Assembly: GCA_963836075.1 (NCBI GenBank)
Contig: CAWIIB010000009.1
Location: 1,952,001 to 2,016,000, forward strand
Direction: 5' to 3'
DNA: 64,000 nt
Source: an uncultured Acidobacteriota bacterium
Lineage (GTDB): Bacteria > Acidobacteriota > JAQAZP01
Notes under the pieces: model-generated
Databases searched by the model: none
The model's input: only the letters and a program-made list of their open reading frames with translations
Told to the model about the DNA's origin: nothing
Made by a program: the position numbers and the translations under genes
Shown here: one piece after another, positions 1 to 64,000 of the stretch
How the letters are laid out: the number at the start of each line of letters is the position of its first letter
How positions within the stretch are numbered: position 1 is the first letter of the stretch

Positions 1-2713
1 CGTTTTCATGGAGCGGGACATGAACCAGTGCCTCTCCGACGGCTATGCGGTGGAGGAAGTTCTGGCCTCGGTGCTCCACGCCATCACCGGGAATTACCTG
101 ACCAAGGTCGCCGTGGAGGGAATGATCGGGAGCCATGTCTGTTTCCAGGGCGCCACGGCGAGGAACCGCTCCCTGGTGGCGGCATTCGAGCAGCGGCTGC
201 AGCAGCCAATCCACGTCTCACGCTTCTGCCATCTCACCGGGGCGCTGGGCGCGGCGCTGGCCCTGCTGGATGGCCACACGGTCCGGCCCGGCAATACCAG
301 GTTCCGCGGCCTGGACCTGCACCGCAAGGAGATCGCGGTCACTGCCGAGGTCTGCGACCTCTGCACCAATCACTGCAAGATCACCGTCGCCGACATCGAC
401 GGCGAAAAAGCGGCCTACGGATTTCTCTGCGGGCGGGATTATGAGACGGAGCACTTTGTCGACGGCAACCGTTCCGGCTTCGACCTGCTCCGGGAGCGGA
501 AAAAGGCCTTCTCCTTCGAGCCGGTCGCCCGGTTGGCGGACAGGATCACCATCGGCATCCCTGCGGCGGTCCATCTGTTCGAGGACCTGCCCTTCTGGCA
601 GTACTTCTTCGACCAGCTCGGCATCAGAACGATCACCAGCGCGGAATACGGCGATGCGTACGGCGAGGGCCGGCGCCTGGCCGGCGCCGAGTTCTGCGCC
701 CCGCTGACCGCGCTCCACGGCCACGTGGACCACCTGCTGGACCAGGCGGACTATGTTTTCCTCCCCGTCTACCTCGAACAGAGGACCGGGAACATGGGCC
801 GGCGGCGGCACTACTGTTACTACACGCAGTTCGCCACATCGCTGGCCTTCGGCGCATCCGGCCCCGGGCACGTGGAGCGGATCATCAGCCCGCTGGTGCA
901 CTATCTCTACCATCCGCTGCGGGCCAGGTTCGACCTCCATGCGGCGCTGAAACCGGTCACCGGCAATGGGGTGGGCCTCCTCGATGTGGCTCGGGCGTAC
1001 GAGTCGGCCGCCACTTTCAAAAGGTCTTGCCTGGAGAAGATAAGGGAACTGTTCCAGAGGGAGGCCGGGGATCCCGGTCGGTTGAACGTGGTTTTGCTGG
1101 GACGGCCCTACACCGTGCTCTCCAAATGGATGAACAAGGGGATCCCCGACATCTTCGCCTCCCTCGGGGTCAAGGTCTTTTTCCAGGACATGCTTTCCCC
1201 AACGGCGGAGGAACTGGGCCCGATCGATGAAGCGCTGGGCGAGATGCACTGGCACTATGCCGCTGAAATTCTCGAAGCGGCCCAGGCCGTAGCCCGGACC
1301 GCGGGGCTCTACCCGGTGCTGGTCACCTCCTTTCGCTGTTCCCCCGATTCCTTTGTCGTCGACGAGGTGAAGAAGATCCTCCAGGCTTGCGACAAACCGT
1401 ACCTGGTGCTGCAACTCGACGAGCACGAGTCGAGCATCGGTTACACCACCCGCATCGAGGCGGCCATCCGCTCCTTCGAAGGCCACTTGCGGTCTGGGAG
1501 AAGTCCCCGCAAAGCCCCTGCCCTTGCTTCGCCGCCGGCACACGCACGCCGCAACGGGCTCGAGGGCAAGACCCTGGTCATCCCCAACTGGGATGACATC
1601 AGCCTTTCGCTGATCGTGGCCGGGCTGCGCCGGGAGGGCATCGACGCCAGACTGCTGGAGGAGACCGAGACCACTATCCAGAAGAGCCTGCGCCGCAACT
1701 CCGGGCAGTGCATCCCGGTGGACATCATCGCCCAGGATTTCATCGACTATGTCGAGACTCACGAACTCGACCCGGCACACACTGTGCTCTGGGTGGCCGA
1801 CTCGAAGATCGCCTGCAACATCGGGCTCTATCCCCGCCGACTGAGGGATCTGATCCGCGGCCACGGCAATGGACTGGAGCTGGCGGAGGTGCACGCCGGC
1901 CCGATGTCGTTCATCGACATCTCGCTCAAGCTGCCGGTGAACACCTACCTGGCCTACCTCTTCGGCGGCCACCTGCGCAAGATCGGCTGTCGGCTGCGGC
2001 CATACGAAACCGTGGAGGGAGCCACGGACCTGGCCCTGGAGAGGGGCATCGATATCCTGGTCGACGCCTTTATCGGCAAGCGGAGGAAGGACGAGGCACT
2101 GGCCGAGGTCATCGCCGGCCTGGAGGCCGTTTCCATTGAGCATTGCCGAAAGCGGAAGGTGGCGATCTTCGGCGACTTTTATGTGCGGGACAACCGGGTG
2201 CTCAACCAGGACCTGATCCGCTTCATCGAGGCCCACGGCGGCGAGGTGCTGGTCACACCCTACAGCTCGTATGTCCGGATGGTCGCCGACTCCTACCTGC
2301 GAAAGTGGTTCACCGAAGGCCGCTATCTCAACGTCCTCTCCACCAGGGCCCTGATCGCCACGGTGAGCCGGCTGGAGAAAACCTATCTCGGCTACTTTCG
2401 CCGGATCGTCGACGAGCCCGAACCGGCGTACGGTGACGATCCGGCAACGATCCTCGCCGGCTACAATGTCCGCGGAGAGCACACCGGCGAATCGATGGAC
2501 AACCTGCTGAAGATCCACTACACGATGAAGCAGCACCCAGACGTGTCGCTGTTCGTCCAGGCCAGCCCTGCCTTCTGCTGCGCGTCCCTGATCACCGAGG
2601 CGATGGCCAGGGAAATTGAACGGAAGACCGGAGTGCCGGTGGTTTCCATCACCTATGACGGGACCACCGGCAACCGCAACGAAGCGATCATCCCCTACCT
2701 GGCTCTCAGGTGA
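1..2713 (+). CDS. CoA-substrate-specific enzyme activase (acyl-CoA dehydratase activase, DUF2229), 5' truncated by the window
   Basis: FQGATARN, CxxCxNxC, EFCAP, GRPY, SFRCSPD and QLDEH motifs typical of the large fused activase family. Confidence 0.85.
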   Translation, partial: VFMERDMNQCLSDGYAVEEVLASVLHAITGNYLTKVAVEGMIGSHVCFQGATARNRSLVAAFEQRLQQPIHVSRFCHLTGALGAALALLDGHTVRPGNTRFRGLDLHRKEIAVTAEVCDLCTNHCKITVADIDGEKAAYGFLCGRDYETEHFVDGNRSGFDLLRERKKAFSFEPVARLADRITIGIPAAVHLFEDLPFWQYFFDQLGIRTITSAEYGDAYGEGRRLAGAEFCAPLTALHGHVDHLLDQADYVFLPVYLEQRTGNMGRRRHYCYYTQFATSLAFGASGPGHVERIISPLVHYLYHPLRARFDLHAALKPVTGNGVGLLDVARAYESAATFKRSCLEKIRELFQREAGDPGRLNVVLLGRPYTVLSKWMNKGIPDIFASLGVKVFFQDMLSPTAEELGPIDEALGEMHWHYAAEILEAAQAVARTAGLYPVLVTSFRCSPDSFVVDEVKKILQACDKPYLVLQLDEHESSIGYTTRIEAAIRSFEGHLRSGRSPRKAPALASPPAHARRNGLEGKTLVIPNWDDISLSLIVAGLRREGIDARLLEETETTIQKSLRRNSGQCIPVDIIAQDFIDYVETHELDPAHTVLWVADSKIACNIGLYPRRLRDLIRGHGNGLELAEVHAGPMSFIDISLKLPVNTYLAYLFGGHLRKIGCRLRPYETVEGATDLALERGIDILVDAFIGKRRKDEALAEVIAGLEAVSIEHCRKRKVAIFGDFYVRDNRVLNQDLIRFIEAHGGEVLVTPYSSYVRMVADSYLRKWFTEGRYLNVLSTRALIATVSRLEKTYLGYFRRIVDEPEPAYGDDPATILAGYNVRGEHTGESMDNLLKIHYTMKQHPDVSLFVQASPAFCCASLITEAMAREIERKTGVPVVSITYDGTTGNRNEAIIPYLALR

Positions 2714-2782
2714 CCGTTTTACGCCGGTGGCGCACACTCATTCCCCTGGCCCGTGTCTCCAGCCACGGACGGTGCTGGTCCC

Positions 2783-3880
2783 TCACCCCATCCTCGCCCT
2801 GAGAATCATGTCCAGCAACTGAATACATTCCGTGCCGGCCCGGGCGGCGCCGTTTTCGGTGTCTCCGGAGATGGCCAGCACCAGGTCCAGCTCCGGGATC
2901 AGACCGATGATCTGCCCGCCATCGCCGGTGAGCATGTAGAAATCGTATTGACGGAGCTGATCAATCATCCCGTAGGCCGGCACGGTGTCGTATATCTGTG
3001 AATTCGCCTTGATGATGCCCCACATGATCCCGGCCGACAGGCCCGATATCCCGTGCAATCCGGGTGAATGCTCAGCCATGCTGTATTTGACCCACTCTTC
3101 GGGGACCAGCTGCCTGCCGTTCCAGTTCCCGTTGCGGAGACACAGCAGACCAAAGCGTGCCCGGTCCCGTGTCGACATCCGGAAAAAATAGGCCGGGTGC
3201 TGCGAGTGCTCACGTTCGAGGGTATAGAAGCATTTGTCCGGCTCGAAATCCTGCATGCCGATGGGGTCGGCGATCCGTTCGTTGAACTCGTCGAAGATCA
3301 TCGTGCCGGTCTGCTGCTCGAAGATCGTGCCCAGGGCGTTGAAGTCCCAATTGTTGTAGTAGTGGAAGCTTCCGGGGGTGTGGCTGCCGCGTTTCGGTCG
3401 CCTGGCCGCCATGGCGCTGGTCTCAGCCGCAGCCGGGTGATAGACCCCCGACCGTGACTTGAGCAGGTGGATGACCTTCGCCTCTTTTTCCGCGTCGGTC
3501 AGCGAATGTATGTCGTTGATCTCCAACTCGGCCAGCGTGCTTTCCAGGTCGATGTTCCCCTCGGCCACATGAATGCCGTACAGGGTGCTCAGCAATCCCT
3601 TGCGAACCGAGTGACATTTGTAGGGGAAACCGATGTCGCCCCAGGCGAGGAGGACCTTTTCCTGATAGATCACGACCACTGAGGCGATGACCGGATCGGC
3701 CGACTTCATGTAGCGTTTGGCGGCTTTGATCTCTGCGGCGTCAAAGCCCGCTTCCGCAAAGCTGCCGAACTTGGGAATTCCATCGATTTGTTGTTCGGGC
3801 GGTCCGGCGCATGATTGAAGAAAAACGGCGAGAAGGATTGCGAACAGGACTGAGCGAAGTGAAAGTCCGGATACTCTCAT
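2783..3880 (-). CDS. Serine hydrolase, beta-lactamase class C-like, probable lipoprotein
   Basis: SxxK (SVRK), YxN (YNN), lipobox-like FLQSC; ATG at 3880 chosen. Confidence 0.8.
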   Translation of the reverse strand: MRVSGLSLRSVLFAILLAVFLQSCAGPPEQQIDGIPKFGSFAEAGFDAAEIKAAKRYMKSADPVIASVVVIYQEKVLLAWGDIGFPYKCHSVRKGLLSTLYGIHVAEGNIDLESTLAELEINDIHSLTDAEKEAKVIHLLKSRSGVYHPAAAETSAMAARRPKRGSHTPGSFHYYNNWDFNALGTIFEQQTGTMIFDEFNERIADPIGMQDFEPDKCFYTLEREHSQHPAYFFRMSTRDRARFGLLCLRNGNWNGRQLVPEEWVKYSMAEHSPGLHGISGLSAGIMWGIIKANSQIYDTVPAYGMIDQLRQYDFYMLTGDGGQIIGLIPELDLVLAISGDTENGAARAGTECIQLLDMILRARMG

Positions 3881-3966
3881 TCTGACAGCAATTTCCTGTG
3901 TTGCGGCAATCACCAGAAAACCGGTGCTCCGTACTAAGGATAAACGGTTCGGCAGCGAGATGGTTC

Positions 3967-3999
3967 AAAAAAAAGCCCCCACCTTCCGGCGGGGGCTTT
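3967..3999 (-). terminator. Intrinsic terminator of the M16 peptidase operon
   Basis: AAAGCCCCC...GGGGGCTTT stem followed by a T-run on the minus strand. Confidence 0.8.
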
Positions 4000-4023
4000 G
4001 CTTTCATCCATCGTTTTTGCGGG

Positions 4024-5508
4024 CTACTTCAGCGTCACCGGATCCCTGAGCGGCAGGATGGTCACCGGGCCGAAGTCGGAATACTTCTCCGGGTGCTTGT
4101 CCGAACCTTTTTCCACCGCTTCCGGGTCGCCCACCACCAGGAAGACCAGCTTGTCAGGGTGGAGATGCTTCTTTGCCGCGGCCAGCACGTCGTCCGTGCC
4201 CACGGACTCGACGTTTTTCTTGTACTCCTGCCAGTAGCTGTCCGGCCGGCCGGTGTAGTGGTCGCCGGCAAAGGTGTTGACGATACTGCTCTTGCTGCTG
4301 AACGGGCTGGTCAGCCCGCCGATCAGGCTCTGCCGGGAGATCTCGATCACGTCGTCTTCGACCTTTTCCTCGCGGATCCGCTTGATCTCGTCGACGATCA
4401 GCCGCGAGCCGAAGGCGGCGGTGGCGTGCTTGGTCTGGAACCAGGCCTGGAAGGTGCCGGGGTAGAGCACCGGCCGACTGAAGCGGCTGCCGGTGCTGTA
4501 CGCCAGCCCCTCGTCCGAGCGCACCCGCCGGGTGATCCGCGAGGTGAACCCGCCGCCGCCGAGGATGTCGTTCATTACCATCAGCGCGTATTCGTCCGGA
4601 ATATCCCGCTTGACCCCGATGTGGCCGATGCGGATCCGTGACTGGTTCACTTCTTCCTTCTTGATCATGTAGACGCCGGGTTTCGGCCCGGGGATCTGGT
4701 CGGTGATCTCCGGCAGCTGCAGGTCCTGGTCGGGCCAGTCGGCAAAAAGAGTGTTCAGTCTGGCCAGCACGTCATCGGTCTTGAAGTCGCCGGAGACGGC
4801 CACGGTGAAATTGCCGGGGAAGAAGTATTTCTGGTGAAACGCGATCATGTCCTCCCGGGTAATGGCACTGATCGAGTCGCCGGTCTGGCGGTAGCGGGTG
4901 GTGGAGGGGTGGTCGCCATACATCAGGTAGGCCCACTCGCGGGATTCGATGGCCGAAGTGGACGCGTTGCGCTGGGCCAGCCCGGAAAGGATGTCCCCGC
5001 GGTGGCGGTCCAGTTCCGCCTGGTCGAAGGCGGGTGTCTGCAGCACCTTGCGCAGGATCGCCAGGCCTTCGTCCATGTCCTTGACCAGGCAGAAGAGGCT
5101 GGCCCGTCCCAAGTCATCATTGATGCTCACAGAGATGCTGCCGGCGAGAAAGGCCAGCCGCTCGTCCATCTCGCTGGCCGTCATCCCCCCGGCGCCGCCG
5201 TTGCGCATCATGTAGGCGGTCATCGCGGCCAGGCCGGCCTTGTCCACCGGCTCGTACATCGATCCGGTGCGCACGAGGATGGTCATTTCGAATACGGGAA
5301 CTACGTGGTTTTCGGCGATGAAAGCCGTGGCGCCGCAGTCCAGCTGGTGCCGGTAGTCCGCCGGCTTCGGCGGGGTGTAGGTCAGTTCGGGGAAGGTGAG
5401 CTTGTCCGGGTGGTCGACGATCTCACCGGCGAAGGTGGTCGCGGCGGCCAGCAGGATCAGTGCCGGCAGCAAGCAACGGACGGAGCGGAAGAAGAAGTTG
5501 CTGTTCAT
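4024..5508 (-). CDS. M16B peptidase, non-catalytic subunit, secreted
   Basis: Signal peptide, ILGGGGFTSR and GLAYS motifs, no HxxEH. Confidence 0.85.
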   Translation of the reverse strand: MNSNFFFRSVRCLLPALILLAAATTFAGEIVDHPDKLTFPELTYTPPKPADYRHQLDCGATAFIAENHVVPVFEMTILVRTGSMYEPVDKAGLAAMTAYMMRNGGAGGMTASEMDERLAFLAGSISVSINDDLGRASLFCLVKDMDEGLAILRKVLQTPAFDQAELDRHRGDILSGLAQRNASTSAIESREWAYLMYGDHPSTTRYRQTGDSISAITREDMIAFHQKYFFPGNFTVAVSGDFKTDDVLARLNTLFADWPDQDLQLPEITDQIPGPKPGVYMIKKEEVNQSRIRIGHIGVKRDIPDEYALMVMNDILGGGGFTSRITRRVRSDEGLAYSTGSRFSRPVLYPGTFQAWFQTKHATAAFGSRLIVDEIKRIREEKVEDDVIEISRQSLIGGLTSPFSSKSSIVNTFAGDHYTGRPDSYWQEYKKNVESVGTDDVLAAAKKHLHPDKLVFLVVGDPEAVEKGSDKHPEKYSDFGPVTILPLRDPVTLK

Positions 5509-5510
5509 GG

Positions 5511-7335
5511 TTATTCCTCCTCCCCGGCGGGCGTTGCATCATCGGCCGCCTCGGCTTTCTTCAGCTCTTCCAGTCGCGCGGTGGCGAGGGCCAGCATTTT
5601 CTCCAGCTGTTCCTTTCGCTCGGGGTCTTCTGCCTGATTCCAGGCCCATGTTGATCATCCCGATCGCCTGCTCCAGCATGGCCGGGTCCTCGATGGCCTT
5701 GATCCGCTCCTCCATCCCGCCGCCTCCGGGGCCGCGTTTCCGCTCTTCGCCGGCCGGGGCATCCTTGGTATTGATGATCAGCACGTTTCGCTGGTCGGCG
5801 GCGAAATAGGTGTTGGCCACCCGGCGGATATCCTCGGCAGTCACGGCGTCCAGCATCAGCGGAGCCCTGTTCACCTCTTCCCAGTCACCCATGGCTGCGT
5901 TCGGCGCGATGAGGAAGAGGATGCCGATCCCGCCCATGATGTCCATGAAACGGATGTTGCTCACCTTCTCCTGATTCTTCACCTTCTGCAGCTCTTCCGG
6001 GGTCACCAGTTCGGTCTGCAGTTCCACCACCACCTCGTGGATCGCCGCTTCAAGGTCCTCGGCTTTCACCCCGGCAAGGCCCTCGGCGCTGATCTGGAAC
6101 GCGCCGGCATAGCGGCGCGAATCCTGCGCGGCGCGGATGCCCAGGCCACCGCCGCCGCGCATCCCCCGGCCGCCGCCACCCATGGCGCCCTTGGCCAGGC
6201 CCTTTTCCTCAACAAGCTTTTTGTAGAGGCGCCCGGTCTTGCCGTTCATGATGCCGGCCAGCAGCTCCAGGGCGTAGCTGTCGTCATGTTTCCAGGCCAC
6301 GGTGTGATACCAGACTTCGGCCTGGGGGTCGGTTTCGGCCGCGGCGGTCAGCCGTTTCTCGCCATACTGCCGCTCCTCCAGGGTCACCACCTCGGGGGGC
6401 TCCTTGGCGCCGCGGGGCAGCCGTTCGAAGTACTTCCGCACCTGCACCATGGTCTCTTCGGGCTCCAGGTCGCCCACCAGGATCAGGGTCAGGTTGTTCG
6501 GGGCGTAGTAGGTGTCAAAGTAGTCTTCGGCCTGCTTGCGGGTGATGCTGTCCAGGTCGGAGGCCCAACCAATCACGTCCCAGTGGTAGGAGGAGGATTT
6601 CCAGAACATGGCCAGGAAGTCCTCGTCGATCAGCCCGGTGGGTGTGGAGTCCACACCCAGGCGACGCTCCTCTCGCACCACGTTCCGCTCGGAGTAGAAT
6701 TCGCGGAACACCGGGTTGAGGAAGCGGTCCGACTCCATCCAGCAGAAGAGCTCCAGCTTGTTGCTGGGCAGCCGGACGAAATACATGGTCATGTCGTAGG
6801 AGGTCATGGCGTTGAGGAACGACCCGCCGTTTTTCGTATAGGTCTCGTCCAGCTGGTCCTTGATGATCAGCTCCCGCTGTTCCTCGATCAACTGGTCGAA
6901 CTCGGTCTCCAGCTCACGGAAGCGGCCGGTCTTGGCTTCGGGGTCGAGCATGTCCTCGATCTCGCCCCGCCGCAGGGCCTCGCGCATGATCCCCTGCTCC
7001 ACCATCATCTCGGCCCGCAACTCGTCCAGCCGGGCCATGATCTCCTTGTCCCGGGCGTAGTCCTTGGTGCCGATGGTCTCGGTCCCCTTGAACATCATGT
7101 GCTCGAAGAGGTGGGAGATGCCGGTGATGCCGGTGATCTCGTTGGCCGAGCCCACCCGGGCGACGATGGCGGCCATGAAGGTGGGCGTTTCGTGCTTGGG
7201 CACGATCAGCACCTGCATGCCGTTCTCCAGCATGTATTCCGTGGCGTCCACGGTCTGGGCGGCCGCGGGCATGGCGGCAACGCAGGCCATTGCGAAAACC
7301 GCAAGGGCAATGGCGGTGAGACGGATCCTGTTCAT
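5511..7335 (-). CDS. M16B zinc peptidase, catalytic subunit (apparent 1-nt frameshift near 5640)
   Basis: HLFEH inverted zincin motif, signal peptide. Removing one base near 5640 gives NQAEDPERKEQLEK...GEEE-TAA, ending 2 nt before the next ATG with a GGAGG RBS. Confidence 0.85.
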
Positions 7336-7672
7336 CAACCTCTCCTTCTTGGTTTGGCGTTGGCCCGCGAGGAGGGATGGCAGTGTCAACGACCTGTTAT
7401 TGAAATTGCCGGCCCGGAGGGGGTCGTCCCCGGGAATTGGTGTAAATCTTGTAAATTGTTACTGATGAAATGTCAAGTGGGACAGTCTGTAACTGGGCAA
7501 TAGACAACTTCTATCATTTATATAGACGAAAGCACTCCCGGCAAGGTAGAATAAGGTATTCCAGCTATGGAATCGGCTTGCCCCGTAGAGGTAGGGCGGG
7601 CCGGCCGGACTATTCAATGGTTGTAACCTGGGGGCACGCCGCCCCGAAAATCAAACTGAGGAGAAACGGGAC

Positions 7673-8353
7673 GTGAAAAAGATACTGGCAGTTTTGACCA
7701 TCGTTGCTATCGTGGGTCTCTTTGGTTATGTCGCCAGCGCCGACTGCGGCAAGTGCGATGCCCCGAAGACCGGAGAAGCCAAGGACAAGGCCGGCTGTTG
7801 TGCCGGCAAGACCGCCGAAGCCACCGCCGCCTGCACCGCCGGCAAGGCTGCTGACGCCAAGGGCTGCGCCACCAGCTGTTCGGCTGCCACGGTTGCCGAC
7901 GCCAAGGGCTGTGCCTCCACCTGTTCCGCCGCCACCGCTGCCGCGGCCGCCAAGGGCGGTTGCTGCGCCAGCAGTTCCGTGCTCAATGCCGGCGACAAGG
8001 ACAAGGCCGCTTGCGCCGTGGGCGCGGACGGCAAGTGCGACCCCACCAAGTGCAACCTGACCCTCTGCGGCAAGTGCGGCGAGTTCAAGGGCTGCGGCAA
8101 GTGCTGTTCCGCCGACGCCAAGGTCTGCGAGAAGTGCGGCCTGCACACCGGTTCCACCGGCTGCTGCAAGATGGAGAAGGGCGCCGACGTGACCATCTGC
8201 AAGTGCGGCGAGATCAAGGGCAGCGAGAACTGCTGCAAGGAAGGCGTGGCCACCTGCAAGGCTTGCGGTCTGCATGCCGGCTCCCCGGGCTGCAAAGCCT
8301 GCTGCGAGTCCAAGGACGCCCACAAGGCCAAGGAAGCAAAGGTGACCGCGTAA
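7673..8353 (+). CDS. Secreted Cys/Ala/Lys-rich metallothionein-like protein
   Basis: GAGGAG RBS, GTG start, signal peptide, 32 Cys in 226 aa, terminator downstream. Confidence 0.75.
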   Translation: MKKILAVLTIVAIVGLFGYVASADCGKCDAPKTGEAKDKAGCCAGKTAEATAACTAGKAADAKGCATSCSAATVADAKGCASTCSAATAAAAAKGGCCASSSVLNAGDKDKAACAVGADGKCDPTKCNLTLCGKCGEFKGCGKCCSADAKVCEKCGLHTGSTGCCKMEKGADVTICKCGEIKGSENCCKEGVATCKACGLHAGSPGCKACCESKDAHKAKEAKVTA

Positions 8354-8377
8354 GCGCTGTCGCCCCGGACGGAAATG

Positions 8378-8412
8378 AAAAGCCCCCGAGTGCTGGTCAC
8401 CCGGGGGCCTTT
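8378..8412. terminator. Bidirectional terminator between convergent genes
   Basis: GCCCCCGAGTG/CACCCGGGGGC stem with A-rich and T-rich flanks. Confidence 0.65.
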
Positions 8413-8440
8413 CTCTTGTACAGCGTCGTCCGCGCCCGGG

Positions 8441-9253
8441 TCAGGGCGCGATGGCGAAGTCGAAGTAATCGGCGCTCCAGAGGTCGTCGGGGGGCAGCCC
8501 CACCTGGACCCGGATCTTGTAATCGCCGGTGGGCACGTCCATGGGGATCACGTGTTCCTTGTTAAACATCTTTTCTTCGCTGAGCGTGAAGTCGAGGTAG
8601 GCCATGGCCAGCCGGCGGGTGTTGCCGGCGGGGAAGACAGCCTCCACCACCACGTAGGCTGCGATGGGCATCAGGGTCCAGCTCTTGACCTTGACGTCAT
8701 AGCTGATGGTTTCACCGAGGGCATAGCTGTCGGCTTGAGGCAGAATCGTGGCCACCAGTTTCGAACGCACGGCATTGATCGTCGCCAGCACCTGGCTCTC
8801 GGTGTAGCCCTCCTCCCAGAACTCCACGGTCTGCGCATAGTCGTGGTTCAGCACGTAGTTCAGCGGGATGTAGTTGTTCTGGGCGTAGAGGGAGTAGATC
8901 GAACCGTCGTCGAGAAGAAAGAGGATGTCGGGATAGGTGTCCTGGTAGCCCTGGACGATGCCCAGGCTTTCCTGGTAGTTGAGGGCAATGATCTGGATTC
9001 CCTTGGCGGCGTAGTCGGTGGCGATGGCTCCGAGCTGCGGCAACTCCGCAACACACCCCCCTCACCAGGAAGCCCAGAAGTTGAGCATGACGGTTTTTCC
9101 CTGGAAGTCACTGAGACTGTGCGGGTTTCCGTTCACATCATAGGCCGTGAATTCGATGGCCGGGTCACCGATCTGCGGGCCGGCCATAACAGCCAGCGAG
9201 AGGCAGAGGGTGAGCCCGACAGCAGCGGCAAGCACACCTTTTCGTCTGGTCAT
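8441..9253 (-). CDS. Selenocysteine-containing TlpA/redoxin-family thiol-disulfide oxidoreductase with C-terminal beta-rich domain (270 aa, Sec64)
   Basis: ORFs 9062..9253 and 8441..9043 are in frame and read LNFWASW-TGA-GGCVAELPQL, so UxxC replaces the TlpA WCxxC motif; signal peptide. Confidence 0.9.
9034..9052 (-). promoter_or_regulatory. Putative bacterial SECIS hairpin
   Basis: GUUGCGG-AGUUG-CCGCAGC stem-loop starting 9 nt after the UGA at 9064-9062. Confidence 0.65.
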
Positions 9254-9567
9254 CTTTCACCTCTTCAAGTGTTGCGGCAAGGAAAACATCAAGTGGAAAC
9301 TGTCTGGGCCGGCAAAACCCAGAGCCTGTAATTCCAATTATACACGTATGGAATCCAATGCTGAAACCGGTTTTGCGGTTGTGCTACCATCAGCCGCTCA
9401 GAAACTGCGCACTTTACAGTTATTGAGCTTTCTTTACAGTATTTTATCCGGGCTTGAAGCTTGTTAATCCGTTTGTGCCGTCTAATGGGTGTGGCGGAAC
9501 CGGGAACGCACCCGGGCTGTGCCCGGGTGGACGGGCCGGCATTGTTCAGGCCGGAAAGGAAGAGATC

Positions 9568-10904
9568 TTGAAAAAGTTCATCACCATCGTGTTTGTTCTG
9601 GCCATCATCGGCGTTGCGGGCTGGTATTTCCTCCAGGATACCGGCGGCGAGGTGTCGACGTATCGCTTTGTCACCGTGGAGCGTGGCGATCTGGAATCGG
9701 TGGTCTCCACCACCGGGACGCTGGAAGCGGTGACCACCGTGGAGGTGGGGACCCAGGTCTCGGGAATCATTTCCGAGATCTTTGTCGACTTCAACGACAC
9801 GGTGCGCAAGGGCCAGGTGATCGCCCGCCTGGATACCACCCTGCTGGAGAGTGCGGTGCGGGACTCGGAAGCCAACCTCGAACGGAACGAGGCCCAGCTG
9901 CGCCAGGCCCAGCGTGAATACGCCCGGATCGAGGGGCTCTACGAGAAAGAGATCGTGGCCGAGAACGAGTTCAACAGCGCCCAGTATGACCTGGAGGTGG
10001 CCCGGGCCAGCGTCAAGTCGGCCCGGGTGGCCCTGGAGAAGGCCCGGCAGAACCTGGCCTATGCCACGGTCTATGCGCCGATCTCCGGTACGGTGATCGA
10101 GCGCAACGTGGACGTGGGGCAGACCGTGGCCTCCAGCCTCTCCACCCCCCAGCTCTTCCTCATCGCCGATGACCTGGCCAAGATGCAGATCCTCGCCTCG
10201 GTGGACGAGAGCGACATCGGCAAGATTAAGGAGGGGCAGGTGGGACGGTTCACCGTGCAGGCCTACCCCGACGACAGTTTCGAGGGGATGGTGCGCCAGG
10301 TGCGGCTGCAGTCCTCCATGGAGGAGAACGTGGTCAACTACACCGTGGTGGTGGACGTGGAGAACCCGGACGGCACCCTGCTGCCCGGGATGACCGCCAC
10401 GGTGGACTTCCTGGTGGAGACGGTGAGCGACGTGCTCAAGGTGCCCAACGCCGCTCTGCGCTTCCGGGCCACCGAGGAGATGTTCGCCGAGGCGCGGGAG
10501 CGGATGCAGGCCCGGCGTGAAGCCCGGCAGGGCGGGGGAGAAGGACGGCAAAGACCAGAGGGTATGGGCGGCGGCAGACCGGAAGGCGGCAGACCGGAAG
10601 GCGGCAGACCCGGCGGCGGTATGGGTGGCGGGAGGATGGGCGAGATGTTCAGCGGTGGACAGATGCCGGACGGCATGGCCCTGCTCTGGTATCTCGACGA
10701 AGAGGGGATTTCTCTCCATGTCCCCGGTGCGCACCGGGATCAGTGACGGAACAGTCCACCGAGATCATCGGCCGGCGGGTGGAGGAGGGGATGCAGATCA
10801 TCGCCGGAGTGACCAAGAGCGAGACCTCCAGCGGTTTCACCAACCCCTTCCAGAGTCAGAGCCAGCAGCCCCGCCGGGGCGGCCCGCCCCGCGGAGGGTT
10901 CTAG
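9568..10904 (+). CDS. MacA/HlyD-family efflux periplasmic adaptor (two apparent frameshifts near 10705 and 10750)
   Basis: VEVGTQVSG, APISGTVI and LLPGMTA motifs; the tail VRTGISDG/QSTEI...PRGGF-TAG continues in shifted frames. Confidence 0.8.
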
Positions 10905-10909
10905 CCCCC

Positions 10910-11614
10910 ATGGACAACGGCACCGTCATCCGCACCGCCGGGATCACCCGGCACTACCAGCTGGGCGCCACCACGGTCAAGGCCCTGGACGGCATCGACT
11001 TTTCGGTGGCCACCGGGGAGATGATCGCCATCATGGGCGCCTCGGGCTCGGGCAAGTCGACCCTGATGAACATCCTCGGCTGTCTCGATTCGCCCACCGC
11101 CGGCACCTACGAGCTGGAGGGAACCCGGGTGGACGGGATGAGCCGCGACCAGCTGGCCGACATCCGCAACCGCAAGATCGGCTTCGTCTTCCAGGTCTTC
11201 AACCTGCTGGCCCGCACCTCGGCCCTGGAGAACGTGGAACTGCCGCTGCTCTACGACCGCACCGGCCGCAAGCTCGAAATCGCGGAAGCTGGCCGCCGAG
11301 GCGCTGGAGCGGGTGGGCCTGGCCGACCGGATGGACCACGAGCCGAGCGAGCTCTCCGGCGGCCAGCAGCAGCGGGTGGCCATCGCCCGGGCTCTGGTCT
11401 CCCAGCCGCCGATGATCCTCGCCGACGAACCCACCGGCAACCTGGACAGCAGCACCACCCTGGAGATCCTCGACCTCTTCAAGGAGCTGAACCGCCAGGG
11501 GATCACCGTCCTGCTGGTGACCCACGAGCAGGAGGTGGCGGCGGTGACCCGGCGGGTGATCACGCTGCGCGACGGACTGATCGTCAGCGACGAGCCCACG
11601 GGGAGGGCCTCCTC

Positions 11615-11618
<4 letters not shown>
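10910..11618 (+). CDS. MacB/LolD-type ABC ATP-binding protein (apparent frameshift near 11279)
   Basis: Walker A GASGSGKS in one frame; LSGGQQQR and ILADEPTGNLD in the next frame. Confidence 0.85.
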
Positions 11619-12832
<1,214 letters not shown>

Positions 12833-12848
12833 GGGAGAGCTGGGCAGT

Positions 12849-13003
12849 CCCCGGTTTCCGCAACCTCAACCGCGGTTTACATATACCGTCGGAACAACCC
12901 TGCTGATTGACAGTTCTGCCCACCGGCAGTGATGTTGCTCCTCCTGGTCCTCATGGACCAGGCCCCAACGAGTGTTTACCGTCCCCGGCGGGTGAGCGGC
13001 GGC
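12849..13003 (+). repeat. 155-bp direct repeat, copy 1
   Basis: Matches 14756-14910 with 4 mismatches; contains palindrome CCTGGTCC-tcat-GGACCAGG. Confidence 0.95.
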
Positions 13004-13506
13004 GCCGCTGGGCACAGCTCCTTCGCCAGGTGTTCGAGGTGGATGTTCTGCGCTGTGACAAGTGCGCTGGTGTGATGAAGATCATCTCGTTCATTACGAC
13101 ATCCCAGGACCAGTTGACCCGCCGCATCCTCGATCACCTGGCGGTGAGCACGGTCGTCCCCCGGGCCCACGGGCCGCCCGAGCCGGATGACCATTGGCCC
13201 ACCCCCGACACCGACTGGTGAGGCCGGGCCGGCCACCGCCACACCGACCAACACCCAGCGGTGGGGAACCGAATCGCTTGGCACATCCTGCCGGCTATCC
13301 TTCAATACCGGTGGAAACGGGAGAGGTGTGCCTCGATCCGGACTTGCTGAAGGGTCGTCGTGAGGTGAACGCACGGAATCGGGACGTCCACCTTGACAAA
13401 TTATCTTCCGGGCTCTATGTTTTTTCACATCAGGTTACTGAGCGAAGGGGCCAAGCGGGAACATTGCAGACATTGTTCCCGAAAGGGCCGTTGAAATCCC
13501 TATCCC
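12991..13506 (+). mobile_element. IS91/ISCR-like rolling-circle transposase C-terminal remnant with oriIS-like end
   Basis: RRRWAQLLRQVFEVDVLRCDKCAGVMKIISFI...ILDHL...RAHGPP; downstream CCGTTGAAATCCCTATCC (13488-13505) resembles the ISCR oriIS GCGTTTGAACTTCCTATAC. Confidence 0.75.
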
Positions 13507-13602
13507 CCGTTGCGCCGAGCAGGTGGCCGACTTGCTCACGTGACGAGTCACTGGTCACAGTGGCGGCCTCTGCTGTCCCTGGAATCCCAATGGAGAATTG
13601 CC

Positions 13603-14709
13603 ATGCAGGTCTCCCGAAAATCCAGGTTTCAAGCTTATCTGCTACACCCTAGAAAGGGACTCAACCGGTTCCTTCTTGAGTGTGACATGAGGAGTGCCAG
13701 GGGTATTCCTTGGTCACTTCCCATGAGGCTTGAAATCGTTATCACCGCGCGGTGCAACCTGCGCTGCGAGATGTGCTTCGATTACCGGAAATCCAGTGAA
13801 GATATGCCCACTGGACTCTATCGCGAGGTTGCGAAGGAACTCTTTTCTAAAGCATCTATCGTGTCCCTGATCGGAGGGGAGCCCATGCTCCACCCCGAAT
13901 TCAATGATATCGTTGAGACGGCATCCGACTACGGATGTAATCTGCAAATGACCACCAACGGCACGCTCCTTAATTCGATGCAGGTGCCACTGATACTGCG
14001 TAATTTTGAGAGGATCACCATCTCCTTTGACGGAGGTGATAAAGAAACCTTTGAACGGATCCGCAAAGGGGCCAGGTTCCAGAGCGTGCTAGAGAATGTG
14101 GAGAGACTGATTCGGGGCAGGGATGAAGAGGGCTCAAGGTTAATTGTAGAGCTGGCCTTCTGTGCTTCAAAGGATAACATCCGGCAACTTCCACTAGTGC
14201 TGGATCTCTCCGGGGCCATTGGCGCCGATGTTCTCACAGTGACCATGCTGAAGGTTCACAAGGGGGTTCCTGTGAAGAGGTCACTATTCTTCCATCAGAA
14301 GGAAGCGAACCAGTATTTTCAAATCGCAAGGGAGATGGCCGATGGAATGAAAGTGCACCTAAATCTACCTGGCCTTTTTAACGAAGAGCCTGACGAAAAT
14401 GCTGTGTGCAAGGGATGGAGCGGGTGTACCTACCCGTGGGACAGAGTTAGGATCAAGGTGAACGGCGATGTGGTGGCGTGTTGCAATCTCATGGACCATC
14501 CGATGGGTAACATAAAAAAGAAGAGCTTCAGGGCCATATGGCTCAATGAGCATTACCAGAGGTTCCGAGCAAGTCTCAGAGGGAACCAACCCCTGTATTC
14601 GCAGTGTCTGCACTGTCGCCTGCTGAGCCCTGATATCAACGATCCTTACCTTCACATCGATCAAGACCAGGACTTGAAAGAGGAATTATTTCGTCTCGCG
14701 CAGGAGTGA
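13603..14709 (+). CDS. Radical SAM protein with SPASM/twitch domain
   Basis: CNLRCEMC, GGEP, TTNG, C-terminal CTYPW...GDVVACC...CLHC; visibly lower GC. Confidence 0.9.
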   Translation: MQVSRKSRFQAYLLHPRKGLNRFLLECDMRSARGIPWSLPMRLEIVITARCNLRCEMCFDYRKSSEDMPTGLYREVAKELFSKASIVSLIGGEPMLHPEFNDIVETASDYGCNLQMTTNGTLLNSMQVPLILRNFERITISFDGGDKETFERIRKGARFQSVLENVERLIRGRDEEGSRLIVELAFCASKDNIRQLPLVLDLSGAIGADVLTVTMLKVHKGVPVKRSLFFHQKEANQYFQIAREMADGMKVHLNLPGLFNEEPDENAVCKGWSGCTYPWDRVRIKVNGDVVACCNLMDHPMGNIKKKSFRAIWLNEHYQRFRASLRGNQPLYSQCLHCRLLSPDINDPYLHIDQDQDLKEELFRLAQE

Positions 14710-14755
14710 AACAAAGAAGAAAAGCCCCTCCCCCGCTCTCGGGGAAAGGGTCAAC

Positions 14756-14910
14756 CCCCGGTTTCCGCAACGTCAACCGCGGTTTACACATACCGTCGGA
14801 ACAACCCTGCTGATTGACAGTTCTGCCCACCGGCAGTGATATTGCTCCTCCTGGTCCTCATGGACCAGGCCCCAACGAGTGTATACCGTCCCCGGCGGGT
14901 GAGCGGCGGC
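14756..14910 (+). repeat. 155-bp direct repeat, copy 2
   Basis: Near-identical to 12849-13003. Confidence 0.95.
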
Positions 14911-15089
14911 ATGTTGCAGGGGTGTATTGGTCCATCGAGTCTTGATCGGCGCTGATAGCCGATTTTGCTCTGATTCAACATCCCACCAATCGTTGATTTT
15001 TGTCGGGAAGCGGCCGTGAGCGCGGTTCGACTGATGATTGTCCGTTTCGGATAGACTTTGCGATGACGCAAGATTTCTGACCGCGGAAA

Positions 15090-16883
15090 TCAGCCGGGAA
15101 CCCGGTAGGTGAGATACTCCTTTTCCCGGGCGATCAGCAGGGCCCCCAGTCGTTGCTTCAGCAATTCATGCAGGGCCTCCTCCTCTTCCTGGCGGTAGCA
15201 GGAGCGATCCACATTGATAAGGCGGATGCCATAGTCCTCCAGCAGTTCGGTGAACGCCTGTTGATCCGGTGCCGGCCGCCCGAGACGGTTCGGGGCGCTG
15301 AGATAGACCAGCGCGCGGTTCCGGCTCAGGGCGATCGCCATAGCCTTACCGGCCCGGGAGACGTGCCCGCCCACACGGGGCTGCTGATGTATGGTCTGGA
15401 ACAAGGTCGTTTTGTAGCGTGGGTTGCCGATAGCGAAATACGCCCCTGAGGCCCAAAAGGGGAGTTCCAGCAGACATCCCTCATGAAGGCCATCCTTGTC
15501 CAGTTCGTGGTAGATCGCCGGCGGCTGGTGGAGATCGATCAGCCTGAACGGTGCCCGGGAATACTCGGCAAAGGGGAAGAGGACCACCAGGATGGTGACA
15601 GCGATCCGAGCCCATGGCCGGCGACCTGCGAGGAAGCATTTCTCCAGAGCGCTCCAGGACAAGGCGGCGAGAATGGCCACTGCCAGGGTCAGGGGGATCA
15701 CGTAACGGCTAGGAAACCGGATCGAACTGAAACCGGGGAGGTCGAACAGGGTCAGGTGCAGCGAGGGGATGTGGTGGCCAAAGGATTCGGGGCGGGGCCC
15801 CAGCATAAGCCAGAGAAGGGGGATGGCGGCCCCGGCCCAGATCAGTGCCGGCCAACGCGCGCGCCGGTTGGCCAGCGTGAACCCGAGGCCGGTGACCAGG
15901 ATCAGGGTCACCCCGTAACCGAGGAGCGGGCCCCTTCGTGGCATGGTCTGTTCAAGAGCCCGGGCCGCCAGGCCGGCAAGCCCTGAATCAGGCCACTGAT
16001 TCCAGGAGCGCCGGCCGGTGGTGTGGTCGAAGAGTATGTGCTCCAGCGATGTTGCGCGGAGTGCCACCTGGTCCAGGCTACCGGTGATGCGATTCTCATC
16101 CGAACTCTCCGCCATCTCCACCAGCATCGGTGCAGCCAGAACACCGGCCGTCAAGATGGCGATCACCGTTCCGGTGAGGAGTGCCTTGACCTCTGTTCGC
16201 CGCGGTCGGTGAACCACCAGCCCATGGATCACCAGCGGGACCAGGAGCAGCAGGGAGAAGAGCACCTGCTGCAGGCTGGTATAGAAGATCAGTGCCGCCG
16301 CCAGGCCGATCCCCAGCCCGGTTCGGCGGCGGCCGTTCTTCAGCAAGAGCAGAACCAGCAGCAGAAGGAGCGGGATCCACTGCCGGCAGACCAGGTTCAT
16401 CTGGCACTGGAAGACATAGCGCCAGTTGGGATGGGCAAAGGAGAAGACGATGCCGGCCAGCAGGCTGGCGGATCGTGAGCCGCCCAGTTCCCTGACCAGC
16501 AGGAAAGTGAACCAGCCGCCGAGCACAAAAGAGAGGAGGAAGAGCAGGTTGTGGGCGAGGAGGATGTTCCATGGCGACCCGAGAAGGATACCGATCAGGC
16601 CATTGGTCAGGGTCAGGGTGTGAAAGGCGAGGCTGGTCCCCTGGGGATAGAAGAGGAAATTGGTATGGAAGAGCGGCTGGTCGGGTATGGCCAGCGTGTA
16701 CCGGACCCACCAGAGGTTCCAGAAAAAGATGTACTTGTCGCCCTGCCCGGGCATGCTCTTGTGGGACAGGTGAAAGATCAGCGGGTGGAGGGCCGCCGAG
16801 GCGAGCAGGGAATAGACCACCGGTGGCATCAGGATGTCCACAAGCCTGAACCACCTGCGTCTTGGTGTCTTGCCGCTGTTCAT
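15090..16883 (-). CDS. Polytopic membrane protein, GT-C/YfhO-like glycosyltransferase
   Basis: GD...WNLWW, FYPQG-SL and RFPSRY motifs; many hydrophobic segments. Confidence 0.65.
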   Translation of the reverse strand: MNSGKTPRRRWFRLVDILMPPVVYSLLASAALHPLIFHLSHKSMPGQGDKYIFFWNLWWVRYTLAIPDQPLFHTNFLFYPQGTSLAFHTLTLTNGLIGILLGSPWNILLAHNLLFLLSFVLGGWFTFLLVRELGGSRSASLLAGIVFSFAHPNWRYVFQCQMNLVCRQWIPLLLLLVLLLLKNGRRRTGLGIGLAAALIFYTSLQQVLFSLLLLVPLVIHGLVVHRPRRTEVKALLTGTVIAILTAGVLAAPMLVEMAESSDENRITGSLDQVALRATSLEHILFDHTTGRRSWNQWPDSGLAGLAARALEQTMPRRGPLLGYGVTLILVTGLGFTLANRRARWPALIWAGAAIPLLWLMLGPRPESFGHHIPSLHLTLFDLPGFSSIRFPSRYVIPLTLAVAILAALSWSALEKCFLAGRRPWARIAVTILVVLFPFAEYSRAPFRLIDLHQPPAIYHELDKDGLHEGCLLELPFWASGAYFAIGNPRYKTTLFQTIHQQPRVGGHVSRAGKAMAIALSRNRALVYLSAPNRLGRPAPDQQAFTELLEDYGIRLINVDRSCYRQEEEEALHELLKQRLGALLIAREKEYLTYRVPG

Positions 16884-16892
16884 GGTGTCGAT

Positions 16893-17783
16893 TCACGAAG
16901 CAAGAGTGATTGCCGGTCCAGTGGCCGGCCATCGATCCGCCCCAGCAGCACCCGGTGGGTGACCCGCAACCGGCTCGGATTCGGTCGGCACGTTGACTGA
17001 AGGGGGTAGAAGCCCGGGGGCCTGCTCGATGATCACGTTTGCCACCGAAACGGGACCTCCAGCCACCGGCTCTTCCGTGGCTGCCGCCAGTTTGTCGTCA
17101 AGCACGAGACTCGATTTGCCAGAGGACTGGACCTGGATCACCTATCGCCCCTCTTCGGCGATGTATAGGAATCCGCGCCACTCCGCCCGACTGCATCGGT
17201 CAACACCGCCGGCCAGCATCGGGGTGAGTCGTATGCCGCTCACCCGAAACGCTTCCCCGGCCAGTCGGCTCGCCCCGGCGATCAACCGGCCGGTGCGGGG
17301 GAGCGGCGGGTCAACGGCCAGCCCCTGTTCTCTGGCAAAGACACGCGCCGCCTGATGGTCCTGGCCCCAGTCGAGGTTCGAGTCGGCCATCACCAGGTGG
17401 GCCGAGGATGGCCGGACCAACTCGTTGGAGTAGGCGATGTAATCGGGAAAATAGAGCAGGGTCGAGAGAACGGTGGCCCCCAGGCAGGTCAGGGCAGTGG
17501 TGCTGACCCGCTTCCCCCTCCTCTTCCCGGTTTCCCGGAGCAGCGAGCCGGCCCAGACAAAGGCGAAGGGAAGCACCGGCAACACGTAGCGGATGCCCAG
17601 CTGCACGTTGGAAACGAGACTGAAGACCACCAGCCAGGCCAGTGGCGGCAGAGCAAGATAGGGACCGGCACCACCAAACCTGCCGGGGGTGTCGTTGAAT
17701 CGCACCTGCCGCTTGCCGACAAACCCGCTGACCATGGTGAGCAGGATGAGGAGTGCTGCCAGCTGGGAACGAACCGAGTTCAA
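16893..17783 (-). pseudogene. 5'-truncated ArnT/PMT-like glycosyltransferase fragment with in-frame TAG in a PA14-like tail
   Basis: QLGIRYVLP and DSNLDWGQD motifs; EWRGFLYIAEEGR-TAG-VIQVQSSG; N-terminus lost next to the permease copy at 17867. Confidence 0.65.
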
Positions 17784-17866
17784 GAGGTGCCACCATTGCA
17801 GAAGCAGTGAGTTCCTCCGGGTCTGTAGTCAGATGGATTGTACACGAAAACGGATGGCCGGGCATT

Positions 17867-18007
17867 ACCGGTTGGGCCACCGCCATTTCGCCGGCCACGG
17901 TGATCGTGGCCCTGGTCTTTTCCGCCGCGGTGGGCATCTTCTTCGGCTACTACCCGGCACGGAAGGCCGCCGCCCTCGATCCCATCGAGGCGCTGAGATA
18001 CGAGTAG
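17867..18007 (+). pseudogene. Duplicated 3' end of the MacB-like permease (copy 2)
   Basis: Aligns to 12692-12832 through the stop codon and the following GGGAG. Confidence 0.9.
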
Positions 18008-18116
18008 GGGAGTGGGGCCCGCTCCTCTTTTTGCATTGGATGGGTTTTCAGGAGCGACGACCGACAATTTGTTGAGTATCCAGCGGTTTCAATGTCGGGC
18101 GTGCGGAAACAGGTGA

Positions 18117-19301
18117 TTATTCAGGAGCCGTAGAGGTCAATGTCTCCCAGATATCGTCGACAGTGAGAGGATTGAAGATGCGGACGTCTCCGAGTTCGAA
18201 TCGCCGCTCGCCATTGTAGAGGACGGCACCTGGGGTGACTCGTTTGGTTCCCAACGCTTTGAACCGTTCCAGCCCCTTGATGAAATCATTGGAAAAAGTG
18301 CTGCCGGACTTGATCTCGATTGGTGTGAGCAATCCCTTTTCCCTGATGAGCAGATCGACCTCGTTGCCGTGCGAGTCGCGGAAGAAATAGACCTCCGGCC
18401 GGATTCCCTTGTTGTGAGCCCCCTTCATGATATCCGCAATGATGAAGTTCTCGTACAGATTGCCACGCAAGGGATCGCGGAACGCCTGCTCGGCCGTGTG
18501 GATGCCCAGCAGGAAGGCTGCGAGTCCCACGTCCGTGAAGAATATTTTGGCGGACCTGATCACACGCTTTTGAATATTCTCGAAAAATGGGGGAAGCTCG
18601 AAAACGACAAACGACGCTTTCAGTACAGAGAGCCAGTTTCTGATCGTTGTGCCGGAAGCGCCCACGTCGTTTCCGAGCGAAGCGAGGTTGACGATCTGAC
18701 CCACCCGTCCAGCCAACAGGGTGAGAAACTTCTGAAACTGCGACAAGTCCCGCAACTGGATTAATGCACGCACATCGCGCTCGACATAGGTTTGCAGGTA
18801 ACCGTTGTAAAACCTGCGTGGCTCGAGCCCCTCATCGTGAAGCCGCGGGTAACATCCACGATAGATCATGTCGAAGGGGTCTCTCACAGACCCGTAGTGG
18901 CGAACCTCATGAAGGGAGAAAGGCCACAATGTCAGCATGGCGGTTCTGCCCGCCAACGACTGGCTGATCGCTTCATGGAGTTGCGGTTGATGGCTGCCAG
19001 TCAGGATAAATCGCCCACGTTGTGTACCCTGATCGACCATTCCCTGGATGTATGAAAGAAGAACCGGCAGGCGTTGTATTTCATCCAGGATTCCGCCGTC
19101 TTCTATCTGACCAAGAAATCTTCGAGGATCGGCTTCGGCCGCAATCCGGACATCCGGGTCTTCCAGCGAAAAGTAAGGTTTGTCATGAAAGGCCATTCGG
19201 GCCAGTGTGGTCTTACCCGATTGGCGAGGGCCCAGGATGGTCACCACCGGATACTCTGCGGCAGACTGGATCAGTTCGTCTGTGATATCTCGAGTAATCA
19301 T
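18117..19301 (-). CDS. AAA+ ATPase (AAA_14 + DUF4143)
   Basis: GPRQSGKT, LDEIQR, LTGS, SLAGR and EVD...PIEIK motifs. Confidence 0.9.
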   Translation of the reverse strand: MITRDITDELIQSAAEYPVVTILGPRQSGKTTLARMAFHDKPYFSLEDPDVRIAAEADPRRFLGQIEDGGILDEIQRLPVLLSYIQGMVDQGTQRGRFILTGSHQPQLHEAISQSLAGRTAMLTLWPFSLHEVRHYGSVRDPFDMIYRGCYPRLHDEGLEPRRFYNGYLQTYVERDVRALIQLRDLSQFQKFLTLLAGRVGQIVNLASLGNDVGASGTTIRNWLSVLKASFVVFELPPFFENIQKRVIRSAKIFFTDVGLAAFLLGIHTAEQAFRDPLRGNLYENFIIADIMKGAHNKGIRPEVYFFRDSHGNEVDLLIREKGLLTPIEIKSGSTFSNDFIKGLERFKALGTKRVTPGAVLYNGERRFELGDVRIFNPLTVDDIWETLTSTAPE

Positions 19302-19428
19302 ATTGCTCTGAATATAGTGCATGATTGTGTAAATAGCAAGTTGAAGATCATATTTGCACAATCATGCATCCTGAAACATTCAAGCTATTGATATTGTATA
19401 GCTTAGCCCTGAAGGAGGTGCGCCCCCT

Positions 19429-19775
19429 ACGAGCTGGCCGCCTGGGAGGAGGGCGACTTCACCGTGCGCAACCAGACCGAGCGCACCAGGGAGATCGGCA
19501 TCCGCATGGCCATCGGCGCCCGGGGCCGCGACGTGCTGACCCAGTTTCTGGTGGAGAGCATCGTGATGAGCATCCTCGGCGGGGCCATCGGCATCGGCGT
19601 CGGTTTTGCCGGGTCGTCGCTGATCGGCCGCTTCACCGGCTGGGCCACCACCATCTCGCCGGCCACCGTCATCGTGGCCCTGGTCTTCTCCGCCGCGGTG
19701 GGCATCTTCTTCGGCTACTACCCGGCGCGCAAGGCCGCCGCCCTTGATCCCATCGAGGCGCTGAGATACGAGTAG
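19429..19775 (+). pseudogene. Duplicated 3' end of the MacB-like permease (copy 3) with a 123-bp internal deletion
   Basis: Aligns to 12363-12832; the deletion lies between two ACCGAGC microhomologies. Confidence 0.9.
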
Positions 19776-19836
19776 TTGAGCTGGGATCACCCGGGAGCAC
19801 ACAGAGGGAGCAAGGAATTCCGCGAAGTGCAGCACT

Positions 19837-21669
19837 TCAGAATTTCCACTGTTTGATAATCTCGCCGTTCGCGTTGCGGAGCCGGATCCATTCGACTTCC
19901 AGCTCGCCCGGACCCCGGCAGGGGTCGAAGCGGATCGAATTGGGCACGGTCTGCGGGTTCAGCGTCACACGGTACTCGTGCCACTTCTGGCCGGGCATCA
20001 GGTCGAACACGGCGGACCGGCCCTGGTGGTAGCCATACCGCCTGGTGCCCCAGAAGACCTGGGCCTTGCCGCCGACAGTCGACCGCATGCGGACCTCGAA
20101 CTCGACTGAACCTGCCACGCTGGGAATATCGGACGTCTGCAGAATGGGGTCCGGGCCGGTGGAGTTGATCAGCAGCCGGCCCTGCGCCTGTGAGATGTTT
20201 GCGTCCTTCATTGGCTGCCAGCCGAGGATGGCCTGCTGATAGGCCGGATTCGGAACCGGCACCAGCGGCTTGGTCTCGGCGATGTGCCGTTCGATCAGTG
20301 CAAGGAGCTCCGCGGTCAACTCCGGCTTTTCGGCCGCCAGGTTTCGCGTCTCGCCGATGTCGTCCGCAAGATTGTACAACTCGAGCCGGTCGGTCTGGTC
20401 ATCGTTGTCGGCGTAGAACCGGATCAGCTTCCACCCTCCGCGGCGCACCGAGGTGCTCGGCCGGTTGCCGGTGGTGTTGACGTAGTGCGGGAGGTGGCAG
20501 AAGACGGCTTCCCTTCCGATCGATTTTTCTCCACTCAGCACGGGCAGGATGCTCACGCCGTCGAGCACCTGGTCCGCCTGGGGCTTCAGACCGAGCACGT
20601 CGAGGATCGTCGGGTAGTAGTCGATGCTGGTAACCACGGCGTCCGTCTTCGAGCCCGATTCGACGTGGCCCGGCCAGACCACGGCGGTGGGCACGCGGAC
20701 GCCCCCTTCATAGATCGAGCCCTTGCCGCTGCGCAACGGGTGGTTGTTCGTCGGTGTGGTGCCGTCAACCTCGTTGTGCACGTTTCCGCCGTTGTCGGAG
20801 GTGAATACGATCAGCGTGTTCTCGGCAATGTTTAGCTCGTCAAGCGTATCGAGCACCCGGCCGATGCTTGTGTCCAGAACCTCGATCATCGCCCCCATCG
20901 TCGGGCAGCGCTGCGTATCGTTCGGATCGAGCCGCTTGCGGTATTTTTTGACCAGGTCCTGTTTGGACTCGAACGGACTGTGGACGTCGTAGAACCACAG
21001 ACAGATCAAGAACGGCCTTTGGCGGTTCGCGCGAATGAACTTGATGGCCTCGGTGGTGCTGACGTCGGAAATGTGCGAGCCCGGCGGGCTCTCCGGAATG
21101 GTGTCCAGCGGCCACGGGGCGAAATACCCCTCGGGCGGGCCCTCGTAATAGTTGCCGCCCACCACTCTATCGAAACCCTGGTTTTCCGGCAGGTACGGGT
21201 CGCGGCCCAGATGCCACTTGCCCACGAACGCGGTGGCGTAGCCGATGCCCCGAAGTGCCTCGGCCAGGGTGAAGCAGCTGTTCGGCAACCGCGTCCGCGA
21301 GCCGGGCGTTACGGCTTTCTGGGTCGGCGAGGCGCGCTCGGCCAGGCGCGGGTTGAGCACTTCCCGGGCAATGTGGCCCGCCGGGCTGGTCAACCTCAGA
21401 CGCCCGGGGTACTGACCGGTGAGGATGCTGGCCCGGGTCGGCGAACAGAGCGGGCTGGCCGCATAGGCGTCGGTGAACATCATCCCCCGGCGGACCAGGC
21501 GGTCGATGTTCGGCGTCTCGTAAAACCGGCTGCCGTAGATGGCCACGTCGCGCCAGCCAAGGTCGTCGGCCAGCAGGAACACGATGTTGGGCCTCTCTGC
21601 GGCGGGGGCGGCAGCGATCGTGGTGAGGCTCACAGCGCATACGGCTATGGCGAGCAGTCTGTTCTTCAT
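19837..21669 (-). CDS. Secreted Cys-type sulfatase with extra C-terminal beta-rich domain
   Basis: LADDLG, CSPTR, GKWHLG and SDNGG motifs; signal peptide. Confidence 0.92.
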   Translation of the reverse strand: MKNRLLAIAVCAVSLTTIAAAPAAERPNIVFLLADDLGWRDVAIYGSRFYETPNIDRLVRRGMMFTDAYAASPLCSPTRASILTGQYPGRLRLTSPAGHIAREVLNPRLAERASPTQKAVTPGSRTRLPNSCFTLAEALRGIGYATAFVGKWHLGRDPYLPENQGFDRVVGGNYYEGPPEGYFAPWPLDTIPESPPGSHISDVSTTEAIKFIRANRQRPFLICLWFYDVHSPFESKQDLVKKYRKRLDPNDTQRCPTMGAMIEVLDTSIGRVLDTLDELNIAENTLIVFTSDNGGNVHNEVDGTTPTNNHPLRSGKGSIYEGGVRVPTAVVWPGHVESGSKTDAVVTSIDYYPTILDVLGLKPQADQVLDGVSILPVLSGEKSIGREAVFCHLPHYVNTTGNRPSTSVRRGGWKLIRFYADNDDQTDRLELYNLADDIGETRNLAAEKPELTAELLALIERHIAETKPLVPVPNPAYQQAILGWQPMKDANISQAQGRLLINSTGPDPILQTSDIPSVAGSVEFEVRMRSTVGGKAQVFWGTRRYGYHQGRSAVFDLMPGQKWHEYRVTLNPQTVPNSIRFDPCRGPGELEVEWIRLRNANGEIIKQWKF

Positions 21670-21951
21670 GGGAGTGTTTGCCTCTACGTGGTCGTTGCCG
21701 GACCCACACGATTCAGTGGATACAGCATATCTGCTCTCCGAAACGATTGCATGCGCGATACAATCATGCCGGTTGGGCTGGCCGCTGCATCCATTTTACC
21801 GTCATAACCGGGTCATTGACACTCCTCGCGTGTCCGGGTAGGTTGTGGTCATCGCGTTCCGGAGTCGTTTCGGCTCAACATATACCAGTCCAGGATCGGC
21901 CCTGCCGTACAGCGTTATCGAGCGGAGTGCCATACATCAAGGAGGAGGATC

Positions 21952-24429
21952 ATGTTTCGAGTCCTGACCGTGGTCACCGTTGTGGTATTGATGATGGCGC
22001 CCTTCGCCGGAGCCGCCGATCACACCGAGCAATCGAAAACCGGTTGGCAGACTCCTCCCGAAGAGGTGATGGAGGTCCTCCACGCGCCCCAGCTTCCGCG
22101 GGTCTGGACCTCACCCACGGGAGAGTATCTGCTGCTGGCTGATCCCATCTCCTATCCTCCGCTGGCTGAAATGGCCGGACCGATGCACGTGCTGGCCGGC
22201 ATGCGGGTGGATCCCGTGACCAACAACACCCACGGACGGCACGGGGCCATCTCCCCGCGCCTGGTCAAGGTGGAGGGGGGCGCCGAGACGCCTCTTGGTC
22301 TGCCGGGAGACGTGGAGGTGCATTCGGTGAACTGGTCTGCGGACGGCCAACGCTTCGCCCTCACCACCAGGCATGCCGACCACATGGGTCTTTGGGTCGG
22401 CTCGATAGATGGCGTCCTGACCAAAATCGAGAACGTGGCCATCAACCAGCTCCTGGACACCGGCGTGCGCTGGCTGCCTGACCAGCAGCGGCTGCTGGTG
22501 CGCCGCATCCCCAAGCGCGGGTCACCGCCCCAGCCGCCGGCCATCCCGGCTGGGCCCGAGATCCAGGAGGGTGAGGGAGCCACAGCCCGCTCCACCTATG
22601 AATCGCGTAACCTGCTGGAGACCGCTCACGACGACGCCCTCTTCGACTATTACGCCACCTCGGAACTGGTGATCGTTGACCCGGCCAAGGGCACGGTGAA
22701 AATCCTGGGCAAGCCCGCGGTCTATACCTCCTCCGATTTCTCTCCCGACGGCTCCTACCTGCTGGTGGAGCGCCTGGTGGGCCCCTGGTCTCATGCGGTG
22801 CCCTGGTGGCGTTTTGCAAGTGAGCTGGAGGTCTGGGACACGAATGCCAGGCCCGTGGCCACCATCGCCTCCCTGCCCCTGGCCGATCAGGTGCCGATCC
22901 ATGGTGTGGCCCTGGGGCCGCGGGGCGCCTCCTGGCGTGCGACGGCACCGCACACGCTTTACTGGGTCGAGGCGTTGGACGGCGGCAACCCCGTGGCCGA
23001 GGTCGACCACCGCGACCGGCTGATGCGCCTGGACGCACCGTTCAACGGGGAGCCGGAGGAGGTCTTCCGGGCCAAACACCGTATCGTGAGCTCGATGGGC
23101 GGGTGGGGCGCCGAAGGCGGCACGCTGATGCTCACCGAGCGCGAGCGGATCCGCCGCTGGCGCTACACCTGGCTGCTCGACGTGGACAAGGGCACTTCGC
23201 GCCTCTGGTTCGAGCTCAACGAAAGCGACCGCTACAACTCGCCCGGCTACCCCGAGAGCCGTCCCCTGCCCAATGGCCGGTGGGTGCTGCACCAGAAGGG
23301 CGATGCGGTCTACTTTTCCGGCAGCGGCGCCACCGAGGACGGGGACCGGCCGTTCCTCGACCTGCGCCACATGGAGACCGGGGAGGTCCAGCGGCTCTGG
23401 CGCTGCCGGCCGGACCGCTACGAGTACTTCCAGGCCTTTGCCGGTGACGAGGACCGCTTTGTCATGCGCTCCGAATCCGCCGTGGACGTGCCCAACTACT
23501 ACCTGGCCACCCTGGGGAAGACCATCGAGGCCGCCGAGGGCGAGGCCACCCGGGCCCTCACCCGGAAGCCGATCACCCGCTTCAAGGACCCCACGCCCCA
23601 GCTGCGCCAGATCGAAAAGCGCCTCGTCCGCTACGAGCGGGAAGACGGCGTGCCGCTCAGCTTCCAGTTGCACCTCCCGCCCGGCTACCAGGAGGGCACG
23701 CGGCTGCCCACGGTGCTCTATGCCTACCCCATGGAGTACTCCGACCCGGCCACCGCCGGGCAGGTGCGCGGGTCGACCCGGCGCTTCAGCAGGATGTACG
23801 GCTCCTCGCACCTCTTCTTCCTGCTCCAGGGGTATGCCGTGCTCGACAGTACGGCCATGCCGATGATCGGGGATCCCGAGACCACTTACGACACCTTCGT
23901 GCCCCAGCTGGTGGCCGACGCGGAGGCGGCGGTGGCCAAGGCCGTGGAGATCGGGGTGACCGATCCCCGGCGCATCGGCGTCATCGGTCACAGCCACGGC
24001 GGGCTGATGGTGGGCAACCTGCTGGCCCACACCGACCTGTTCACTGCCGGCATTGCCCGCAGCGGCTCATACAACAAGACCACCCAGCCCTTCGGCTTCC
24101 AGTCCGAGCGGCGTTCCCTCTTCGAGGCCCGGGACGTCTACATCCAGGTCTCGCCAACGTTTTTTGCGGACAAGGTCAACGAGCCGGTGCTGGTGATCCA
24201 CGGCAACGCCGATTCCAACCCGGGCACGCTCACCTTCCAGTCCGAGGTCTTCTTCGAGGCCGTGCGCGGCTCGGGCGGCACCGCCCGCCTGGTGCTGCTG
24301 CCCTTCGAGGATCACGGCTACCGGTCACGGGAGAGCATCGAGCACGTCCTCTGGGAGCAGATCCAGTGGTTCGACAGATACGTGAAGAACGCCGAACCCG
24401 AAACGCCTCCAGCTGCCGAGGAGCCGTGA
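21952..24429 (+). CDS. S9-family serine peptidase (glutamyl endopeptidase-like), secreted
   Basis: GHSHGG nucleophile, HGxAD and EDHGY motifs; propeller plus hydrolase size; AGGAGG RBS. Confidence 0.9.
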   Translation: MFRVLTVVTVVVLMMAPFAGAADHTEQSKTGWQTPPEEVMEVLHAPQLPRVWTSPTGEYLLLADPISYPPLAEMAGPMHVLAGMRVDPVTNNTHGRHGAISPRLVKVEGGAETPLGLPGDVEVHSVNWSADGQRFALTTRHADHMGLWVGSIDGVLTKIENVAINQLLDTGVRWLPDQQRLLVRRIPKRGSPPQPPAIPAGPEIQEGEGATARSTYESRNLLETAHDDALFDYYATSELVIVDPAKGTVKILGKPAVYTSSDFSPDGSYLLVERLVGPWSHAVPWWRFASELEVWDTNARPVATIASLPLADQVPIHGVALGPRGASWRATAPHTLYWVEALDGGNPVAEVDHRDRLMRLDAPFNGEPEEVFRAKHRIVSSMGGWGAEGGTLMLTERERIRRWRYTWLLDVDKGTSRLWFELNESDRYNSPGYPESRPLPNGRWVLHQKGDAVYFSGSGATEDGDRPFLDLRHMETGEVQRLWRCRPDRYEYFQAFAGDEDRFVMRSESAVDVPNYYLATLGKTIEAAEGEATRALTRKPITRFKDPTPQLRQIEKRLVRYEREDGVPLSFQLHLPPGYQEGTRLPTVLYAYPMEYSDPATAGQVRGSTRRFSRMYGSSHLFFLLQGYAVLDSTAMPMIGDPETTYDTFVPQLVADAEAAVAKAVEIGVTDPRRIGVIGHSHGGLMVGNLLAHTDLFTAGIARSGSYNKTTQPFGFQSERRSLFEARDVYIQVSPTFFADKVNEPVLVIHGNADSNPGTLTFQSEVFFEAVRGSGGTARLVLLPFEDHGYRSRESIEHVLWEQIQWFDRYVKNAEPETPPAAEEP

Positions 24430-24446
24430 GGAGGTGACATCCTCCC

Positions 24447-25442
24447 ATGAAGACGTATTTCAATGATTTCTGGGGGCTGCAAAGCCCCCACGTTTTTTTG
24501 CGCTACAGCACGCCGGCCAAACTGCTCAACCTGTGCCGATCGGTGCTGCAGCTGAAACTGCGCCGGTGGAATGTAACGGCCCACCCGTTCAAACTCGTTG
24601 TGGACATCACCAACGCGTGCAACCTGAGATGCCCCCACTGTCCCACCGGCAAACAGGTGAAGGGCCGTCCCAAAGGCTTCATGGAGCTGGCGAGGTTTAA
24701 CCAGATTCTCGATCAGCTTGGTGACTACGTCTATCTCATCGACCTGTTCAACTGGGGCGAGTCATTCCTGAACAGGGACATTTTCAAAATGATATCCATG
24801 GCCGAGCAGAGGAAGGTCTGTACCAGAATCCACACCAGTTTGAATATCCGGCTGAGTGAAGAAAAGCTGGAGGATCTGCTCCATTCGAAATTGACCTATT
24901 TGTCCGTTTCACTGGATGGCGCCGACCAGGAGACGTACGCCCACTACCGCAAGGGCGGAGACCTGGCGCTGGCCCTGGACCATGCCCGGAGGATCATCGA
25001 GCGCAGGAAACAAACGGGGCGACGCAAGCCGCACCTCACCTGGCAGTTTCTTGTTTTCCCCCACAACCGGCACCAGGTCGAGGATGCACGTCAATTGTCG
25101 GAGGAAATCGGTTTCGATCGCTTCGTCACCATGCCGGGCATCACCAGTCGTGAGATGCAGGATGCGGAGAGTGACCCGCCGGGAGGAGTCTGTGACTGGC
25201 TCTGGACCACGGCCACCTTTCACTGGGACGGCAGGATCGGCCCCTGCTGCCGGCAGTTCATGGCCCGGGATGATTTTGGCGTTCTGGGGGATGGTGATTT
25301 CATGTTGGTCTGGAATAGCGAAAAATTCCAGTACGCCCGCAGCCTGTTTTCCAAGCGGCCTCTGATTCGTCAGAACATATTGTGCAATCACTGCTACAAA
25401 GTGTTCGGCGTCAATCAGCCATTAATCACATTGAGGCGCTGA
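24447..25442 (+). CDS. Radical SAM protein with SPASM/twitch domain
   Basis: CNLRCPHC, NWGE, CDWLW...GRIGPCC...CNHC. Confidence 0.88.
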   Translation: MKTYFNDFWGLQSPHVFLRYSTPAKLLNLCRSVLQLKLRRWNVTAHPFKLVVDITNACNLRCPHCPTGKQVKGRPKGFMELARFNQILDQLGDYVYLIDLFNWGESFLNRDIFKMISMAEQRKVCTRIHTSLNIRLSEEKLEDLLHSKLTYLSVSLDGADQETYAHYRKGGDLALALDHARRIIERRKQTGRRKPHLTWQFLVFPHNRHQVEDARQLSEEIGFDRFVTMPGITSREMQDAESDPPGGVCDWLWTTATFHWDGRIGPCCRQFMARDDFGVLGDGDFMLVWNSEKFQYARSLFSKRPLIRQNILCNHCYKVFGVNQPLITLRR

Positions 25443-25621
25443 TGAGCATTCCTTATCAACCAACCGGAGACAACACTTGACGTTCAGGCGGGAAAAACCT
25501 ATTCATATAACAAGACTTTTTTCTTAAATGACTCCGGGAAGTTCTCGATAAATTGAATCAACCTTTATCTGCGCGATGGGATGAGTATCCCGTTTGTCAG
25601 AAAACCTTGGGGAGAGCACCA

Positions 25622-28600
25622 ATGGGAAAGCAGCATGACAATTTCAGAGGGCGGATCTGGATCATAGTGATAACACTGATGCTCATCTTTGGTTCATTGG
25701 GGAGTCCAGCAGCTTATGCCGGATCCAATCAAATAGAGCTCAGCATAACGCCGGGTGACTATGACATCCTGGTGGACGATGAAGGCTTCCACTATATTTC
25801 CATGCTTGCCCCGGGATACGGAGTAGTGGGTTCACCCGGAGACCCTGTTCTTCCGGAGCGCATCCTGGAAATTGATGCTCCCGAGAATATTGATTGGTCC
25901 AGTGTTGTCTTGACAGTGAACATCGTCGGATCGGAAGTTCTTGCCGGACCATACAACATCCGCCCCACGGATCCTGATCGAGCGGTGATTGCCGCCGATG
26001 ATCCGGCGGACAACATAGAAATTACCGACTGGGGCGTCAACAAATCGATCGTGGACGGTCGGAACGTTTACGTTTACGGCAACGATGCCGACTATCCGGA
26101 AGACACGGTGGTGATGATCCCCCACACCCAGGGGAAAAGGCCATCGGATGTCGGAGGGTTTGTGGAGCTGGAATATCTGCGTCTGGCCTACCGGCCGTTT
26201 TTGTACAATCCGGTCAGCCAGGAATTGCTGCTGCTGCAGTTGGTGGATATCGTTATCACCTATGAGGTCGAGGATGGGTTCTCCACTCCGGCCAAAAAGA
26301 AAAAACGCAGCGCTGACTATGTGATCGTCACCAGCAATGACATCGTGGCTAACAGCCAGCGGCTGGATAATTTCATTTACCTCAAGGAGCAGCTCTACGG
26401 TCACAGCGTCCTGGTGGTAACCGAAGATGACTTCGGACCCCTCACCGGTCAACAACCCAATGGAACAGCGGAAAAGATACGTGAATGGTTGATCCAGAAT
26501 TATGTCTCGAGCGGGATCGACTATGTTCTGTTGATCGGCGACCCCGATCCTGACGATCCATTCGACCCGGGGGATACCGTCGGTGATATCCCGATGAAGG
26601 ACTGCACACCGTTCTATTTCAGCTGGCAGTACCGGGATTGCCCCACGGATTGGTTTTATGCCGACCTCACCGGCAACTGGGACCTTGACGGTGACGGTTA
26701 CTTTGCCGAATCCATGGATATCAACGCCCCGCAAAGCCCTGAATGGCCGACGATCAATACCGATTACTTCGCCATCCGTTGGGATGGCTACATGCACTGT
26801 GATTTCACCGAGGAGTATGAATTCCATACCTTCAGCGATGGGGGTGTCAGGCTTTACATCGACGGGGACCTGGTCATCGATAACTGGGATGACAACCTGG
26901 AGCATCCCCCAACCAATGACTACGCGCAGCTGAATATGACCGAAGGAGATCATGAACTTCGCGTTGACTACAAGGAGCACACCAAAGACGCGATCATCGC
27001 ACTCTTTTGGAAAACGACGGTACCGAAGACTGATCCCAACTACCTCGAGCACCAGGTGATTCCGCTTGATCATCTGAAAGATGAGACGAATTCGTCCCCG
27101 GGGCTTACCGGGCGCTACTACAACAACATCTGGTTTTCGGGTGATCCCGACCTGGTGCGCCCGGACGGGGAGATCGTCAACTATGTCTGGGGCATCGGTG
27201 ACCTGGGACCAGGCGGGCCGGATACGGGCGCCGAACTGTTCGTGGGGAGAATTCCGGTTTACGGAAGCGACTACGCACAGCTCGATGCAATCCTGGACAA
27301 GATCATCCTCTATGAAACGGCTCAGCCGGGGGACATTTCCTGGAGATCGTCGGTCCTGCTGCCCATGGAACCGATGAGCGCAACCGTGGAGTGCTACCAA
27401 CTGGGCGAAAAAATCAAGAATGACATCGCCATACCGCTGTCTTTCGACTACTACCGGATCTATGAGGAAGATTACGGGGTCGGGCCGGAAATGACCCCGT
27501 GCAACTATGACAATGTCAGAAATGAATGGCCCAACGGCTACGGGCTGACCTCGTGGGCGACCCATGGCAACATCGCTGTCGCCGTCGATATTTTCAGGTC
27601 TGAATATGCGCCTGAACTGGACGACTCCAGACCGGCCTTCACCTGCCAGGCCTCATGCCTCACCGGTTATCCTGAAAGCGACAACAACCTGGCATATGCA
27701 CTGCTCAAAAATGGAGCGATCGCAACGGTGGCAGGCACGCGGGTCACCATCTATGGCGGCGAATGGGAAGCATACGACCCGACATCGGGCAGATACGCCC
27801 CGTTCAGTTTCTTCTACACGAAAGGACTCACCCTGGACGGGTTTCCCGCGGGCGCCGCGCTGGCCCAGCAGAAAGCGCCAATCGCGTATGCCACCCAGAA
27901 CGAGTTGAGTTTCAATCTCTACGGCGACCCGGAATGCTACCTGCTCTATACGGTTCCCAATTCACCGCCGGTTGCGGACGCTGGAGGTCCCTACACGGAA
28001 AACGAGGGAACCGCGGTGATCCTGGATGCCGGCAACTCCTTTGACCCTGATGGCGGCGACCTCGAGTATCGATGGGACGTGGAAAATGACGGAATCTGGG
28101 ATACTTCGTGGTCCGCAAGCCCGACCCACTCGCATACGTGGTGTGACGACCACACCGGTACGGTGAAAGTGGAGGTGCGTGACCCGTTGGGGTTGACCGA
28201 CGAGGACACGGCAAGCGTGACCATCCTCAATGTGCCGCCGGTTGTTGATGCCGGCCCGGATCAGAATGCCGATGAAGGTCAGCTTGTCTATTTTTCCGGC
28301 AGCTTCTTCGACCCGGGATGTGACACCCACATCACTCATTGGGATTTCGGTGACGGGACCTTTGATTCCGGATCCCTGACCACAACCCATGCTTACGGTG
28401 ACAACGGGGTATACACCGTTACGCTCACCGTAACCGACGATGATGCGGGCGTGGGGACCGATACCCTGGTGGTGACAGTGGCCAACGTCGACCCAACAAT
28501 CACCGACATGCTATTGGACCAGCCGAACCAGCAATTTATCCTGCCCCATGTTCACGACCTGACGTTTACCGGGCTTTTTACCGATCCGGGGTGGCTTGAC

Positions 28601-29107
28601 ACCCACACGGGGACCTGGGACTTTGGCGACGGCACGATCATCCCCGGTATCGTTACGGAGGAAAATATCGAACCCGACGCAACCGGAACGATCACCGGGG
28701 ACCATGTCTACACGGCGCCTGGAGACTACACGGTGACCGTGACCCTTCTGGATGATGACGGAGGAATGGACAGCGAGACCATGCCGGTCACTGTGGTGGA
28801 TGAATTCGGCGCCCTGGAAGACATCCGTGAATATATCATGGACCTTCCGGACAGTGCATTCGTGAACAATCCGGACAGAAGGAAAAACGCGCTGGATAAC
28901 AAGCTGAACGCGATCCGCTCGATGCTGGAGGGCAAGAACTATCACGGAGCGATTCAAAAACTGATTAAGGATATCCGTTCAACGGCAGATGGCTCCGTCG
29001 ATGGGAATCCAAACAACGACTGGATAACAGACCCGGAGGCACAGGTACACATCTGCATGAAAATAGATGATCTGGTGGCCTATCTGGAACTGTTGATGCA
29101 ACTGTAA
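25622..29107 (+). CDS. Gingipain-like C25 cysteine peptidase with propeptide, inserted PA14 domain and PKD repeats
   Basis: PGDPVLP propeptide, YVLLIGD, VGRIP, THG and ASC catalytic dyad, NLYGDP; PA14 RWDG...SDGGVRLYIDG; WDFGDG PKD motifs. Confidence 0.85.
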   Translation: MGKQHDNFRGRIWIIVITLMLIFGSLGSPAAYAGSNQIELSITPGDYDILVDDEGFHYISMLAPGYGVVGSPGDPVLPERILEIDAPENIDWSSVVLTVNIVGSEVLAGPYNIRPTDPDRAVIAADDPADNIEITDWGVNKSIVDGRNVYVYGNDADYPEDTVVMIPHTQGKRPSDVGGFVELEYLRLAYRPFLYNPVSQELLLLQLVDIVITYEVEDGFSTPAKKKKRSADYVIVTSNDIVANSQRLDNFIYLKEQLYGHSVLVVTEDDFGPLTGQQPNGTAEKIREWLIQNYVSSGIDYVLLIGDPDPDDPFDPGDTVGDIPMKDCTPFYFSWQYRDCPTDWFYADLTGNWDLDGDGYFAESMDINAPQSPEWPTINTDYFAIRWDGYMHCDFTEEYEFHTFSDGGVRLYIDGDLVIDNWDDNLEHPPTNDYAQLNMTEGDHELRVDYKEHTKDAIIALFWKTTVPKTDPNYLEHQVIPLDHLKDETNSSPGLTGRYYNNIWFSGDPDLVRPDGEIVNYVWGIGDLGPGGPDTGAELFVGRIPVYGSDYAQLDAILDKIILYETAQPGDISWRSSVLLPMEPMSATVECYQLGEKIKNDIAIPLSFDYYRIYEEDYGVGPEMTPCNYDNVRNEWPNGYGLTSWATHGNIAVAVDIFRSEYAPELDDSRPAFTCQASCLTGYPESDNNLAYALLKNGAIATVAGTRVTIYGGEWEAYDPTSGRYAPFSFFYTKGLTLDGFPAGAALAQQKAPIAYATQNELSFNLYGDPECYLLYTVPNSPPVADAGGPYTENEGTAVILDAGNSFDPDGGDLEYRWDVENDGIWDTSWSASPTHSHTWCDDHTGTVKVEVRDPLGLTDEDTASVTILNVPPVVDAGPDQNADEGQLVYFSGSFFDPGCDTHITHWDFGDGTFDSGSLTTTHAYGDNGVYTVTLTVTDDDAGVGTDTLVVTVANVDPTITDMLLDQPNQQFILPHVHDLTFTGLFTDPGWLDTHTGTWDFGDGTIIPGIVTEENIEPDATGTITGDHVYTAPGDYTVTVTLLDDDGGMDSETMPVTVVDEFGALEDIREYIMDLPDSAFVNNPDRRKNALDNKLNAIRSMLEGKNYHGAIQKLIKDIRSTADGSVDGNPNNDWITDPEAQVHICMKIDDLVAYLELLMQL

Positions 29108-29167
29108 GCGGGATATAGCTTCACCACGGGTGCTGTCCTTGCCCCCGGCAAGGCGCTGGGATACGAG

Positions 29168-29203
29168 AAGGTGGACGGCGGCTCAATGCTGCCGTCCACC
29201 TTT
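29168..29203. terminator. Bidirectional terminator
   Basis: 15-bp stem AAGGTGGACGGCGGC/GCTGCCGTCCACCTT between convergent genes. Confidence 0.75.
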
Positions 29204-29221
29204 ACTGGTTGCCTCATCCCC

Positions 29222-31006
29222 TCATGGTGCAATGGCGGTGACCGTCACGTTCGCACTGTCCGTATCTCCTGACGGCATATAGGGCGGCTGGTTGTACGGC
29301 GCCTGGGTCACGTCTTCCAGCTCCAGGGTGAAGCCGTTGTGCCCGATCATCGAGCTGATGGCGGGGATGGTGCTGTACCAGGACACGTTGAAAGCTTCCC
29401 CCGGCGAAAGCGTGGTGGATCCCGCACGCCAGTTGTTGACCTGTGAGCCGTTGGCCAGCAGGATGTTCATCCGCCCCGCCACCCGCCGGAACTGGTCGTC
29501 CAGCAGGTTGTACATCGTGGCCCGGAACCGGGTGCTGAAGGGCGCCGTGCCCGAGCAGGGCAGGCAGCCCAGGGCGGCGTTGATGGTTCCCAGGCCGCCG
29601 AGAAAGCCGTTGGCGTCGACCCACTGGGCGTAGATGTCCGTATCGACTCCAGAGCGTTCGTCGGACCAGGTGATGATCGCTCCACCCGACCCGTCACTGG
29701 CCACCCTGGACCAGTATTGGTCTTCGACTGCACTGCAGATCGGGATGCCGTTGGCGGCCCAGTGGGTGTTGCCGAACCAGTCCACGTGCTGGGCGTAGAT
29801 GTCCAGTGCGCCTGACGTGAAGCGATCGTCCGTCCAGGAGATGATTACGCCGTCGTTTTCATTCCGTGCGATAGACGGGTCAGATTGGTCATTGAATGCG
29901 CCGCAGACCTGGATCCCCCCTGCGAGCCAGCGCTGCCCGCCGTTGGTGTTGATCCTTTGTGCGTAAATGTCAGCATCCCCGTTGCGGTTGTCCAGCCAGG
30001 CGAAGACCGCTCCACCAGTGTCATCCGGAACCACTTCGATATATTGGCCGTTGTCATTGGCCGCACTTACCGGTACCCCGTCCACAGCCCACTGAACGGT
30101 CCCGTCCGTGCCGATCTTTTGCGCGTAGACTCTGTATTCCAGCGGAACGGGATCGCCCACCCAGCCGATGATTGCTCCACCGGTGCTCGCGCTGACGATC
30201 CGGTGCCATTGCTGGTCTCCCGCGGCGGTACAGATCGCCACGCCGCCGGCCGTCCACTGGGGCACACCGGAACCGTCGATCCGCTGGGCATAGATGTCGT
30301 AATTCGAGGCGCGATTGTCTACCCAGGTGATGATGGCGCCCCCGGCCCCGTCGTTTGTCAGCAAAGGGTCGTATTGGCCCTCGGCTTCCGTGCAGATCGG
30401 AACACCGTCGGTTGTCCATTGAACCACTCCGAAGCGGTCCACCCGCTGAACATAGATGTCGCGGTCGTTGGTTTCGTTGTCGCGTGAGTCATCCCAGGCG
30501 ATGATCGCGCCACCGGCACCATCGCTTATCAGCCTTGGATCATACTGGATTGACCCAGCCGAGCAGATCGCCACGCCGTCGGCGGTCCAGAGAAGCATTC
30601 CGCCGGCGCTCACTCGCTGGGCATAGATATCGGCAGGGGACGTCGGCCCACCATACCAGGTGATGATCGCACCGCCGGTGCCGTCGCTCACCAGAGCCAT
30701 CTCGTAGTTGATGTAGCCTGCGTTATAGATCGAGACACCGTCTGGGGCCCACAACTCATTCCCCTCGGAGTCCAGTCGCTGGGCAAAGATCTCACAGTCC
30801 AACCCTGATCCGAAGCGCTCGTCCCGCCAGCAGAGGATCGTGCCGCCGGCCCCGTCACCGATGCTCCACATGTATTTCTGGTCCCCGATCTCGGTGCAGA
30901 CCGGGGTGTTCACGGTGGGGTCCTGGGACCAGGCCGCAACCGCCGGCACTGCGCACATACCGGTAAGGATGACGATGATGATCATTGTGATGGCATTGAG
31001 TTTCAC
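29222..31006 (-). CDS. Secreted beta-propeller repeat protein with C-terminal module A
   Basis: About 7 repeats of DGxGGAIIxWxDxR...DIYAQR; GGAGGAG RBS before GTG; ends PYNQPPY...TAIAP. Confidence 0.8.
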   Translation of the reverse strand: MKLNAITMIIIVILTGMCAVPAVAAWSQDPTVNTPVCTEIGDQKYMWSIGDGAGGTILCWRDERFGSGLDCEIFAQRLDSEGNELWAPDGVSIYNAGYINYEMALVSDGTGGAIITWYGGPTSPADIYAQRVSAGGMLLWTADGVAICSAGSIQYDPRLISDGAGGAIIAWDDSRDNETNDRDIYVQRVDRFGVVQWTTDGVPICTEAEGQYDPLLTNDGAGGAIITWVDNRASNYDIYAQRIDGSGVPQWTAGGVAICTAAGDQQWHRIVSASTGGAIIGWVGDPVPLEYRVYAQKIGTDGTVQWAVDGVPVSAANDNGQYIEVVPDDTGGAVFAWLDNRNGDADIYAQRINTNGGQRWLAGGIQVCGAFNDQSDPSIARNENDGVIISWTDDRFTSGALDIYAQHVDWFGNTHWAANGIPICSAVEDQYWSRVASDGSGGAIITWSDERSGVDTDIYAQWVDANGFLGGLGTINAALGCLPCSGTAPFSTRFRATMYNLLDDQFRRVAGRMNILLANGSQVNNWRAGSTTLSPGEAFNVSWYSTIPAISSMIGHNGFTLELEDVTQAPYNQPPYMPSGDTDSANVTVTAIAP

Positions 31007-31241
31007 TGCTGGCTCCTCCCTTGATAGAGCATATAAAGGCATGGGCGGTGAGTCCCGAAGAACCGGGATCATTGCCCCTCATACAGATAAGCGACATGGA
31101 GGTGAAAATCCGGACAGGGGATTTTGTGGTTGGATATCAGCCCGGCATTCAGGCCGCTGCCTTTTCTTTCAATATAGGGGTACGTTACGGTAGGAGGCCA
31201 GTGAAAAACCTGCAAATCAGCAGTGTCTGAGAAGCGAATTG

Positions 31242-32534
31242 ATGAAATTCAATGCTTTCCAAAAAAATGTTCTTTTGATCATTATTGTGCTCGGTTTAGC
31301 TCAGGGCCTGTTTTATGCCTGGAATGTGGTGATGACCTCGGACCAGGAGCAGCTGCTGGCCAAGGGCATCAAGCTGGCCTTCTTCGGCCAGTGGGAGCAC
31401 TACGGCAATTTGATCACCAGCGGCGGCAATGTCCCGGGCAGCCTGACCACCTCACTGGTCGGGCTGCCGCTGATGCTGGTGGACAGCCCCATGTCCCCCC
31501 AGGTTCTGGTGGGCCTGCTGCAGCTGGCGAGTCTTCTCCTGTTGATCGGGGCCCTGAAAGGGACATTCACGCCGCTGCAGATCATCGTCTTTGCGGGCCT
31601 GTTCTGGCTTTCGCCCTGGCGGGTCTCAAAAGCGATCCTCTGGAACCCCTCCTGGCTCTTCCTGGCCACGGCGCTTCACCTTTACACCTTTGACCGGCTG
31701 GTCAAGAAACCGAAATCATTCTGGATGAGCTTTCTGCATATCCTGGCCATCGGCTATGCGTTCGAGCTGCACCCGTCAGCGTTGCTGCTGGCGATCATGA
31801 GCGGCTTCCTCTACCTGCGGAAGGTCTTTCGCGTCAACTGGCCAGCGGTTGGCCTGGCCATAATTCTCATCCTGATCTCGCTGGTCCCCTGGTTCATGAC
31901 CCTGCAGGGCAACGAGAGCCTGGCCCCGCTGGTTGATGAGGGGCTGGGGAACTTCCACTACGGCTTCGGATTGACCCACCCCTTTTCACTGCTCAAGGGG
32001 GTGATGTACTGGCCGCGTTACACGTCGTTCGTTTTCCCGCATTTCATTTTCTCCAATCTCGACTATTCCCGGTTCGGCGGGGCGGGGATGCAGGGCGCGG
32101 TGAGAAACGGGTTCGATTCCCTGCGCTGGCTGCTGGGCGGTATCAGCATTTTCTTTTGTCTGTGGGGATTCGGCTGGCAACTGCGGAGGATCTGGCAGCA
32201 GAGGTTCAAGTGTCCCGCACCACTGGAGAACTACATCCTGGCTGGCCTGATCGCCATGGTGCTGCTGGTGGTGCTCAGCCCTGCCGAACTGAGCCACTGG
32301 CATCTCTACCTGCTGTTGCCGGTGGCCAATATCGCCTTTTGCCGGTTTCTGTTCCAGCGGTTCCACTGGCTGGCGGCCGGCACGGCCCGGGCACTGTTCA
32401 TTACAGTGATGATCTACTTCATCCTATTCAACGTCATGGCCAATTTCATTGCGCCGAACTACTACTCGCCCACGTTCAATATGCGAACCGAGTATGCCGC
32501 CACCAAGGCGTCCTTCGGGGTGGTTGGGGACTAG
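31242..32534 (+). CDS. Polytopic membrane protein, probable GT-C fold glycosyltransferase
   Basis: About 10 hydrophobic segments, N-terminal SDQE loop, LWNPSW motif. Confidence 0.55.
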   Translation: MKFNAFQKNVLLIIIVLGLAQGLFYAWNVVMTSDQEQLLAKGIKLAFFGQWEHYGNLITSGGNVPGSLTTSLVGLPLMLVDSPMSPQVLVGLLQLASLLLLIGALKGTFTPLQIIVFAGLFWLSPWRVSKAILWNPSWLFLATALHLYTFDRLVKKPKSFWMSFLHILAIGYAFELHPSALLLAIMSGFLYLRKVFRVNWPAVGLAIILILISLVPWFMTLQGNESLAPLVDEGLGNFHYGFGLTHPFSLLKGVMYWPRYTSFVFPHFIFSNLDYSRFGGAGMQGAVRNGFDSLRWLLGGISIFFCLWGFGWQLRRIWQQRFKCPAPLENYILAGLIAMVLLVVLSPAELSHWHLYLLLPVANIAFCRFLFQRFHWLAAGTARALFITVMIYFILFNVMANFIAPNYYSPTFNMRTEYAATKASFGVVGD

Positions 32535-32550
32535 CCGCTGCGGTGATGTT

Positions 32551-33717
32551 TCAGGGTGCGATCCCGGTCACCGTGCAACTGTCCGAAGCCGTGTCGCCGG
32601 CCGGCGGGTAGGGTGGCTGGTTGTATGGCTCGGGGGTGACATCTTCGGCCAGCAGCAGGAAGTGGTTGTCCCCGATCACCGAACCGAGGGCCGGGATGGT
32701 GAGGCCAAAGGTGCTGGCGAAACTCTCCCCGGCCGCCACGTTGGTGTATCCGGCACGCCAGCCGGGGAACCAGGCGCCACCGGCCAGGGTGACGTCGATG
32801 CGGCCGGCAATCCGGCGCCGCTGCCCCTGGTAGAGGTTGTCCAGGGTCAGGGTGATCAGGGACTGGAACGGCACCGTGCCCGATGAGGGCGAGCAGTCCA
32901 GGGCGACGGAAACGGTTTCGCCGGGAACCGGGGATGTGTTGGGAACCAGGTTGTCCACGGCGGCCCGGTTGCTGCCCGAGGCTCTCAGCTGCAGCCACAT
33001 GGTGTCCCAGGTCTCCGGCCCGGCATCGGGATGCAGCCGGCCCAGCTGGAGGTTGATCCCCTGCAGTCCGCTCACCGCCTGGAACTCGGTGTCGCCGTCG
33101 GTGATGTTGAGATAGAACAGGCTCCCCGCCCCCTCTCCGCCGTTGGCGGTGAAGTCGATGCGCAGTTCCATGCGGTACCAGTCATTGCCGCTGTTTCCTG
33201 CGCCAAAGGGCGTGGATGTGGACGCGCCGAAGTTGGCCTCCCGCAGAGTGAAGTTCCTGTCGTAGTCGCCGAAGACCGGCCCCAGCTCGCCGCCGCTGCC
33301 GTTGCTGTAGGGGTCCTCTTCCAGGACGCCGTCACCGTCCAGGTCGTGGCCCAGTCCGAAGAGGGCGAGGTGCTCGCCGTTGAGCTCGAACCGGATCACC
33401 GCATCGGTGGCGGATGAGTTGAACGCCGTGAAACCGAATGCGGTATCGTTGGCCCGGGCGAGATAGACATCCTCGTCAAAGGCCACGGTGGGCAGCGGAC
33501 GGGCGACTTTTGTATCATTGCCGGTATCGTCGAGGTAGATCACACCATCGCCCTGGCCCGGTTTGTCCACCCAGTTGTCATGGCCGTCAATAAAACTGTG
33601 GATCGACAGGGATTCAAAATCGTAGACCTCGGGCGTCTGTGCCGACACCGGGGAGTTCCCGCAAAAAACAGCAATGATAAAAAGCGCGGCGGCCAATACT
33701 TTCCACGGGTGATACAT
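32551..33717 (-). CDS. Secreted hypothetical protein (beta-rich) with C-terminal module A
   Basis: Signal peptide; ends WRAGYTN...PYNQPPYPP...TGIAP. Confidence 0.75.
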   Translation of the reverse strand: MYHPWKVLAAALFIIAVFCGNSPVSAQTPEVYDFESLSIHSFIDGHDNWVDKPGQGDGVIYLDDTGNDTKVARPLPTVAFDEDVYLARANDTAFGFTAFNSSATDAVIRFELNGEHLALFGLGHDLDGDGVLEEDPYSNGSGGELGPVFGDYDRNFTLREANFGASTSTPFGAGNSGNDWYRMELRIDFTANGGEGAGSLFYLNITDGDTEFQAVSGLQGINLQLGRLHPDAGPETWDTMWLQLRASGSNRAAVDNLVPNTSPVPGETVSVALDCSPSSGTVPFQSLITLTLDNLYQGQRRRIAGRIDVTLAGGAWFPGWRAGYTNVAAGESFASTFGLTIPALGSVIGDNHFLLLAEDVTPEPYNQPPYPPAGDTASDSCTVTGIAP

Positions 33718-33786
33718 CTTCATCCTCATACGTTCAACCGCAAATTCATCAATTTCCAACTCTTCCGATTATACCCCTGAATATAA

Positions 33787-33821
33787 ACAGGGAACCAGGG
33801 CTTTGGACCCCGGTTCCCTGT
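33787..33821. terminator. Hairpin downstream of the peroxidase operon
   Basis: ACAGGGAACC/GGTTCCCTGT inverted repeat. Confidence 0.5.
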
Positions 33822-33856
33822 GTTATGGTCACGCTGAATTACTGTCCCGGCCGTCC

Positions 33857-34270
33857 TCAGTGCTTGCCCGGGGCGATGGCCACCCCCTTGCGCTCGGTCA
33901 TCAGGTAGGCCTCGATGGCGATCATCTCGGCGCTGTCCAGGTCCAGCGGGTCCCCCTCCAGCGGGTTGCGCAGGCACCAGTTGATCATGTCGCGCAGGGC
34001 CACCACCTTGCCCAGTTGCTGCTGGAACTTGGGGTAGGTCTCGGGGTGGGTGTTGGCTCCGTTGGGGTGGCACTGGCCGCAGGCCACGCCGTTGGTCCCC
34101 AGGTCACCGCTGCCCCAGAGTTCGCGGCCGTAGGTCACCACACTCTGGTATTCCTTGTCCCAGCGCTTGAGATCCTCCTCGGTGAACTCGTCGGTGCGCA
34201 CCACCACGCTGGCCAGCGCCACCGACAGGACGAGCACCACCACTGCGACTCCGGCATATTTTTTCCACAT
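33857..34270 (-). CDS. Periplasmic monoheme cytochrome c (SoxA-like domain)
   Basis: CGQCH heme motif, TYPKF and INWC motifs, signal peptide. Confidence 0.85.
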   Translation of the reverse strand: MWKKYAGVAVVVLVLSVALASVVVRTDEFTEEDLKRWDKEYQSVVTYGRELWGSGDLGTNGVACGQCHPNGANTHPETYPKFQQQLGKVVALRDMINWCLRNPLEGDPLDLDSAEMIAIEAYLMTERKGVAIAPGKH

Positions 34271-34282
34271 GGCTCACTCCTA

Positions 34283-35362
34283 TCAGTAGTGTAACTGGGG
34301 CGGGATACGTGTTGATTCGTCCTGGAACGATGTGTCTTCGGGGCGTCCGGTCTTGGGGTTGAACTTCACCGTGCGAGCGGTGTTGTTGTAGAGCGTGTAG
34401 TTCATTCCGGTGCGGCCGGCCGCCAGGTCGACGGTCTGCCAGCCGGTGGCGTCCCGCTCGAAGAAGGGGTCGGCGCGGTTCATCGGCACGGTCATCACCG
34501 GCCAGTCCATCTCCACCTGAGCGTAGCTCTCGGGGTAAGGCCAGGGCCAGGCAGTGGCCATCACCGACTGGAAGGCGATGTTGCCGATCTGGTTGTACTG
34601 GATCTGGTGCACGTGGCCGTAAAGTACGGTGGCGCTGTCATAGGGCTGGAGTAGCGCCTGGATCTCCTCGGCGTCATCGGTCCAGAAATTCCAGCCCTTG
34701 AAGATCTTCTGGATCGGCGAGTGGGAGAATACCACCACCGGGGTGGTGACGGGCACCGCGGACAGGTCCTGCTTCAGCCACTCCCGCTGGGCCTCGCCCA
34801 CCATGAAGGGCGAACCGTTGGGGTTGTCCAGCCCGGCCATCTCCAGCATCCGCTGTTCGGCACTGGGCCAGCGTTCGTGGGTCCACTCGTCGAAGGTCAG
34901 GATGCTGTTCAGCACCACGAAGTGTACGCCCTTGTGGTCGAAGCTGTAGTACTGCGGGCCGAAGAGCTTGGACCAGTATTCCCCGAGGTCGAGGTAGTAG
35001 TCGTGCTCACCCATCACGCAGTGGGTCTTGTATTTAAGCTTGGACAGCATCTCGGCGCCGTGGTCCAGCTCCGGCTTTGTGCCCAGCTGGGCCAGGTCAC
35101 CGCCGAACATCACGAAATCGGGCTCGGGCACCATCAGGTTGGTCTCGGCCACCGCGCGGATCAGGCCGCGGTCCCAGTTGCGGACGAACTTCGTGCCGCT
35201 GATGTGCTGGATGTGCGAGTCGGAGATGTAGGCGAAGGTGAAGTCCTTCTTCTCATCGGCAAAGGCCAGCCGGATGCTGCTCACCGGAAGCAGGCCGGCC
35301 CCGGCCGCCAGGCCGGCCGCCTTGAGGAAACTGCGCCGGGTGATCGAGGGTCGTTTGTTCAT
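34283..35362 (-). CDS. Tat-exported calcineurin-like metallophosphoesterase
   Basis: TRRSFLK Tat signal; DSH, GGD, GEHD and GHVH motifs. Confidence 0.9.
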   Translation of the reverse strand: MNKRPSITRRSFLKAAGLAAGAGLLPVSSIRLAFADEKKDFTFAYISDSHIQHISGTKFVRNWDRGLIRAVAETNLMVPEPDFVMFGGDLAQLGTKPELDHGAEMLSKLKYKTHCVMGEHDYYLDLGEYWSKLFGPQYYSFDHKGVHFVVLNSILTFDEWTHERWPSAEQRMLEMAGLDNPNGSPFMVGEAQREWLKQDLSAVPVTTPVVVFSHSPIQKIFKGWNFWTDDAEEIQALLQPYDSATVLYGHVHQIQYNQIGNIAFQSVMATAWPWPYPESYAQVEMDWPVMTVPMNRADPFFERDATGWQTVDLAAGRTGMNYTLYNNTARTVKFNPKTGRPEDTSFQDESTRIPPQLHY

Positions 35363-36492
35363 GGCTTTTCCTCCCGCAGCTCGGCACTGGTCAGCGCTTC
35401 CATGAAGGCCACGAGGTCGTCGATCTGCTCGTCGCTGAGATCCAGCGGCCGGATCCCGCCGCTGAGGAAATCGTTCACCGGATCGCCCTCGTTGGTCACT
35501 CCGCCGTTGTTGTAGTGCTCCACCACCTCCTTCAGGGTCTCGATGCTGCCGTCGTGCATGTAGGGGGCGGTGAGGTCGATGTTGCGCAGGGTGGGCGTCT
35601 TGAAGGCGCCCAGGTCGTTGAACTTGCGGTCCACGGCAAAGCGGCCCAGCTCGGAGGTCCGGGCATCGCCCAGCACCTGCACGTCCACCTCGGCCAGGGT
35701 GTAGTCGGCCTCGAGGAAGGCGTGGGCCAGCTGGGGCACGTCGGCCTGGATGTCGTTGATCCCCACTCCGATGTTGTGGAAGCGGTTGTCGGTGAACAGC
35801 GCCTGGGTCTGCTCGATGAGGTGGCAGGAGACGCAGCGGCCCTGGTTGATGAAGATGTCCAGGCCGCGCACCTGCTGTTCGGTGAGCGCCCTGGGATCAT
35901 TGAGATAGTAATAGCGGTCGAAGGGTGAGTTGCCGAAGACCTGGGTCCGCTCGAAAGCGGCGATGGCCTTGGTCACATGATCCATCGTGGTCTCGTTGCC
36001 CTTGATGCCGAAGACGGATTCGAAGGCCGCGACATATTCGGGGTCGCTGCGCACGATGTCGATGATCGGCTGGTGGTTGGCCAGCCCCATCTCCACCGGG
36101 TTGGTGGGGGGGTGCAGGGCCTGGTCCTCGAGGCTGGGGGAGCGGCCGTCCCAGAACTGGGTCGTCATGTAGGCTGCGTTGAGCACGGTGGGTGCGTTGC
36201 GTGTGCCGGTGAGCTTGTTGATCCCCTCGGAGGTCTTGAGCGGGCTGTCGGTGAACGCCTTCTCCTTGTCGTGGCAGGTGGCGCAACTCACCTCGCCGGT
36301 GGTACTGAACCGTTCATCGTGGAACAGCTTGTCACCCAGGGCGATTTTCTCAGGTGTCTGCGGATTGTCTTCGGGGATGGGGACCGGCGGCAGGCCCAGC
36401 GGCGGCCCGTCTCCCGCAACGGCCTGGAGCGCCGGGCCGGTTAGAACAAGCATTCCCGCGAACAGGAATGCCAGCAGGAACTGTTTCCTCAT
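35359..36492 (-). CDS. Diheme cytochrome c peroxidase/MauG-family protein
   Basis: CATCH, CVSCH, RNAPT, QFWDGR, KTPTLRN and PYMHDG motifs. Confidence 0.92.
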   Translation of the reverse strand: MRKQFLLAFLFAGMLVLTGPALQAVAGDGPPLGLPPVPIPEDNPQTPEKIALGDKLFHDERFSTTGEVSCATCHDKEKAFTDSPLKTSEGINKLTGTRNAPTVLNAAYMTTQFWDGRSPSLEDQALHPPTNPVEMGLANHQPIIDIVRSDPEYVAAFESVFGIKGNETTMDHVTKAIAAFERTQVFGNSPFDRYYYLNDPRALTEQQVRGLDIFINQGRCVSCHLIEQTQALFTDNRFHNIGVGINDIQADVPQLAHAFLEADYTLAEVDVQVLGDARTSELGRFAVDRKFNDLGAFKTPTLRNIDLTAPYMHDGSIETLKEVVEHYNNGGVTNEGDPVNDFLSGGIRPLDLSDEQIDDLVAFMEALTSAELREEKP

Positions 36493-36585
36493 GGTGTCAC
36501 CTCGTCGATGGCGGCGGCGGAAGACCCTGGATTGTCCTTCCGCCGACGGGGTTTAAAAGAAAGGGATGAACAGAAAGCATTATGG

Positions 36586-37044
36586 TTATCGAGTGTCTTT
36601 CCCGGTCTCTTCGCGGCACTCCCTGCAGATGCCCCGAAGCTGGACCCGGTAATCGGTAACTTCAAAACCGGCGGACGACGTGTCCGGTATCTCGAGCTCA
36701 CCCAGCTGCTCGTTCTCGAAATCGATCATCCGGTCGCAGTGCATGCAGACCAGGTGGTGGTGGCTGTCGGTGGTGACGTCGTAGCGTGCCACCCGGCCCG
36801 GGTGACAGGCTTTGCTGATCACCCCGAGACCGACCATAAAATCGAGGGTACGGTGGACCGTGGCCCGGGAGATGCCGGGGCCGTTGTCACGCACCGCCTC
36901 GAAGACCTGGTCGGCGGAAGGGTGGTCCAGACGGTCCAGGACCGCTTCGAGAACAATCCGCCGCTGCAGGGTGCAGGGGATGCCCCGCTCCCTGCAGAGG
37001 GCTTCCAGTTCTCTCAGCCGTTCCTGTTTCTGCCGGCTGTTCAT
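36586..37044 (-). CDS. Fur/PerR-family transcriptional regulator
   Basis: TLQR, HPSA, SRATV, HHHLVCxxC and C-terminal CxxC. Confidence 0.9.
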   Translation of the reverse strand: MNSRQKQERLRELEALCRERGIPCTLQRRIVLEAVLDRLDHPSADQVFEAVRDNGPGISRATVHRTLDFMVGLGVISKACHPGRVARYDVTTDSHHHLVCMHCDRMIDFENEQLGELEIPDTSSAGFEVTDYRVQLRGICRECREETGKDTR

Positions 37045-37075
37045 CCGCGGGTGTCAGACTCCAGTGGTTTGCAGA

Positions 37076-37090
37076 TGAGAATTTATCTCA
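37076..37090. promoter_or_regulatory. Fur/Per-box-like palindrome
   Basis: TGAGAATTTATCTCA about 30 nt upstream of the Fur-family start codon. Confidence 0.5.
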
Positions 37091-37266
37091 AATGATATTT
37101 GTAGTCAATAGCCCATTAAGCGGCTGTGTTATAGCAGCTTACAAATTGAAGCAATGATTCGAGTGCTATTTTGTTGTGAATTTGGTGCCTGAAAGCTGGC
37201 GCAGTGATAATTATGCGTTCCGGGATGGAATTCGTCAACCACTGATTACCGAAATCTTGGTCGGAA

Positions 37267-39556
37267 TCAAGGTGTATCGAAAATACCCCCCGCCACCGTC
37301 CCTCCGCAGAGCAGCCCTTGGTCGGCGTAGGCGTCGAACTCGACCACACTCATCGCTTCGGTGTACAGATTGGTGACCCGCCAGGCCGCAACCATGGCCG
37401 GCTCCCGGCTGTCCGGCCCCGGGACGGTGATGATATCGACGATCCCGTCGCCGTGGACGTCGGCGGCGGCCACGCGGACACCGCAGCGGGTGTCGTCATA
37501 CTCGTAGGCGAAGTAGTTCACCTCCGGCATCGCGGTGACCCCGGCGCCGTCATAGTGCCAGCCGCGCACCTGGGCGCCGAAAACGGGGGAGGGGCCCGGG
37601 CCGGTGAGGATCTCATCCCGGCCGTCACCGTCGATGTCGCCGCAGGCCACGTTGACCCCGTATCTCAGGGTGCCGTAGGCGAAGTAGCTGATCCCGGTGA
37701 TCGGCTGTGCCGCTGTACCGTCGATGTTCCAACCACGGACGTGGGGCCCGAACACCGGGCCGGGGCCGGCACCGGTGACGATCTCGTCGATACCGTCGCC
37801 GTCGATGTCGCCGCAGGCTGTGTTGACGCCCCACTTGAGGGTGCCGTAGGCGAAAAAGCTGACCCCGGGGACCGGCTGAACTGCAGCGCCGTCCACGTTC
37901 CAGCCGCGGACGTGGGGCCCGAACACCGCACCGGGCCCGGCGCCGGTGACGATCTCGTCGAACCCGTCACCGTCGATGTCCCCGCAGGCCACGTTCACCC
38001 CGTACCTGTTCGTGCCGTAGGCCAGGTAGCTGACCCCGGGCACCGGCTGGCCAGATGGGCTGAAGCCCCGGACGTGGGGGCCGAAGATGGCGCCCGGGCC
38101 CGGACCGGTGACGATTTCGTCCAGGCCGTTGCCGTCCAGGTCGCCGCAGGCCACGTTGGCTCCCCAGGCCTGGGCCCCGTACGCCGCCCACGATTCGAGC
38201 GGGATCTCGTCGCCCAGCGGATCGAAGCACCTGACCAGCGGCGGATTGATCGCCGCCGGCCCCGGGCCGGTGACCAGGGTCAGCACCGGGTAGTCCAACT
38301 CATCGTAATACGCGTGGAGAAATTCGTCCCAGGCCGTGTCGGCGGGGAAGTCGAGCTCTACCGCTTCGGTACTGCGGGTCGTACAGCCGCCCGCTCCGGG
38401 GAAAGGAAATGCTCAGGCCGCGGGCGTTTTCCTCGATCGACCCATGGCATTCGGCCACCACCGCGGTTTCCATGGCGGTGCGCACCGCCTGGAGGTCGTC
38501 GAGGATCACCGGGTCGTCGGTCAGTCCGGCCAGCTGTTCGGCGAAGTGGTGGACGTCGATCAGGCCGTAACGTTCGGCGCCCCAGAGGCAGAACTCCTGG
38601 GAGCGGTGGCGGGCCAGACGAATCGGATCGACCAGCGTATCGAGGCGGGGGATCAGGTCGGTGGCCAGCTGGTCGATGGCCGCGGCGGCCCCGGCCATTG
38701 CCGAGGTGTCGGTGGCGCTCATGGTCAGGTAGGTGTAGTCCTGATAGTAGTTGTTCTCCCCCACCAGCCGGATGAGCTCCGCCCCCAGCTCCGCGGACGG
38801 AGTGTCCGGCGCGGCAATGAGCGTGTCGCAGAAGCCGTCGAAAATCCCGTTCCAGCGGGCATATCCGCTCAGTTCCTCGCTGCCCACGTAGACCCCCACG
38901 CTCTCCCGCAGTTCGTAGACCGACTCGAAGCAGCCCATCAGGCAGGGGGCGGTGAAACAGAGCAGGTCCACCGGCCCCGCCTCGCCCAGCGCCAGCTGGA
39001 AATCGTTCATGGTCAGGATGTCGTCGCCGTCGGTTTCGTCAACGCAGGCGCCCCGCCAGGCGCCACCATGGTCGTAGCAGGCCAGCAGGTAGCGGTCTGC
39101 CGGGTAGTTTGCCTTCGCGTAGAGCAGGAAATCCCGCAGCGTGTCGGGGTGGCCCATGTTCAACTCGCCGAGGTCGTCCAGCCTGGTCATCTCGTGGTTC
39201 TCACCGATGTGCCAGATGTCGGCTTCCCTGTAATCCCCGTCCCTGAGAACGAGGACGTTGAGATTCGGTCCCGAGTGGGCGTCCCGGGCGAAATCGTTCA
39301 GCGGGTCGTAGGCGTAGTAGAAGTCGGCGTCGTCGTAGAGGAGGATGGTCCAGGTGGTGGCCCCGGGGGAAGGGTTGGGCCGTTCAGGCACTTCCACTGA
39401 CGGGCGGAGTCGGTGGACCGGCCGGTCCTTTGCCTCGAGGACGCGCAGGGAATCGTTCGGCGAGGGGTAGAACCCGCTTCCCCGGATCTCATCCCCCTTG
39501 GCGGTCGGAGGGAGAAGGACGATGGCCAGCAGCAGGACAAAGAGGGTGCGGATCAT
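37267..39556 (-). CDS. Clostripain-like (C11) peptidase with C-terminal module B (apparent frameshift near 38368)
   Basis: ELNMG, DHGGAW and APCLM motifs; removing one C restores collinearity with the paralog at 39553..41748. Confidence 0.82.
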
Positions 39557-41748
39557 TGGAGTGTACCTCCGGCAATGGTTCCCCCGTGATTCAGCCCCAG
39601 GTCGACGTAGGCATCGATCTCGGCCCGGTTGACCGCAATCACGGTACCATTGGACATGCGCCAGGTGAGAACCAGGGCCGGTTCGTCGGGGTCTGGTCCC
39701 GGGACGGTGAGTATCTCGTCGATGCCGTCGCCGTGGATGTCGGCGGAGGCCAGCTGGACACCGTAGCGGGTAAAAGCGAAATAGTAGGCGAGGAAGTTCA
39801 CTTCGGGCATGGGTGAGACCGAGACGCCGTCATAGCGCCAGCCGCGCACGTGGGCGCCGAACCGATTTGACGGCCCCGGTCCGGTGAGGATCTCGTCCCT
39901 GCCGTCTCCATCCAGGTCGCCGCAGGCCACGTTGACTCCCCACCTGTTGGTTCCGTAGGCGAAATAGCTGACGCCGGGGAGCGGTTGGGCCGCAGCACCG
40001 TCCACGTTCCAGCCGCGCACGTGGGGCCCGAACACCGTGCCGGGGCCGGCGCCGGTGACGATCTCGTCAAAGCCGTCGCCGTCCAGGTCGCCGCAGGCCA
40101 CGTTGACCCCCCACTTGAGGGTGCCGTAGGCGAAGTAGCTGACACCGGGGATGGACTGAACTGTCGTGCCATCCACGTTCCAGCCGCGGACGTGGGGGCC
40201 GAAGACCGCGCCGGGTCCGGGTCCGGTGACGATTTCATCGTATCCGTCCCCGTCCAGGTCACCGCAGGCCACGTTGGCGCCATATTTGTTTGTGCCGTAG
40301 GCCAGGTAACTCACCCCCGGGACCGGTTCGCCGGTGGGGCTGAACCCGCGGACGTGGGGGCCGAAGATGGCTCCGGGGCCCGGTCCGGTGACGATCTCGT
40401 CAAAGCCGTCGCCGTCCAGGTCGCCGCAGGCCACGTTGACCCCCCAGGCCTGGACACCATACGCATGAAAATGACCCTGCATGTCGCCGAATTCCACCGG
40501 GTCGAAGGTCCGGACCAGGGGCGGGTTCTCCGCCCCGGGACCGGGTCCGGTGACGATCATCTCCGCCGGCAGGCCCAGGGCGTCGTAGTAGGCGCCCAGG
40601 AACTCGTCCCAGGCGGTGTCGTCGGCAAAATCGAGCTGCACCGATTCATAGGCCGGGTCGTAGAGCGGCCCGCCACGGTGATAATAGACAGAGAGCCCAT
40701 GGGCCCGCGCATGGATTGGCCCGTGGCACTCGGCCACCACGGCGTCGTCGATGGCCGCTTGAACGCTCTCCAGGTCCTGGAGGATCACCGGGTCGCTGGT
40801 CAGGCCGGCGAGCTGATCGCAGTAATCGTGGAGATCCACCATGCCGAGGTGGTCCGCATACTCCTCCCCCATTTCGTGCGACTGGTTGCGGGCCAGCCGG
40901 AGCTCATCGGTGAGTGAACCGAGGCGGGGGATCAGGTCCTGCCCCAGTCTGTCCACGGCCGTGGCAGCCACGGTGGTGGCGCTGGTGTTGACGGCGCTCA
41001 TGGTCAGGCGACGGTGGTCCTCCCAGTAGTCGTTTTCATCCACCAGCCGAATGATGTCCGCCCCGATGCTTGCTGACGAGTCATCCGGGGAGGAAATGAG
41101 CCGGTCACAGATATCGCCCATGATCTCCAGCCAGTAGATGTAGCCGCTCAACTCTTCGCTGCCCACGTAGATGTCGACGCAGTCCCGCAGCTCGTACGCC
41201 GATTCGATGGCGCCCATGTTGCACGGCGCGGTGAAGCAGATCAGGTCCACCCCCCCGGCCGCGGTGAGTGCCAGCTTGAAGTCGTTCATCGAAAGTTTGT
41301 CGTCGCCGTCGGTGTGGTCGCGGCACGCCCCGGACCAGCCTCCGCCGTGACCGTAGGCGGCCAGCAGATGGCGGTCGGCAGGATAGTGTGTCTTGCCCCA
41401 TTCGAGGAAGGAGAGCAGGGTGTCGGGGTGGCCCATGTTCACCTCGCCCCAGTCCTCGAGGTGGGTCAGTTCGTGATTCTGGCCGACGTGCCACAGGTCA
41501 GCCGGTCCCGCATCCCGGTCCCGCAGGACGATCACGTTGAGGTTCGGCCCTGAGTGGGCGTCCAGGGCAAAGGGCTCCAGCGGATCGAAGGCGCTCTCAA
41601 AATCGGCGTTGTCGTAGAAAAAGAGTGTCCAGGTGGTGCCGCCGGGGGATGGTTCAGACGCCGCAGCGGGAGCGCAGACAAGCAGGGCCAGAACCAGGAC
41701 GGCGGTGAGATTCATCCGGCTCAGAAAGCGCGGGGTAAAACGTAGCAT
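39553..41748 (-). CDS. Clostripain-like (C11) peptidase with C-terminal module B
   Basis: EVNMG, GHGGGW, APCNM, GSEE and GLSVY motifs; GDLDGDG repeats. Confidence 0.85.
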   Translation of the reverse strand: MLRFTPRFLSRMNLTAVLVLALLVCAPAAASEPSPGGTTWTLFFYDNADFESAFDPLEPFALDAHSGPNLNVIVLRDRDAGPADLWHVGQNHELTHLEDWGEVNMGHPDTLLSFLEWGKTHYPADRHLLAAYGHGGGWSGACRDHTDGDDKLSMNDFKLALTAAGGVDLICFTAPCNMGAIESAYELRDCVDIYVGSEELSGYIYWLEIMGDICDRLISSPDDSSASIGADIIRLVDENDYWEDHRRLTMSAVNTSATTVAATAVDRLGQDLIPRLGSLTDELRLARNQSHEMGEEYADHLGMVDLHDYCDQLAGLTSDPVILQDLESVQAAIDDAVVAECHGPIHARAHGLSVYYHRGGPLYDPAYESVQLDFADDTAWDEFLGAYYDALGLPAEMIVTGPGPGAENPPLVRTFDPVEFGDMQGHFHAYGVQAWGVNVACGDLDGDGFDEIVTGPGPGAIFGPHVRGFSPTGEPVPGVSYLAYGTNKYGANVACGDLDGDGYDEIVTGPGPGAVFGPHVRGWNVDGTTVQSIPGVSYFAYGTLKWGVNVACGDLDGDGFDEIVTGAGPGTVFGPHVRGWNVDGAAAQPLPGVSYFAYGTNRWGVNVACGDLDGDGRDEILTGPGPSNRFGAHVRGWRYDGVSVSPMPEVNFLAYYFAFTRYGVQLASADIHGDGIDEILTVPGPDPDEPALVLTWRMSNGTVIAVNRAEIDAYVDLGLNHGGTIAGGTLQ

Positions 41749-41823
41749 GGCGATTCCCCCATCATTTTGTACGTTCTACCACAGGGAAACGGCTGCTGCT
41801 GGAAAAAGATCATAAAAAAGTGA

Positions 41824-42828
41824 TTAAACGCGCGGATCGAGGGACGAACCGGGATCGATGCCCAGGGCATCGGCAATGTCCTTCCAGGAGGTGACCAGCA
41901 CTGGGCAGCGCTTGACCTCACCCTCCGCGCCCACGGCATGACAGGTGAACAGGCCGTTGGGGAAGCGGTGGTCGAGGCCCACGCCGCTGACAGCGATGCC
42001 GTCGGTGTGCACTGCCCCTTCGATGGCGAATGCACCGATAAACTCGAACCCATCCCCAAAGCGGTAGACGTGGAAGTTGTCCACCCCCTGGTTGGAGACC
42101 AGCAGGTAGCCCTCACGGTCCGAGAGTGGCAGCACGGCCATCCCCTCCACGTCGGCGGCCAGGCCGTTTTCGCCCACCCGGGCCACCAGCTCCCCCGGTG
42201 CCGGGTCTTGCGGTTCACCGCTCAGGGCCCAGACCCCGAGCTTTTCCTCGGCGACGAAGAGGGTGGCTGAGGCATCGTGGGCCGCCACCCCCTCGCACTG
42301 GCCGATCTGCCAGCGGCGGGCCGGTTCTCCCTGAATGGTGCCGTCGCCGCCGTCATACAGTTCCAGCTGCTCAACCACACCGTCGTCCTTGAAGGTTTTG
42401 ACATAATAGAGTCGGCCGTCCTTTGGGCTCCTGAACAGGCCGCCGCCATACCCCGGCTCGGTGACGATGGAGCCATCGTCCACCCGGCGCAGGGAGCTGT
42501 CTGCCGGGTCCACCACGTAGACCCTGATCAAGCTTCCGTCCCGCCGCTGGTTGAAGACCACCAGGTCCACGGTCTTCCCGCCCAGCAGGACGTTGTATCG
42601 GAGATCGATATTGCCCGGTTTGGGCGTGGCCACCGACTGCACCGTTTCACCGTGGAGGTCATAGACAAAGAGTTGTCCCGCTTTCTTGTCCGAGGCGATG
42701 ATCCGGCTCAGGGAACGATCCGCGGGGTGGATCCAGATGCACATGTCGTCCTGGTCCCGGGCCTGGTCGTCCAGCAGACGGAGCACCGGTTTTATTCTGG
42801 GGATGGCTTCAGCGGCGTTTTCGTTCAT
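41824..42828 (-). CDS. Beta-propeller phytase (3-phytase family)
   Basis: DDMCIWIHP, SDKK, NIDLRY, ADVEG, SNQG and TDGI motifs. Confidence 0.82.
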   Translation of the reverse strand: MNENAAEAIPRIKPVLRLLDDQARDQDDMCIWIHPADRSLSRIIASDKKAGQLFVYDLHGETVQSVATPKPGNIDLRYNVLLGGKTVDLVVFNQRRDGSLIRVYVVDPADSSLRRVDDGSIVTEPGYGGGLFRSPKDGRLYYVKTFKDDGVVEQLELYDGGDGTIQGEPARRWQIGQCEGVAAHDASATLFVAEEKLGVWALSGEPQDPAPGELVARVGENGLAADVEGMAVLPLSDREGYLLVSNQGVDNFHVYRFGDGFEFIGAFAIEGAVHTDGIAVSGVGLDHRFPNGLFTCHAVGAEGEVKRCPVLVTSWKDIADALGIDPGSSLDPRV

Positions 42829-42916
42829 TTTCTGACCTCGGTGAATGCCTGATCCTTGCGGTGGCCGATATTTGCTTTTACCATAGCTTTGAACAGCCGC
42901 AAAGCAGGAGCAGCGC

Positions 42917-43606
42917 ATGCCGGAACAGCTTGTGGGAATCATCAGCGACAGCGGGTTCGTGCTCTACGACGACTCGCCGGGCAAACTGGCCAACCATGAA
43001 GCGGTATGCCGGCAGTACGAGATCGACTACGATGACTTCGTCCGGCGTCTCGGTCCGTACCGCCGCCGGGCCCAGCGTGATCCGGCCTATTCCGGCGAGG
43101 ACGCCCTGCGCGACCTCTCGCGGGAGCTGGGCATCGATGCCGAGGAGGTGCTTGCCGTCCGCCGCTCCCTCAAGTCCCCGCGGGTGCTGCGGGACGGGGT
43201 GCGGGAGACCCTGGCCGAACTGAAGCGGCGCGAGATCCCGTTCGTCATCCTCTCCGACACCTACCGTACCGCCGACCAGTTGCGAAAGAAATATGAAATC
43301 GACCTCGGCCTGGTCGACATGGTCACCGGGTTCATCACTTCCAAGGACCTGGAACTGCGCAAACCCGACCCCGGTATGTACGAGGCGGCGTACCGCGAGG
43401 TGGTTGCCGCGCTGCCCGGCCCGGCCCCCGGCCCCGGCAAGGTGGCCTTCCTCGGCCATGATCTCGACGAACTGGAGGGAGCCCACCGCTATGGCCTCCG
43501 ACCCCTGGCGGTCTACTTTCTCGGTGCGCGGGAAGAGATTTCATTCATCCCCGATCAGGACATCCTGCCCGGTTTCTCGGCGTTGCCGGGGTTGGTCAGC
43601 GAATAA
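42917..43606 (+). CDS. HAD-superfamily hydrolase
   Basis: ISDSGFVLYD motif I, ILSD, RKPDP and FLGHD motifs. Confidence 0.75.
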   Translation: MPEQLVGIISDSGFVLYDDSPGKLANHEAVCRQYEIDYDDFVRRLGPYRRRAQRDPAYSGEDALRDLSRELGIDAEEVLAVRRSLKSPRVLRDGVRETLAELKRREIPFVILSDTYRTADQLRKKYEIDLGLVDMVTGFITSKDLELRKPDPGMYEAAYREVVAALPGPAPGPGKVAFLGHDLDELEGAHRYGLRPLAVYFLGAREEISFIPDQDILPGFSALPGLVSE

Positions 43607-43704
43607 CCATCTTGATAGCCATCCCGGGAGAGCATATCCATGGAGTAGGCATTCCCGCCGCGGGTCGACCGTTTGGGGCCCAGACCTCACCAAAGGAGTG
43701 AACC

Positions 43705-46575
43705 GTGAAACTGCTCAGATACAGCTTGCTGGCTCCTGCTCTGTTGATCGTGGCCCTGCTGGCCGGACCGGGTGATCTCCTTCAGGAGATGGCCGCCGGC
43801 GAGCACCGGCTGACCGAAGTCCAGCGGGAAGCGACCCTCCTGGCGCTGGAAGAAAAGCGGGCCCGGCTGGAAGCGCGGAAACTGAAACCGATGGACCAGC
43901 CGCAGGAAGCGGCGGAGTTCTTCCTCCAGCAGCGGTTGGAGCCGGGGCAGGACAAACTGCCGGTGGGGCGGATGCGGGCGGAGCTGGAGGGGATCAAAGC
44001 TCGTGAAGCGGCACTGGCTGGTGAGGACCGGGAAAGGGGACCGGGCGGCATCTCCAGCTGGCAGTCCATCGGGCCGGGCAACATCGGCGGCCGCACCCGC
44101 TCCATCGTCATCGACCCGGACACCCCCGACACGATGTACGCGGGCGGGGTGGCCGGCGGGATCTGGAAGTCCACCGATGCCGGGGCCAGCTGGAACGCGG
44201 CCGACGACCTGATGCTCAACCTCAGGGTCTGCGCCCTGGCCATCGACCCCACCAATACCAGTGTGCTCTATGCCGGCACCGGTGAGGGTGTGTTCAGCGG
44301 CAGTGGCACCGGAGGCCTGGGCATCTTCAAGTCCACGGATGCCGGGGCCAGCTGGAACCAGTTGGCCGGGACGGTGAGCGGCGTGCCCGAGGGTGCGTTC
44401 AATTTTGTCAACGAGATCGTGATCAGTCCCAATGACTCCAGCCGCCTCTACGCCGCCACCCGCACCGGGGTCTGGCGCAGCACCGATGCCGGGGAGAACT
44501 GGTCCCACCTGCTGGGCAACCCGCGGCATCTCTCGGGCCCGTACAACTCCAACGGGTGTGTGGTGGGCTGCAGCGACCTGGCCGTGCGCAGCGACCGCAA
44601 CCCGGACACGCTCTTTTCCGCCTTCGGCATCTACGAGTCGGACGGGCTCTACCTCTCCGAGGACGGCGGCGACTCCTGGATCGGTTACACCACCGGGCCG
44701 GAGCAGGGCCGGATGGAGATCGCCATCGCGCCGAGCAACAACGACGTGATCTACCTCACCATGGCCGACAACGGCACCGCTGTCCAACTGGGGCGGCTGA
44801 TCAGTGTCTTCCGCGCCGACGACGGCCTGAACTTCAGCGCGGTACTCGACCTGGAACACCCCTTCAGCCCCTGGCTGTTCAGTTACCTGGCCATCGCCAC
44901 CGGCTGCTACGAGCACCCGACAATTTACTCCCAGGGATGGCACGACAATGTCATTGCGGTGGATCCGATCAACCCGGAGATCGTCTGGGTGGGCGGTATC
45001 GACCTGTTCCGTTCAGATGACGGCGGCCAGACCTTTGGCCTGGCCAGCTACTGGTTCTACTTCCTCTGGGATCCCCAGCCCGCCACCTATGTGCACGTGG
45101 ACCAGCACGAGATCGTCTTCCATCCCGGATACAACGGCCTCAGCAACCAGATCATGTATGTGGGCAACGACGGCGGCGTGTGGCGCACGGCCAACGCCCG
45201 GGCCGCCACCACCGAGGAGGAGTGCCCCATCGGTCCGGACCCCGGCCCGCCGCCGGAGATCGTCTGGGAGAACATGAACAACGGCTACGGGGTGACCCAG
45301 TTCTACCACGGCGATGCCGCCCTGACAGCCGACCGCTTTGTGGGTGGTGCCCAGGACAATGGTTCGGCCCAGGTGCTGTCTGCCGGGACCCCGGACAGCT
45401 GGGAATACGTGTACAGCGGCGATGGCGGGTACGTGGCCATCGACCCGCGGGACGACCGGCACTACTTCGTCGAGATCCAGGGCTTTCCCACAATCGCCGA
45501 AACCAACAACGGCGGTATCTCATTCAGTCCAGCGGTAAACGGTATCACCGACACCGACGGCATCTTCATCAACCCCTTTGCCATGGACCAGTCCAATCCC
45601 GACGTCATCTGGACCGGCGGCCGCCGCCCCTGGCGCACCATCGATGGCGCCGGCCTGTGGGAGCTGGCCGGGCCCAATTTCAGCGGTGCGGACAGACTTA
45701 CGGCCATCAATATTTCCCCGGCGGACAGCAACGTGGTCTGGTTCGGCTTCAACAACGGTTATGTGGCCCGGACCACCAACGGTCTGGCCGAGAAGCCGGA
45801 CTTCGAGGTCTTTGCCAACGGCCTGCCGGGCGGGTGGATCAGCAGCGTGGCCGCCGACCCGGTGGACACCGAAACGGCTTACTGCACGATCTCCTCATAT
45901 GGCGTGCCCCACGTGATGAAGACCACTGACGGAGGCAGCAACTGGGCCTCCATCGACGGCATCTCGGTCACCGGCGTGCCCGACATCCCGGTGCACTGGA
46001 TCGCCGTCCGTCCCGGCAACCCGCAACAGCTCTACGTGGGCACCGAGTTCGGCGTCTTTGCCAGCGACGATGGCGGGGGAACCTGGTTCCCGGCCAACAC
46101 AGGGCTGGCCCACACCATCGTGGAATCTCTCGACTGGAAGGATCCGGACACTCTGGTGGCCTTCACCCATGGCCGCGGGGCCTACGTCACCCACCTGGAT
46201 AGCATCGCCACCATCGATGCGGCCCTGGTCTGTGAGCCCTCCACCGGCACCCTGCCCTTTGTCACCCAGCTGTGGGTCACCCTGGGCAATCTCTACGCCG
46301 GGCAGACCCGGCGGGTGGCCGCCCGTCTGGATGTGCAACTGGCCGCGGGTGCCTACTTTCCGGGATGGCGCGCGGGATACACCAACATCGGTCCCGGGGG
46401 CAGCTATTTCACCTCCTGGAACCAGAACCTCCCGGCCCTGGGTACACTGGTGGGAGAGAACGTCTTCACCCTGGCTGCCGAGGACGTGACGCCGTCACCC
46501 TACAATCAGCCGCCCTATCCGCCGGCCGGGGATACCTGCACTTCGCAGCAGATTTTCACTGCTCTGGCGCCCTAA
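43705..46575 (+). CDS. Secreted BNR/VPS10-like propeller protein (glycosyl hydrolase-like) with C-terminal module A
   Basis: GPGNIGGR, repeated SxDGGxxW Asp-boxes, HVDQH, GGAQDNG and THGRG; ends TALAP. Confidence 0.85.
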   Translation: MKLLRYSLLAPALLIVALLAGPGDLLQEMAAGEHRLTEVQREATLLALEEKRARLEARKLKPMDQPQEAAEFFLQQRLEPGQDKLPVGRMRAELEGIKAREAALAGEDRERGPGGISSWQSIGPGNIGGRTRSIVIDPDTPDTMYAGGVAGGIWKSTDAGASWNAADDLMLNLRVCALAIDPTNTSVLYAGTGEGVFSGSGTGGLGIFKSTDAGASWNQLAGTVSGVPEGAFNFVNEIVISPNDSSRLYAATRTGVWRSTDAGENWSHLLGNPRHLSGPYNSNGCVVGCSDLAVRSDRNPDTLFSAFGIYESDGLYLSEDGGDSWIGYTTGPEQGRMEIAIAPSNNDVIYLTMADNGTAVQLGRLISVFRADDGLNFSAVLDLEHPFSPWLFSYLAIATGCYEHPTIYSQGWHDNVIAVDPINPEIVWVGGIDLFRSDDGGQTFGLASYWFYFLWDPQPATYVHVDQHEIVFHPGYNGLSNQIMYVGNDGGVWRTANARAATTEEECPIGPDPGPPPEIVWENMNNGYGVTQFYHGDAALTADRFVGGAQDNGSAQVLSAGTPDSWEYVYSGDGGYVAIDPRDDRHYFVEIQGFPTIAETNNGGISFSPAVNGITDTDGIFINPFAMDQSNPDVIWTGGRRPWRTIDGAGLWELAGPNFSGADRLTAINISPADSNVVWFGFNNGYVARTTNGLAEKPDFEVFANGLPGGWISSVAADPVDTETAYCTISSYGVPHVMKTTDGGSNWASIDGISVTGVPDIPVHWIAVRPGNPQQLYVGTEFGVFASDDGGGTWFPANTGLAHTIVESLDWKDPDTLVAFTHGRGAYVTHLDSIATIDAALVCEPSTGTLPFVTQLWVTLGNLYAGQTRRVAARLDVQLAAGAYFPGWRAGYTNIGPGGSYFTSWNQNLPALGTLVGENVFTLAAEDVTPSPYNQPPYPPAGDTCTSQQIFTALAP

Positions 46576-46709
46576 CAGCCAGCGCAGAGCCATGCCGCCG
46601 GGGGGTTCGGATACTCTTGACAGCGCCCGGAGGCCGCAGTATATTGGCACTTCCCCCGGAGGGGGGGTAGTATCATCGACTTGCTCAAGGGACCATATCA
46701 CCAGGAAAC

Positions 46710-47540
46710 ATGGCTGAAAACGACCTCCTCGGAAGATTGGTGAGCAGCGTCATGAGCGAGCGCCAGGCCAAGGTGTACCTGGCGCTGCTTCAGCGTGGCC
46801 GTGCCACGTCCGCCGAACTCCAGCGCGACTCCGGTATATCCCAAACCAAAATCTACGAAACCGTCCGTTTCCTGGTCAGCCGCGGATTCTGCCGCGAGCA
46901 GAAGATCGGCAACCGGCGGGTCTACGAAGCGGTGGACCCCGGGGCTGCCCTGAAGACTGAAGAGGGCCAGCTCCAGGAGCGGATCAAGGAAATCAGCCTG
47001 CTGGCCGGTGACCTCTCGCACCTCTACTCAGCCGCGGACAAGGCGGCCACCCCCATCGAGTTTATCGAGCTTCTCAACGGCACGGAGAGCATCCACCGCC
47101 ACTACTGTGACCTGGTGCGCGGCTCCAGCGGGGAGCTGCTCGGTTTCGGGCGGCCGCCCTACGCCTGCAACACCAACTCCAAGGTCAAGGAACAGCTGCG
47201 GGCCTACAAACGGTTCATCAACGGCAAGGGCAGCTCGCGCTGGGTCTTTGAAATCGACATTCCGGAGAACAAGGTGGCGGTGTCCGCGGTGCAGCAGATG
47301 CACGACCTGGGCATCGACATCTGCGTTTCCGCGTCCCTGCCGTTAAAGATGATGGTCTTCGACAGCAGCACGGTGCTCTTTGCCCAGGAGGGTTCGCTGA
47401 TGAAGCCGGGCGAGCTGACCATGGCCAGCATCCGCAACGGCGCCATCGCCAACGCCTTTTCGGCACTGTTCGAGTATTTCTGGCAAACCTCCATTCCCTA
47501 CGAGGAGTGGTTGAAGAGGGCGCCCCAGGAGGGGCATTAG
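46710..47540 (+). CDS. TrmB-family transcriptional regulator
   Basis: AKVYLALL...ISQTKIYE winged HTH and a PLD-like sensor domain (PLKMMVFD). Confidence 0.85.
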   Translation: MAENDLLGRLVSSVMSERQAKVYLALLQRGRATSAELQRDSGISQTKIYETVRFLVSRGFCREQKIGNRRVYEAVDPGAALKTEEGQLQERIKEISLLAGDLSHLYSAADKAATPIEFIELLNGTESIHRHYCDLVRGSSGELLGFGRPPYACNTNSKVKEQLRAYKRFINGKGSSRWVFEIDIPENKVAVSAVQQMHDLGIDICVSASLPLKMMVFDSSTVLFAQEGSLMKPGELTMASIRNGAIANAFSALFEYFWQTSIPYEEWLKRAPQEGH

Positions 47541-47661
47541 AGGCGAAAATCGTGACACCTGATCTCCTGCGGTGGGGGACCGGTGAGTAAATGGTTCCGC
47601 CGCGAGTTTCTTAACCTGCGACACCGCGAGAGTGCGGTGCGCGAAAAGAGGAGGGAATCGA

Positions 47662-49410
47662 ATGGCAAGGTGGCTGTGCATCAAGCTGCCGTCGGTGATT
47701 CTCCTGTCCCTGCTGCTGGTGGTTGCCTCGGTGTTTTCCGGGGCAGCATTTGCGGCGGAGGATCTGGAGATCATCCAGGCGGTGAAGAACGGTACCCCCG
47801 TTTCGGGGGGCAATCGGGTGGTCATGGGCGAGGTGTTCGCCCGCGACGGCTGAGCGTACTGTCCCTCTGCGGAGCAGGGGATGATAGACCTCTTGGCCAA
47901 CTTCGGTGACGACGAATTCGTCTGTGTCATGTACTACTCCACCAGCGGCTGGTCCTGCCCGGAGCACGGCGACCGTGCCGGTCTCTACGGTGTGAGCGGT
48001 GTGCCCGACGCTTATTTCAGCGGTTATCTTAACTCTCTCGGCGGGCTGCCCAGTGGCTCGATGTATGACTACTACCTGCCCCTGGTGAACCAGGTCATGG
48101 CCAATCCCGGTATGTTGGCAATGTCACTGGACATGACCATCGATGCCGGTACCATCACCGTCAACGGCACCATCGAGGCCCTGGAAAACGCCCCCGATGC
48201 CCTCGTCTACGTCGTGGTCTACGAAGAGGACTCGGGCCGTGAGCCGAACCTGGCCCGTGGCTTCCCGGTGTGGGAGACCATGCTCACCGCCACCACCACC
48301 GGCGCGACCCAGGACATCAGCGGCACCCTGGCCGTGGGCACCGGCTGGAACGAGGCCAACCTCCACGCCATCATGTTTGTCCAGGCCCTGCAGGACTTCA
48401 CGGCCACCCGGATCGTCACCGGTCCCGGCCCCGGCCCGGACAACGTCTGCCGCCTGGCCGCCTGGGTCCCGGAGAATCCAGGCACTGCCGACGTGACCAT
48501 CAACGCATACGGCGTGGACAAATACGGCGTCAACGTGGCCGTGGGCGACCTCACCGGCGATGGCTTTGACGAATTCCTCACCGGTCCCGGACCGGGCGCG
48601 GTCTTCGGCCCGCAGGTGCGCGGTTTCAACTACGAAGGCGACCAGCTCCCCGGCCTCAGCTATTTTGCCTATGGCACCCTGAAATACGGGGTCAACGTGG
48701 CTGCCGGCGACTTGGACAATGACGGTGTGGCCGAGATCCTCACCGGCGCCGGACCGGGCGCGGTCTTCGGCCCCCACGTTCGCGCCTGGAAGTACAACGG
48801 CAGTGAGGTGAGTTCCATGCCGGGGATCAGTTACTTCGCCTACGGCACACCAAAGTATGGTGTAAACGTGGTCTGCGGTGACATCGACGGCGACGGTTTT
48901 GACGAGATCATCACCGGTGCCGGACCGGGCGCGGTCTACGGCCCGCACGTGCGCGGCTGGAACTACGACAATGACACCCTCACCTCGATTCCCAGTGTGA
49001 GCTTCCTGGCTTACAACACCAACAAGTTCGGCGTAAACGTGGCCTGCGGTGACATCGACGGTGACGGGATGGACGAGTTGATCACCGGTGCCGGCCCCGG
49101 CGCGGTCTTCGGGCCGCACCTCCGTGGCTGGAACATCGACGGCGGTACGGTCACGGCCATTTCCGGAATCAACACCATGGCCTTCGACTACACCGAGTGG
49201 GGTATCAATGTTGGTTGTGGAGACGTGGACCGTGACGGCATGGACGAGATCTTTGTCGGTGCCGGTCCCGGCGAGGCCCACGACGCCTGGGTCCGCGGCT
49301 TCAACTATGACGGCGGCACGCTGGAGATGGTGTATGACTTCACCGCCTACGGCGCCCCGGTCATCACCCACGGTGTCAACGTGACCTGTGGCTACTTCTT
49401 CGCCCCGTAA
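47662..49410 (+). CDS. Secreted selenoprotein: Omp28-like thioredoxin domain (UAYC) with C-terminal module B (582 aa, Sec64)
   Basis: ORFs 47632..47853 and 47881..49410 are in frame: RVVMGEVFARDG-TGA-AYCPSA; YGVSGVP cis-Pro motif; GAGGAGG RBS and signal peptide. Confidence 0.88.
47861..47882 (+). promoter_or_regulatory. Putative bacterial SECIS hairpin
   Basis: GUCCC-U(bulge)-CUGC-GGA-GCAG-GGGAU starting 7 nt after the UGA. Confidence 0.7.
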
Positions 49411-49445
49411 CGTAAACGTCGTCGGTACTGCTACCGGCTAACCAG

Positions 49446-49483
49446 CGGCGGGTGGGCCCCTTCGGGTCCACCCGCCGTTTTTT
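49446..49483 (+). terminator. Intrinsic terminator
   Basis: 14-bp GC stem, CTTC loop, T6 tail. Confidence 0.88.
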
Positions 49484-49520
49484 CTGAAGGCAATCGCTGC
49501 CTGTCGCCATTTTCTGCACT

Positions 49521-49623
49521 GTCATCGCGAGGCGTCGGTGTAGCCGACGACGCGGCGATCTCCTCGGATGTCTTTCCAATTCAATGAGATTGCTTCGTCG
49601 CCGTCTTCGACGGCTCCAATGAC
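49521..49623. repeat. Palindromic REP/MITE-like element (GTCAT...GAGATTGCTTCG...ATGAC type)
   Basis: Nested inverted repeats GTCAT/ATGAC, GTCGG/CCGAC, ATCTC/GAGAT and GCCGTC/GACGGC. Confidence 0.6.
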
Positions 49624-49631
49624 AGAGGGGA

Positions 49632-50987
49632 TTACTCGCTGTCCTCTTCGATGTAGCCCAGGGAGCGGAGCCGTTCGAGGGTCTCCTCGTCGTGCTCCTC
49701 TTCCTCCAGCACCTTGCCGCCGGTGAGGTCCTTGATCCGCTGCAGCAGTTCCCGGGCCAGGGGTTCTTCCTCGCCGGCCAGGTCGAGGTCCTCCCCCTCA
49801 GCCAGGCGGTGCAGTCGGATGACTTCCCCCTGGTCGCTCTCGATGGCCATCAGTTTCCAGCCGTCGGCCACGATGCTCTTGGAGAGTACGGTCCGCCCCT
49901 GGACCCGCTTGCGCATCTCGGAGAAGGCGAAGCTGTCCGGCCGCTCCTCCCCATGGATCAGCGGCAGCATTGAGCCACCGTCCACGGTGCGTTCATTCTC
50001 GATCCCCAGCAACTGGAGCAGGGTGGGTAGCAGGTCCACCGACTGGGTCACCGACTCCACCCTCCGGCTGCCTGCCATACCGGGCACCCGCAGCAGCAGA
50101 GGCACCCGGGTTTCGGTGTCGAAAAGCCCCTTGTAGTGGCCGGTGTAGAAGGCGCTTTTTTCCTGCAGCAGGAAGTCCCGGCCGTCGTGATCGCCAAAGG
50201 CTTCGCCGTGGTCCGAGGTGATCACCACGATGGTCTCGTCAGCCAGGTCCAGTTCCTCCAGTTTGTCCAGCAGCATCCGCACCTTGCTGTCCACGAAACG
50301 GATCTCACCGTCGTAGAGCGCGGCCTGCCGCTCATTGCCCTTCAGCCCCTCGCTCCATAGGTCGTATTCATCGATGGGATTGTACTCCGCGTGGGGGTCC
50401 CAGTAGTGGACAAAGAGGAAGAACGGCTCCCTGGTGTTGCTGTCCAGCCACTGCAGGGCCGCGTTGGTGGTCTGGTAGAAGCCGGTGTCGTGCTTGTTGC
50501 GATACTGCCGTTCGTTGAACCGCTCGAAGTGCCCGAACACGGTTCCGAGGAATTTGACCATGTCGTTGCTGATAAAGGCCGCCGTGCGGTAACCCGCCTC
50601 CCGCAGCACCAGGGTCATCACCGGCGCGTCGGTCATCTCCCCCTCGGCGGCCAGGGAGATGGATTCGCCAAAGTTGTGGGGGTAGCGGCCGGTGAAGTTG
50701 GACCAGTGGGACCCGGGGGTGAAGGGGATCGAACAGTAGTGGTTCTCGAAGAGGACGCTTTCCGCAGCAAAGGCGTCGATGTTCGGCGAGGTCTCCCGCT
50801 CGTGCCCGTAACAGGATAGGTGATCGGCCCGCAGCGTGTCGATCATGATGAAGAGCAGGTTGGGCCGGGCCGGTTCCGGTTCGGCCTGACGGCAGGCTGT
50901 GGTGGCCAGGATTGTCCCGCTGAGGAAGAGGACGACCAGGGAGATGGCGAATGCGAGATGGCGGATATTGTGGAGTCTTGCACGCAT
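49632..50987 (-). CDS. Sulfatase-like alkaline phosphatase superfamily protein
   Basis: IDTLRADH, FTPGSH (no CxPxR), DPH, SDHGE and LRSLGY motifs. Confidence 0.85.
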   Translation of the reverse strand: MRARLHNIRHLAFAISLVVLFLSGTILATTACRQAEPEPARPNLLFIMIDTLRADHLSCYGHERETSPNIDAFAAESVLFENHYCSIPFTPGSHWSNFTGRYPHNFGESISLAAEGEMTDAPVMTLVLREAGYRTAAFISNDMVKFLGTVFGHFERFNERQYRNKHDTGFYQTTNAALQWLDSNTREPFFLFVHYWDPHAEYNPIDEYDLWSEGLKGNERQAALYDGEIRFVDSKVRMLLDKLEELDLADETIVVITSDHGEAFGDHDGRDFLLQEKSAFYTGHYKGLFDTETRVPLLLRVPGMAGSRRVESVTQSVDLLPTLLQLLGIENERTVDGGSMLPLIHGEERPDSFAFSEMRKRVQGRTVLSKSIVADGWKLMAIESDQGEVIRLHRLAEGEDLDLAGEEEPLARELLQRIKDLTGGKVLEEEEHDEETLERLRSLGYIEEDSE

Positions 50988-51270
50988 TTTCTTTTTCGCT
51001 GGTGGCTCAGTGTTGTGGTCTGATTGGTCACAGCGTGGAACGGCATCTATTCTGGCAGGGCCCTGGCTTCTTGTCGAGGGTACTGTTTGGAGCTTCGACT
51101 GACCATTGCCCCGGTGGTGAAAAATCCATTCATCCGGTAGAATATCGGCATCAATCCGACTATACGTTGCCGTGTCTGATTCAACTGCTGGCGGTCATCT
51201 TTGTACCAAACGCCGTAACGGCGTTGATCTTTAGATCCGTGATGACCAGATCACACAAGGAGGGACGGAT

Positions 51271-51966
51271 ATGACCATGTCAAGGAAACTGACCGCCGAG
51301 TTCATCGGCACCTTCTGGCTCGTGCTGGGCGGGTGCGGCAGCGCCGTGCTGGCGGCGGCCTACCCTGAACTGGGAATCGGCTTTCTGGGGGTGGCGCTGG
51401 CCTTCGGGCTGACCGTGCTCACCATGGCCTTCGCCATCGGCCACATCTCCGGCTGCCACCTCAACCCTGCTGTCTCCATCGGCCTCTGGTCCGGCGGCCG
51501 GTTTGCGGCAAAGGATCTGGTGCCCTACATCATCGCCCAGGTGGCTGGCGGCATCGCCGGCGGCGCGGTGCTCTACATCATCGCTTCGGGAAGCGGCGCT
51601 TTCGACCTGGCCGGCGGTTTTGCCTCCAACGGCTATGGCGCCCACTCGCCCGGCGGGTACAGCCTGCTGTCGTGCCTGGTGGCCGAAGTGGTGCTGACCT
51701 TCATGTTCCTGCTGATCATCCTCGGCTCCACCGACGAACGGGCGCCGGCCGGCCTGGCCCCCGTTGCCATCGGCCTGGGGCTGACCCTGATCCACCTGAT
51801 CAGCATCCCGGTGACCAACACATCGGTGAACCCGGCCCGCAGCACCGGTGTGGCCGTCTTTGTCGGCGGCTGGGCCACGTCCCAGCTGTGGCTCTTCTGG
51901 GTGGCCCCGATTATCGGCGGTATCCTGGGCGGGATCGTCTACCGCTGGATGGGCAGCAACAAGTAG
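51271..51966 (+). CDS. aqpZ: Aquaporin Z
   Basis: [17 protein letters not shown], two NPA motifs (HLNPAV, SVNPARS). Confidence 0.97.
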
Positions 51967-52010
51967 CCGGCCGAGTTCCACGAACGAATCGACTGGAGTT
52001 TTTCACAACC

Positions 52011-53123
52011 ATGTTCAAAAACAATTACGGTGTCAATCACCACCGAACCCTGATCTGTTTGGCGTTCCTTGTTGTGGCACTCTGTTGCGCCGCCAACCCG
52101 GCCCTGGCCGCCGAGGAAGGCTGGCAGCCGCCGCCGCCCGAACCGGTCGCTTTTGACTGGGTCCAGCTGGTGTCCGGTGAGTGGCTCAAGGGAGAGATCA
52201 AATCCTTTGAAGACGATGTCCTTGAGTTCAAGAGCGACAAGCTTGGAGACCAGTCGCTGTCCTGGGACGACGTGGCCCAGGTGCGTTCCATGCGCGTCGT
52301 ACAGGTACTGCTTGCGGACGACCGCAGTTACGTGGGCCGGATCATTGTCGCAGATGGAGCCGTCCAGGTGCTCGGTGACCAGGGGCAGGAATTCGAACGA
52401 GCGGATTTGGTGAGGTTCATCGTCGGTGAGCCGAAGGAGATCAATTTCTGGTCCAGCACGATCAACCTGGGCGCCAATTTCCGCAAGGGCAACACCGATG
52501 CGGTTGATATCAACACCCAGATCAAGGTCCAACGGCGCTCGATCAAAAACCGCCTGATTTTCGACTACATCGGGAATTACAACGAGCTGGAGGGAGTCGA
52601 ATCGGGCGACAACCAGCGCCTGGCCGTCACGTGGCACCGGTTTCTCACTGCCCGGCTCTTCCTGATGCCCGTCTTTGGCGAATACTACCGGGACCCGTTC
52701 CAGAACATCGCTTTCCGTGGTTCCATCGGTACCGGCGTGGGGTATACGCTGGTGGACACGGCCAAAGTTGACTGGGATGTGTCGGGTGGTCCGGCATACC
52801 TGCGGACGGATTACGATGAGGTTGAGGAAGGCACCAGCGACTCGGAGAGCACAGCGGCCTTTGTGGGTAACACAGTGCTGACCGTGGAACTGGTCAAGTG
52901 GCTCGATTTCAACTACGACTACCGCTTTCAGATCGTCAACGAGGAAAACGGGACTTACAACCATCACATGGAGGCCGGCTTCAATACCGACCTGACCGGG
53001 CCGCTGAGCTTGAACACTTCCATAGTCTGGGACCGGATCCAGGATCCCCGCGCCAATGCTGACGGTGACGTTCCCGAGCAGGACGATTTCAAGCTGATCG
53101 TCGGCCTGGCCTTCGATTTCTAG
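52011..53123 (+). CDS. DUF481-family outer-membrane beta-barrel protein
   Basis: Signal peptide, DWVQLVSGEWLKGE, GNT, terminal Phe (GLAFDF). Confidence 0.75.
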   Translation: MFKNNYGVNHHRTLICLAFLVVALCCAANPALAAEEGWQPPPPEPVAFDWVQLVSGEWLKGEIKSFEDDVLEFKSDKLGDQSLSWDDVAQVRSMRVVQVLLADDRSYVGRIIVADGAVQVLGDQGQEFERADLVRFIVGEPKEINFWSSTINLGANFRKGNTDAVDINTQIKVQRRSIKNRLIFDYIGNYNELEGVESGDNQRLAVTWHRFLTARLFLMPVFGEYYRDPFQNIAFRGSIGTGVGYTLVDTAKVDWDVSGGPAYLRTDYDEVEEGTSDSESTAAFVGNTVLTVELVKWLDFNYDYRFQIVNEENGTYNHHMEAGFNTDLTGPLSLNTSIVWDRIQDPRANADGDVPEQDDFKLIVGLAFDF

Positions 53124-53144
53124 CGGTTCCCTCGGCAATTCCTG

Positions 53145-53178
53145 AAGCCCGTGGCAAGATCCCCTGTCACGGGCTTTT
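53145..53178 (+). terminator. Intrinsic terminator
   Basis: AAGCCCGTGGCA/TGTCACGGGCTT stem ending in a T-run. Confidence 0.7.
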
Positions 53179-53368
53179 CCGTGGGATAGTCTATTGCTAC
53201 GGGTCGGCGTACCGAATCACTGCCGTTTACCAAGCCCACAGCATGGGCGGCCTGATCTCCCGTTCCACCGGGTTGCGGTCCGCCGGCAGAAAACCTATAT
53301 TGAACGTGATCAAAGCGGTTCCCGCCTGTGGTTTTATTAATCCTGGTTACGAGTCGGGGGTATCGGTC

Positions 53369-55249
53369 ATGAAACGGGATTCGGGTAATAGTGTTTTTTT
53401 CTTGGCCGTGGTCCTGTCAATTGTTGCGCTGCTCGGGCTTTCCACTGTTGCGACGGCCCTGGACACCATTGGCAGCGCCGGGGGCGGGCCGCTGGACGGC
53501 ATGCTCCAGGTGCAGGTGCTGCACGCCGGCACGGGCGCACCCTTTGCCGGGGCCTTCGTTATGGTGGGTGATGCCCCCGGATCCCCTTTTGCCGGCAACT
53601 GGGGCGTCACCTCGGCTTCCGGTGACATCACCTTTACCGACCCTGCCCTCCAGGGGCCGCTCACGGTGACCGCCGGGGCCGCGGGGCACCGCTATGTCAC
53701 CATGGTCCTCGCCGACGCCAGCCAGCTGGTGCTGGCCCTCGAGCCGGTGGCCTCCCTGACCTTCCTCTCCGAAGTGGGGGACTATGTGTCGGGGGTGGAC
53801 GTGGACAACGGGACCTTCAACTTCGGCGACGGAAACGTCGATGTGGCCTTTGTGCTGCGGGCCATGACCCTCGACGACATGATGTCCTTTGACATGGAGA
53901 ACATGTTCGGGCCGGAGGAGTTCATCGATATCCTGGGCCAGCCGTTCCCGGTGCCCTCCAACGTCTTCATCCCCCTGCAATACGAAACCTTCATCCCCAT
54001 CGTCAAGGACCACTACTACCTGTACCTGACCCCCGGGGACGCCACTCTGGCCGCGCTCTCCGGCCGGATGCCGCTGGCTGAGCTGGCGGCCGGCGGCGAG
54101 ATGGTCGACCTGCTGCCCCACATCCAGTGGCGGGAGATGGACGTGCTGGACATCACGGTGGCCGGCGACACCTCCGACGCCGACCTCACCGTCGACCCGG
54201 ACCTCAGCGCAACCGTGACCCTCAACCTGGACAACATTCCTGATGGTTGCACCGGGTTCGGGCTCTCCATCGGCGACCTGGATGGCCTGAACGGCCTGGG
54301 CCGCCTGGTCCCCCTGGGCATGAGTTCCATCGGCTGCCCTGACGGCAGCGGTCCCTGTTCGGGCACCCTGACCCTGACCACCGCCGCCGCCACCGGCGAG
54401 CTGGCCGGCATGGGCTATTTCCCGGCCGCCGCCGTGCAGGGTGACCTGACCAACGATGCGCTCTTTGTCATGGACCGCTCTTCCCACAGCCAGACCTACA
54501 CGGCCACCATCGATTCCTTTTACAACCGTCTCGACCTGGCCTACGGGGCGGGCGGGTTCGCCTGGAACGATGCGGAAAACGCCGCCACCGGCAGCCCGGT
54601 TGTGGACCTCCAGCTGGCCCTGATCTCCAACCCGTTGAACGACGAGGTCTACTGGGAGTTTTTGCTTCCCGGGGGAGCACTCTCCCTGACAATACCCCAG
54701 CTGCCGCCCGAGGCCCCGGCCGGCCTGGTACCGGGCACCGGCTACAACTGGGCTCACACCGCCCTGGGACTGGCCTACGACCTGGCGGTCTTCGACTACG
54801 GGGATTTCGCCTTCTCGGCCATCATTGCCCATGTCAGCCATCTGGCAACCAACAGCCTGGACATCACCTGGGACGCGGCCGGCACGGTCTCCGCGTCCCT
54901 GAGCTGCCTGCCGTCCTCCGGCACCGTTCCCTTTGCCACCGGCATGCAGGTCATGCTGACCAACCTGTACAGCGGCCAGAGCCGCCGGGTGGCCGGCCGC
55001 CTCGATGTCCTGCTGGCCGGCGGCGCCAATTACGGCAACTGGAGGGCCGGCTACACCAATCTCGGTCCGGGGGAAAGCTGGAGCGCTTCCTGGAACACCA
55101 CCATCCCGGCCCTGGGCAGCGTGATCGGTGAGAACAGTTTCACCCTGGTGGCGGTGGATGTGACGCCGTCCCCGTTCAACCAGCCGCCCTACCCGCCGGA
55201 CGGCGATTCGGACCAGGCGGTCTGTCTGGTCACCGGGGTTGCGCCCTGA
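53369..55249 (+). CDS. Secreted hypothetical protein with C-terminal module A
   Basis: Signal peptide, carboxypeptidase-regulatory-like N-terminal strands; ends PFNQPPYPP...TGVAP. Confidence 0.75.
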   Translation: MKRDSGNSVFFLAVVLSIVALLGLSTVATALDTIGSAGGGPLDGMLQVQVLHAGTGAPFAGAFVMVGDAPGSPFAGNWGVTSASGDITFTDPALQGPLTVTAGAAGHRYVTMVLADASQLVLALEPVASLTFLSEVGDYVSGVDVDNGTFNFGDGNVDVAFVLRAMTLDDMMSFDMENMFGPEEFIDILGQPFPVPSNVFIPLQYETFIPIVKDHYYLYLTPGDATLAALSGRMPLAELAAGGEMVDLLPHIQWREMDVLDITVAGDTSDADLTVDPDLSATVTLNLDNIPDGCTGFGLSIGDLDGLNGLGRLVPLGMSSIGCPDGSGPCSGTLTLTTAAATGELAGMGYFPAAAVQGDLTNDALFVMDRSSHSQTYTATIDSFYNRLDLAYGAGGFAWNDAENAATGSPVVDLQLALISNPLNDEVYWEFLLPGGALSLTIPQLPPEAPAGLVPGTGYNWAHTALGLAYDLAVFDYGDFAFSAIIAHVSHLATNSLDITWDAAGTVSASLSCLPSSGTVPFATGMQVMLTNLYSGQSRRVAGRLDVLLAGGANYGNWRAGYTNLGPGESWSASWNTTIPALGSVIGENSFTLVAVDVTPSPFNQPPYPPDGDSDQAVCLVTGVAP

Positions 55250-55464
55250 GGTGCAAGAATGGCCTGATCGCGCCATTCTGGCGTCGGAAAATATCCCGCC
55301 GGGCTCGCTATCGGCTGGTCCGTCAAGCCTTGTCAAATGGCACAGGTATTGCAATCTTCTTTAAACGTCGTGACCGGCGCGACCAGCGCCGGCGCGGGCT
55401 GCGCCGTAGCTGGCGGAAGGAGTCCCTCCCGCGAACGAGGGCGTCTTCAAAAAAGGAGATGGCC

Positions 55465-55929
55465 ATGTCATTCACCACAAAAATTGTCTTTCACAATGCA
55501 TCCCGGTCCCGGTCCGTCGAACGTTTCGTGCGCGACCGGGTGGAGAAACTGCCTCGTATTTATCGCAACATCCTCGGTTGCCAGGTCGTCATCGACGCGC
55601 CGCACCACCACCACCAGAAGGGAAACCACTACCGGGTCAGGCTTGCTCTCTACGTACCCGGCAGGGATCTGGTGGTGGGGCATGGCCACAAGGGCAGTGC
55701 AGCCCACGAGGACATCTATGCCGCCATCATCGATGCTTTTGCCGCACTGGAGTCGCAATTGACTACCTTTGTGGGCAAGCAGAGAGTTTCGACAACCCCG
55801 CATCGGCGGCATGGTTCCAGGGAATTGAGGCCAACACCTCTCGAATCAGATTCAGGGCAAGACTGGTATGGGTTCGAGTATGAGAATTTGATGGAGGTGA
55901 ACGATGCCGGCGAGTCGGCCATCGGCTAA
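55465..55929 (+). CDS. HPF/RaiA-family ribosome-associated protein
   Basis: CQVVIDAPHHHHQKG, VPG and EDIYAAIIDAF motifs; AGGAG RBS. Confidence 0.8.
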   Translation: MSFTTKIVFHNASRSRSVERFVRDRVEKLPRIYRNILGCQVVIDAPHHHHQKGNHYRVRLALYVPGRDLVVGHGHKGSAAHEDIYAAIIDAFAALESQLTTFVGKQRVSTTPHRRHGSRELRPTPLESDSGQDWYGFEYENLMEVNDAGESAIG

Positions 55930-55994
55930 GTTGGAAATCGACGGTCCTGCAATCGGGCTCCGGCACAGACGTGCCGGATCCCGGCGCCTTCCTC

Positions 55995-56399
55995 TCAACT
56001 TCCGAAGTAGACGATCTCGTGCGTGTGCTCCTTTGGTGTCCCGAGCACCAGGTAGCCGTCTTCACCATCGAGCCAGACCTCGGAGAGGAAGGTAATGCCG
56101 CCCACCCGGTCAAAGACCATCCGTGCAGCTGACTCGCCATGCGAGTGGGGGGCCAGCCGGGTGAGCACTGGCAGCCGGGCACATGTCGAACCGGCGGTGT
56201 CGTGCAGGTGGAGCTCCGACGGTTCTCCCGGCGAGCAGGAGACGGAGTAGCGCCCGGCAGGCAATGACTGCTCGCCGACGGTGAACTCGTGGGGAACCTT
56301 GACCATCATCCGCTCCTGATCGTCAGAGACGGCGGGCGAGGAGAGCATGAGAACAGGCAGACAGCACAGAATGATGAGCGCGAAGCCTTTTGTATTCAT
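55995..56399 (-). CDS. Secreted hypothetical protein
   Basis: Signal peptide, VPHEFTVG..LPAGRY and VF...FLSEVW motifs. Confidence 0.65.
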   Translation of the reverse strand: MNTKGFALIILCCLPVLMLSSPAVSDDQERMMVKVPHEFTVGEQSLPAGRYSVSCSPGEPSELHLHDTAGSTCARLPVLTRLAPHSHGESAARMVFDRVGGITFLSEVWLDGEDGYLVLGTPKEHTHEIVYFGS

Positions 56400-56566
56400 T
56401 GGTTGATCCTCCAACCCGACTATTGTTCGACTGTTCGACCGAAATTTGATCCACTGAGTATTATAGCATATAATCGATTAAATAAATAGATCATTGGCTC
56501 GGAAGGCGATCAGGCCAAACGATACGAAGAGATACGACCAGAGTTGCATCCCCCGGCTGACTCCGC

Positions 56567-58294
<1,728 letters not shown>

Positions 58295-58298
58295 CGCT

Positions 58299-60365
58299 CT
58301 ACTCGAACCAGCCGGCAGCCACGGTGGCCCCGTGGGTCCACCCGGCAGGGAAGGCCTCGAGGCTGAACCACTGGCTCACCGTCTCGGTGGCCGGGTCATA
58401 GGTGTAGACCTTCACCGGCGACCCCATGGAGGGGTCGGGGCCGCCGCCCACCACCAGCTCGTCGCCGCCGATGCCGTCGAGGTTGGCGTCGGCGTAGATC
58501 CGGGCGCCGTAGCGTGCTTCGCTGGCCGGCCAGGCAAAGAAGCTGTAGCCGGGAAGTTCCACCAGCTCGTCCCCGTCATAGTTCCAGCCCCGGACATGGG
58601 CGCCGAAAGCGGGGGAGGGGCCGGGCGAGGTGAGGATCTCGTCGATACCGTCGGCGTCCACATCGCCGGAGCCCACCATCACGCCGTAGCGCGGTGTTTC
58701 ATAGGCGAAGAAGCTGATCGCCGGGATGGCCGCCGCCGTCCCGCCGTCCACGTTCCAGCCGCGGACGTGGGGCCCGAATACGGCGCCCGGTCCGGCACCG
58801 GTGACGATCTCGTCGTAGCCATCGCCGTCGTAGTCGCCCGAGGTGACGTTGGTCCCCCATTTCAGCGTGCCGTAGGCGAAGTAGCTGACCCCGGGCACCG
58901 GGCTGATGCCGGGGCCGCCGTCGTAGTTGAAGGCCCGCACGTGGGGCCCGAAGACGGCGCCCGGTCCGGCGCCGGTGATGATCTCGTCGAAGCCGTCACC
59001 GTCCAGGTCGCCGCAGGCCACGTTGACCCCGTATTTCAGAGTGCCATAGGCGAAGTAACTCAGGCCGGGCAGCGGTGTGCCGTCGATCTCGAAGCCGCGC
59101 ACGTGGGGGCCGTACACGTCGCCGGGACCGGCGCCGGTGATCACCACGTCGTGGGTGCCGCCGTTGACCCGGCCGCAGGTGACGTTGACCCCGTAGTAGT
59201 CAGCGCCGTAGGCCGTGAACTCCTCCTCGAAGGCCGCCCCCTGCTCACAGGGGAAGGCCCGCACCACCGGCGGGTTGCTGTAGGCCGGTCCGGGGCCGGC
59301 CAGCACCAGACGGTTGGTGCTGGAGGCCGAGCGCTGGCGATACTCGATCAGCTGGGTCTGCATGACGTAGAACGGCGCCTGGCGGCTGCCCCACGCGCAT
59401 TCCGTGCAGGTCACTCCGTCCACGCAGTCGGGGTGGTCCGGATCGCAGATATTCTCGTAGGGCTCGAGGTTGTAGTCGAGGATTTCCGTTTCCCCGGGGA
59501 CTATGGACGGGGTGATGTCCACGATCCAGGGAAAGGCCTTGTCCCCCGGGCACCAGCCGTTGCGGCTGTAGGACCAGGTGCCGCCCTGGGGGCTGCAGGG
59601 GTTGTTGCGGCAGTCGTTGCGCCAGACATATTCCTGGTAGGCGTCCATATCGGCCACCACCTCGTGCCACTTCCAGGAGAACTCGGCCGCGTTGTCGGTG
59701 TTGCCGAAACCGTGACCGGTGATGTAGGTCCGCACGTGGGCCTCCACCGTTTCGGCGTCGATATCCGCGGCGATGGGCACCAGGTAATTTTCGGAGGGGT
59801 TGTCGAATTTGCCGTAGAGCAGGTGGTCATAGTTCCAGAGGTTGGTGATCTTGTACGGTTCCAGCTCGGTGATCCCGGGCATGAAGGCGAAGTCGCAGGT
59901 GATCAGCCAGCCCTGGCCGCCTCCGACCCAGGTATCGATGAAGAGCTGCAGTGTCACTTCGTCGTGGAGCAGGGTCTCGTAGTCGGAAAGGTCATACACC
60001 CAGGAGCAGGTGCCCGGCCGGGTGGCGCCGGTGATGTCGTAGGGGGTGACGAAACGCATGATCTCGAATTTTTCGTCGGTATCGGTCACCACCCGGATGT
60101 GAGCCAGCCGGTCCCAGGGGTCGCAGTCCCCCGGGGATTCGGGGCAGGCAATGGTCATGTAGCAGAGGATCTCGCCCCACTGGCCGCCTTCCGGAGGGAA
60201 GGTGAAGTCGGCGGTCACCGTCCGCGAGTCGATATCGACCAACTGCTGGTTGAAGGTGTTCACCCACACCGTGTCGCTGCGACTCTTCTCCTCCGCAGTT
60301 GCACCGGGCGCCGGAAACAGGATCGAGAGCACGGCCGCGGCCGCAAACCAATAACGGAGATTCAT
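58299..60365 (-). CDS. Peptide-N-glycosidase F-like protein with C-terminal module B
   Basis: DPWDR, RFVTPY, TGHG, AEF and QGGTW..RNGWCPG motifs; GDxDGDG repeats. Confidence 0.82.
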   Translation of the reverse strand: MNLRYWFAAAAVLSILFPAPGATAEEKSRSDTVWVNTFNQQLVDIDSRTVTADFTFPPEGGQWGEILCYMTIACPESPGDCDPWDRLAHIRVVTDTDEKFEIMRFVTPYDITGATRPGTCSWVYDLSDYETLLHDEVTLQLFIDTWVGGGQGWLITCDFAFMPGITELEPYKITNLWNYDHLLYGKFDNPSENYLVPIAADIDAETVEAHVRTYITGHGFGNTDNAAEFSWKWHEVVADMDAYQEYVWRNDCRNNPCSPQGGTWSYSRNGWCPGDKAFPWIVDITPSIVPGETEILDYNLEPYENICDPDHPDCVDGVTCTECAWGSRQAPFYVMQTQLIEYRQRSASSTNRLVLAGPGPAYSNPPVVRAFPCEQGAAFEEEFTAYGADYYGVNVTCGRVNGGTHDVVITGAGPGDVYGPHVRGFEIDGTPLPGLSYFAYGTLKYGVNVACGDLDGDGFDEIITGAGPGAVFGPHVRAFNYDGGPGISPVPGVSYFAYGTLKWGTNVTSGDYDGDGYDEIVTGAGPGAVFGPHVRGWNVDGGTAAAIPAISFFAYETPRYGVMVGSGDVDADGIDEILTSPGPSPAFGAHVRGWNYDGDELVELPGYSFFAWPASEARYGARIYADANLDGIGGDELVVGGGPDPSMGSPVKVYTYDPATETVSQWFSLEAFPAGWTHGATVAAGWFE

Positions 60366-60396
60366 TGCCCTTACTCCTTCATGCGTTGATTGAAAA

Positions 60397-62472
60397 CTAC
60401 TCAAACCAGCCGGCCGCCACGGTGGCCCCGTGGGTCCACCCGGCAGGGAAGGCCTCGAGGCTGAACCACTGGCTCACCGTCTCGGTGGCCGGGTCATAGG
60501 TGTAGACCTTCACCGGCGACCCCATGGAGGGGTCGGGGCCGCCGCCCACCACCAGCTCGTCGCCGCCGATGCCGTCGAGGTTGGCGTCGGCGTAGATCCG
60601 GGCACCGTAGCGTGCTTCGCTGGCCGGCCAGGCAAAGAAGCTGTAGCCGGGAAGTTCCACCAGCTCGTCCCCGTCATAGTTCCAGCCCCGGACATGGGCG
60701 CCGAAAGCGGGGGAGGGGCCGGGCGAGGTGAGGATCTCGTCGATACCGTCGGCGTCCACATCGCCGGAGCCCACCATCACGCCGTAGCGCGGTGTTTCAT
60801 AGGCGAAGAAGCTGATCGCCGGGATGGCCGCCGCCGTCCCGCCGTCCACGTTCCAGCCGCGGACGTGGGGCCCGAATACGGCGCCCGGTCCGGCACCGGT
60901 GACGATCTCGTCGTAGCCATCGCCGTCGTAGTCGCCCGAGGTGACGTTGGTCCCCCATTTCAGCGTGCCGTAGGCGAAGTAGCTGACCCCGGGCACCGGG
61001 TTGATGCCGGGGCCGCCGTCGTAGTTGAAGGCCCGCACGTGGGGCCCGAAGACGGCGCCCGGTCCGGCGCCGGTGATGATCTCGTCGAAGCCGTCACCGT
61101 CCAGGTCGCCGCAGGCCACGTTGACCCCGTATTTCAGGGTGCCGTAGGCGAAGTAACTCAGGCCGGGCAGCGGTGTGCCGTCGATCTCGAAGCCGCGCAC
61201 GTGGGGCCCGTACACGTCGCCGGGCCCTGCGCCGGTGATCACCACGTCGTGGGTGCCGCCGTTGACCCGGCCGCAGGTGACGTTGACCCCGTAGTAGTCA
61301 GCGCCGTAGGCCGTGAACTCCTCCTCGAAGGCCGCCCCCTGCTCACAGGGGAAGGCCCGCACCACCGGCGGGTTGCTGTAGGCCGGGCCGGGGCCGGCCA
61401 GCACCAGACGGTTGGTGTTGGAAGCCGAGCGCTGGCGATACTCGATCAGCTGCGACCGCATATAGTAGTTCGGCTTGGTGCGGCTGCCCCATTCGCACTG
61501 GGCGCAGGTCACCCCGTCGACGCAGTCGGGGTTGTCCGGCCGGCAGAAGTTTTCGTACGGCTCGAGATTGTAGTCCAGGATCGCTGTTTCGCCGGGCGTC
61601 ACCGAACTGGTTATGTCCACCTCCCAGGGGATCACCTTGTCTCCCGGGCACCAGCCGTTGCGGCTGTAGGACCAGGTGCCGCCCTGGGGGCTGCAGGGGT
61701 TGTTGCGGCAGTCGTTGCGCCAGATATAGTCCTGGTAACTGTCCATCTCCGCCACGATCTCGTGCCATTTCCACGAGAATTCCGCTGCGTTGTCGGTGTT
61801 GCCGAAGGCGTGGCCGGTGATGTATGTCCGCACCTTGACTTCCACCGTCTCGGCGTCGATATCGGCCGCCAGGGGCACCAGATGGTCCTCGGAAGGATCT
61901 TCCGGGTGCCCGTACAGAAGGTTGTCGAAGGACCAGAGGTTGGTGATCTTGTAAGGCTCCAGCTCGGTAATCCCGGGCATGAAGGCGAAGTCGCAGGTGA
62001 TCAGCCAGCCCCGGTCGTCGCCAATCCAGGTCCCGATCTGGAGCTCCAGGGTTACCTCGTCGTGAAGCAGTGTCTCGTAGTCGGAGAGGTCATAGACCCA
62101 GGTGCAGGTGCCTGGCCGGTCTCCCCCGGTGATATCGTACGGAGTGACAAAGCGCATGATCTCATAGATAACTTCGTCCTTACCCTCCATGGTGACCACC
62201 CGGATTTGACCCAACCGGTCCCAGGGATCGCAGTCGGCCGGCGGGCCGGGGCAGCCCACGGTCATGTAACAGAGGATCTCACCCCACTGGCCGCCTTCGG
62301 GGGGGAACTGGAAGGTGGTATAGGTCGGCGTAATCCAGTTGATGAATTCCTGGTCAAAGGTATGGACCCACACCGTGTCACCGCGGCTCTCCTCATCAGC
62401 CGTCACGACGGGGGCCAGGATCAGGATTGACAGCACGACAGCCAGGGCCGCGCACCGGAATCGGAGGTTCAT
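60397..62472 (-). CDS. Peptide-N-glycosidase F-like protein with C-terminal module B (tandem paralog)
   Basis: Same motifs as the neighbouring gene; 3' half about 99% identical to it. Confidence 0.82.
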   Translation of the reverse strand: MNLRFRCAALAVVLSILILAPVVTADEESRGDTVWVHTFDQEFINWITPTYTTFQFPPEGGQWGEILCYMTVGCPGPPADCDPWDRLGQIRVVTMEGKDEVIYEIMRFVTPYDITGGDRPGTCTWVYDLSDYETLLHDEVTLELQIGTWIGDDRGWLITCDFAFMPGITELEPYKITNLWSFDNLLYGHPEDPSEDHLVPLAADIDAETVEVKVRTYITGHAFGNTDNAAEFSWKWHEIVAEMDSYQDYIWRNDCRNNPCSPQGGTWSYSRNGWCPGDKVIPWEVDITSSVTPGETAILDYNLEPYENFCRPDNPDCVDGVTCAQCEWGSRTKPNYYMRSQLIEYRQRSASNTNRLVLAGPGPAYSNPPVVRAFPCEQGAAFEEEFTAYGADYYGVNVTCGRVNGGTHDVVITGAGPGDVYGPHVRGFEIDGTPLPGLSYFAYGTLKYGVNVACGDLDGDGFDEIITGAGPGAVFGPHVRAFNYDGGPGINPVPGVSYFAYGTLKWGTNVTSGDYDGDGYDEIVTGAGPGAVFGPHVRGWNVDGGTAAAIPAISFFAYETPRYGVMVGSGDVDADGIDEILTSPGPSPAFGAHVRGWNYDGDELVELPGYSFFAWPASEARYGARIYADANLDGIGGDELVVGGGPDPSMGSPVKVYTYDPATETVSQWFSLEAFPAGWTHGATVAAGWFE

Positions 62473-62621
62473 TGACCTGCTCCTTCCTGCGTGAAATTGT
62501 CATCAGATCGGAACCCCATTGTATCAGACGGAGGGAAAAAACGACGAATGAACGACTCGTTGGGTAGGTCAAAATGGAAGGACGTACATAACATTATAAA
62601 GTTCGGGTGGGCCGCCAAAGA

Positions 62622-62713
62622 ATCGGGGACGTACATGAATATATGACTATTTGGTAAACCACTGGATTAAAACGAAGTAGCCAAATAGTCATATATTCAT
62701 GTACGTCCCCGAT
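62622..62713. repeat. Perfect 33-bp inverted repeat with 26-nt spacer (MITE-like)
   Basis: ATCGGGGACGTACATGAATATATGACTATTTGG and its exact reverse complement. Confidence 0.9.
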
Positions 62714-62724
62714 CTCTCCTACCG

Positions 62725-64000
62725 TCATTTGAACAGCAGCATCCGGTCCGCCCGGTTTTCGTCGGCCAGCAGCAGCGCGCGCAGCTCGGGCCAGCGGGTG
62801 GCGGCGATGTGGCTGCCGGGCAACTGCAGCTCGCGGCCGAAGAGGATCCCCTCCTTTTCTTCATCACCCACCTCTGAGCTGACCTTCCAGTGGCCCACGG
62901 CGTTCCGCATCTGGACATGTTCGGGCAGGTGGACAACCTCCAGGTCGCCCGGGTCCAGCTTGAGGATCACCTGCAACGAAACTGGCGCGGGGAGGTGGAA
63001 ATCGCTCTCTCTCGTCTCCACGTGCAGGTCGACGAAGTGGTCGGCGGGAAATGATGCCACCTCGACCATCAGCCGACCCTGGGTGTCGCGCTCGCCGGCC
63101 GGGACCTCCAATGCAAACCCGATGACGACCTTGCCCGGCTCCATCCGCTCCAGGTTGCAGCTGCTGATCTTCGATGCGTTGAGAAACGAGCCCACGAATC
63201 CGGTGAGCCAGTCTTTGGCCTCGGTGCCCAGCCCGCTGATCTCGCTGTACGGACTGATCGTGCCTTCGGAGGTGAGCACACCGGTTCCGGCCCAGGACTT
63301 CTTCTCCGCGTCGAAACCGAGGTCGAAGCGGAGGAGCATGCGGTCCGGTCCATCAGCCGCTTTGAAGGCGGGCTCACCCTCTCCCGGCATCCAGACCGTG
63401 CGGCCGGTCAGGACGGTGTCTGCCACGCTGAAAGCGGCTGAACCAGGATCGAACCAGCCCTCCACCGTTTCGCCGTCGATACCGCTGATCTTCAGCATGG
63501 CGCCGTCGCTCCATGCCAGGTTGGGTGCGCCGATCTCGGCTTCGCCGTAACCCGAGCCGCGGAATCCCAGATGGACCGTGAACCCGGCAATGCGGTAGAG
63601 AATGGCGCCCAGCACCGTCCGGTCCACCCGGTGACCATACCCTGTACCCCAGGTGCGGGAAGCGGGGCGGGGCGCCGGCCACCAGCTGGACCCGTAGCGG
63701 ACAAGCCTCGTGGTCTGGTCGATGAACTCGGCTGTCAGCCGGGCCCGCTCCATGGGAGTCCGTGCCTCCTCGAGCTTCTCGTTCAGCGCATCGCGCATCT
63801 CGTCGTCGAGGACCATGCCGGCATCGAACCTTTCGTCAAGGTCTTCGGCAAGCGCATCCCAGCTGGCCCAGGTGGACCAGCAGACCCGGGGCTGGAGCAG
63901 GACCGACTCGTCCGTTTCCGGCAGTGGGCTCGCGGCAAGTTCCTCCATCTCGACGGTCCAGGTCTGGTATCCGCCGGTGGTGGCGGCCCTGACGGGCTGT
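62725..64000 (-). CDS. Transglutaminase-like/DUF3857-type protein, C-terminal part (truncated by the window)
   Basis: STWASWD...PRPASRTW..GYGHRVD pattern; no catalytic Cys visible. Confidence 0.55.
   Translation of the reverse strand, partial: QPVRAATTGGYQTWTVEMEELAASPLPETDESVLLQPRVCWSTWASWDALAEDLDERFDAGMVLDDEMRDALNEKLEEARTPMERARLTAEFIDQTTRLVRYGSSWWPAPRPASRTWGTGYGHRVDRTVLGAILYRIAGFTVHLGFRGSGYGEAEIGAPNLAWSDGAMLKISGIDGETVEGWFDPGSAAFSVADTVLTGRTVWMPGEGEPAFKAADGPDRMLLRFDLGFDAEKKSWAGTGVLTSEGTISPYSEISGLGTEAKDWLTGFVGSFLNASKISSCNLERMEPGKVVIGFALEVPAGERDTQGRLMVEVASFPADHFVDLHVETRESDFHLPAPVSLQVILKLDPGDLEVVHLPEHVQMRNAVGHWKVSSEVGDEEKEGILFGRELQLPGSHIAATRWPELRALLLADENRADRMLLFK

Follow-up and report, generated by a model that had tools for sequence, protein, structure and literature searches.

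The question raised by this locus is whether two open reading frames, separated by a single TGA on the reverse strand of a 64,000-nucleotide stretch of DNA from an uncultured Acidobacteriota bacterium (the whole stretch is referred to here as the window), are in reality one gene in which the TGA encodes selenocysteine (Sec), and what the domain at its C-terminus might do. A preliminary description had proposed an exported TlpA-like Sec-redoxin, the tail of which might be a distant version of a C-terminal tag, module A, carried by other proteins of the window.

Gene layout

Translation of the reverse strand from 9253 to 8441 gives 63 amino acid residues, a TGA at 9064-9062, a further 206 residues and a final TGA; the two reading frames first noticed do, therefore, lie in one frame. 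The internal TGA stands, as had been proposed, in place of the first Cys of the motif NFWASWCxxC, the context reading NFWASW-stop-GGC. Full-length tblastn reveals that the two closest relatives, L001 and L002, match residues 1-270 at 82-83%. Annotation divides in two what is very probably a single gene, for an exported redox enzyme that uses selenocysteine and whose general type is known. Its features are collected in Table 1.

The hairpin that separates the redoxin gene from its convergent, Cys-rich neighbour is unusually stable (z = -4.23; 0/200 shuffles equally stable) and is probably a terminator common to both genes. A consensus terminator scan found none and did not list this hairpin, and a promoter scan was uninformative.

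Table 1. Coordinates of the redoxin gene, its predicted elements and the recurrent C-terminal modules (window positions unless stated).
Feature	Position	Strand	Basis
Single CDS, 270 codons with one TGA read through	8441..9253	-	Translated frame, full-length tblastn
Shine-Dalgarno-like GAGGTG, 4 nt before ATG	9258..9263	-	Sequence
Predicted cleavable Sec/SPI signal peptide, residues 1-24	9182..9253	-	By inspection
TlpA/ResA-like redoxin domain, residues about 25-164	8762..9181	-	Pfam and PDB matches
Predicted selenocysteine U64 (in-frame TGA)	9062..9064	-	TGA in 8/8 aligned genes
Cys67, last position of U-G-G-C	9055-9053	-	
Bacterial SECIS element with a stem of 7 bp and the loop AGUUG (9045-9041)	9034..9052	-	
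YIPLNY loop	8855..8872	-	Invariant among compared sequences; aligned to ResA
C-terminal Ig-like beta-sandwich, residues 165-270 (module B)	8444..8761	-	AlphaFold2, fold neighbours, family matches
16-bp hairpin between redoxin gene and convergent Cys-rich gene	8377..8413	.	Stability
Module A	29222-31072	-	
Module A	32551-33759	-	
Module A	43705-46575	+	
Module A	53243-55249	+	
Module A (in L002)	6316-9537	-	
FG-GAP propeller module	37267-38298, 39553-41748, 47881-49410, 58299-60404, 60397-62472		

Conservation of the TGA codon

A scan of GTDB yielded seven related loci (L001-L007) out of 78 pattern matches, and with the window these make up the eight DNA sequences compared. The seven loci derive from Acidobacteriota, WOR-3 and unclassified metagenome-assembled genomes (MAGs): L001 is an Acidobacteriota MAG (82% identity), L002 shares 83%, and the other five loci, three of them titled WOR-3, share 37-44%. 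All seven possess TGA in the active-site column, which makes 8/8 genes over a range of 37-83% identity, and its flanks differ among the loci (ASW-U-GGC, QSG-U-GGC, AST-U-GTC, TSG-U-PTC). The alignment of Cys- and Sec-containing homologues, suggested at the outset as a check, keeps the TGA throughout the eight genes, and the same position is occupied by Cys, as W-x-x-W-C-x-x-C, in 78 of the 111 distant matches examined.

In all three pairwise comparisons among the window, L001 and L002, third-position differences form the largest class on either side of the TGA. Between the window and L001 the differences at the three codon positions are 4/1/15 upstream of the TGA and 6/6/22 in the downstream part of the redoxin. 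Neither half is thus decaying, and the UGA column is conserved across related genes that are under purifying selection.

A protein search found the gene's own 200-residue ORF together with eight close orthologues (61-80%). The annotation of all eight, and that of four distant proteins with a redoxin and a tail, starts after the active site, and CxxC occurs in none of them; the active-site half is missing from all 13 redoxin-plus-tail entries in the protein sets, including that of this gene.

If the TGA were a real stop, the locus would represent a pseudogene, two separate proteins (one of 63 residues, the other of 200 residues starting from TTG 9043) or part of a recoded genome. Gene callers do report the 200-residue ORF in all close relatives, and neither selA, selB and selD motifs nor a tRNA-Sec were found in the window or in L001-L007, which represent a small part of each genome; Rfam and ARAGORN returned no matches either. 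Two regular-expression matches to "SelD" were discarded, since they run antisense to an M16 peptidase gene. The same TGA, however, occurs in 8/8 genes down to 37% identity with selection acting on both sides of it; the TTG sits inside the SECIS loop, and a split would break the thioredoxin fold right where the active site lies. The commonest stop is, moreover, TGA itself, which ends 12 of the 18 window genes and occurs in frame in none; its use as an ordinary stop in this organism excludes whole-genome recoding. A real stop is accordingly scarcely credible. That a selenoprotein is hidden here we hold to be almost certain, and the Sec assignment is strongly supported. The exported Sec-redoxin of the preliminary description is upheld by the TGA in 8/8 genes, the selection on either side of it, a conserved SECIS and a signal peptide recognized by inspection.

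The SECIS element

The hairpin reported 9 nt after the TGA was found at 9052-9034 of the reverse strand, where GTTGCGG-AGTTG-CCGCAGC follows a 9-nt spacer. Bacterial SECIS elements are characterized, in the accessible text of PMC13188914, as possessing a loop of 3-9 nt with G at position 1-2, a stem of 4-16 bp, a distance of 16-37 nt from the UGA and a minimum free energy of at most -7.5 kcal/mol. This stem-loop has a 5-nt loop (AGUUG) with G at position 2 and 7 bp, lies 16 nt from the UGA and has an energy of -9.9 kcal/mol. Taken alone the hairpin does not exceed what chance would give (four windows, z = +0.17 to -1.55), and a SECIS-like rule is passed by 268 of the 1925 TGA triplets of the window (14%); its stability by itself was rejected as evidence for a SECIS. 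The hairpin carries weight because it is conserved across the related genes.

What all eight genes have in common after the TGA is GCGGAGTTRCCGC. The 6-bp aligned stem is 97.9% paired over 48 cells, and RNAalifold predicts the same stem. Stem pair 27-41 is CG in five genes and UA in three; its covariation score was reached by 2/500 shuffles, and all slid controls scored lower. The eight sequences form two related groups, so that this covariation amounts to about one event, and it coincides with amino acid changes (V/R, Q/R). Codon usage is also frozen: Ala69 is GCG, Pro72 is CCG and Leu71 is TTR in 8/8 genes, TTR making up 5% of the Leu codons in the 18 window genes, and none of the 12 other invariant columns of four- or sixfold degenerate residues keeps one codon.

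Redoxin domain and active site

Two Pfam families match the read-through protein above the cut-off and across the TGA, namely Redoxin at 60.9 bits and AhpC-TSA at 57.6 bits. A search of PDB revealed ResA as a match to residues 29-160 (E=4.8e-13), and the best solved relatives of the domain are ResA, TlpA and DsbE-like proteins. The UGA is aligned with Cys of the homologues and homology runs on across both sides. The active-site context, NFWASW-U-GGCVAELP, conforms to W-x-x-W-C/U-x-x-C-x-x-E-x-P and is followed by a downstream Pro loop, YIPLNY, which is aligned to the Pro in the "PLPTSF" loop of ResA and which we take to be the cis-Pro loop. The data support a Sec recoding signal, an intact redoxin fold and a terminal module separate from it; the AlphaFold2 model of the redoxin half is of low confidence (pLDDT mostly under 55).

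No NCBIfam family reached its cut-off (ResA, 75.4 of 170 bits; TlpA, 51.5 of 230). The WAxxUGC selenoprotein NF041054 is likewise ResA-like with a W-A-x-x lead-in and scored 37.6 bits against a cut-off of 300; its motif is U-G-C, whereas U-G-G-C is found here. With ResA, TlpA and DsbE (PDB 1st9, 4nmu, 1jfu; E about 1e-13) the protein shares the active-site context, the Pro loop and an export signal, but it carries Sec for the first Cys, a G-G dipeptide and an additional Ig tail. Proteins of the TlpA/ResA type retain an uncleaved N-terminal membrane anchor, whereas this one is apparently cleaved. The G-G dipeptide is no guide to redox potential.

The near parity of AhpC-TSA with Redoxin, together with a weak match to GSHPx (24.7 bits, below the cut-off), raises the prospect of an exported selenium peroxidase, Prx-like or GPx-like, in place of a protein-disulfide oxidoreductase, and a "Prx-like thiol:disulfide oxidoreductase, UxxC" figures among the selenoprotein families in the accessible text of PMC13188914. 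The best solved relatives, however, are ResA, TlpA and DsbE-like proteins, and the peroxiredoxin motif PxxxTxxU, as given in the available part of a review, is absent, the site here reading W-x-x-W-U-x-x-C-x-x-E-L-P. We consider a peroxidase unlikely.

Relationship to known selenoproteins

This class of selenoprotein is already known, since UxxC families appear under cd02966, PF08534 and PF00578 in the accessible text of PMC13188914. The protein described here has in common with these redoxins the thioredoxin-like fold, UxxC, a SECIS just after the UGA and the same Pfam families, but a cleavable signal peptide combined with a terminal Ig module is not among the architectures in that text. The main text of the BSepDB paper (PMC13326102) mentions neither TlpA, WOR-3 nor Acidobacteria; its database or supplements may hold members. 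The available part of bioRxiv 2022.07.06.499078 provides precedents for selenoproteins that carry signal peptides and have been annotated in truncated form. A literature search, whose coverage lay outside most subscription journals, revealed no paper on the redoxin-Ig architecture or on the terminal modules. The chemical class is known; the architecture is covered by no curated family.

The C-terminal domain

The tail comprises 106 residues, which AlphaFold2 models as a beta-sandwich over residues 166-269 (strands E166-E269; pLDDT 76-91 in most 10-residue blocks). Its fold neighbours are Ig/FnIII-like with Z of 12-13, among them AlkC (5vi0; Z 13.4, rmsd 1.6, 102 aligned residues), RbmA (4be5; Z 13.3, rmsd 2.6, 104 aligned) and CARDB (3idu; Z 12.5, rmsd 2.4, 99 aligned). 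The only Pfam match is to MG2 (E=0.015), and the ESM Atlas returned unnamed clusters at 0.93, below the recognition threshold, with SlaA-like proteins in 16% of one cluster.

A search of 1.84 billion proteins with a profile built from seven tails yielded 59 representatives. The tail family was defined as those 28 of the 58 new representatives having a best single domain of at least 28 bits; the 30 left out are mostly multi-repeat Ig proteins, and there is no sharp boundary between the family and generic Ig repeats. A word-indexed search among proteins of 474-2000 residues had given nothing in 78 candidates, a limit of sensitivity, as the full HMM search later found long tail proteins. The domain lies within 7 residues of the C-terminus in 22/28 members, 14 of which have a separate N-terminal part; the partners include C25, peptidylarginine deiminase-like (PAD), S8, C13 and Omp28 as well as FG-GAP, Kelch and metallo-beta-lactamase domains and, in four further proteins, a truncated redoxin half. 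In the remaining 6/28 the domain is internal, three of these copies standing directly before a T9SS-type C-terminal domain (CTD). The last residues of the family are conserved in shape (F-x-F-x-V-x-P). The tail belongs to this Ig-like family, which has no name, stands apart from module A and is carried at the C-terminus by many unrelated secreted enzymes.

The more distant Sec-redoxins end otherwise. In L003-L007 the redoxin is followed by two repeats, labelled CARDB-like by inspection, and a terminal domain, which in L004-L007 matches FlgD_ig above the cut-off; four of the five distant loci thus have an FlgD-Ig end on the Sec-redoxin. Many neighbours of these redoxin genes have similar tails.

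Relationship to module A

Module A is a terminal Ig domain of 119 residues with 224 matches (120 of them listed) on very varied exported enzymes, and it has no Pfam or NCBIfam family. Among the 120 listed proteins, 102 end in AP and 114 possess a Cys pair. The four module-A proteins of the window carry WRAG and PYNQPP, with PFNQPP in one. Its model is confident (pLDDT 97.6), and the ESM Atlas suggests CARDB at 0.90, below the recognition threshold. Module A is in its own right a strong candidate for a sorting or attachment tag.

The likeness of the tail to module A was correctly described with regard to its length and to the missing WRAG and PYNQPP, but the "AP-stop" ending is incidental and was discarded as a link: the eight close orthologues end in ISP, ATP, ITP, ATP, ATP, VVP, VTP and VTP, the last Pro alone being common to them. 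Both domains are terminal and have the same Ig-like fold, as compared through PDB neighbours and not by direct superposition; 32 of the top 50 neighbours are common to both, including RbmA 4be5, AlkC 5vi0, dextranase 5axg and CARDB 3idu. By comparison, the signature motifs of module A, its Cys pair and its P[YF]NQPP loop are not found in the tail.

Profile comparisons depend upon depth. A module-A profile from 120 sequences gave the tail 2.3 bits (E=0.06 among seven tails), and HHalign with shallow profiles gave 0.1-0.3%, or 0.1% for the seven close tails alone. The HHalign comparison proposed beforehand therefore failed with close tails and succeeded with the deep family, which reaches 84.5% (E=7e-6, 61 columns), and 91.3% (E=9.6e-7) with a 21-sequence subset of terminal copies. 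Reversed controls gave 0.4%, column-shuffled controls at most 6.4% in 30 trials, and nine control profiles against module A at most 0.8%. The tail profile scored at least 10 bits on 37 of 119 reported module-A sequences and on 0/112 reversed ones. Six of the control profiles gave 94-99% against the tail family, these having been drawn from the tail profile's own matches (CARDB/NPCBM/MG2-like).

These HHalign values, set against the reversed and column-shuffled controls, the common fold neighbours and the occurrence of both domains in the same genomes (window and L002) would fit a degenerate copy of module A that uses the same pathway. The 2.3 bits obtained with the module-A profile, the missing WRAG, PYNQPP and Cys pair (the last in 114/120 module-A sequences) and the existence of much closer relatives of the tail elsewhere argue against such a copy, which we judge very improbable. 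The suggestion of a distant version of the tag survives in that the tail family is a weak sister of module A, both being distantly related members of a broad Ig group, and fails in that the two are not one tag. Generic Ig repeats of the CARDB/NPCBM/MG2-like kind are at least as similar to the tail family as module A is.

Export and proposed function

Residues 1-24 consist of a basic N-region, a hydrophobic core and an A-V-M-A end, with a hydropathy peak of 2.25 over 19 residues from residue 6-7; homologues end in AVLA, AAQA and AALA at this position. The single hydrophobic stretch ends in an A-x-A-like site, which suggests cleavage after it and no membrane anchor, and by inspection the peptide is predicted to be a cleaved Sec signal. 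The distant loci do not conserve the RR pair, which makes Tat export unlikely. The window also encodes a DUF481 protein, presumably an outer-membrane barrel, which suggests a two-membrane envelope.

The best explanation, and in our estimation a likely one, is an exported thiol-disulfide oxidoreductase of the TlpA/ResA fold with an attacking selenocysteine and an interchangeable Ig tail, acting in the envelope. During translation the stem-loop 16 nt after UGA64 would serve as the SECIS, a role that is strongly supported, and SelB would bring Sec-tRNA so that translation continues. The signal peptide would lead to export through SecYEG and be cut after residue 24, leaving a soluble envelope protein in place of a membrane-anchored TlpA. 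By analogy with the family, the U64 selenolate would attack disulfides of other exported proteins and Cys67 would resolve the mixed bond. Family members are re-reduced by carriers of the DsbD/CcdA type, and a membrane electron carrier of this kind may serve the enzyme; no electron donor gene was found adjacent to the redoxin gene. The enzyme would then reduce or isomerise envelope disulfides, possible substrates being, speculatively, the Cys pair of module A and the exported neighbour with its 32 Cys. The Ig tail, as an interchangeable terminal module, may co-locate the enzyme with other module-bearing exported enzymes in an envelope or surface compartment.

Gene neighbourhood and a second candidate

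The convergent neighbour (7673-8353, +) encodes 226 residues with a signal peptide and 32 Cys, metallothionein-like or disulfide-rich, and matches no Pfam or NCBIfam family. In L001 and L002, copies 77-80% identical lie close to the redoxin gene, and no match was found in L003-L007. The HlyD/ABC efflux operon (9454-12832, +) contains ORFs that appear frameshifted around 10700-11600 and run into each other; the equivalent in L001 has separate intact ORFs, and the frameshifts are possibly sequencing errors.

A second UxxC candidate is the Omp28-like FG-GAP protein at 47662-49410 (+), with TGA at 47851-47853 in the context RDG-U-AYC. It has a signal peptide, an Omp28-like domain and a C-terminal FG-GAP propeller, and scored 41.4 bits against NF045500 (cut-off 200). 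RDG-U-AYC aligns with a Cys homologue (E=4e-7), and a SECIS-like stem-loop lies 16 nt after the TGA, the same distance as in the redoxin gene. This is probably a second hidden selenoprotein, judging from its sequence.

The FG-GAP propeller, with GPGPGAVFGPHVRG repeats, constitutes a third recurrent C-terminal module and sits on clostripain-like, PNGase F-like and Omp28-like proteins. Tandem near-duplicate genes at 58299-62472 (-) have almost identical C-terminal halves, the first matching PNGase F domains. A C25 (gingipain-like) protein at 25553-29107 (+) with a PA14 insertion and PKD repeats lacks module A.

A possible sorting role for the tail

One further reading takes the tail for a genuine signal for secretion or sorting, comparable to the CTD of T9SS, with which the selenoenzyme would cross the outer membrane and work on the cell surface. 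The domain is terminal in 22/28 family members, its last residues are conserved in shape, and in L004-L007 its place is taken by FlgD_ig. It occurs on C25 gingipain-like and PAD-like proteins, enzymes of the kind that are T9SS cargo in Porphyromonas, and T9SS CTDs (Por_Secre_tail, FlgD_ig-like) are likewise seven-stranded Ig domains at the end of signal-peptide proteins with similar cargo (accessible text of PMC5445135). The tail, however, measures 106 residues whereas the CTD has about 75, and it matches neither Por_Secre_tail nor FlgD_ig (HHalign 1.1% and 0.4%). In P0268, P0298 and P0299 the module precedes a T9SS-type CTD, as would be expected of an ordinary binding domain or spacer; neither a translocon nor a sortase was identified. 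The lists of fold neighbours of the tail and module A contain no prominent T9SS CTD structure, though a relationship may exist all the same. Such a signal is conceivable yet doubtful, and a sorting role for the tail is speculative and unproven. Equally tentative is the wider proposal that module A and the tail family may be sister C-terminal sorting domains, in which case a T9SS-like route outside Bacteroidota would take a Sec disulfide reductase, and the Omp28-like selenoprotein with it, towards the surface.

Significance

The finding corrects a gene family that annotation has systematically split. With the short, frozen SECIS common to several phyla, Sec insertion in uncultured lineages can be put to a clean test, and the enzyme itself is an exported selenoenzyme whose catalytic domain has been joined, by shuffling, to different terminal modules. 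Module A and the tail family, two terminal Ig families that have neither a name nor a Pfam or NCBIfam model, may mark a route of secretion or surface attachment. Should the sorting route prove true, the Sec reductase would service disulfide-bonded secreted enzymes, its tag having been swapped for an FlgD-type CTD in WOR-3.

Follow-up and report, generated by a model that had tools for sequence, protein, structure and literature searches.

A conserved C-terminal Ig-like domain on secreted proteins of one Acidobacteriota genus is a candidate sorting or anchoring tag

Introduction

The LPXTG, PEP-CTERM, T9SS CTD, dockerin and SLH tags each led to a dedicated envelope machine or receptor. In PEP-CTERM and IPTL-CTERM tags a short motif precedes a transmembrane (TM) helix and a basic tail, and exosortase-type enzymes carry out the processing. 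CARDB domains are mostly internal repeats rather than fixed terminal tags. The type A CTD of the T9SS (PF18962/TIGR04183) is a folded Ig-like sandwich found at the extreme C-terminus of many Sec-exported hydrolases and adhesins, its fold and role being described in PMC4804311, PMC5562754 and PMC8545088.

Here we analyse a window of 64,000 nucleotides from an uncultured Acidobacteriota bacterium, in which an earlier note had proposed that four otherwise unrelated secreted proteins end in the same domain, probably Ig-like, and that this domain is a lineage-specific export, anchoring or docking tag. The domain resembles the T9SS CTD in its predicted fold, in its position and in the kind of protein that carries it, and it fills the exact slot taken by Por_Secre_tail/FlgD_ig CTDs in orthologues from other phyla. 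It differs in that the two show no sequence match, in its length (about 122 residues versus a 75-position model), in having a conserved cysteine pair and an invariant proline-rich loop, and in its genomic setting, where the only PorU-like protein (g838) scores under the family cut-off and does not follow the distribution of the tag. With type I dockerin (PF00404) it shares the character of a C-terminal module that is carried by varied secreted enzymes and differs little between the paralogs of one genome, and dockerin occupies the same position in 4 of 120 listed orthologues of one carrier; the new tag, however, is predicted to be all-beta rather than Ca-binding helical, and has no Dockerin_1 match. 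Its predicted fold is of the broad Ig-like class that includes CARDB, FnIII and macroglobulin-type domains (3idu, and RbmA 4be5; Z 9.8-11.4). PEP-CTERM and IPTL-CTERM resemble it as alternative C-terminal tags on orthologous passengers, but the new tag is a 122-residue soluble domain without a TM segment, and exosortase was not found (Exosortase_EpsH, 0 matches, with the control positive in M. jannaschii alone).

Results

Open reading frame translations confirmed that one domain is encoded at all four places in the window and that each copy runs to the stop codon. As had been noted, both strands are used. Copies 1 (29222..29587, 121 residues plus stop, E 3.5e-66) and 2 (32551..32916) lie on the reverse strand and end the carrier ORFs 29222-31072 and 32551-33759, while copies 3 (46210..46575) and 4 (54884..55249) lie on the forward strand and end the carrier ORFs 43705-46575 and 53243-55249; copy 3 is without the second conserved cysteine, and copy 4 corresponds to residues 547-668 of the 53243-55249 product. 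In a four-way alignment of the copies, 45 of 126 columns are invariant, the mean column identity is 71% and no TM segment is seen. The alignment recovers the consensus given in the earlier note, namely TxxAxLxCxPxxGTxPF, NLYxGQxRR, WRAGYTN, PALG, DVTPxPYNQPPYPPxGD and (I/V)AP-stop.

The passenger parts of the four carriers have no detectable similarity among themselves (best pairwise BLASTP E = 0.26), and all four N-termini, judged by eye, have the basic region followed by a hydrophobic stretch past a possible start codon that is expected of the signal peptides first ascribed to them. Carrier gene 1 (29222..31072, reverse strand) had been described as a DGxGG propeller; its passenger is a DGxGG-type repeat protein and is propeller-like, although its repeat matches in Pfam and NCBIfam are all sub-threshold. 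Translation probably begins inside the ORF, at the signal-like segment VKLNAIT...AVAAW. Carrier gene 2 (32551..33759, reverse strand), with the signal-like segment MKMYHPWKVLAAALFIIAVFCGNSPVSA, has a passenger that matches no family in Pfam or NCBIfam. The passenger of carrier gene 3 (43705..46575, forward strand) is a Sortilin-Vps10/BNR propeller in Pfam, as proposed. That of carrier gene 4 (53243..55249, forward strand), which probably starts at MKRDSGNSVFFLAVVLSIVALLGLSTVATA, has a single sub-threshold Pfam match (CarboxypepD_reg, 19.1 bits versus a cut-off of 32.3).

The domain itself had not been recognised from the letters, and it found no match in Pfam or NCBIfam when the four carriers were searched, nor in PDB sequences when its profile was used, where a single chance match appeared (E 0.65). 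When 35 aligned members were compared with Pfam, allowing E up to 5, just four single-member chance matches came back. The expectation of an Ig-like fold was borne out by an AlphaFold 2 model (pLDDT 94.2) computed from an alignment with copy 4 as its first row, which predicts an all-beta sandwich of eight strands that matches FnIII, CARDB and MG-type domains. Structurally the closest entry is the matrix protein RbmA of Vibrio cholerae, by its second FnIII domain (4be5; Z 11.4, rmsd 2.3 over 108 residues; TM 0.73 by Foldseek), but the list is flat, with 68 chains at Z of at least 8, so RbmA does not stand out. The CARDB structure 3idu (Z 9.8, rmsd 2.5 over 99 residues) is one of the Ig-like folds in this same flat list. 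By language-model similarity in the Atlas, which serves as a lead only, the tag lies nearest to CARDB clusters (0.86-0.89). Membership of CARDB (PF07705) was rejected: hhalign against 13 genuine CARDB domains gave a probability of 1% (E 0.054, 16 columns), none of the 35 members matched at E up to 5, and a genome scan with the CARDB HMM, allowing E up to 1e-5, gave no match, while its control was positive in four genomes. A prediction of a complex of two tag copies scored 0.02 against a mark of 0.42, which speaks neither for nor against self-association.

A six-frame HMM scan found 197 near-full copies in the genome, 190-191 of them forming the C-terminal end of their ORF product and 184 stopping exactly at the stop codon, far more than chance would give. 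The carriers make up 186 of the 4,924 called genes, or about 3.8%. They are of exoenzyme and adhesin types and include M28, S8, C1 and M23 peptidases, GH5, BNR sialidase-like, GDSL and metallophosphatase families, together with CotH, ASST, beta-helix and FG-GAP proteins; lipases, phosphatases, sulfotransferases, glycosidases and non-enzymatic propellers are also spanned. By a crude home-made heuristic, a signal-like N-terminus is present in 134 of 170 carriers as against 888 of 2,268 background ORFs (39%), and a lipobox-like sequence in only 2 of 166 carriers. Neither a confident match to a characterised domain with a non-sorting role nor frequent internal or cytoplasmic copies, either of which would have spoken against a tag, turned up.

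The domain also proved to be lineage-specific, as had been suggested: it is present in 3/3 species of one genus, the two sister species holding 112 and 138 copies, and in 0/38 other genomes of the phylum. Among 1.84 billion public protein representatives, 502 match it; in the best 150 of these matches the domain is terminal in 144 and occurs in tandem in 8. Metagenome contigs of 930 kb and 436 kb, which hold P0211 and P0005, also bear the tag. Outside the genus, a low-GC MAG of 1.0 Mb has two diverged copies (43% identity), in which the proline-rich loop is kept nearly letter for letter and the terminal AP is not. An Omp85 candidate was looked for in this MAG and not found, which, for a MAG of uncertain completeness and taxonomy, is weak evidence. 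The two copies could be recent transfers without function. This narrow spread, a single genus with occasional stray copies elsewhere, restricts the generality of what is described here.

Across 190 paralogs, 15 columns are at least 95% conserved, and the terminal proline is present in 163 copies (86%). Among orthologues, the constraint on the tag about equals that on the catalytic domain. Both conserved cysteines are present in 127 copies, both are absent in 27 and a single one is found in 36 (odds ratio 14), although the paralogs are not independent and the p-value for this co-occurrence is therefore overstated. The motif strings YNQPPYP, NQPPYPP and PYNQPP had no match in the literature searched, and nothing relevant to a C-terminal sorting domain or secretion in Acidobacteriota stood among the literature matches listed.

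Turning to orthologues of the carriers, we found that M28 proteins continue past the same passenger boundary with either the new domain, a T9SS-type NPFNP... CTD or a VPxxSP-TM-RR tail. PF13860 is present in 91 of the 120 M28 orthologues listed (counted from the table), and the VPxxSP-TM-RR tail, which is PEP-CTERM-like, was seen on the orthologue P0262. The 120 listed orthologues of the BNR passenger of carrier 3 comprise 19 with FlgD_ig, some of them with Por_Secre_tail as well, 4 with Dockerin_1 and 2 with IPTL-CTERM (P0394 and P0404), and all of the tags checked stand at the C-terminus. This exchange supports the view that the new tag, as judged from sequence, occupies the slot used elsewhere by known secretion, anchoring and docking tags. 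Taken together, terminal position, exoenzyme and adhesin carriers, and swapping with a T9SS-type CTD, dockerin, IPTL-CTERM and a PEP-CTERM-like tail support the tag role put forward in the earlier note.

The search for partner machinery, by phylogenetic profiling and through neighbouring genes, found none of any kind. PorV (PF19572) was found in 0/41 genomes of the phylum, with B. thetaiotaomicron positive as a control, and Por_Secre_tail in 1/41 (G019). In the host genome PF18962 had 0 matches; the control genomes were silent for this model, yet it did match G019. SprA_N gave 0 matches, with its control silent too. On the PorV and Por_Secre_tail negatives, the tag is not a T9SS cargo signal. 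Several candidate partners were rejected. The PorU-like C25 peptidase g838 scores 202 bits against a family cut-off of 420, has no full-length orthologue in one sister species (G002) and is present in 17 of 38 tag-free relatives; it sits in a RiPP-like, peptide-maturation-like cassette, and the C25 peptidase family is mostly tag cargo itself. TamB-Omp85 fusions are phylum-wide and failed the co-occurrence test, and a DUF481 barrel gene upstream of carrier 4 has paralogs of which just 1/4 lie beside carriers. Neighbour enrichment around the 186 carriers yielded no outer-membrane machine; the genes enriched there are CTD-less beta-helix/FG-GAP paralogs, cassettes of CHAT-TPR plus ECF sigma plus anti-sigma, regulators and C25 peptidases. 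A set of 96 candidate tails showed no recurrent C-terminal signal of the TM type. Secretins are present in the genome.

Discussion

An even chance, in our judgement, attaches to the reading that the domain is a shared, lineage-specific surface-retention tag that would hold exoproteins non-covalently on the cell surface through its proline-rich loop, by analogy with known docking modules. The tag would be a beta-sandwich of Ig-like type, about 122 residues long, that folds on its own and marks most of the Sec-exported exoproteome of the genus. Carriers, which by the heuristic above do not appear to be lipoproteins, would pass the inner membrane via Sec on ordinary cleavable signal peptides. The tag would then fold in the oxidising periplasm, where a disulfide between the first and last strands may clamp the fold, and the outer membrane would be crossed by a general route. 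The RR and WRAG positions could join the almost invariant, structured loop D-V-T-P-x-P-Y-N-Q-P-P-Y-P-P-x-G-D in a surface by which one and the same partner recognises all carriers, putatively a cell-envelope ligand, glycan or protein, with retention in the manner of dockerin or SLH modules. The docking step is proposed by analogy and from the patterns of conservation.

We favour docking over a transient export signal because of the 15 near-invariant columns, a constraint among orthologues close to that on the catalytic domain, the tandem copies, and the low-GC MAG, which without an Omp85 candidate has kept the loop but not the terminal AP. The strict terminal position and the 86% retention of the terminal proline would nevertheless suit, as well or better, a translocon or peptidase that recognises a free C-terminus. 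They bear on a rather doubtful alternative, in which a secretion system yet to be discovered, analogous to the T9SS and unrelated to it, uses the tag as its signal for outer-membrane translocation; a periplasmic or outer-membrane component would read the folded tag, perhaps via its free proline end, and export the cargo, after which the tag may be cleaved. The domain follows the T9SS cargo grammar of a Sec signal plus an Ig-like terminal domain on roughly 100-200 diverse exoproteins per genome, T9SS-type CTDs take its position in orthologues from other phyla, and no T9SS was found that would account for export. Against such a signal stand the failure of g838 and of the TamB-Omp85 fusions as co-distributed machinery, the want of a recurrent outer-membrane gene beside carriers, and the two copies in a tiny MAG without an Omp85 candidate. 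Paralogs of the T9SS CTD are, moreover, probably less conserved among themselves than those of the tag. It is unlikely, in our estimate, that the tag marks cargo for a novel Acidobacteriota outer-membrane secretion-and-attachment system that evolved independently of T9SS and exosortase, with its machinery among unannotated envelope proteins of the genus. On this view the small low-GC organism, which possibly has no outer membrane, might in addition have borrowed the tag and use it for docking at the same surface receptor.

It seems improbable that the domain is instead a CBM-like or adhesin-like module binding an external polymer or particle rather than the cell's own envelope. CARDB/FnIII/MG/CBM-like sandwiches are common among binding modules, the conserved W, Y, R, N, Q and D positions may resemble glycan-binding sites, and both the tandem copies and the persistence of the domain in an unrelated small genome would suit this role; a single external substrate is unlikely for carriers so diverse, however, 190 of the 197 copies are terminal, and the modules swapped in at the same position are sorting or docking tags, not CBMs. 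Substrate-binding modules are seldom restricted to the last residues of a protein. That RbmA, through its second FnIII domain, heads the structural matches might suggest a self-associating module that, like RbmA, would cross-link secreted proteins within a surface layer or biofilm matrix, but with that match unspecific in a flat list and no other pointer towards it, this seems very unlikely indeed.

The results support a domain that is absent from the Pfam and NCBIfam catalogues while its putative function class, that of a C-terminal sorting or anchoring tag, is already familiar. An uncatalogued tag on about 4% of genes, in a phylum sample in which T9SS was not found, points to a new receptor or to a new export or attachment route. 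The series of orthologues with swapped tags offers clean natural controls for tag function, and the tag HMM gives a direct, sequence-based definition of the exoproteome of the genus, with its peptidases, glycosidases, lipases and sulfotransferases.

A C-terminal domain shared by unrelated secreted proteins

Translation of the window revealed four open reading frames, 29222-31072 (minus strand, 616 aa), 32551-33759 (minus, 402 aa), 43705-46575 (plus, 956 aa; P0003) and 53243-55249 (plus, 668 aa), which all end in the same sequence of about 122 residues, running up to the stop codon. We refer to this sequence as the tag, to the proteins that end in it as carriers and to the remainder of each carrier as its passenger. 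A four-way alignment of the tags, with 45 of its 126 columns invariant and an average column identity of 71%, reproduced the consensus proposed in an earlier, sequence-only note. The same note had described the passengers as unrelated, and pairwise BLASTP among them detected no similarity (best E 0.26). In Pfam and NCBIfam searches of the four carriers, Sortilin-Vps10/BNR on P0003 was the sole family above cut-off; a match of P0003 to an F510_1955-like glycosylhydrolase model in NCBIfam fell under its cut-off. Read by eye, all four carriers have a basic N-region and then a hydrophobic segment past a plausible start codon.

An HMM built from the four window copies was searched against every six-frame ORF of 60 aa or longer in the 6.23-Mb genome (53,244 ORFs). 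This matched 224 ORFs, 197 of them with a near-full domain, and the fixed terminal position claimed for the tag held genome-wide: 191 of the 197 copies lie at the C-terminus, 184 ending exactly at the stop. Of the six classed as internal, a single copy is truly so; two have just 7-8 extra residues, two resemble frameshift breaks and the remaining one leads a tandem pair. A 35-row HMM yielded 190 terminal carriers, and carriers make up 186 of the 4,924 genes (3.8%) found with a crude gene caller. In many partial tag matches, and at many odd C-termini of paralogs, the assembly looks broken by a frameshift.

Any two of the 190 copies are on average 47% identical, and 15 columns reach 95% conservation or more. 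The final residue is proline in 163 copies, the terminus reads AP in 111, and the tag is not preceded by a low-complexity linker. Two cysteines, one on the first strand (81% of copies) and one on the last (72%), tend to occur together (both in 127, neither in 27, one in 36; odds ratio 14, with a p-value that is overstated because paralogs are not independent). On the basis of this co-occurrence we read the pair as a probable disulfide, which would clamp the fold.

The tag is confined almost entirely to one genus

Within the phylum sample of 41 genomes, the tag was found in both other species of the genus (112 and 138 copies) and in none of the 38 remaining genomes at E values up to 1e-5, in agreement with the proposed lineage specificity. 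An exhaustive HMMER search of 1,835,955,588 protein representatives returned 502 matches at E up to 1e-3, 373 of them at up to 1e-30; among the best 150 of the 502, 144 end with the tag, 8 are tandem and 3 internal. When one genome per GTDB species was searched, 72 loci were kept, 70 of which fall in the two sister assemblies, of which one has an Acidobacteriota label. Another, which may be a binning error, is on a GC-rich contig of 4.2 kb in a Ca. Sulfomarinibacteraceae MAG.

The last of the 72 loci lies on a 255-kb contig of G042, an unclassified low-GC MAG of 1.0 Mb. G042 encodes a pair of paralogs, 515 and 532 aa long (L107, 1810-3357, plus strand; L150, 1495-3093, minus strand), with signal-like N-termini and FG-GAP_2 repeats, each ending in a diverged tag. 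The tag copy is 43% identical and terminates in MGVQ, with PSPYNQPPYPPSGDTDTDAC kept almost unchanged. These copies may have been acquired horizontally by a small, perhaps host-attached organism. No Omp85 candidate was found in this possibly incomplete MAG, as against 5-7 matches in each of the other three genomes searched.

Orphan in sequence, common in predicted fold

The domain is uncatalogued, no Pfam or NCBIfam model matching it: when 35 members were compared with Pfam at E values up to 5, just four single-member chance matches appeared, and the tag profile matched no PDB sequence. In the literature searched, the tag's motif strings did not occur, and none of the papers listed on the topic was relevant. 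AlphaFold2, run on the 35-row alignment, predicted eight strands (mean pLDDT 94.2, pTM 0.84) and a long, confident loop at residues 98-113 that contains the invariant Pro-rich motif. The suspected Ig-like character was borne out on this predicted model, for which Foldseek and VIA-align gave a flat list of Ig-like sandwiches, including RbmA FnIII (Z 11.4), AlkC Ig-like (11.0), a transglutaminase barrel (11.0), CARDB (3idu, 9.8) and macroglobulin MG domains (9-10). No T9SS CTD, SLH or dockerin was among the structural matches listed. ESM Atlas clusters of CARDB, DUF11 and NPCBM_assoc at 0.86-0.89 serve as a lead only; identification as CARDB was rejected, since the CARDB HMM had 0 matches in the genome and the tag profile, when compared by hhalign with 13 genuine CARDB domains taken from relatives, scored a probability of 1%. 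The tag family is an orphan in sequence, and its predicted fold is a common one.

Tag swapping in orthologues and paralogs

The families that precomputed Pfam annotation assigns to carriers are typical of exoenzymes and surface proteins; they include Peptidase_M28, S8, C1 and M23, cellulase GH5, BNR, GDSL lipase, metallophosphatase, arylsulfotransferase, FGE-sulfatase, GSDH, CotH with LTD, beta-helix/NosD, FG-GAP/VCBS and PA14. A crude heuristic detected a signal-like N-terminus in 134 of 170 long-passenger carriers, compared with 888 of 2,268 background ORFs; lipobox-like and Tat-like carriers number 2 of 166 each.

The strongest evidence for what the tag may do is its swapping for other tails. 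Orthologues of the M28 passenger of carrier P0175 (query residues 30-465) are 46-84% identical over the full passenger, and their tails begin past one common boundary, ...AATLAEVAG(L/I)Q. Beyond it, P0195, P0015, P0173, P0211 and P0240 have the tag, as does P0259 with an extra 17-aa tail; 91 of 120 among the matches listed, several of them named Krumholzibacteria, have a T9SS-type 'NPFNPQ...' CTD (PF13860, some also PF18962); P0262 has a VPAMSP-TM-RR tail, apparently of PEP-CTERM type; and P0254 has a long extension in place of the tag. A second series took as query residues 110-830 of P0003, the BNR propeller encoded in the window. Among 120 orthologues listed, 3 have the new tag, 19 have PF13860, 4 PF00404 and 2 PF18203, while 92 have no annotated tail, and direct scans placed FlgD_ig at 874-931 of 943, Por_Secre_tail at 862-942 of 945, Dockerin_1 at 852-906 of 908 and IPTL-CTERM at 861-889 of 897. 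The tag occupies the same position as four kinds of known sorting or docking tags. Among orthologues, tag and passenger are under a similar degree of constraint (M28, tag 85-87% versus passenger 82-84%; BNR, 72-78% versus 82-87%).

A paralog without the tag (35% identity or more across no less than 60% of the passenger) exists in the genome for 75 of 166 carriers, and in 49 of the 75 cases it has in place of the tag an FG-GAP tail of about 330 aa that is common to 119 proteins.

Search for partner machinery

Neighbour analysis, profile searches and phylogenetic profiles found no partner machinery for the tag. No T9SS was detected: PorV turned up in none of the 41 genomes of the phylum sample, with a positive B. 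thetaiotaomicron control, and Por_Secre_tail occurred in 1 of 41; SprA_N had 0 matches, its control being likewise silent, FlgD_ig a single sub-threshold match and exosortase none. Secretins are present (two strong, one weak). No envelope machine was among the families enriched beside carriers, where 20 of 41 beta-helix/FG-GAP paralogs and 6 of 6 CHAT-TPR proteins are found. The six are the genome's full set of CHAT-TPR proteins (for example C9:1160157-1164050, L110, and C1:2214450-2217458, L115), each with a carrier at most three genes away and usually with ECF sigma and zf-HC2 anti-sigma genes near.

C25 peptidases are also enriched near carriers; the family was set aside as a partner because most of its members have the tag or the FG-GAP tail at their own C-terminus. 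This gingipain family is strongly expanded in the genome, to some 14 paralogs or more; a member in the window (25553-29104, plus strand) contains PA14, C25 and three PKD domains. The untagged C25 protein g838 scored 202 bits against the PorU model NF033707 (cut-off 420; profile positions 106-733). Its operon-like cassette (L143, contig C1:1016001-1036000, genes 10745-16803, minus strand) encodes a small peptide of 72 aa, the secreted PorU-like C25 itself (914 aa), PqqD-rSAM/SPASM, an HprK-related kinase A and an S24/S26-like peptidase. We rejected g838 as a partner, since it has a 65%-identical orthologue in one sister species and none found in the other (100% complete), and similar proteins occur in 17 of the 38 tag-free relatives. 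Two TamB-POTRA-Omp85 fusions of about 2,180 aa (C9:2267534-2274076, L135; C9:1011957-1018484, L136), with an AsmA/TamB-like N-terminal part, POTRA repeats and an Omp85 barrel, were rejected because tag-free relatives have them too; several further genomes of the phylum encode relatives that span the full length, at about 2,170-2,720 aa. This tally and that of CARDB domains include an unpublished genome, G025, from which no specific result is drawn. A DUF481 barrel gene lies upstream of the carrier at 53243-55249; such genes do not recur beside carriers and were likewise rejected.

Envelope retention or export

The tag is a real orphan Ig-like domain, C-terminal on about 190 mostly signal-bearing exoproteins of one genus. 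We place it among C-terminal sorting and anchoring tags, a kind already known, the comparison with T9SS resting on PMC4804311, PMC5562754 and PMC8545088. We infer that the invariant loop lies at the centre of a single recognition surface, and propose that the tag would retain carriers non-covalently on the cell envelope, in a dockerin- or SLH-like manner, to which we give roughly an even chance. The main rival, which we consider rather unlikely, is that the tag serves as the cargo signal of an unknown outer-membrane export system, as its strict terminal position and conserved terminal proline would favour. Envelope retention is suggested instead by the high conservation among paralogs and the tandem copies, by survival of the loop in the small G042 genome, which may lack an outer membrane, and by the failure to find a co-distributed translocon.

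Other features of the window and genome

The FG-GAP/VCBS repeat tail typically ends in ...HG..VAAGRF and is attached to C25, C11, PNGase-F-like and beta-helix passengers, as on carriers. Window genes with this tail lie at 37270-38298, 39556-41748, 58302-60404 and 60400-62472 on the minus strand and at 47881-49407 on the plus strand; genome-wide, genes encoding this tail adjoin carriers somewhat above random (15 versus 7.4 +/- 2.6). Another shared tail, ...(L/M)(R/K)(A/S)LGY(L/I)(Q/D), ends 48 proteins. Many genes appear broken by frameshifts or in-frame stops (for example C1:1790644-1793680, C9:884932-886657 and C4:26628-26996), including split carriers, out-of-frame C-termini and partial tag matches, which suggests assembly indel errors rather than pseudogenes. 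The window also contains two radical SAM/SPASM genes on the plus strand, at 13510-14706 and 24447-25439, the second immediately downstream of a gene of the S9 prolyl-oligopeptidase family (21952-24426).

Follow-up and report, generated by a model that had tools for sequence, protein, structure and literature searches.

A six-bladed propeller at the C-terminus of many exported proteins in one Acidobacteriota lineage, probably an undescribed address or anchor for surface enzymes

The locus described here raises the question of why five exported proteins of three unrelated kinds should all end in the same domain of about 331 residues. The window, a 64,000-nucleotide stretch of contig CAWIIB010000009.1 from an uncultured Acidobacteriota bacterium, contains five genes that are closed by this domain, here called Module B, at the extreme C-terminus of each ORF. 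Our analysis establishes the existence of Module B, its predicted fold, its fixed C-terminal position, the diversity of its cargo, its restriction to one lineage, its equivalence in slot to the tags of other phyla and its exclusivity with a second C-terminal tag, and it suggests that Module B probably addresses or anchors enzymes to the surface in a way not yet described. Other C-terminal tags common to many proteins, among them T9SS C-terminal domains, sortase signals, PEP-CTERM and dockerins, have in each case brought a sorting or assembly machine to light. Should Module B have such a role, it would point to an unknown receptor or export route in Acidobacteriota, allow the surface "degradome" of these sediment bacteria to be recognised by a simple sequence marker, and supply a natural scaffold for display or lectin use in the form of a very stable, symmetric six-blade propeller.

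Five window genes that end in Module B

An initial annotation had placed the module at the C-terminus of two clostripains, two PNGase-F-like enzymes and a selenoprotein. All five stretches are confirmed as C-terminal on their ORFs, with coordinates correct to within a few bases, and all five proteins carry signal peptides. The first Peptidase_C11 (clostripain) gene (37267..39556, minus strand) ends in copy 1 of the module (37270..38280, minus; placed by alignment, HMM score 610.6 bits) and is split by one extra base at 38368 into two ORFs, 38300-39556 with the C11 match (Pfam E 9.7e-31) and 37267-38298 with FG-GAP, whose frames join between DPQY and EAVELDF. Because this base is absent from the contigs of all four of four public runs, we consider the gene to be intact in nature and the frameshift to be an assembly error. 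The second C11 gene (39553..41748, minus) is intact, with a signal peptide, matches to C11 (E 1.2e-25), FG-GAP_3 and FG-GAP, and copy 2 of the module (39556..40569, minus), which is the sequence modelled below. Both genes lie well above the Pfam cut-off for Peptidase C11 (PF03415; 108 and 91.3 bits against 25.8), which bears out the claim of two such cargoes. The NCBIfam clostripain equivalog gives them 47 and 30 bits against a cut-off of 550, so that they are members of the C11 family and not clostripain itself.

The two PNGase-F-like genes form a tandem pair, one at 58299..60404 (minus), whose likely start is the ATG at 60365 (MNLRYW...), and its paralogue at 60397..62472 (minus), with module copies 4 (58302..59312, minus) and 5 (60400..61410, minus) placed by alignment. 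Both the N- and the C-domain of PNGase F are matched on both genes above the Pfam cut-offs (PF09113, 56 and 56.7 bits against 25; PF09112, 26 and 25.5 bits against 22.4; N-glycanase_C E 4.9e-15 and 3e-15, and N-glycanase_N E 9.2e-6 on the first gene), so this part of the annotation also holds. Module B is kept more alike than the cargo in this pair, the module DNA being 97-100% identical and the cargo DNA 69-89%.

The remaining gene, at 47662..49410 (plus), encodes an Omp28-related putative selenoprotein whose read-through translation has a signal peptide, a U-x-x-C motif and module copy 3 (48412..49407, plus; alignment, 573.1 bits), and its start is at 47662 and not at 47881. The selenoprotein reading is plausible: the in-frame TGA at 47851..47853 (plus), read as selenocysteine, lies in a G-U-A-Y-C-P motif, the hairpin directly after it is a candidate SECIS element (-27.9 kcal/mol, z -1.98; 8 of 200 shuffled sequences folded equally well), and a tRNA-Sec gene is found in the genome. 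However, the NCBIfam model Omp28_seleno (NF045500) scores the protein at 44.7 bits (E 1.1e-11) against a cut-off of 200, which by this curated rule makes it a relative of that family and not a member.

Fold, blades and conserved loops

The five window modules align over 340 columns with a mean column identity of 73%. An AlphaFold2 model of copy 2, built with 103 paralogues, predicts 24 strands arranged as a six-bladed FG-GAP/VCBS propeller (pLDDT 95.3, pTM 0.94), in which the last strand of the protein closes blade 1. The initial annotation had described tandem units of about 58 residues and had suggested propeller modelling; the units are indeed FG-GAP-type propeller repeats, but they build a closed six-bladed unit and not an open run. 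Pfam scores on the five proteins are 43-56 bits for FG-GAP (cut-off 22.1) and 26.7-60 bits for FG-GAP_3 (cut-off 26.9, with one copy just under it at 26.7). By its profile, its Dx[DN]xDG loop and its predicted four-stranded blades, Module B is assigned to the FG-GAP/VCBS beta-propeller superfamily (PF01839, PF13517). The Dx[DN]xDG loop sits between strands A and B of the blades, and in its longer form, G-D-x-D-G-D-G-x-D-E, this putative calcium loop is kept in blades 3-5 at 90% or more across the 103 paralogues, and for the most part in blade 2 as well.

The blades are not equally conserved. Within one module, blades 2-5 share 49-69% mutual identity. Compared across paralogues, each of these four blades is 58-72% identical to its counterpart, whereas blades 1 and 6 reach about 40%. 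Each of blades 2-5 has the GPG..GPHVRG and FAYGT loops, and their conservation across unrelated cargo had been taken as a pointer to a shared ligand. That argument fails, since these loops partly coincide with the 'cage' and strand motifs that are canonical for FG-GAP repeats and recur from blade to blade, so that loop conservation alone does not show a ligand site. Such conservation could be purely structural, a point that counts against reading Module B as an address or anchor. The conserved His, Arg, Trp, Tyr, Thr and Lys residues in the B-C and D-A' loops and in strand C of blades 2-5 are candidate sugar contacts.

Fold searches with the model return lists filled with propellers. The best Foldseek match is the six-bladed lectin propeller of UmbA4 (9oee_A, E 2.9e-9, TM-score only 0.55), and the fungal lectins PVL and PAL are also on the list; VIA-align, an independent aligner, puts generic six-bladed propellers at the top, with Keap1 kelch leading (Z 21.4), and UmbA4 49th (Z 16.8), below kelch, YWTD and NHL propellers. 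The low TM-score and this ranking count against a lectin-like address or anchor. The UmbA4 propeller is described as bound to teichuronic acid (9oee), with sugar-pocket positions that vary between blades while core and Ca2+ loops are conserved (PMC13274773, in the part drawn on here). Set against the pattern that this part describes, the uniform loops of Module B are the opposite, and this counts against a lectin-like reading. On the other hand, the sugar pocket of PVL and tachylectin-2 is formed by the D-A' loop (PMC8023676, likewise in part), and a glycan ligand stays plausible for Module B because its FAYGT..K(W/Y)G stretch falls in that same D-to-A' loop.

Genome census, cargo and the C-terminal slot

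The five secreted proteins of the window are real cases, but they are a large undercount. A genome-wide HMM search finds Module B in 131 ORFs at a score of at least 300 bits and in 17 fragments (148 ORFs in all); the module makes up about 2% of the DNA of the 6.2-Mb genome. It spans about 331 residues in 125 of the 131 ORFs and ends a median of 2 residues from the stop codon, and the possibility once raised of an FG-GAP repeat at random positions does not agree with this fixed placement. Our results support the view that Module B is one self-contained domain with a constant place at the C-terminus of secreted proteins that are otherwise unrelated. When 128 N-terminal parts were scanned by Pfam, the cargo fell into about 25 kinds of family, including 30 beta-helix/NosD/PMP proteins, 22 proteins with extra VCBS repeats, 22 peptidases of 10 families and 5 BNR proteins, besides PNGase F, a PPAD-type deiminase, a GDSL lipase, a GH99-like protein and others, with no family assigned to 31 parts. 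A crude signal-peptide filter passes 94 of the 131 ORFs. The 37 that fail count against an address or anchor for exported proteins; some of them are cut by assembly frameshifts or TGA codons.

In a sample of 301 genomes of the phylum, strong copies are confined to the three that belong to this genus. At least 1,618 cluster representatives in public protein sets have Module B at E<=1e-30; each of the 150 best, out of 1.84 billion representatives, carries it at the C-terminus, and the 120 database proteins listed include none with an informative name. Close relatives of the window DNA are found in contigs from salt-marsh and marine-sediment runs of four studies. The lineage with Module B is found in such sediments and has no T9SS tags.

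The relatives of the cargo enzymes in other phyla show what may stand in place of Module B. For the clostripain cargo, the FlgD_ig-type tail PF13860 is present on each of the seven best foreign relatives, two of which have the Por_Secre_tail domain PF18962 besides; PF13860 and/or PF18962 is present on 102 of the 120 matches listed for the PNGase cargo. Module B thus fills the slot held by T9SS C-terminal domains on related enzymes in other phyla, an example of tag swapping on homologous enzymes across phyla. Within this genus, none of the 3 genomes matches PF18962, which is found once each in 2 of 81 genomes of the phylum. The same genome also encodes a second C-terminal tag of about 120 residues, Module A, in 209 ORFs with a median of 0 residues to the stop. 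None of these 209 ORFs is among the 148 with Module B, and 110 of 179 Module A cargo parts have a homologue among Module B cargo. Together the two mutually exclusive tags mark about 340 ORFs. In view of the equivalence with the T9SS slot, the exclusivity with Module A and the homologous cargo, it is most economical to suppose that the proteins share a ligand or destination, and this much of the shared-ligand proposal survives on other grounds than loop conservation. No ligand, receptor or partner, dedicated machinery or export route was found for Module B, which counts against an address or anchor, and a glycan, S-layer protein or scaffold, as earlier suggested, was not identified as a partner in this analysis.

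Possible roles and comparison with known systems

The reading that we prefer, tentatively and at somewhat less than an even chance, is that exported proteins share Module B as a lineage-specific address or anchor at the C-terminus, one that probably binds multivalently in the manner of a lectin. Sec signal peptides would bring the proteins into the periplasm, where the last 331 or so residues would fold into the six-bladed FG-GAP/VCBS propeller, stabilised by putative Ca2+ ions in the Dx[DN]xDG loops of blades 2-5. If the orientation follows textbook propeller topology, from which we assigned the faces, both chain ends would lie on the calcium-loop face and leave the opposite face free, where the B-C loops (GPGAVFGP) and D-A' loops (AYGTxK[W/Y]G) of four near-identical blades would be displayed. 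Through several contacts at once, this free face may bind a polymer of repeating units, for which a glycan from the envelope or matrix of the producing cell is the likeliest candidate, and such binding would keep many different enzymes at one place, presumably the cell surface. The scheme supposes some route by which a folded 36-kDa domain could cross the outer membrane.

Module B could instead be chiefly a secretion signal, with a dedicated outer-membrane translocon that recognises the folded propeller as T9SS recognises its domain, and with the module perhaps cut off afterwards. We regard this as unlikely as the main role, and it is compatible with anchoring. The strict C-terminal position and the T9SS domains in the same slot on related cargo speak for it, as does the absence of Module A from Module B proteins, which must therefore exit the cell without that tag; the genome also encodes two or more secretins, through which folded proteins can pass. 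However, with 331 residues Module B is three to four times as large as the sorting domains known so far, no conserved neighbour gene was seen within the window, and no conserved linker or cleavage motif was found ahead of the module. SprA_N and GldM also have no match in the genome (94.7% complete), nor does Por_Secre_tail, in searches that left the control genomes unmatched too (14 of 14 for SprA_N and GldM).

A second alternative, to which we give only a minor chance, is that Module B acts like a carbohydrate-binding module, a lectin that fixes enzymes to glycan-rich detritus or to other cells and not to the producer. By fold it is akin to the lectin propellers UmbA4 and PVL, which bind glycans on foreign surfaces (PMC13274773, as far as the part drawn on goes), many cargoes are degradative enzymes, and the sediment origin of the close DNA relatives agrees with such a role. 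Yet a uniform module on about 25 kinds of cargo, which mix peptidases, a lipase, a glycanase, redox-type proteins and non-enzymatic repeat proteins, fits a common location better than a common substrate, and a substrate lectin would be expected to pair with a sorting tag, while no ORF carries both tags.

It is quite improbable that Module B is an FG-GAP propeller of the common sort, multiplied by gene duplication, and acts as a stabiliser or spacer with no common ligand or address role. Membership of FG-GAP/VCBS by Pfam, sequence likeness to integrin alpha (E 3.4e-6) and the nearest ESM Atlas clusters, which are generic FG-GAP/VCBS proteins commonest in Planctomycetota, are consistent with this view, and for 43 of 83 modules the nearest one belongs to a protein of the same cargo class, which indicates whole-gene duplication. 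In the other 40 of 83, however, it is on a different class, and the cargo is unrelated; position and blade number are fixed, the module is conserved more strongly than the cargo, and it is exclusive with Module A despite common cargo families. The module HMM, moreover, gives only about 0-20 bits to the generic VCBS repeats that lie N-terminally in these proteins. A dockerin-like or oligomerisation domain that assembles enzymes on a protein scaffold or on each other is highly improbable: dockerins too are Ca2+-loop modules common to many enzymes, and Dockerin_1 matches occur on 31% of the members of one Acidobacteriota FG-GAP Atlas cluster, where they may only reflect the shared Ca2+ loop, but Module B is unrelated in fold and size to the dockerin, a duplicated F-hand module of about 70 residues that works with a cohesin scaffold, and no repetitive scaffold-like protein is present among the 13 largest non-module ORFs scanned.

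Returning to an address or anchor, a bolder version, possible but doubtful, would be that an Acidobacteriota lineage without T9SS sorts proteins, or displays them on its surface, by an undescribed system that recognises and anchors them through Module B. The address would then be a calcium propeller of 36 kDa in its folded state, a second system with a 120-residue tag would run in parallel, and cargo genes common to T9SS-bearing phyla would be re-tagged by recombination to suit the machinery of the host.

Several known systems resemble Module B in part. It resembles the FG-GAP/VCBS propellers of integrin alpha chains and matches integrin alpha-4 and alpha-V by sequence (E 3e-6 to 5e-5), but the model has six blades and the integrin propeller seven, so that Module B is not of the strict integrin type, and its place is a constant, terminal one on cargo of many sorts. 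It differs from generic FG-GAP proteins in its own G-P-H-V-R-G and A-Y-G-T-x-K motifs, found at 0 of 10 loci in another family of the phylum. Pneumococcal choline-binding domains and the dockerins are surface modules common to many enzymes in Gram-positive systems; Module B is likewise a C-terminal module of near-identical repeats on many secreted enzymes and could bind an envelope polymer or scaffold, although its fold is different. With UmbA4 and PVL (PDB 2bwm, seven-bladed) it shares a C-terminal VCBS/FG-GAP propeller with Ca2+-type loops on a secreted protein, and their sugar pockets lie at or between blades and use the D-A' loop (PMC13274773 and PMC8023676, in the parts drawn on). Identity to Module B, however, is only 14-20%, with TM-scores of 0.48-0.55, and UmbA lectins have diversified for recognising other species, whereas Module B is uniform across more than 100 paralogues. 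An autotransporter (type V) C-terminal translocator does not fit, for Module B is predicted to be a soluble propeller and not an outer-membrane beta-barrel, although 30 cargoes are of beta-helix/PMP type. Module A is also found at the extreme C-terminus of exported proteins with homologous cargo families, and differs from Module B in size and in never sharing an ORF with it. Module B is not itself a T9SS type A C-terminal domain, as it has no PF18962 match and is a 331-residue six-bladed propeller, not an Ig-like sandwich of about 70-100 residues. Like that domain, it stands at the extreme C-terminus of many unrelated Sec-exported proteins, and the two have in common C25 gingipain-type peptidases, a PPAD-type deiminase, M14 and S8 peptidases, PNGase F and clostripain as cargo.

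Module B in the window and in the genome

Each of the five stretches on which the initial annotation had placed Module B, a C-terminal domain of about 331 residues, proves to be the 3' end of an open reading frame (ORF), and all of them encode the same module. Aligned over 340 columns, the five copies have a mean column identity of 73%; they share 52-73% identity with the first copy and match both FG-GAP_3 and FG-GAP of Pfam, and no NCBIfam model matches Module B. Upstream of the module, Pfam recognizes Peptidase_C11 in two proteins and both PNGase-F domains in two others, and inspection reveals a signal peptide on all five. The first clostripain gene is split into two ORFs (38300-39556 and 37267-38298) by one extra base at 38368. 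Because this base is absent from the contigs of all four public runs compared, the best-matching run included, the gene is no pseudogene and the break is an error of the assembly; a split of this kind may also affect other short or apparently signal-less Module B ORFs of the genome. The neighbours of the five genes are unrelated hydrolases and transporters, with no conserved neighbour among them, and the public runs listed as containing this stretch include no RNA run.

The fifth window protein can plausibly be read as a selenoprotein, since an in-frame TGA (47851-47853) falls in a U-x-x-C motif, the N-terminal part matches the NCBIfam model 'Omp28-related selenoprotein' (E 1.1e-11, although its 44.7 bits fall well short of the cut-off of 200), the TGA is directly followed by a hairpin (-27.9 kcal/mol, z -1.98) and the genome, G000, has a tRNA-Sec gene (G000 C1:969768-969865). 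With the TGA read as selenocysteine, the frame runs upstream to an ATG at 47662 and then includes a signal peptide as well as a G-U-A-Y-C-P motif. Another Omp28-like ORF with Module B (G000 C1:678354-679901), whose N-terminus is also missing from the stop-to-stop frame, may likewise be a selenoprotein.

To count the module genome-wide, a profile of the five window copies was run against the genome (6.23 Mb, 10 contigs), taking every stop-to-stop ORF of 80 aa or more. The census extends the family far beyond five members, with 152 ORFs matching at E<=1e-5, a count that may include genes split by assembly frameshifts; 131 reach at least 300 bits, 17 score 50-300 bits and are mostly fragments, and exactly five lie inside the window. 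Since both large contigs carry such ORFs (77 and 52), contamination is not the explanation. The module is about 331 aa long in 125 of the 131 ORFs, and its consistently C-terminal placement, which the initial annotation had noted on five genes, holds throughout: the distance to the stop codon has a median of 2 residues and a maximum of 90 in the 131 ORFs, and all 150 best cluster representatives carry the module at the very end. No linker or cleavage motif precedes it, as the cargo, the N-terminal part of the protein, joins directly to '(I/L)VTGPGPG'. A crude filter (a basic residue, then a hydrophobic stretch) finds a signal-like N-terminus in 94 of the 131 ORFs.

The cargo is diverse. When 128 N-terminal parts were assigned to their best Pfam family at E<=1e-5, leaving out three ORFs with fewer than 30 upstream residues, the classes were right-handed beta-helix/NosD/Chlam_PMP (30), additional generic FG-GAP/VCBS (22), peptidases (22), BNR/Sortilin (5), other propellers (3), PNGase F, GSDH and Invasin_D3 (2 each) and nine singletons (PAD_porph, GDSL lipase, GH99/DUF5010, Lcl_C, Big_1, fn3, BACON_2, DUF362 and Omp28). 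The peptidases comprise S8 (6), C25 (4), M1 (3), C11 (2), S41 (2), one each of C1, S9, M14 and M28, and one weak Trypsin_2 match. The remaining 31 parts, which include the window's split clostripain and the TGA-truncated selenoprotein, have no family.

Among 41 relatives, strong matches occur only in this genome and two others of its genus, with at least 62, 57 and 58 matches in the three genomes. These are also the only ones with matches at E<=1e-40 among 301 genomes of the phylum from 185 genera, with up to seven candidates scored per genome. The 32 matches in a genome of another family, G030, were rejected as weak generic FG-GAP proteins (at most 89 bits) that lack the G-P-H-V-R motif. A search of 1.84 billion cluster representatives returned 13,840 matches at E<=0.001, 6,901 at E<=1e-10 and 1,618 at E<=1e-30, and a word-indexed search, with 8,000 candidates scored, found at least 2,538 longer proteins at E<=1e-10. 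None of the 120 matches listed has an informative protein name; where a source name is given, which is seldom, it reads 'hypothetical protein' or is a generic automatic label. Neighbours in the ESM Atlas are generic FG-GAP/VCBS clusters, commonest in Planctomycetota. Several studies of salt marsh and marine sediment have runs with contigs almost identical to the window. Where the conserved blades lie (window 37500-38120 and 39660-40590), contig depth summed in four sediment metagenome runs is 10- to 100-fold that of the cargo DNA alongside. A conserved element in high copy number should give such a rise, which indicates many related module copies in those communities.

The modules are better conserved than their cargo. 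In the tandem PNGase pair (58299-62472) identity is 69-89% in the cargo DNA and jumps abruptly at the junction to 97-100% in the module DNA. This suggests gene conversion confined to the module; a collapsed assembly may instead account for the near-identical modules. Across 103 modules the identity has a median of 57% (range 40-99.7%) and hardly depends on cargo class (60% within the same class, 58% between different ones). Of 83 modules, 43 have their nearest module on cargo of the same class, where chance would give 11.5. Therefore both whole-gene duplication and re-assortment have taken place.

Sorting tails on foreign relatives and a second tag

The relatives of two cargo domains in other organisms often end in T9SS-type (type IX secretion) tails. 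Of the foreign relatives of the clostripain cargo, the seven with the best scores (47-49% identical) all carry PF13860 and two of them also PF18962, such a tail being present on 8 of 53 clostripain matches overall. For the PNGase cargo (relatives 46-73% identical), 102 of the 120 matches listed have PF13860 and/or PF18962, 17 have neither and one has FG-GAP, and several are named T9SS type A sorting-domain proteins (Eisenbacteria and others). No PF18962 match appears in any of the three genomes of the genus, and two of 81 genomes of the phylum have a single match apiece. PF14349, PF18962 and TIGR03517 likewise have no match in this genome, a result that does not establish absence because the control genomes also gave none. 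The tails in the same slot raise the possibility that Module B is itself a true secretion signal, read by an undescribed translocon. We regard a secretion signal as unlikely, though it would be compatible with anchoring. The genome has at least two secretins. The last residue of Module B ORFs is often aromatic (58 of 111, Phe in 48; the common ending is ...VAAGRF), which is a feature of outer-membrane protein signals too. The terminal Phe is probably structural, as its counterpart in an alignment with the other blades is the hydrophobic residue after G-D.

TamB, POTRA and Omp85 domains occur together in one open frame of about 2,180 aa twice in the genome, at locus L066:5128-11694 (G000 C9:2267510-2274076), between two Module B genes, and at locus L094:1-6534 (G000 C9:1011951-1018484). 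Each looks like a TamB-TamA/BamA-like fusion.

Four other window ORFs, at 29222-31072 (-), 32551-33759 (-), 43705-46575 (+) and 53243-55249 (+), share a C-terminal domain of about 120 aa ending in ...DVTPxPYNQPPYPPxGD...AP, which is probably the Module A of the initial annotation. Its profile matches 209 ORFs of the genome with a median of 0 residues to the stop, and none of the 209 is among 148 Module B ORFs, so that no ORF carries both tags. A homologue among Module B cargo (E<=1e-10) exists for 110 of 179 Module A cargo parts, and the classes common to both include VCBS, beta-helix, C25, M28, S8, M14, PAD, BNR, Omp28 and GSDH. Homologous exported proteins thus carry one tag or the other and never both, the pattern predicted by alternative addresses. 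A gingipain-family C25 peptidase of 1,184 aa with PA14 and PKD domains (25553-29107 (+)) carries neither module, so not every exported C25 enzyme here is tagged. The window also holds two radical-SAM/SPASM genes and two sulfatase genes (13510-14709 (+), 24447-25442 (+), 19837-21669 (-) and 49632-50987 (-)), which fits anaerobic sulfatase maturation.

Predicted fold and conserved loops

An AlphaFold2 model of one window copy (39556-40569), computed from an alignment of 103 paralogous modules, reached a pLDDT of 95.3 and a pTM of 0.94. Its 24 strands form six four-stranded blades, strand A of blade 1 being supplied by the C-terminal strand, and the chain terminates at the point at which a calcium loop would start. 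Module B is therefore modelled as a six-bladed propeller with FG-GAP/VCBS-type sequence, and the predicted fold rules out an autotransporter. The solved structures closest to it in sequence are integrin alpha-4 and alpha-V (E 3e-6 to 5e-5). Foldseek placed first UmbA4, a six-bladed lectin propeller with teichuronic acid (9oee_A, E 2.9e-9, TM 0.55), followed by kelch and designed six-blade propellers, the PVL and PAL lectins and integrin. VIA-align over all representatives ranked generic six-bladed propellers on top (Keap1, Z 21.4) and UmbA4 49th (Z 16.8). We take the lectin likeness as a lead, not as a result.

Blades 2-5 repeat a near-identical unit, YGVNVACGD-x-DGDG-x-DEI-x-TGAGPGAVFGPHVRGW-(variable C-D loop)-PGVS(F/Y)FAYGT-x-K. 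Pairs among blades 2-5 of one module share 49-69% identity, with 69% for blades 3 and 4; the same blade across paralogues is 58-72% identical, blades 1 and 6 only about 40%. This conservation was mapped onto sequence and secondary structure. In propellers of this type strand A is connected to strand B by the DxDxDG loop, which lies on one face, and the D-A' loop forms the sugar pocket in PVL and tachylectin-2, according to PMC8023676. By analogy, both chain ends of Module B would lie on the DxDxDG-loop face, and the B-C loop (GPGAVFGP) and the D-A' loop (AYGTxKW/YG) on the opposite one. In UmbA4, PMC13274773 describes pocket residues that vary between blades and a conserved core with conserved calcium loops. 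The initial annotation had taken the conserved GPG and FAYGT loops as a sign of a shared ligand. Their conservation in blades 2-5 is borne out; their reading as a ligand site is weakened, because they overlap the structural FG-GAP/cage motif and because the pocket residues of UmbA4 differ between blades. A lectin that targets the cargo to its substrate, as the UmbA4 match and the PVL pocket might suggest, seems unlikely to us. A plain structural domain, for which the Pfam FG-GAP matches and the generic FG-GAP/VCBS neighbours in the ESM Atlas would speak and against which the two mutually exclusive tags stand, appears very improbable. A dockerin-like assembly module is scarcely credible, as the predicted fold rules out a dockerin and none of the 13 largest non-module ORFs is a cohesin-like repeat protein that could serve as scaffold.

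Module B as a proposed shared address and known systems

We tentatively favour the reading of Module B as a shared C-terminal address or anchor, because T9SS tails occupy the same slot abroad, the host yields no PF18962 match, a second tag is used exclusively of the first and the module is more conserved than its cargo. A tagged protein would be exported by Sec, its C-terminal part would fold into a calcium-stabilised propeller, and the free face might then bind multivalently to a polymer of repeating units that belongs to the producing cell's envelope or matrix.

A full-text literature search, judged on titles and abstract openings, found no publication about a C-terminal tag of FG-GAP type in Acidobacteriota, and by that search what is new here is a putative shared C-terminal address domain made from a fold not reported in that role. 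By family, Module B belongs to the FG-GAP/VCBS superfamily, in which it differs from integrins and from PVL by having six blades instead of seven. In use it resembles the C-terminal domains of T9SS and the repeat-built anchors, yet it fails the fold and profile tests that define either of them.

Follow-up and report, generated by a model that had tools for sequence, protein, structure and literature searches.

An in-frame UGA in the gene for a probable exported selenoprotein with a thioredoxin-fold head and an FG-GAP propeller from an uncultured Acidobacteriota bacterium

The locus and its reading frame

The window, by which we mean the whole 64,000-nucleotide stretch of DNA analysed here, comes from an uncultured Acidobacteriota bacterium (assembly GCA_963836075.1, contig CAWIIB010000009.1, positions 1,952,001 to 2,016,000 of the forward strand), and coordinates given without a contig count from its first letter. 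The genome to which it belongs, termed G000, amounts to 6.23 Mb in 10 contigs and is 94.7% complete, with 4.6% contamination. The analysis establishes the recoding signals of one gene in this window, the selenocysteine (Sec) machinery of its genome, the Sec/Cys homology of its active site, and its predicted fold and domain order. Features of the gene, and the copies of its Sec domain elsewhere in the genome, are collected in Table 1.

Table 1. Features of the selenoprotein gene (window coordinates) and copies of the Sec domain in G000 (contig and approximate position)
Feature	Position	Strand	Basis
Shine-Dalgarno sequence GGAGG	47650..47654	+	7 nt 5' of ATG 47662; direct sequence reading
Predicted signal peptide, residues 1-31, probable cleavage after AFA (A-x-A)	47662..47754	+	sequence features
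Predicted thioredoxin-fold domain, residues ~53-147, cis-Pro loop at P115	47818..48102	+	AF2 model and profile matches
UGA almost certainly read as selenocysteine U64, first residue of the U-A-Y-C redox motif	47851..47853	+	24 TGA homologues; others Cys
Cys67, putative resolving Cys of UxxC	47860..47862	+	invariant column in 46-sequence alignment A3 (C36 in mature numbering)
SECIS-like hairpin, 7-bp stem, begins 10 nt past the UGA	47864..47880	+	fold and pairing in homologues
Predicted seven-strand beta-sandwich, residues ~152-242, second half of the Omp28/HBP35-like module	48115..48387	+	model and Foldseek
Predicted six-bladed FG-GAP beta-propeller with DxDxDG loops, residues ~247-580	48400..49401	+	Pfam and model
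TAA stop of the selenoprotein gene	49408..49410	+	sequence
Terminator-like GC-rich inverted repeat, then TTTTTT	49447..49483	+	sequence reading
Sec-domain copy 1 (the window gene), EVFARDG-U-AYCP	C9:1999.7 kb		
Sec-domain copy with the same architecture, FSRDGUAYCP	C1:680 kb		
Sec-domain copy, FSRTSUPYCP	C1:1062 kb		
Sec-domain copy, FTATWUPNCP	C9:2706 kb		
Sec-domain copy, TATWUGYCP	C9:3141 kb		

Read with translation table 11, the locus consists of two ORFs in the same frame, the first running from 47632 or 47662 to 47853 with a signal-peptide-like N-terminus, and the second from 47881 to 49410, encoding 509 amino acids. The codons from 47845 to 47865 are GAC GGC TGA GCG TAC TGT CCC, placing the TGA at 47851-47853 within EVFARDG-U-AYCP. 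Reading through this TGA yields a single frame of 582 amino acids on the plus strand, from the ATG at 47662 to 49410 (translation MARWLCIKLPSVILL...EVFARDG-U-AYCPSAEQGMIDLL...). The initial annotation had proposed that the in-frame TGA links the signal-peptide ORF to the 509-residue ORF, and both the sequence and the same-frame read-through bear this out.

Could this TGA simply be a stop? In that case either a short ORF with the signal peptide would precede an independent 509-residue gene that begins at ATG 47881, or a nonsense mutation would have disrupted the gene. A GGAG lies a few bases 5' of ATG 47881, and TGA is a common stop in the genome; within the window it ends 7 of the 15 ORFs between 35359 and 60389, where it is, as had been claimed, an ordinary stop and not a reassigned codon. 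The public gene calls take the same view of the locus. The call for the window's gene (P0002) consists solely of the 509-residue piece, and nine further related database clusters, of 502-521 residues, all have their start 3' of the TGA; the expectation that annotation pipelines would cut the gene was thus correct. Against a true stop stands the 509-residue product itself, which would be left with no signal peptide, no beta-strand 1 and no thioredoxin active-site residue. The comparisons below, in which TGA recurs at the same codon in 24 homologues from 9 genomes, Cys forms run uninterrupted through this point, and the 5' part evolves as coding sequence in that frame, make us regard a true stop as very improbable.

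The UGA as a probable selenocysteine codon

G000 encodes the full set of genes for which the initial annotation had suggested a search: selA (562.8 bits), selB (365.7 bits), a pair of selD genes (a single in-frame TGA in each), and a tRNA-Sec (74.7 bits; called by ARAGORN as tRNA-SeC with anticodon tca). The tRNA-Sec lies on a contig other than that of the window, and ARAGORN found no tRNA in the window.

We then looked at the UGA column across homologues. Orthologues in two genomes of the same genus align across the TGA, over residues 1-253 (80% identity) and 1-245 (71% identity). Among 301 sampled genomes of the phylum, the domain occurs in 74, and 27 match rows contain one TGA; the codon was read in 26 of these, the row left out (G001:C267) being a partial match. 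TGA occupies the first position of UxxC in 24 homologues from 9 genomes (five each in G000, G001 and G002, three in G164, two in G050, and one each in G035, G290, G255 and G279). The rows G290:C137 and G043 are Cys forms whose TGA falls outside the gene. Seven Cys forms were read at the UGA column, including FTATWCQYCP, FTATWCGYCP, FTGADCGPC and FTGSGCGPC, so that the column holds TGA or Cys, as predicted for a true Sec position. A phmmer search of 1.84 billion representative proteins returned 493 homologues (E up to 0.001), and most of the best 149 of these carry E.FT.ATWC.YC at this place, in agreement with the Omp28-type motif ExFTxxWCxxCP invoked by the initial annotation. Some 16-18 of the database homologues, judged from their protein records only, start immediately after the motif, as expected of truncated Sec forms.

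Both flanks of the TGA evolve as coding sequence. In the 96 nt 5' of it, differences at first, second and third codon positions number 3/4/9, 7/2/12 and 10/6/19 for three orthologue pairs, and are thus mostly at third positions. The 96 nt 3' of it show the same pattern; for G000 and G002 the counts are 2/1/6, against 3/4/9 upstream.

A further explanation is that the TGA is an assembly or sequencing error, the real codon being TGC or TGT. The genome is apparently a metagenome-derived assembly, with the contig number and contamination given above, and errors of this kind would be conceivable in it. However, contigs from four runs of four studies (three of them other metagenome studies) span the codon, and none has a listed difference at 47851-47853, with many on both sides (18 less-supported differences are unlisted); moreover, the other four paralogues in G000 and their orthologues also have TGA at this position. 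We consider such an error hardly credible. In the contig of one relative, 16 differences fall within 47727-47817, and 47818-47909, where the TGA and the hairpin described below lie, is free of them. This contig, the one from an RNA library that spans the TGA, counts 27 differences over 367 nt; it may reflect DNA carry-over, and we do not take it as evidence of transcription.

Our conclusion is that the TGA at 47851-47853 is almost certainly a selenocysteine codon, because the genome has the Sec machinery, the position is TGA in 24 homologues and Cys in others, both flanks are coding, a hairpin recurs downstream, and TGA is an ordinary stop in the neighbouring genes. The checks that the initial annotation had named as able to refute this reading all went in its favour.

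A SECIS-like hairpin downstream of the UGA

The features sought by bSECISearch are a stem-loop just 3' of the UGA and a G in the apical loop, and both are present here. The arms of the hairpin are CCUCUGC (47864-47870) and GCAGGGG (47874-47880), enclosing a GGA loop (47871-47873), and in the minimum free energy fold a 2-nt A-U bulge in the 3' strand separates off a lower stem of 5 bp. A hairpin with a bulged U and a G-rich loop had been described for this site; the hairpin and its GGA loop stand, while the bulged U lies in the lower stem, which is unconserved in the paralogues.

Taken alone, the fold is modest (z = -1.98 for 76 nt, equalled by 8 of 200 shuffles), and it is because the hairpin is conserved across homologues that we place it above chance. 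All 12 aligned Sec forms have, at the same place, a stem of 6-7 bp with a loop that begins with G (GGA, GGC, GUA or GGUC), whereas the four Cys forms in the same comparison fold otherwise, reaching -6 to -12 kcal/mol; it is important to note that GC-rich sequence folds readily and that the Cys control is imperfect. RNAalifold applied to all 12 Sec forms did not recover the stem, returning a different stem of 4 pairs without covariation, because the register of the stem shifts by 1-2 nt between paralogue groups. We therefore counted pairs on the seven closest Sec forms, which share one register, and scanned every sequence singly. In the seven, 49 of 49 cells are paired, with one compensatory change from U-A to C-G (three sequences against four), and the pairing score is matched by 15 of 500 shuffles. 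In the wider scan, from which L062, L064, L065 and L066 were excluded, a stem of six or more base pairs under a G-first loop occurs in 19 of 22 Sec forms as against 2 of 6 Cys rows; one of the two positive Cys rows is invalid, the CxxC of L042 having been mis-picked in its signal peptide.

A search of 47400-48300 against Rfam (E up to 10) gave three weak miRNA or snoRNA matches only, all far under their gathering scores, a result that is uninformative on SECIS elements. The two selD genes of G000 (G000:C4:17381-18301 and G000:C9:892330-893256) are themselves selenoproteins, with the motif SGGU-AAK. Their SECIS-like hairpins are near-identical to one another and comparable to that of the window gene, having 9-bp stems and a GUC loop slightly farther from the UGA.

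Domain architecture

The frame opens with a basic N-terminal end, a hydrophobic core and a candidate cleavage site between AFA and AE, all read from sequence features, and a similar layout (AMA before AE, or VWA before AN) is found in five orthologues and paralogues. The protein would accordingly be expected to be exported.

The part that follows was modelled with AF2 from the 46-sequence alignment (pLDDT 91.7), giving a beta-alpha-beta-alpha-beta-beta-alpha core and then a sandwich of seven strands. In a search of PDB with the family profile, the matches were Atu2684 (2axo, 1.2e-9), HBP35 (5y1a, 1.2e-8) and two archaeal thioredoxins, and in all of these the U column aligns with the first active-site Cys of CxxC and Pro115 with the cis-Pro. 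Cys67 and Pro115 are invariant in the alignment (C36 and P84 in mature numbering). The predicted structure, together with alignment to 1nho and 1fo5, shows the marks of a thioredoxin fold, namely the order of the core elements, (C/U)xxC at the N-terminal end of helix 1, and the cis-Pro loop. Foldseek gave HBP35 (5y1a) as its top match (E 3.9e-8, TMq 0.71) and also found the Omp28 domain 2r2c (TMt 0.67). Profile, model and Foldseek thus agree with the initial annotation in assigning the N-terminal module to an Omp28/HBP35-like type with a thioredoxin fold.

The C-terminal part, previously designated only as 'module B', can be given an identity as an FG-GAP propeller by Pfam, by the model and by the PDB folds it resembles. 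FG-GAP_3 (58.3 bits) and FG-GAP (51.8 bits) both match above their cut-offs, in five stretches each. In a model of the whole mature protein (pLDDT 81.3, pTM 0.64) there are six four-stranded blades, the final strand closing the first blade, and among PDB folds the closest fits are Kelch and designed SAKe propellers, likewise six-bladed (TMt 0.65-0.74). The arrangement of the domains is uncertain at this pTM, and we leave the contact between head and propeller uninterpreted. The propeller resembles those of the FG-GAP and integrin-alpha type in having repeats above the Pfam cut-offs with DxDxDG loops, but it is six-bladed in the model, whereas the propeller of integrin alpha has seven blades.

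Relatives of the selenoprotein

The top NCBIfam match is NF045500, 'Omp28-related selenoprotein' (E 1.2e-10), where residues 45-244 align with model positions 32-256 of 377 and the model is unmatched beyond position 256. The score, 41.4 bits, misses the curated cut-off of 200 bits, and the 16 possibly truncated database homologues fare similarly (none pass; best 91.9 bits). Pfam PF11551 (Omp28) was also missed, at 12.5 bits (E 0.13) against a gathering threshold of 34.9. The defining trait of NF045500, UxxC in a thioredoxin-like fold, is present in the window gene.

NF045500 corresponds, in the table of a 2026 review, to 'Hypothetical protein GOS_C' with the motif UxxC (PMC13188914). GOS_C was described by Zhang and Gladyshev in 2008 from 74 Sec and 312 Cys sequences, as a thioredoxin-like fold of unknown function with UxxC and a SECIS-like element (PMC2398784). 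The window gene shares with GOS_C the thioredoxin-like fold, the single Sec in UxxC, the many Cys homologues and the SECIS-like hairpin after the UGA. It differs in carrying a six-bladed FG-GAP propeller in place of the C-terminal part of the NF045500 model, and in its source, GOS_C having been drawn from ocean-surface reads and the window gene from a sediment lineage whose genomes have five paralogues each. Because its score is so far under the NF045500 cut-off, we place the window gene, on profile comparison, as a divergent branch of the NF045500/GOS_C superfamily.

Among proteins of solved structure, HBP35 of P. gingivalis (5y1a) and Omp28 (2r2c, PF11551) share with it the thioredoxin fold followed by the beta-sandwich module, and the EVFTAEWCGYCP motif aligns with the motif of the window gene. 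HBP35 differs in having Cys instead of Sec and a C-terminal domain for Por (type IX) secretion where the window gene has a propeller, and identity between the two is 14%. The DsbA-like, DsbG-like and thiol:disulfide interchange selenoproteins likewise have Sec for the first Cys of CxxC in a thioredoxin fold and are expected to be extracytoplasmic; they belong to other Pfam families, and PMC9312934, in the tables consulted, lists no Omp28-type beta-sandwich or FG-GAP propeller for any of them.

In the literature we searched, we found no paper that treats Omp28 and selenoproteins together, and no description of a fusion of a selenoprotein to an FG-GAP propeller. We regard the novelty as modest, consisting of the propeller fusion and of the fact that each genome of this uncultured genus has five paralogues; there is neither a new recoding mechanism nor a new kind of selenoprotein here. 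The description of the architecture as unusual accordingly holds for the fusion and the paralogue expansion, but not for the Omp28-like UxxC selenoprotein itself, which is of a known kind.

Paralogues and gene neighbourhood

Five copies of the Sec domain occur in G000, each with one TGA, and these score 29-50 bits against NF045500. The fifth paralogue (L056, G000:C9:3141464-3142186) has an open frame of ~865 amino acids, with a Sec-thioredoxin head, a long middle, and FG-GAP at the far C-terminus only. In each of the three genomes of the genus, the gene immediately before the FSRTSUPYCP paralogue (L025, G000:C1:1060459-1063896; also L052 and L053) encodes a ZnuB-like metal ABC permease (94-100% identity). 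Seen in one genus, such shared gene order argues only weakly for a functional link. A search for loci related to the window gene by a single domain returned three.

Directly upstream of the selenoprotein gene, and co-oriented with it, is a TrmB-like regulator (46710-47540, +), which may control it. The regulator also adjoins both orthologues at 90-91% identity and is better conserved across the three genomes than the selenoprotein (71-80%). A sulfatase and a BNR protein are likewise kept as neighbours of the orthologues.

Elsewhere in the window, an FG-GAP module is fused to a C11 (clostripain) peptidase (39553-41748, -), and the adjacent ORFs are a second C11 peptidase (38300-39556, -) and a stand-alone FG-GAP protein (37267-38298, -). 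Different exported enzymes in this region make use of the propeller module. A domain of ~115 amino acids with Cys near both ends (…CEPSTGTLPF…YNQPPYP…C…AP) closes the BNR/sortilin-like protein at 43705-46575. The same domain ends two of the Omp28-like selenoprotein paralogues (L024 1003-2283, -; L025 1225-2757, +) and their orthologues, at 38-54% identity, and exported proteins seem to share it as a C-terminal module. The secreted C11 peptidases and the BNR protein of the window bear the same scaffolds as the selenoprotein heads. In a database protein of 1724 residues (P0016), residues 120-167 of the query, a 48-residue stretch of the beta-sandwich, are matched 14 times in tandem.

Proposed mechanism and function

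We propose that 47662-49410 is one gene for an exported selenoprotein of 582 amino acids, in which SelB and tRNA-Sec decode the UGA with the help of the hairpin, and in which a thioredoxin fold, a beta-sandwich and a propeller follow one another with Sec64 as the redox site; we put the probability of this reading at about 0.88. In the mechanism we envisage, SelB and tRNA-Sec would insert selenocysteine at UGA 47851, guided by the hairpin 10 nt downstream, and removal of the signal peptide would leave the mature protein with its three domains, the last a six-bladed FG-GAP propeller. Sec64 would occupy the position of the attacking Cys of CxxC, with Cys67 as the resolving residue and Pro115 forming the cis-Pro loop. 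Outside the cytoplasm, Sec64 would attack a disulfide or another oxidised sulfur substrate, and Cys67 would resolve the resulting mixed selenosulfide, while the propeller might anchor the enzyme or hold its substrate. Catalysis, the substrate, the final location of the protein and the re-reduction of its site are elements that we infer, and the 'oxidoreductase' and 'surface' labels of the initial annotation should be worded in the same conditional manner.

There is a second way to read a genuine Sec codon at this place, which is that UxxC serves to bind or convert a metal, heme or chalcogen species (hemin, polysulfide, selenium or arsenic) outside the cell, the propeller being a lectin-like ligand binder. 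The nearest solved structure is that of HBP35, an exported protein on display at the cell surface, which binds hemin, is required for growth when hemin is scarce, and shows a thioredoxin activity in vitro for which its two active-site Cys are needed (PMC2907840); since HBP35 binds hemin, a binding role is possible for the selenoprotein too. The paralogue that follows the ZnuB-like permease in three genomes of the genus would suit such a role, as would the finding of near-identical contigs in runs labelled as sediment and salt-marsh metagenomes. However, a gene order shared by one genus carries little weight, and the full thioredoxin signature, with (U/C)xxC at the start of helix 1 and an invariant cis-Pro, best fits redox exchange. 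We therefore hold the binding role as a tentative alternative, well short of even odds, and favour the exported Sec-dependent redox enzyme.

Biological significance

The locus is a clear example of a selenoprotein gene cut at its UGA by public gene calls, since all ten related clusters start downstream of it. Without the signal peptide and the active-site residue, which the truncation removes, these calls would pass for cytoplasmic FG-GAP proteins. The gene also extends the GOS_C/Omp28-related superfamily from ocean-surface reads to a sediment lineage, and adds to it a new domain architecture and a five-fold expansion of paralogues.

A broader proposal, which we consider unlikely on what is in hand and offer as speculation, is that the genus runs a modular set of extracytoplasmic selenoenzymes, in which a head of Sec-thioredoxin and beta-sandwich, present as five paralogues, is mounted on interchangeable scaffolds (the FG-GAP propeller or the ~115-residue Cys-flanked domain). 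If these scaffolds were a lineage-specific system for surface display or substrate capture, the head's part would be selenium-based redox chemistry in sulfidic sediment, with external sulfur compounds or protein disulfides as its targets. The selenoprotein is in any case a tractable candidate for studying the role of selenocysteine outside the bacterial cytoplasm.
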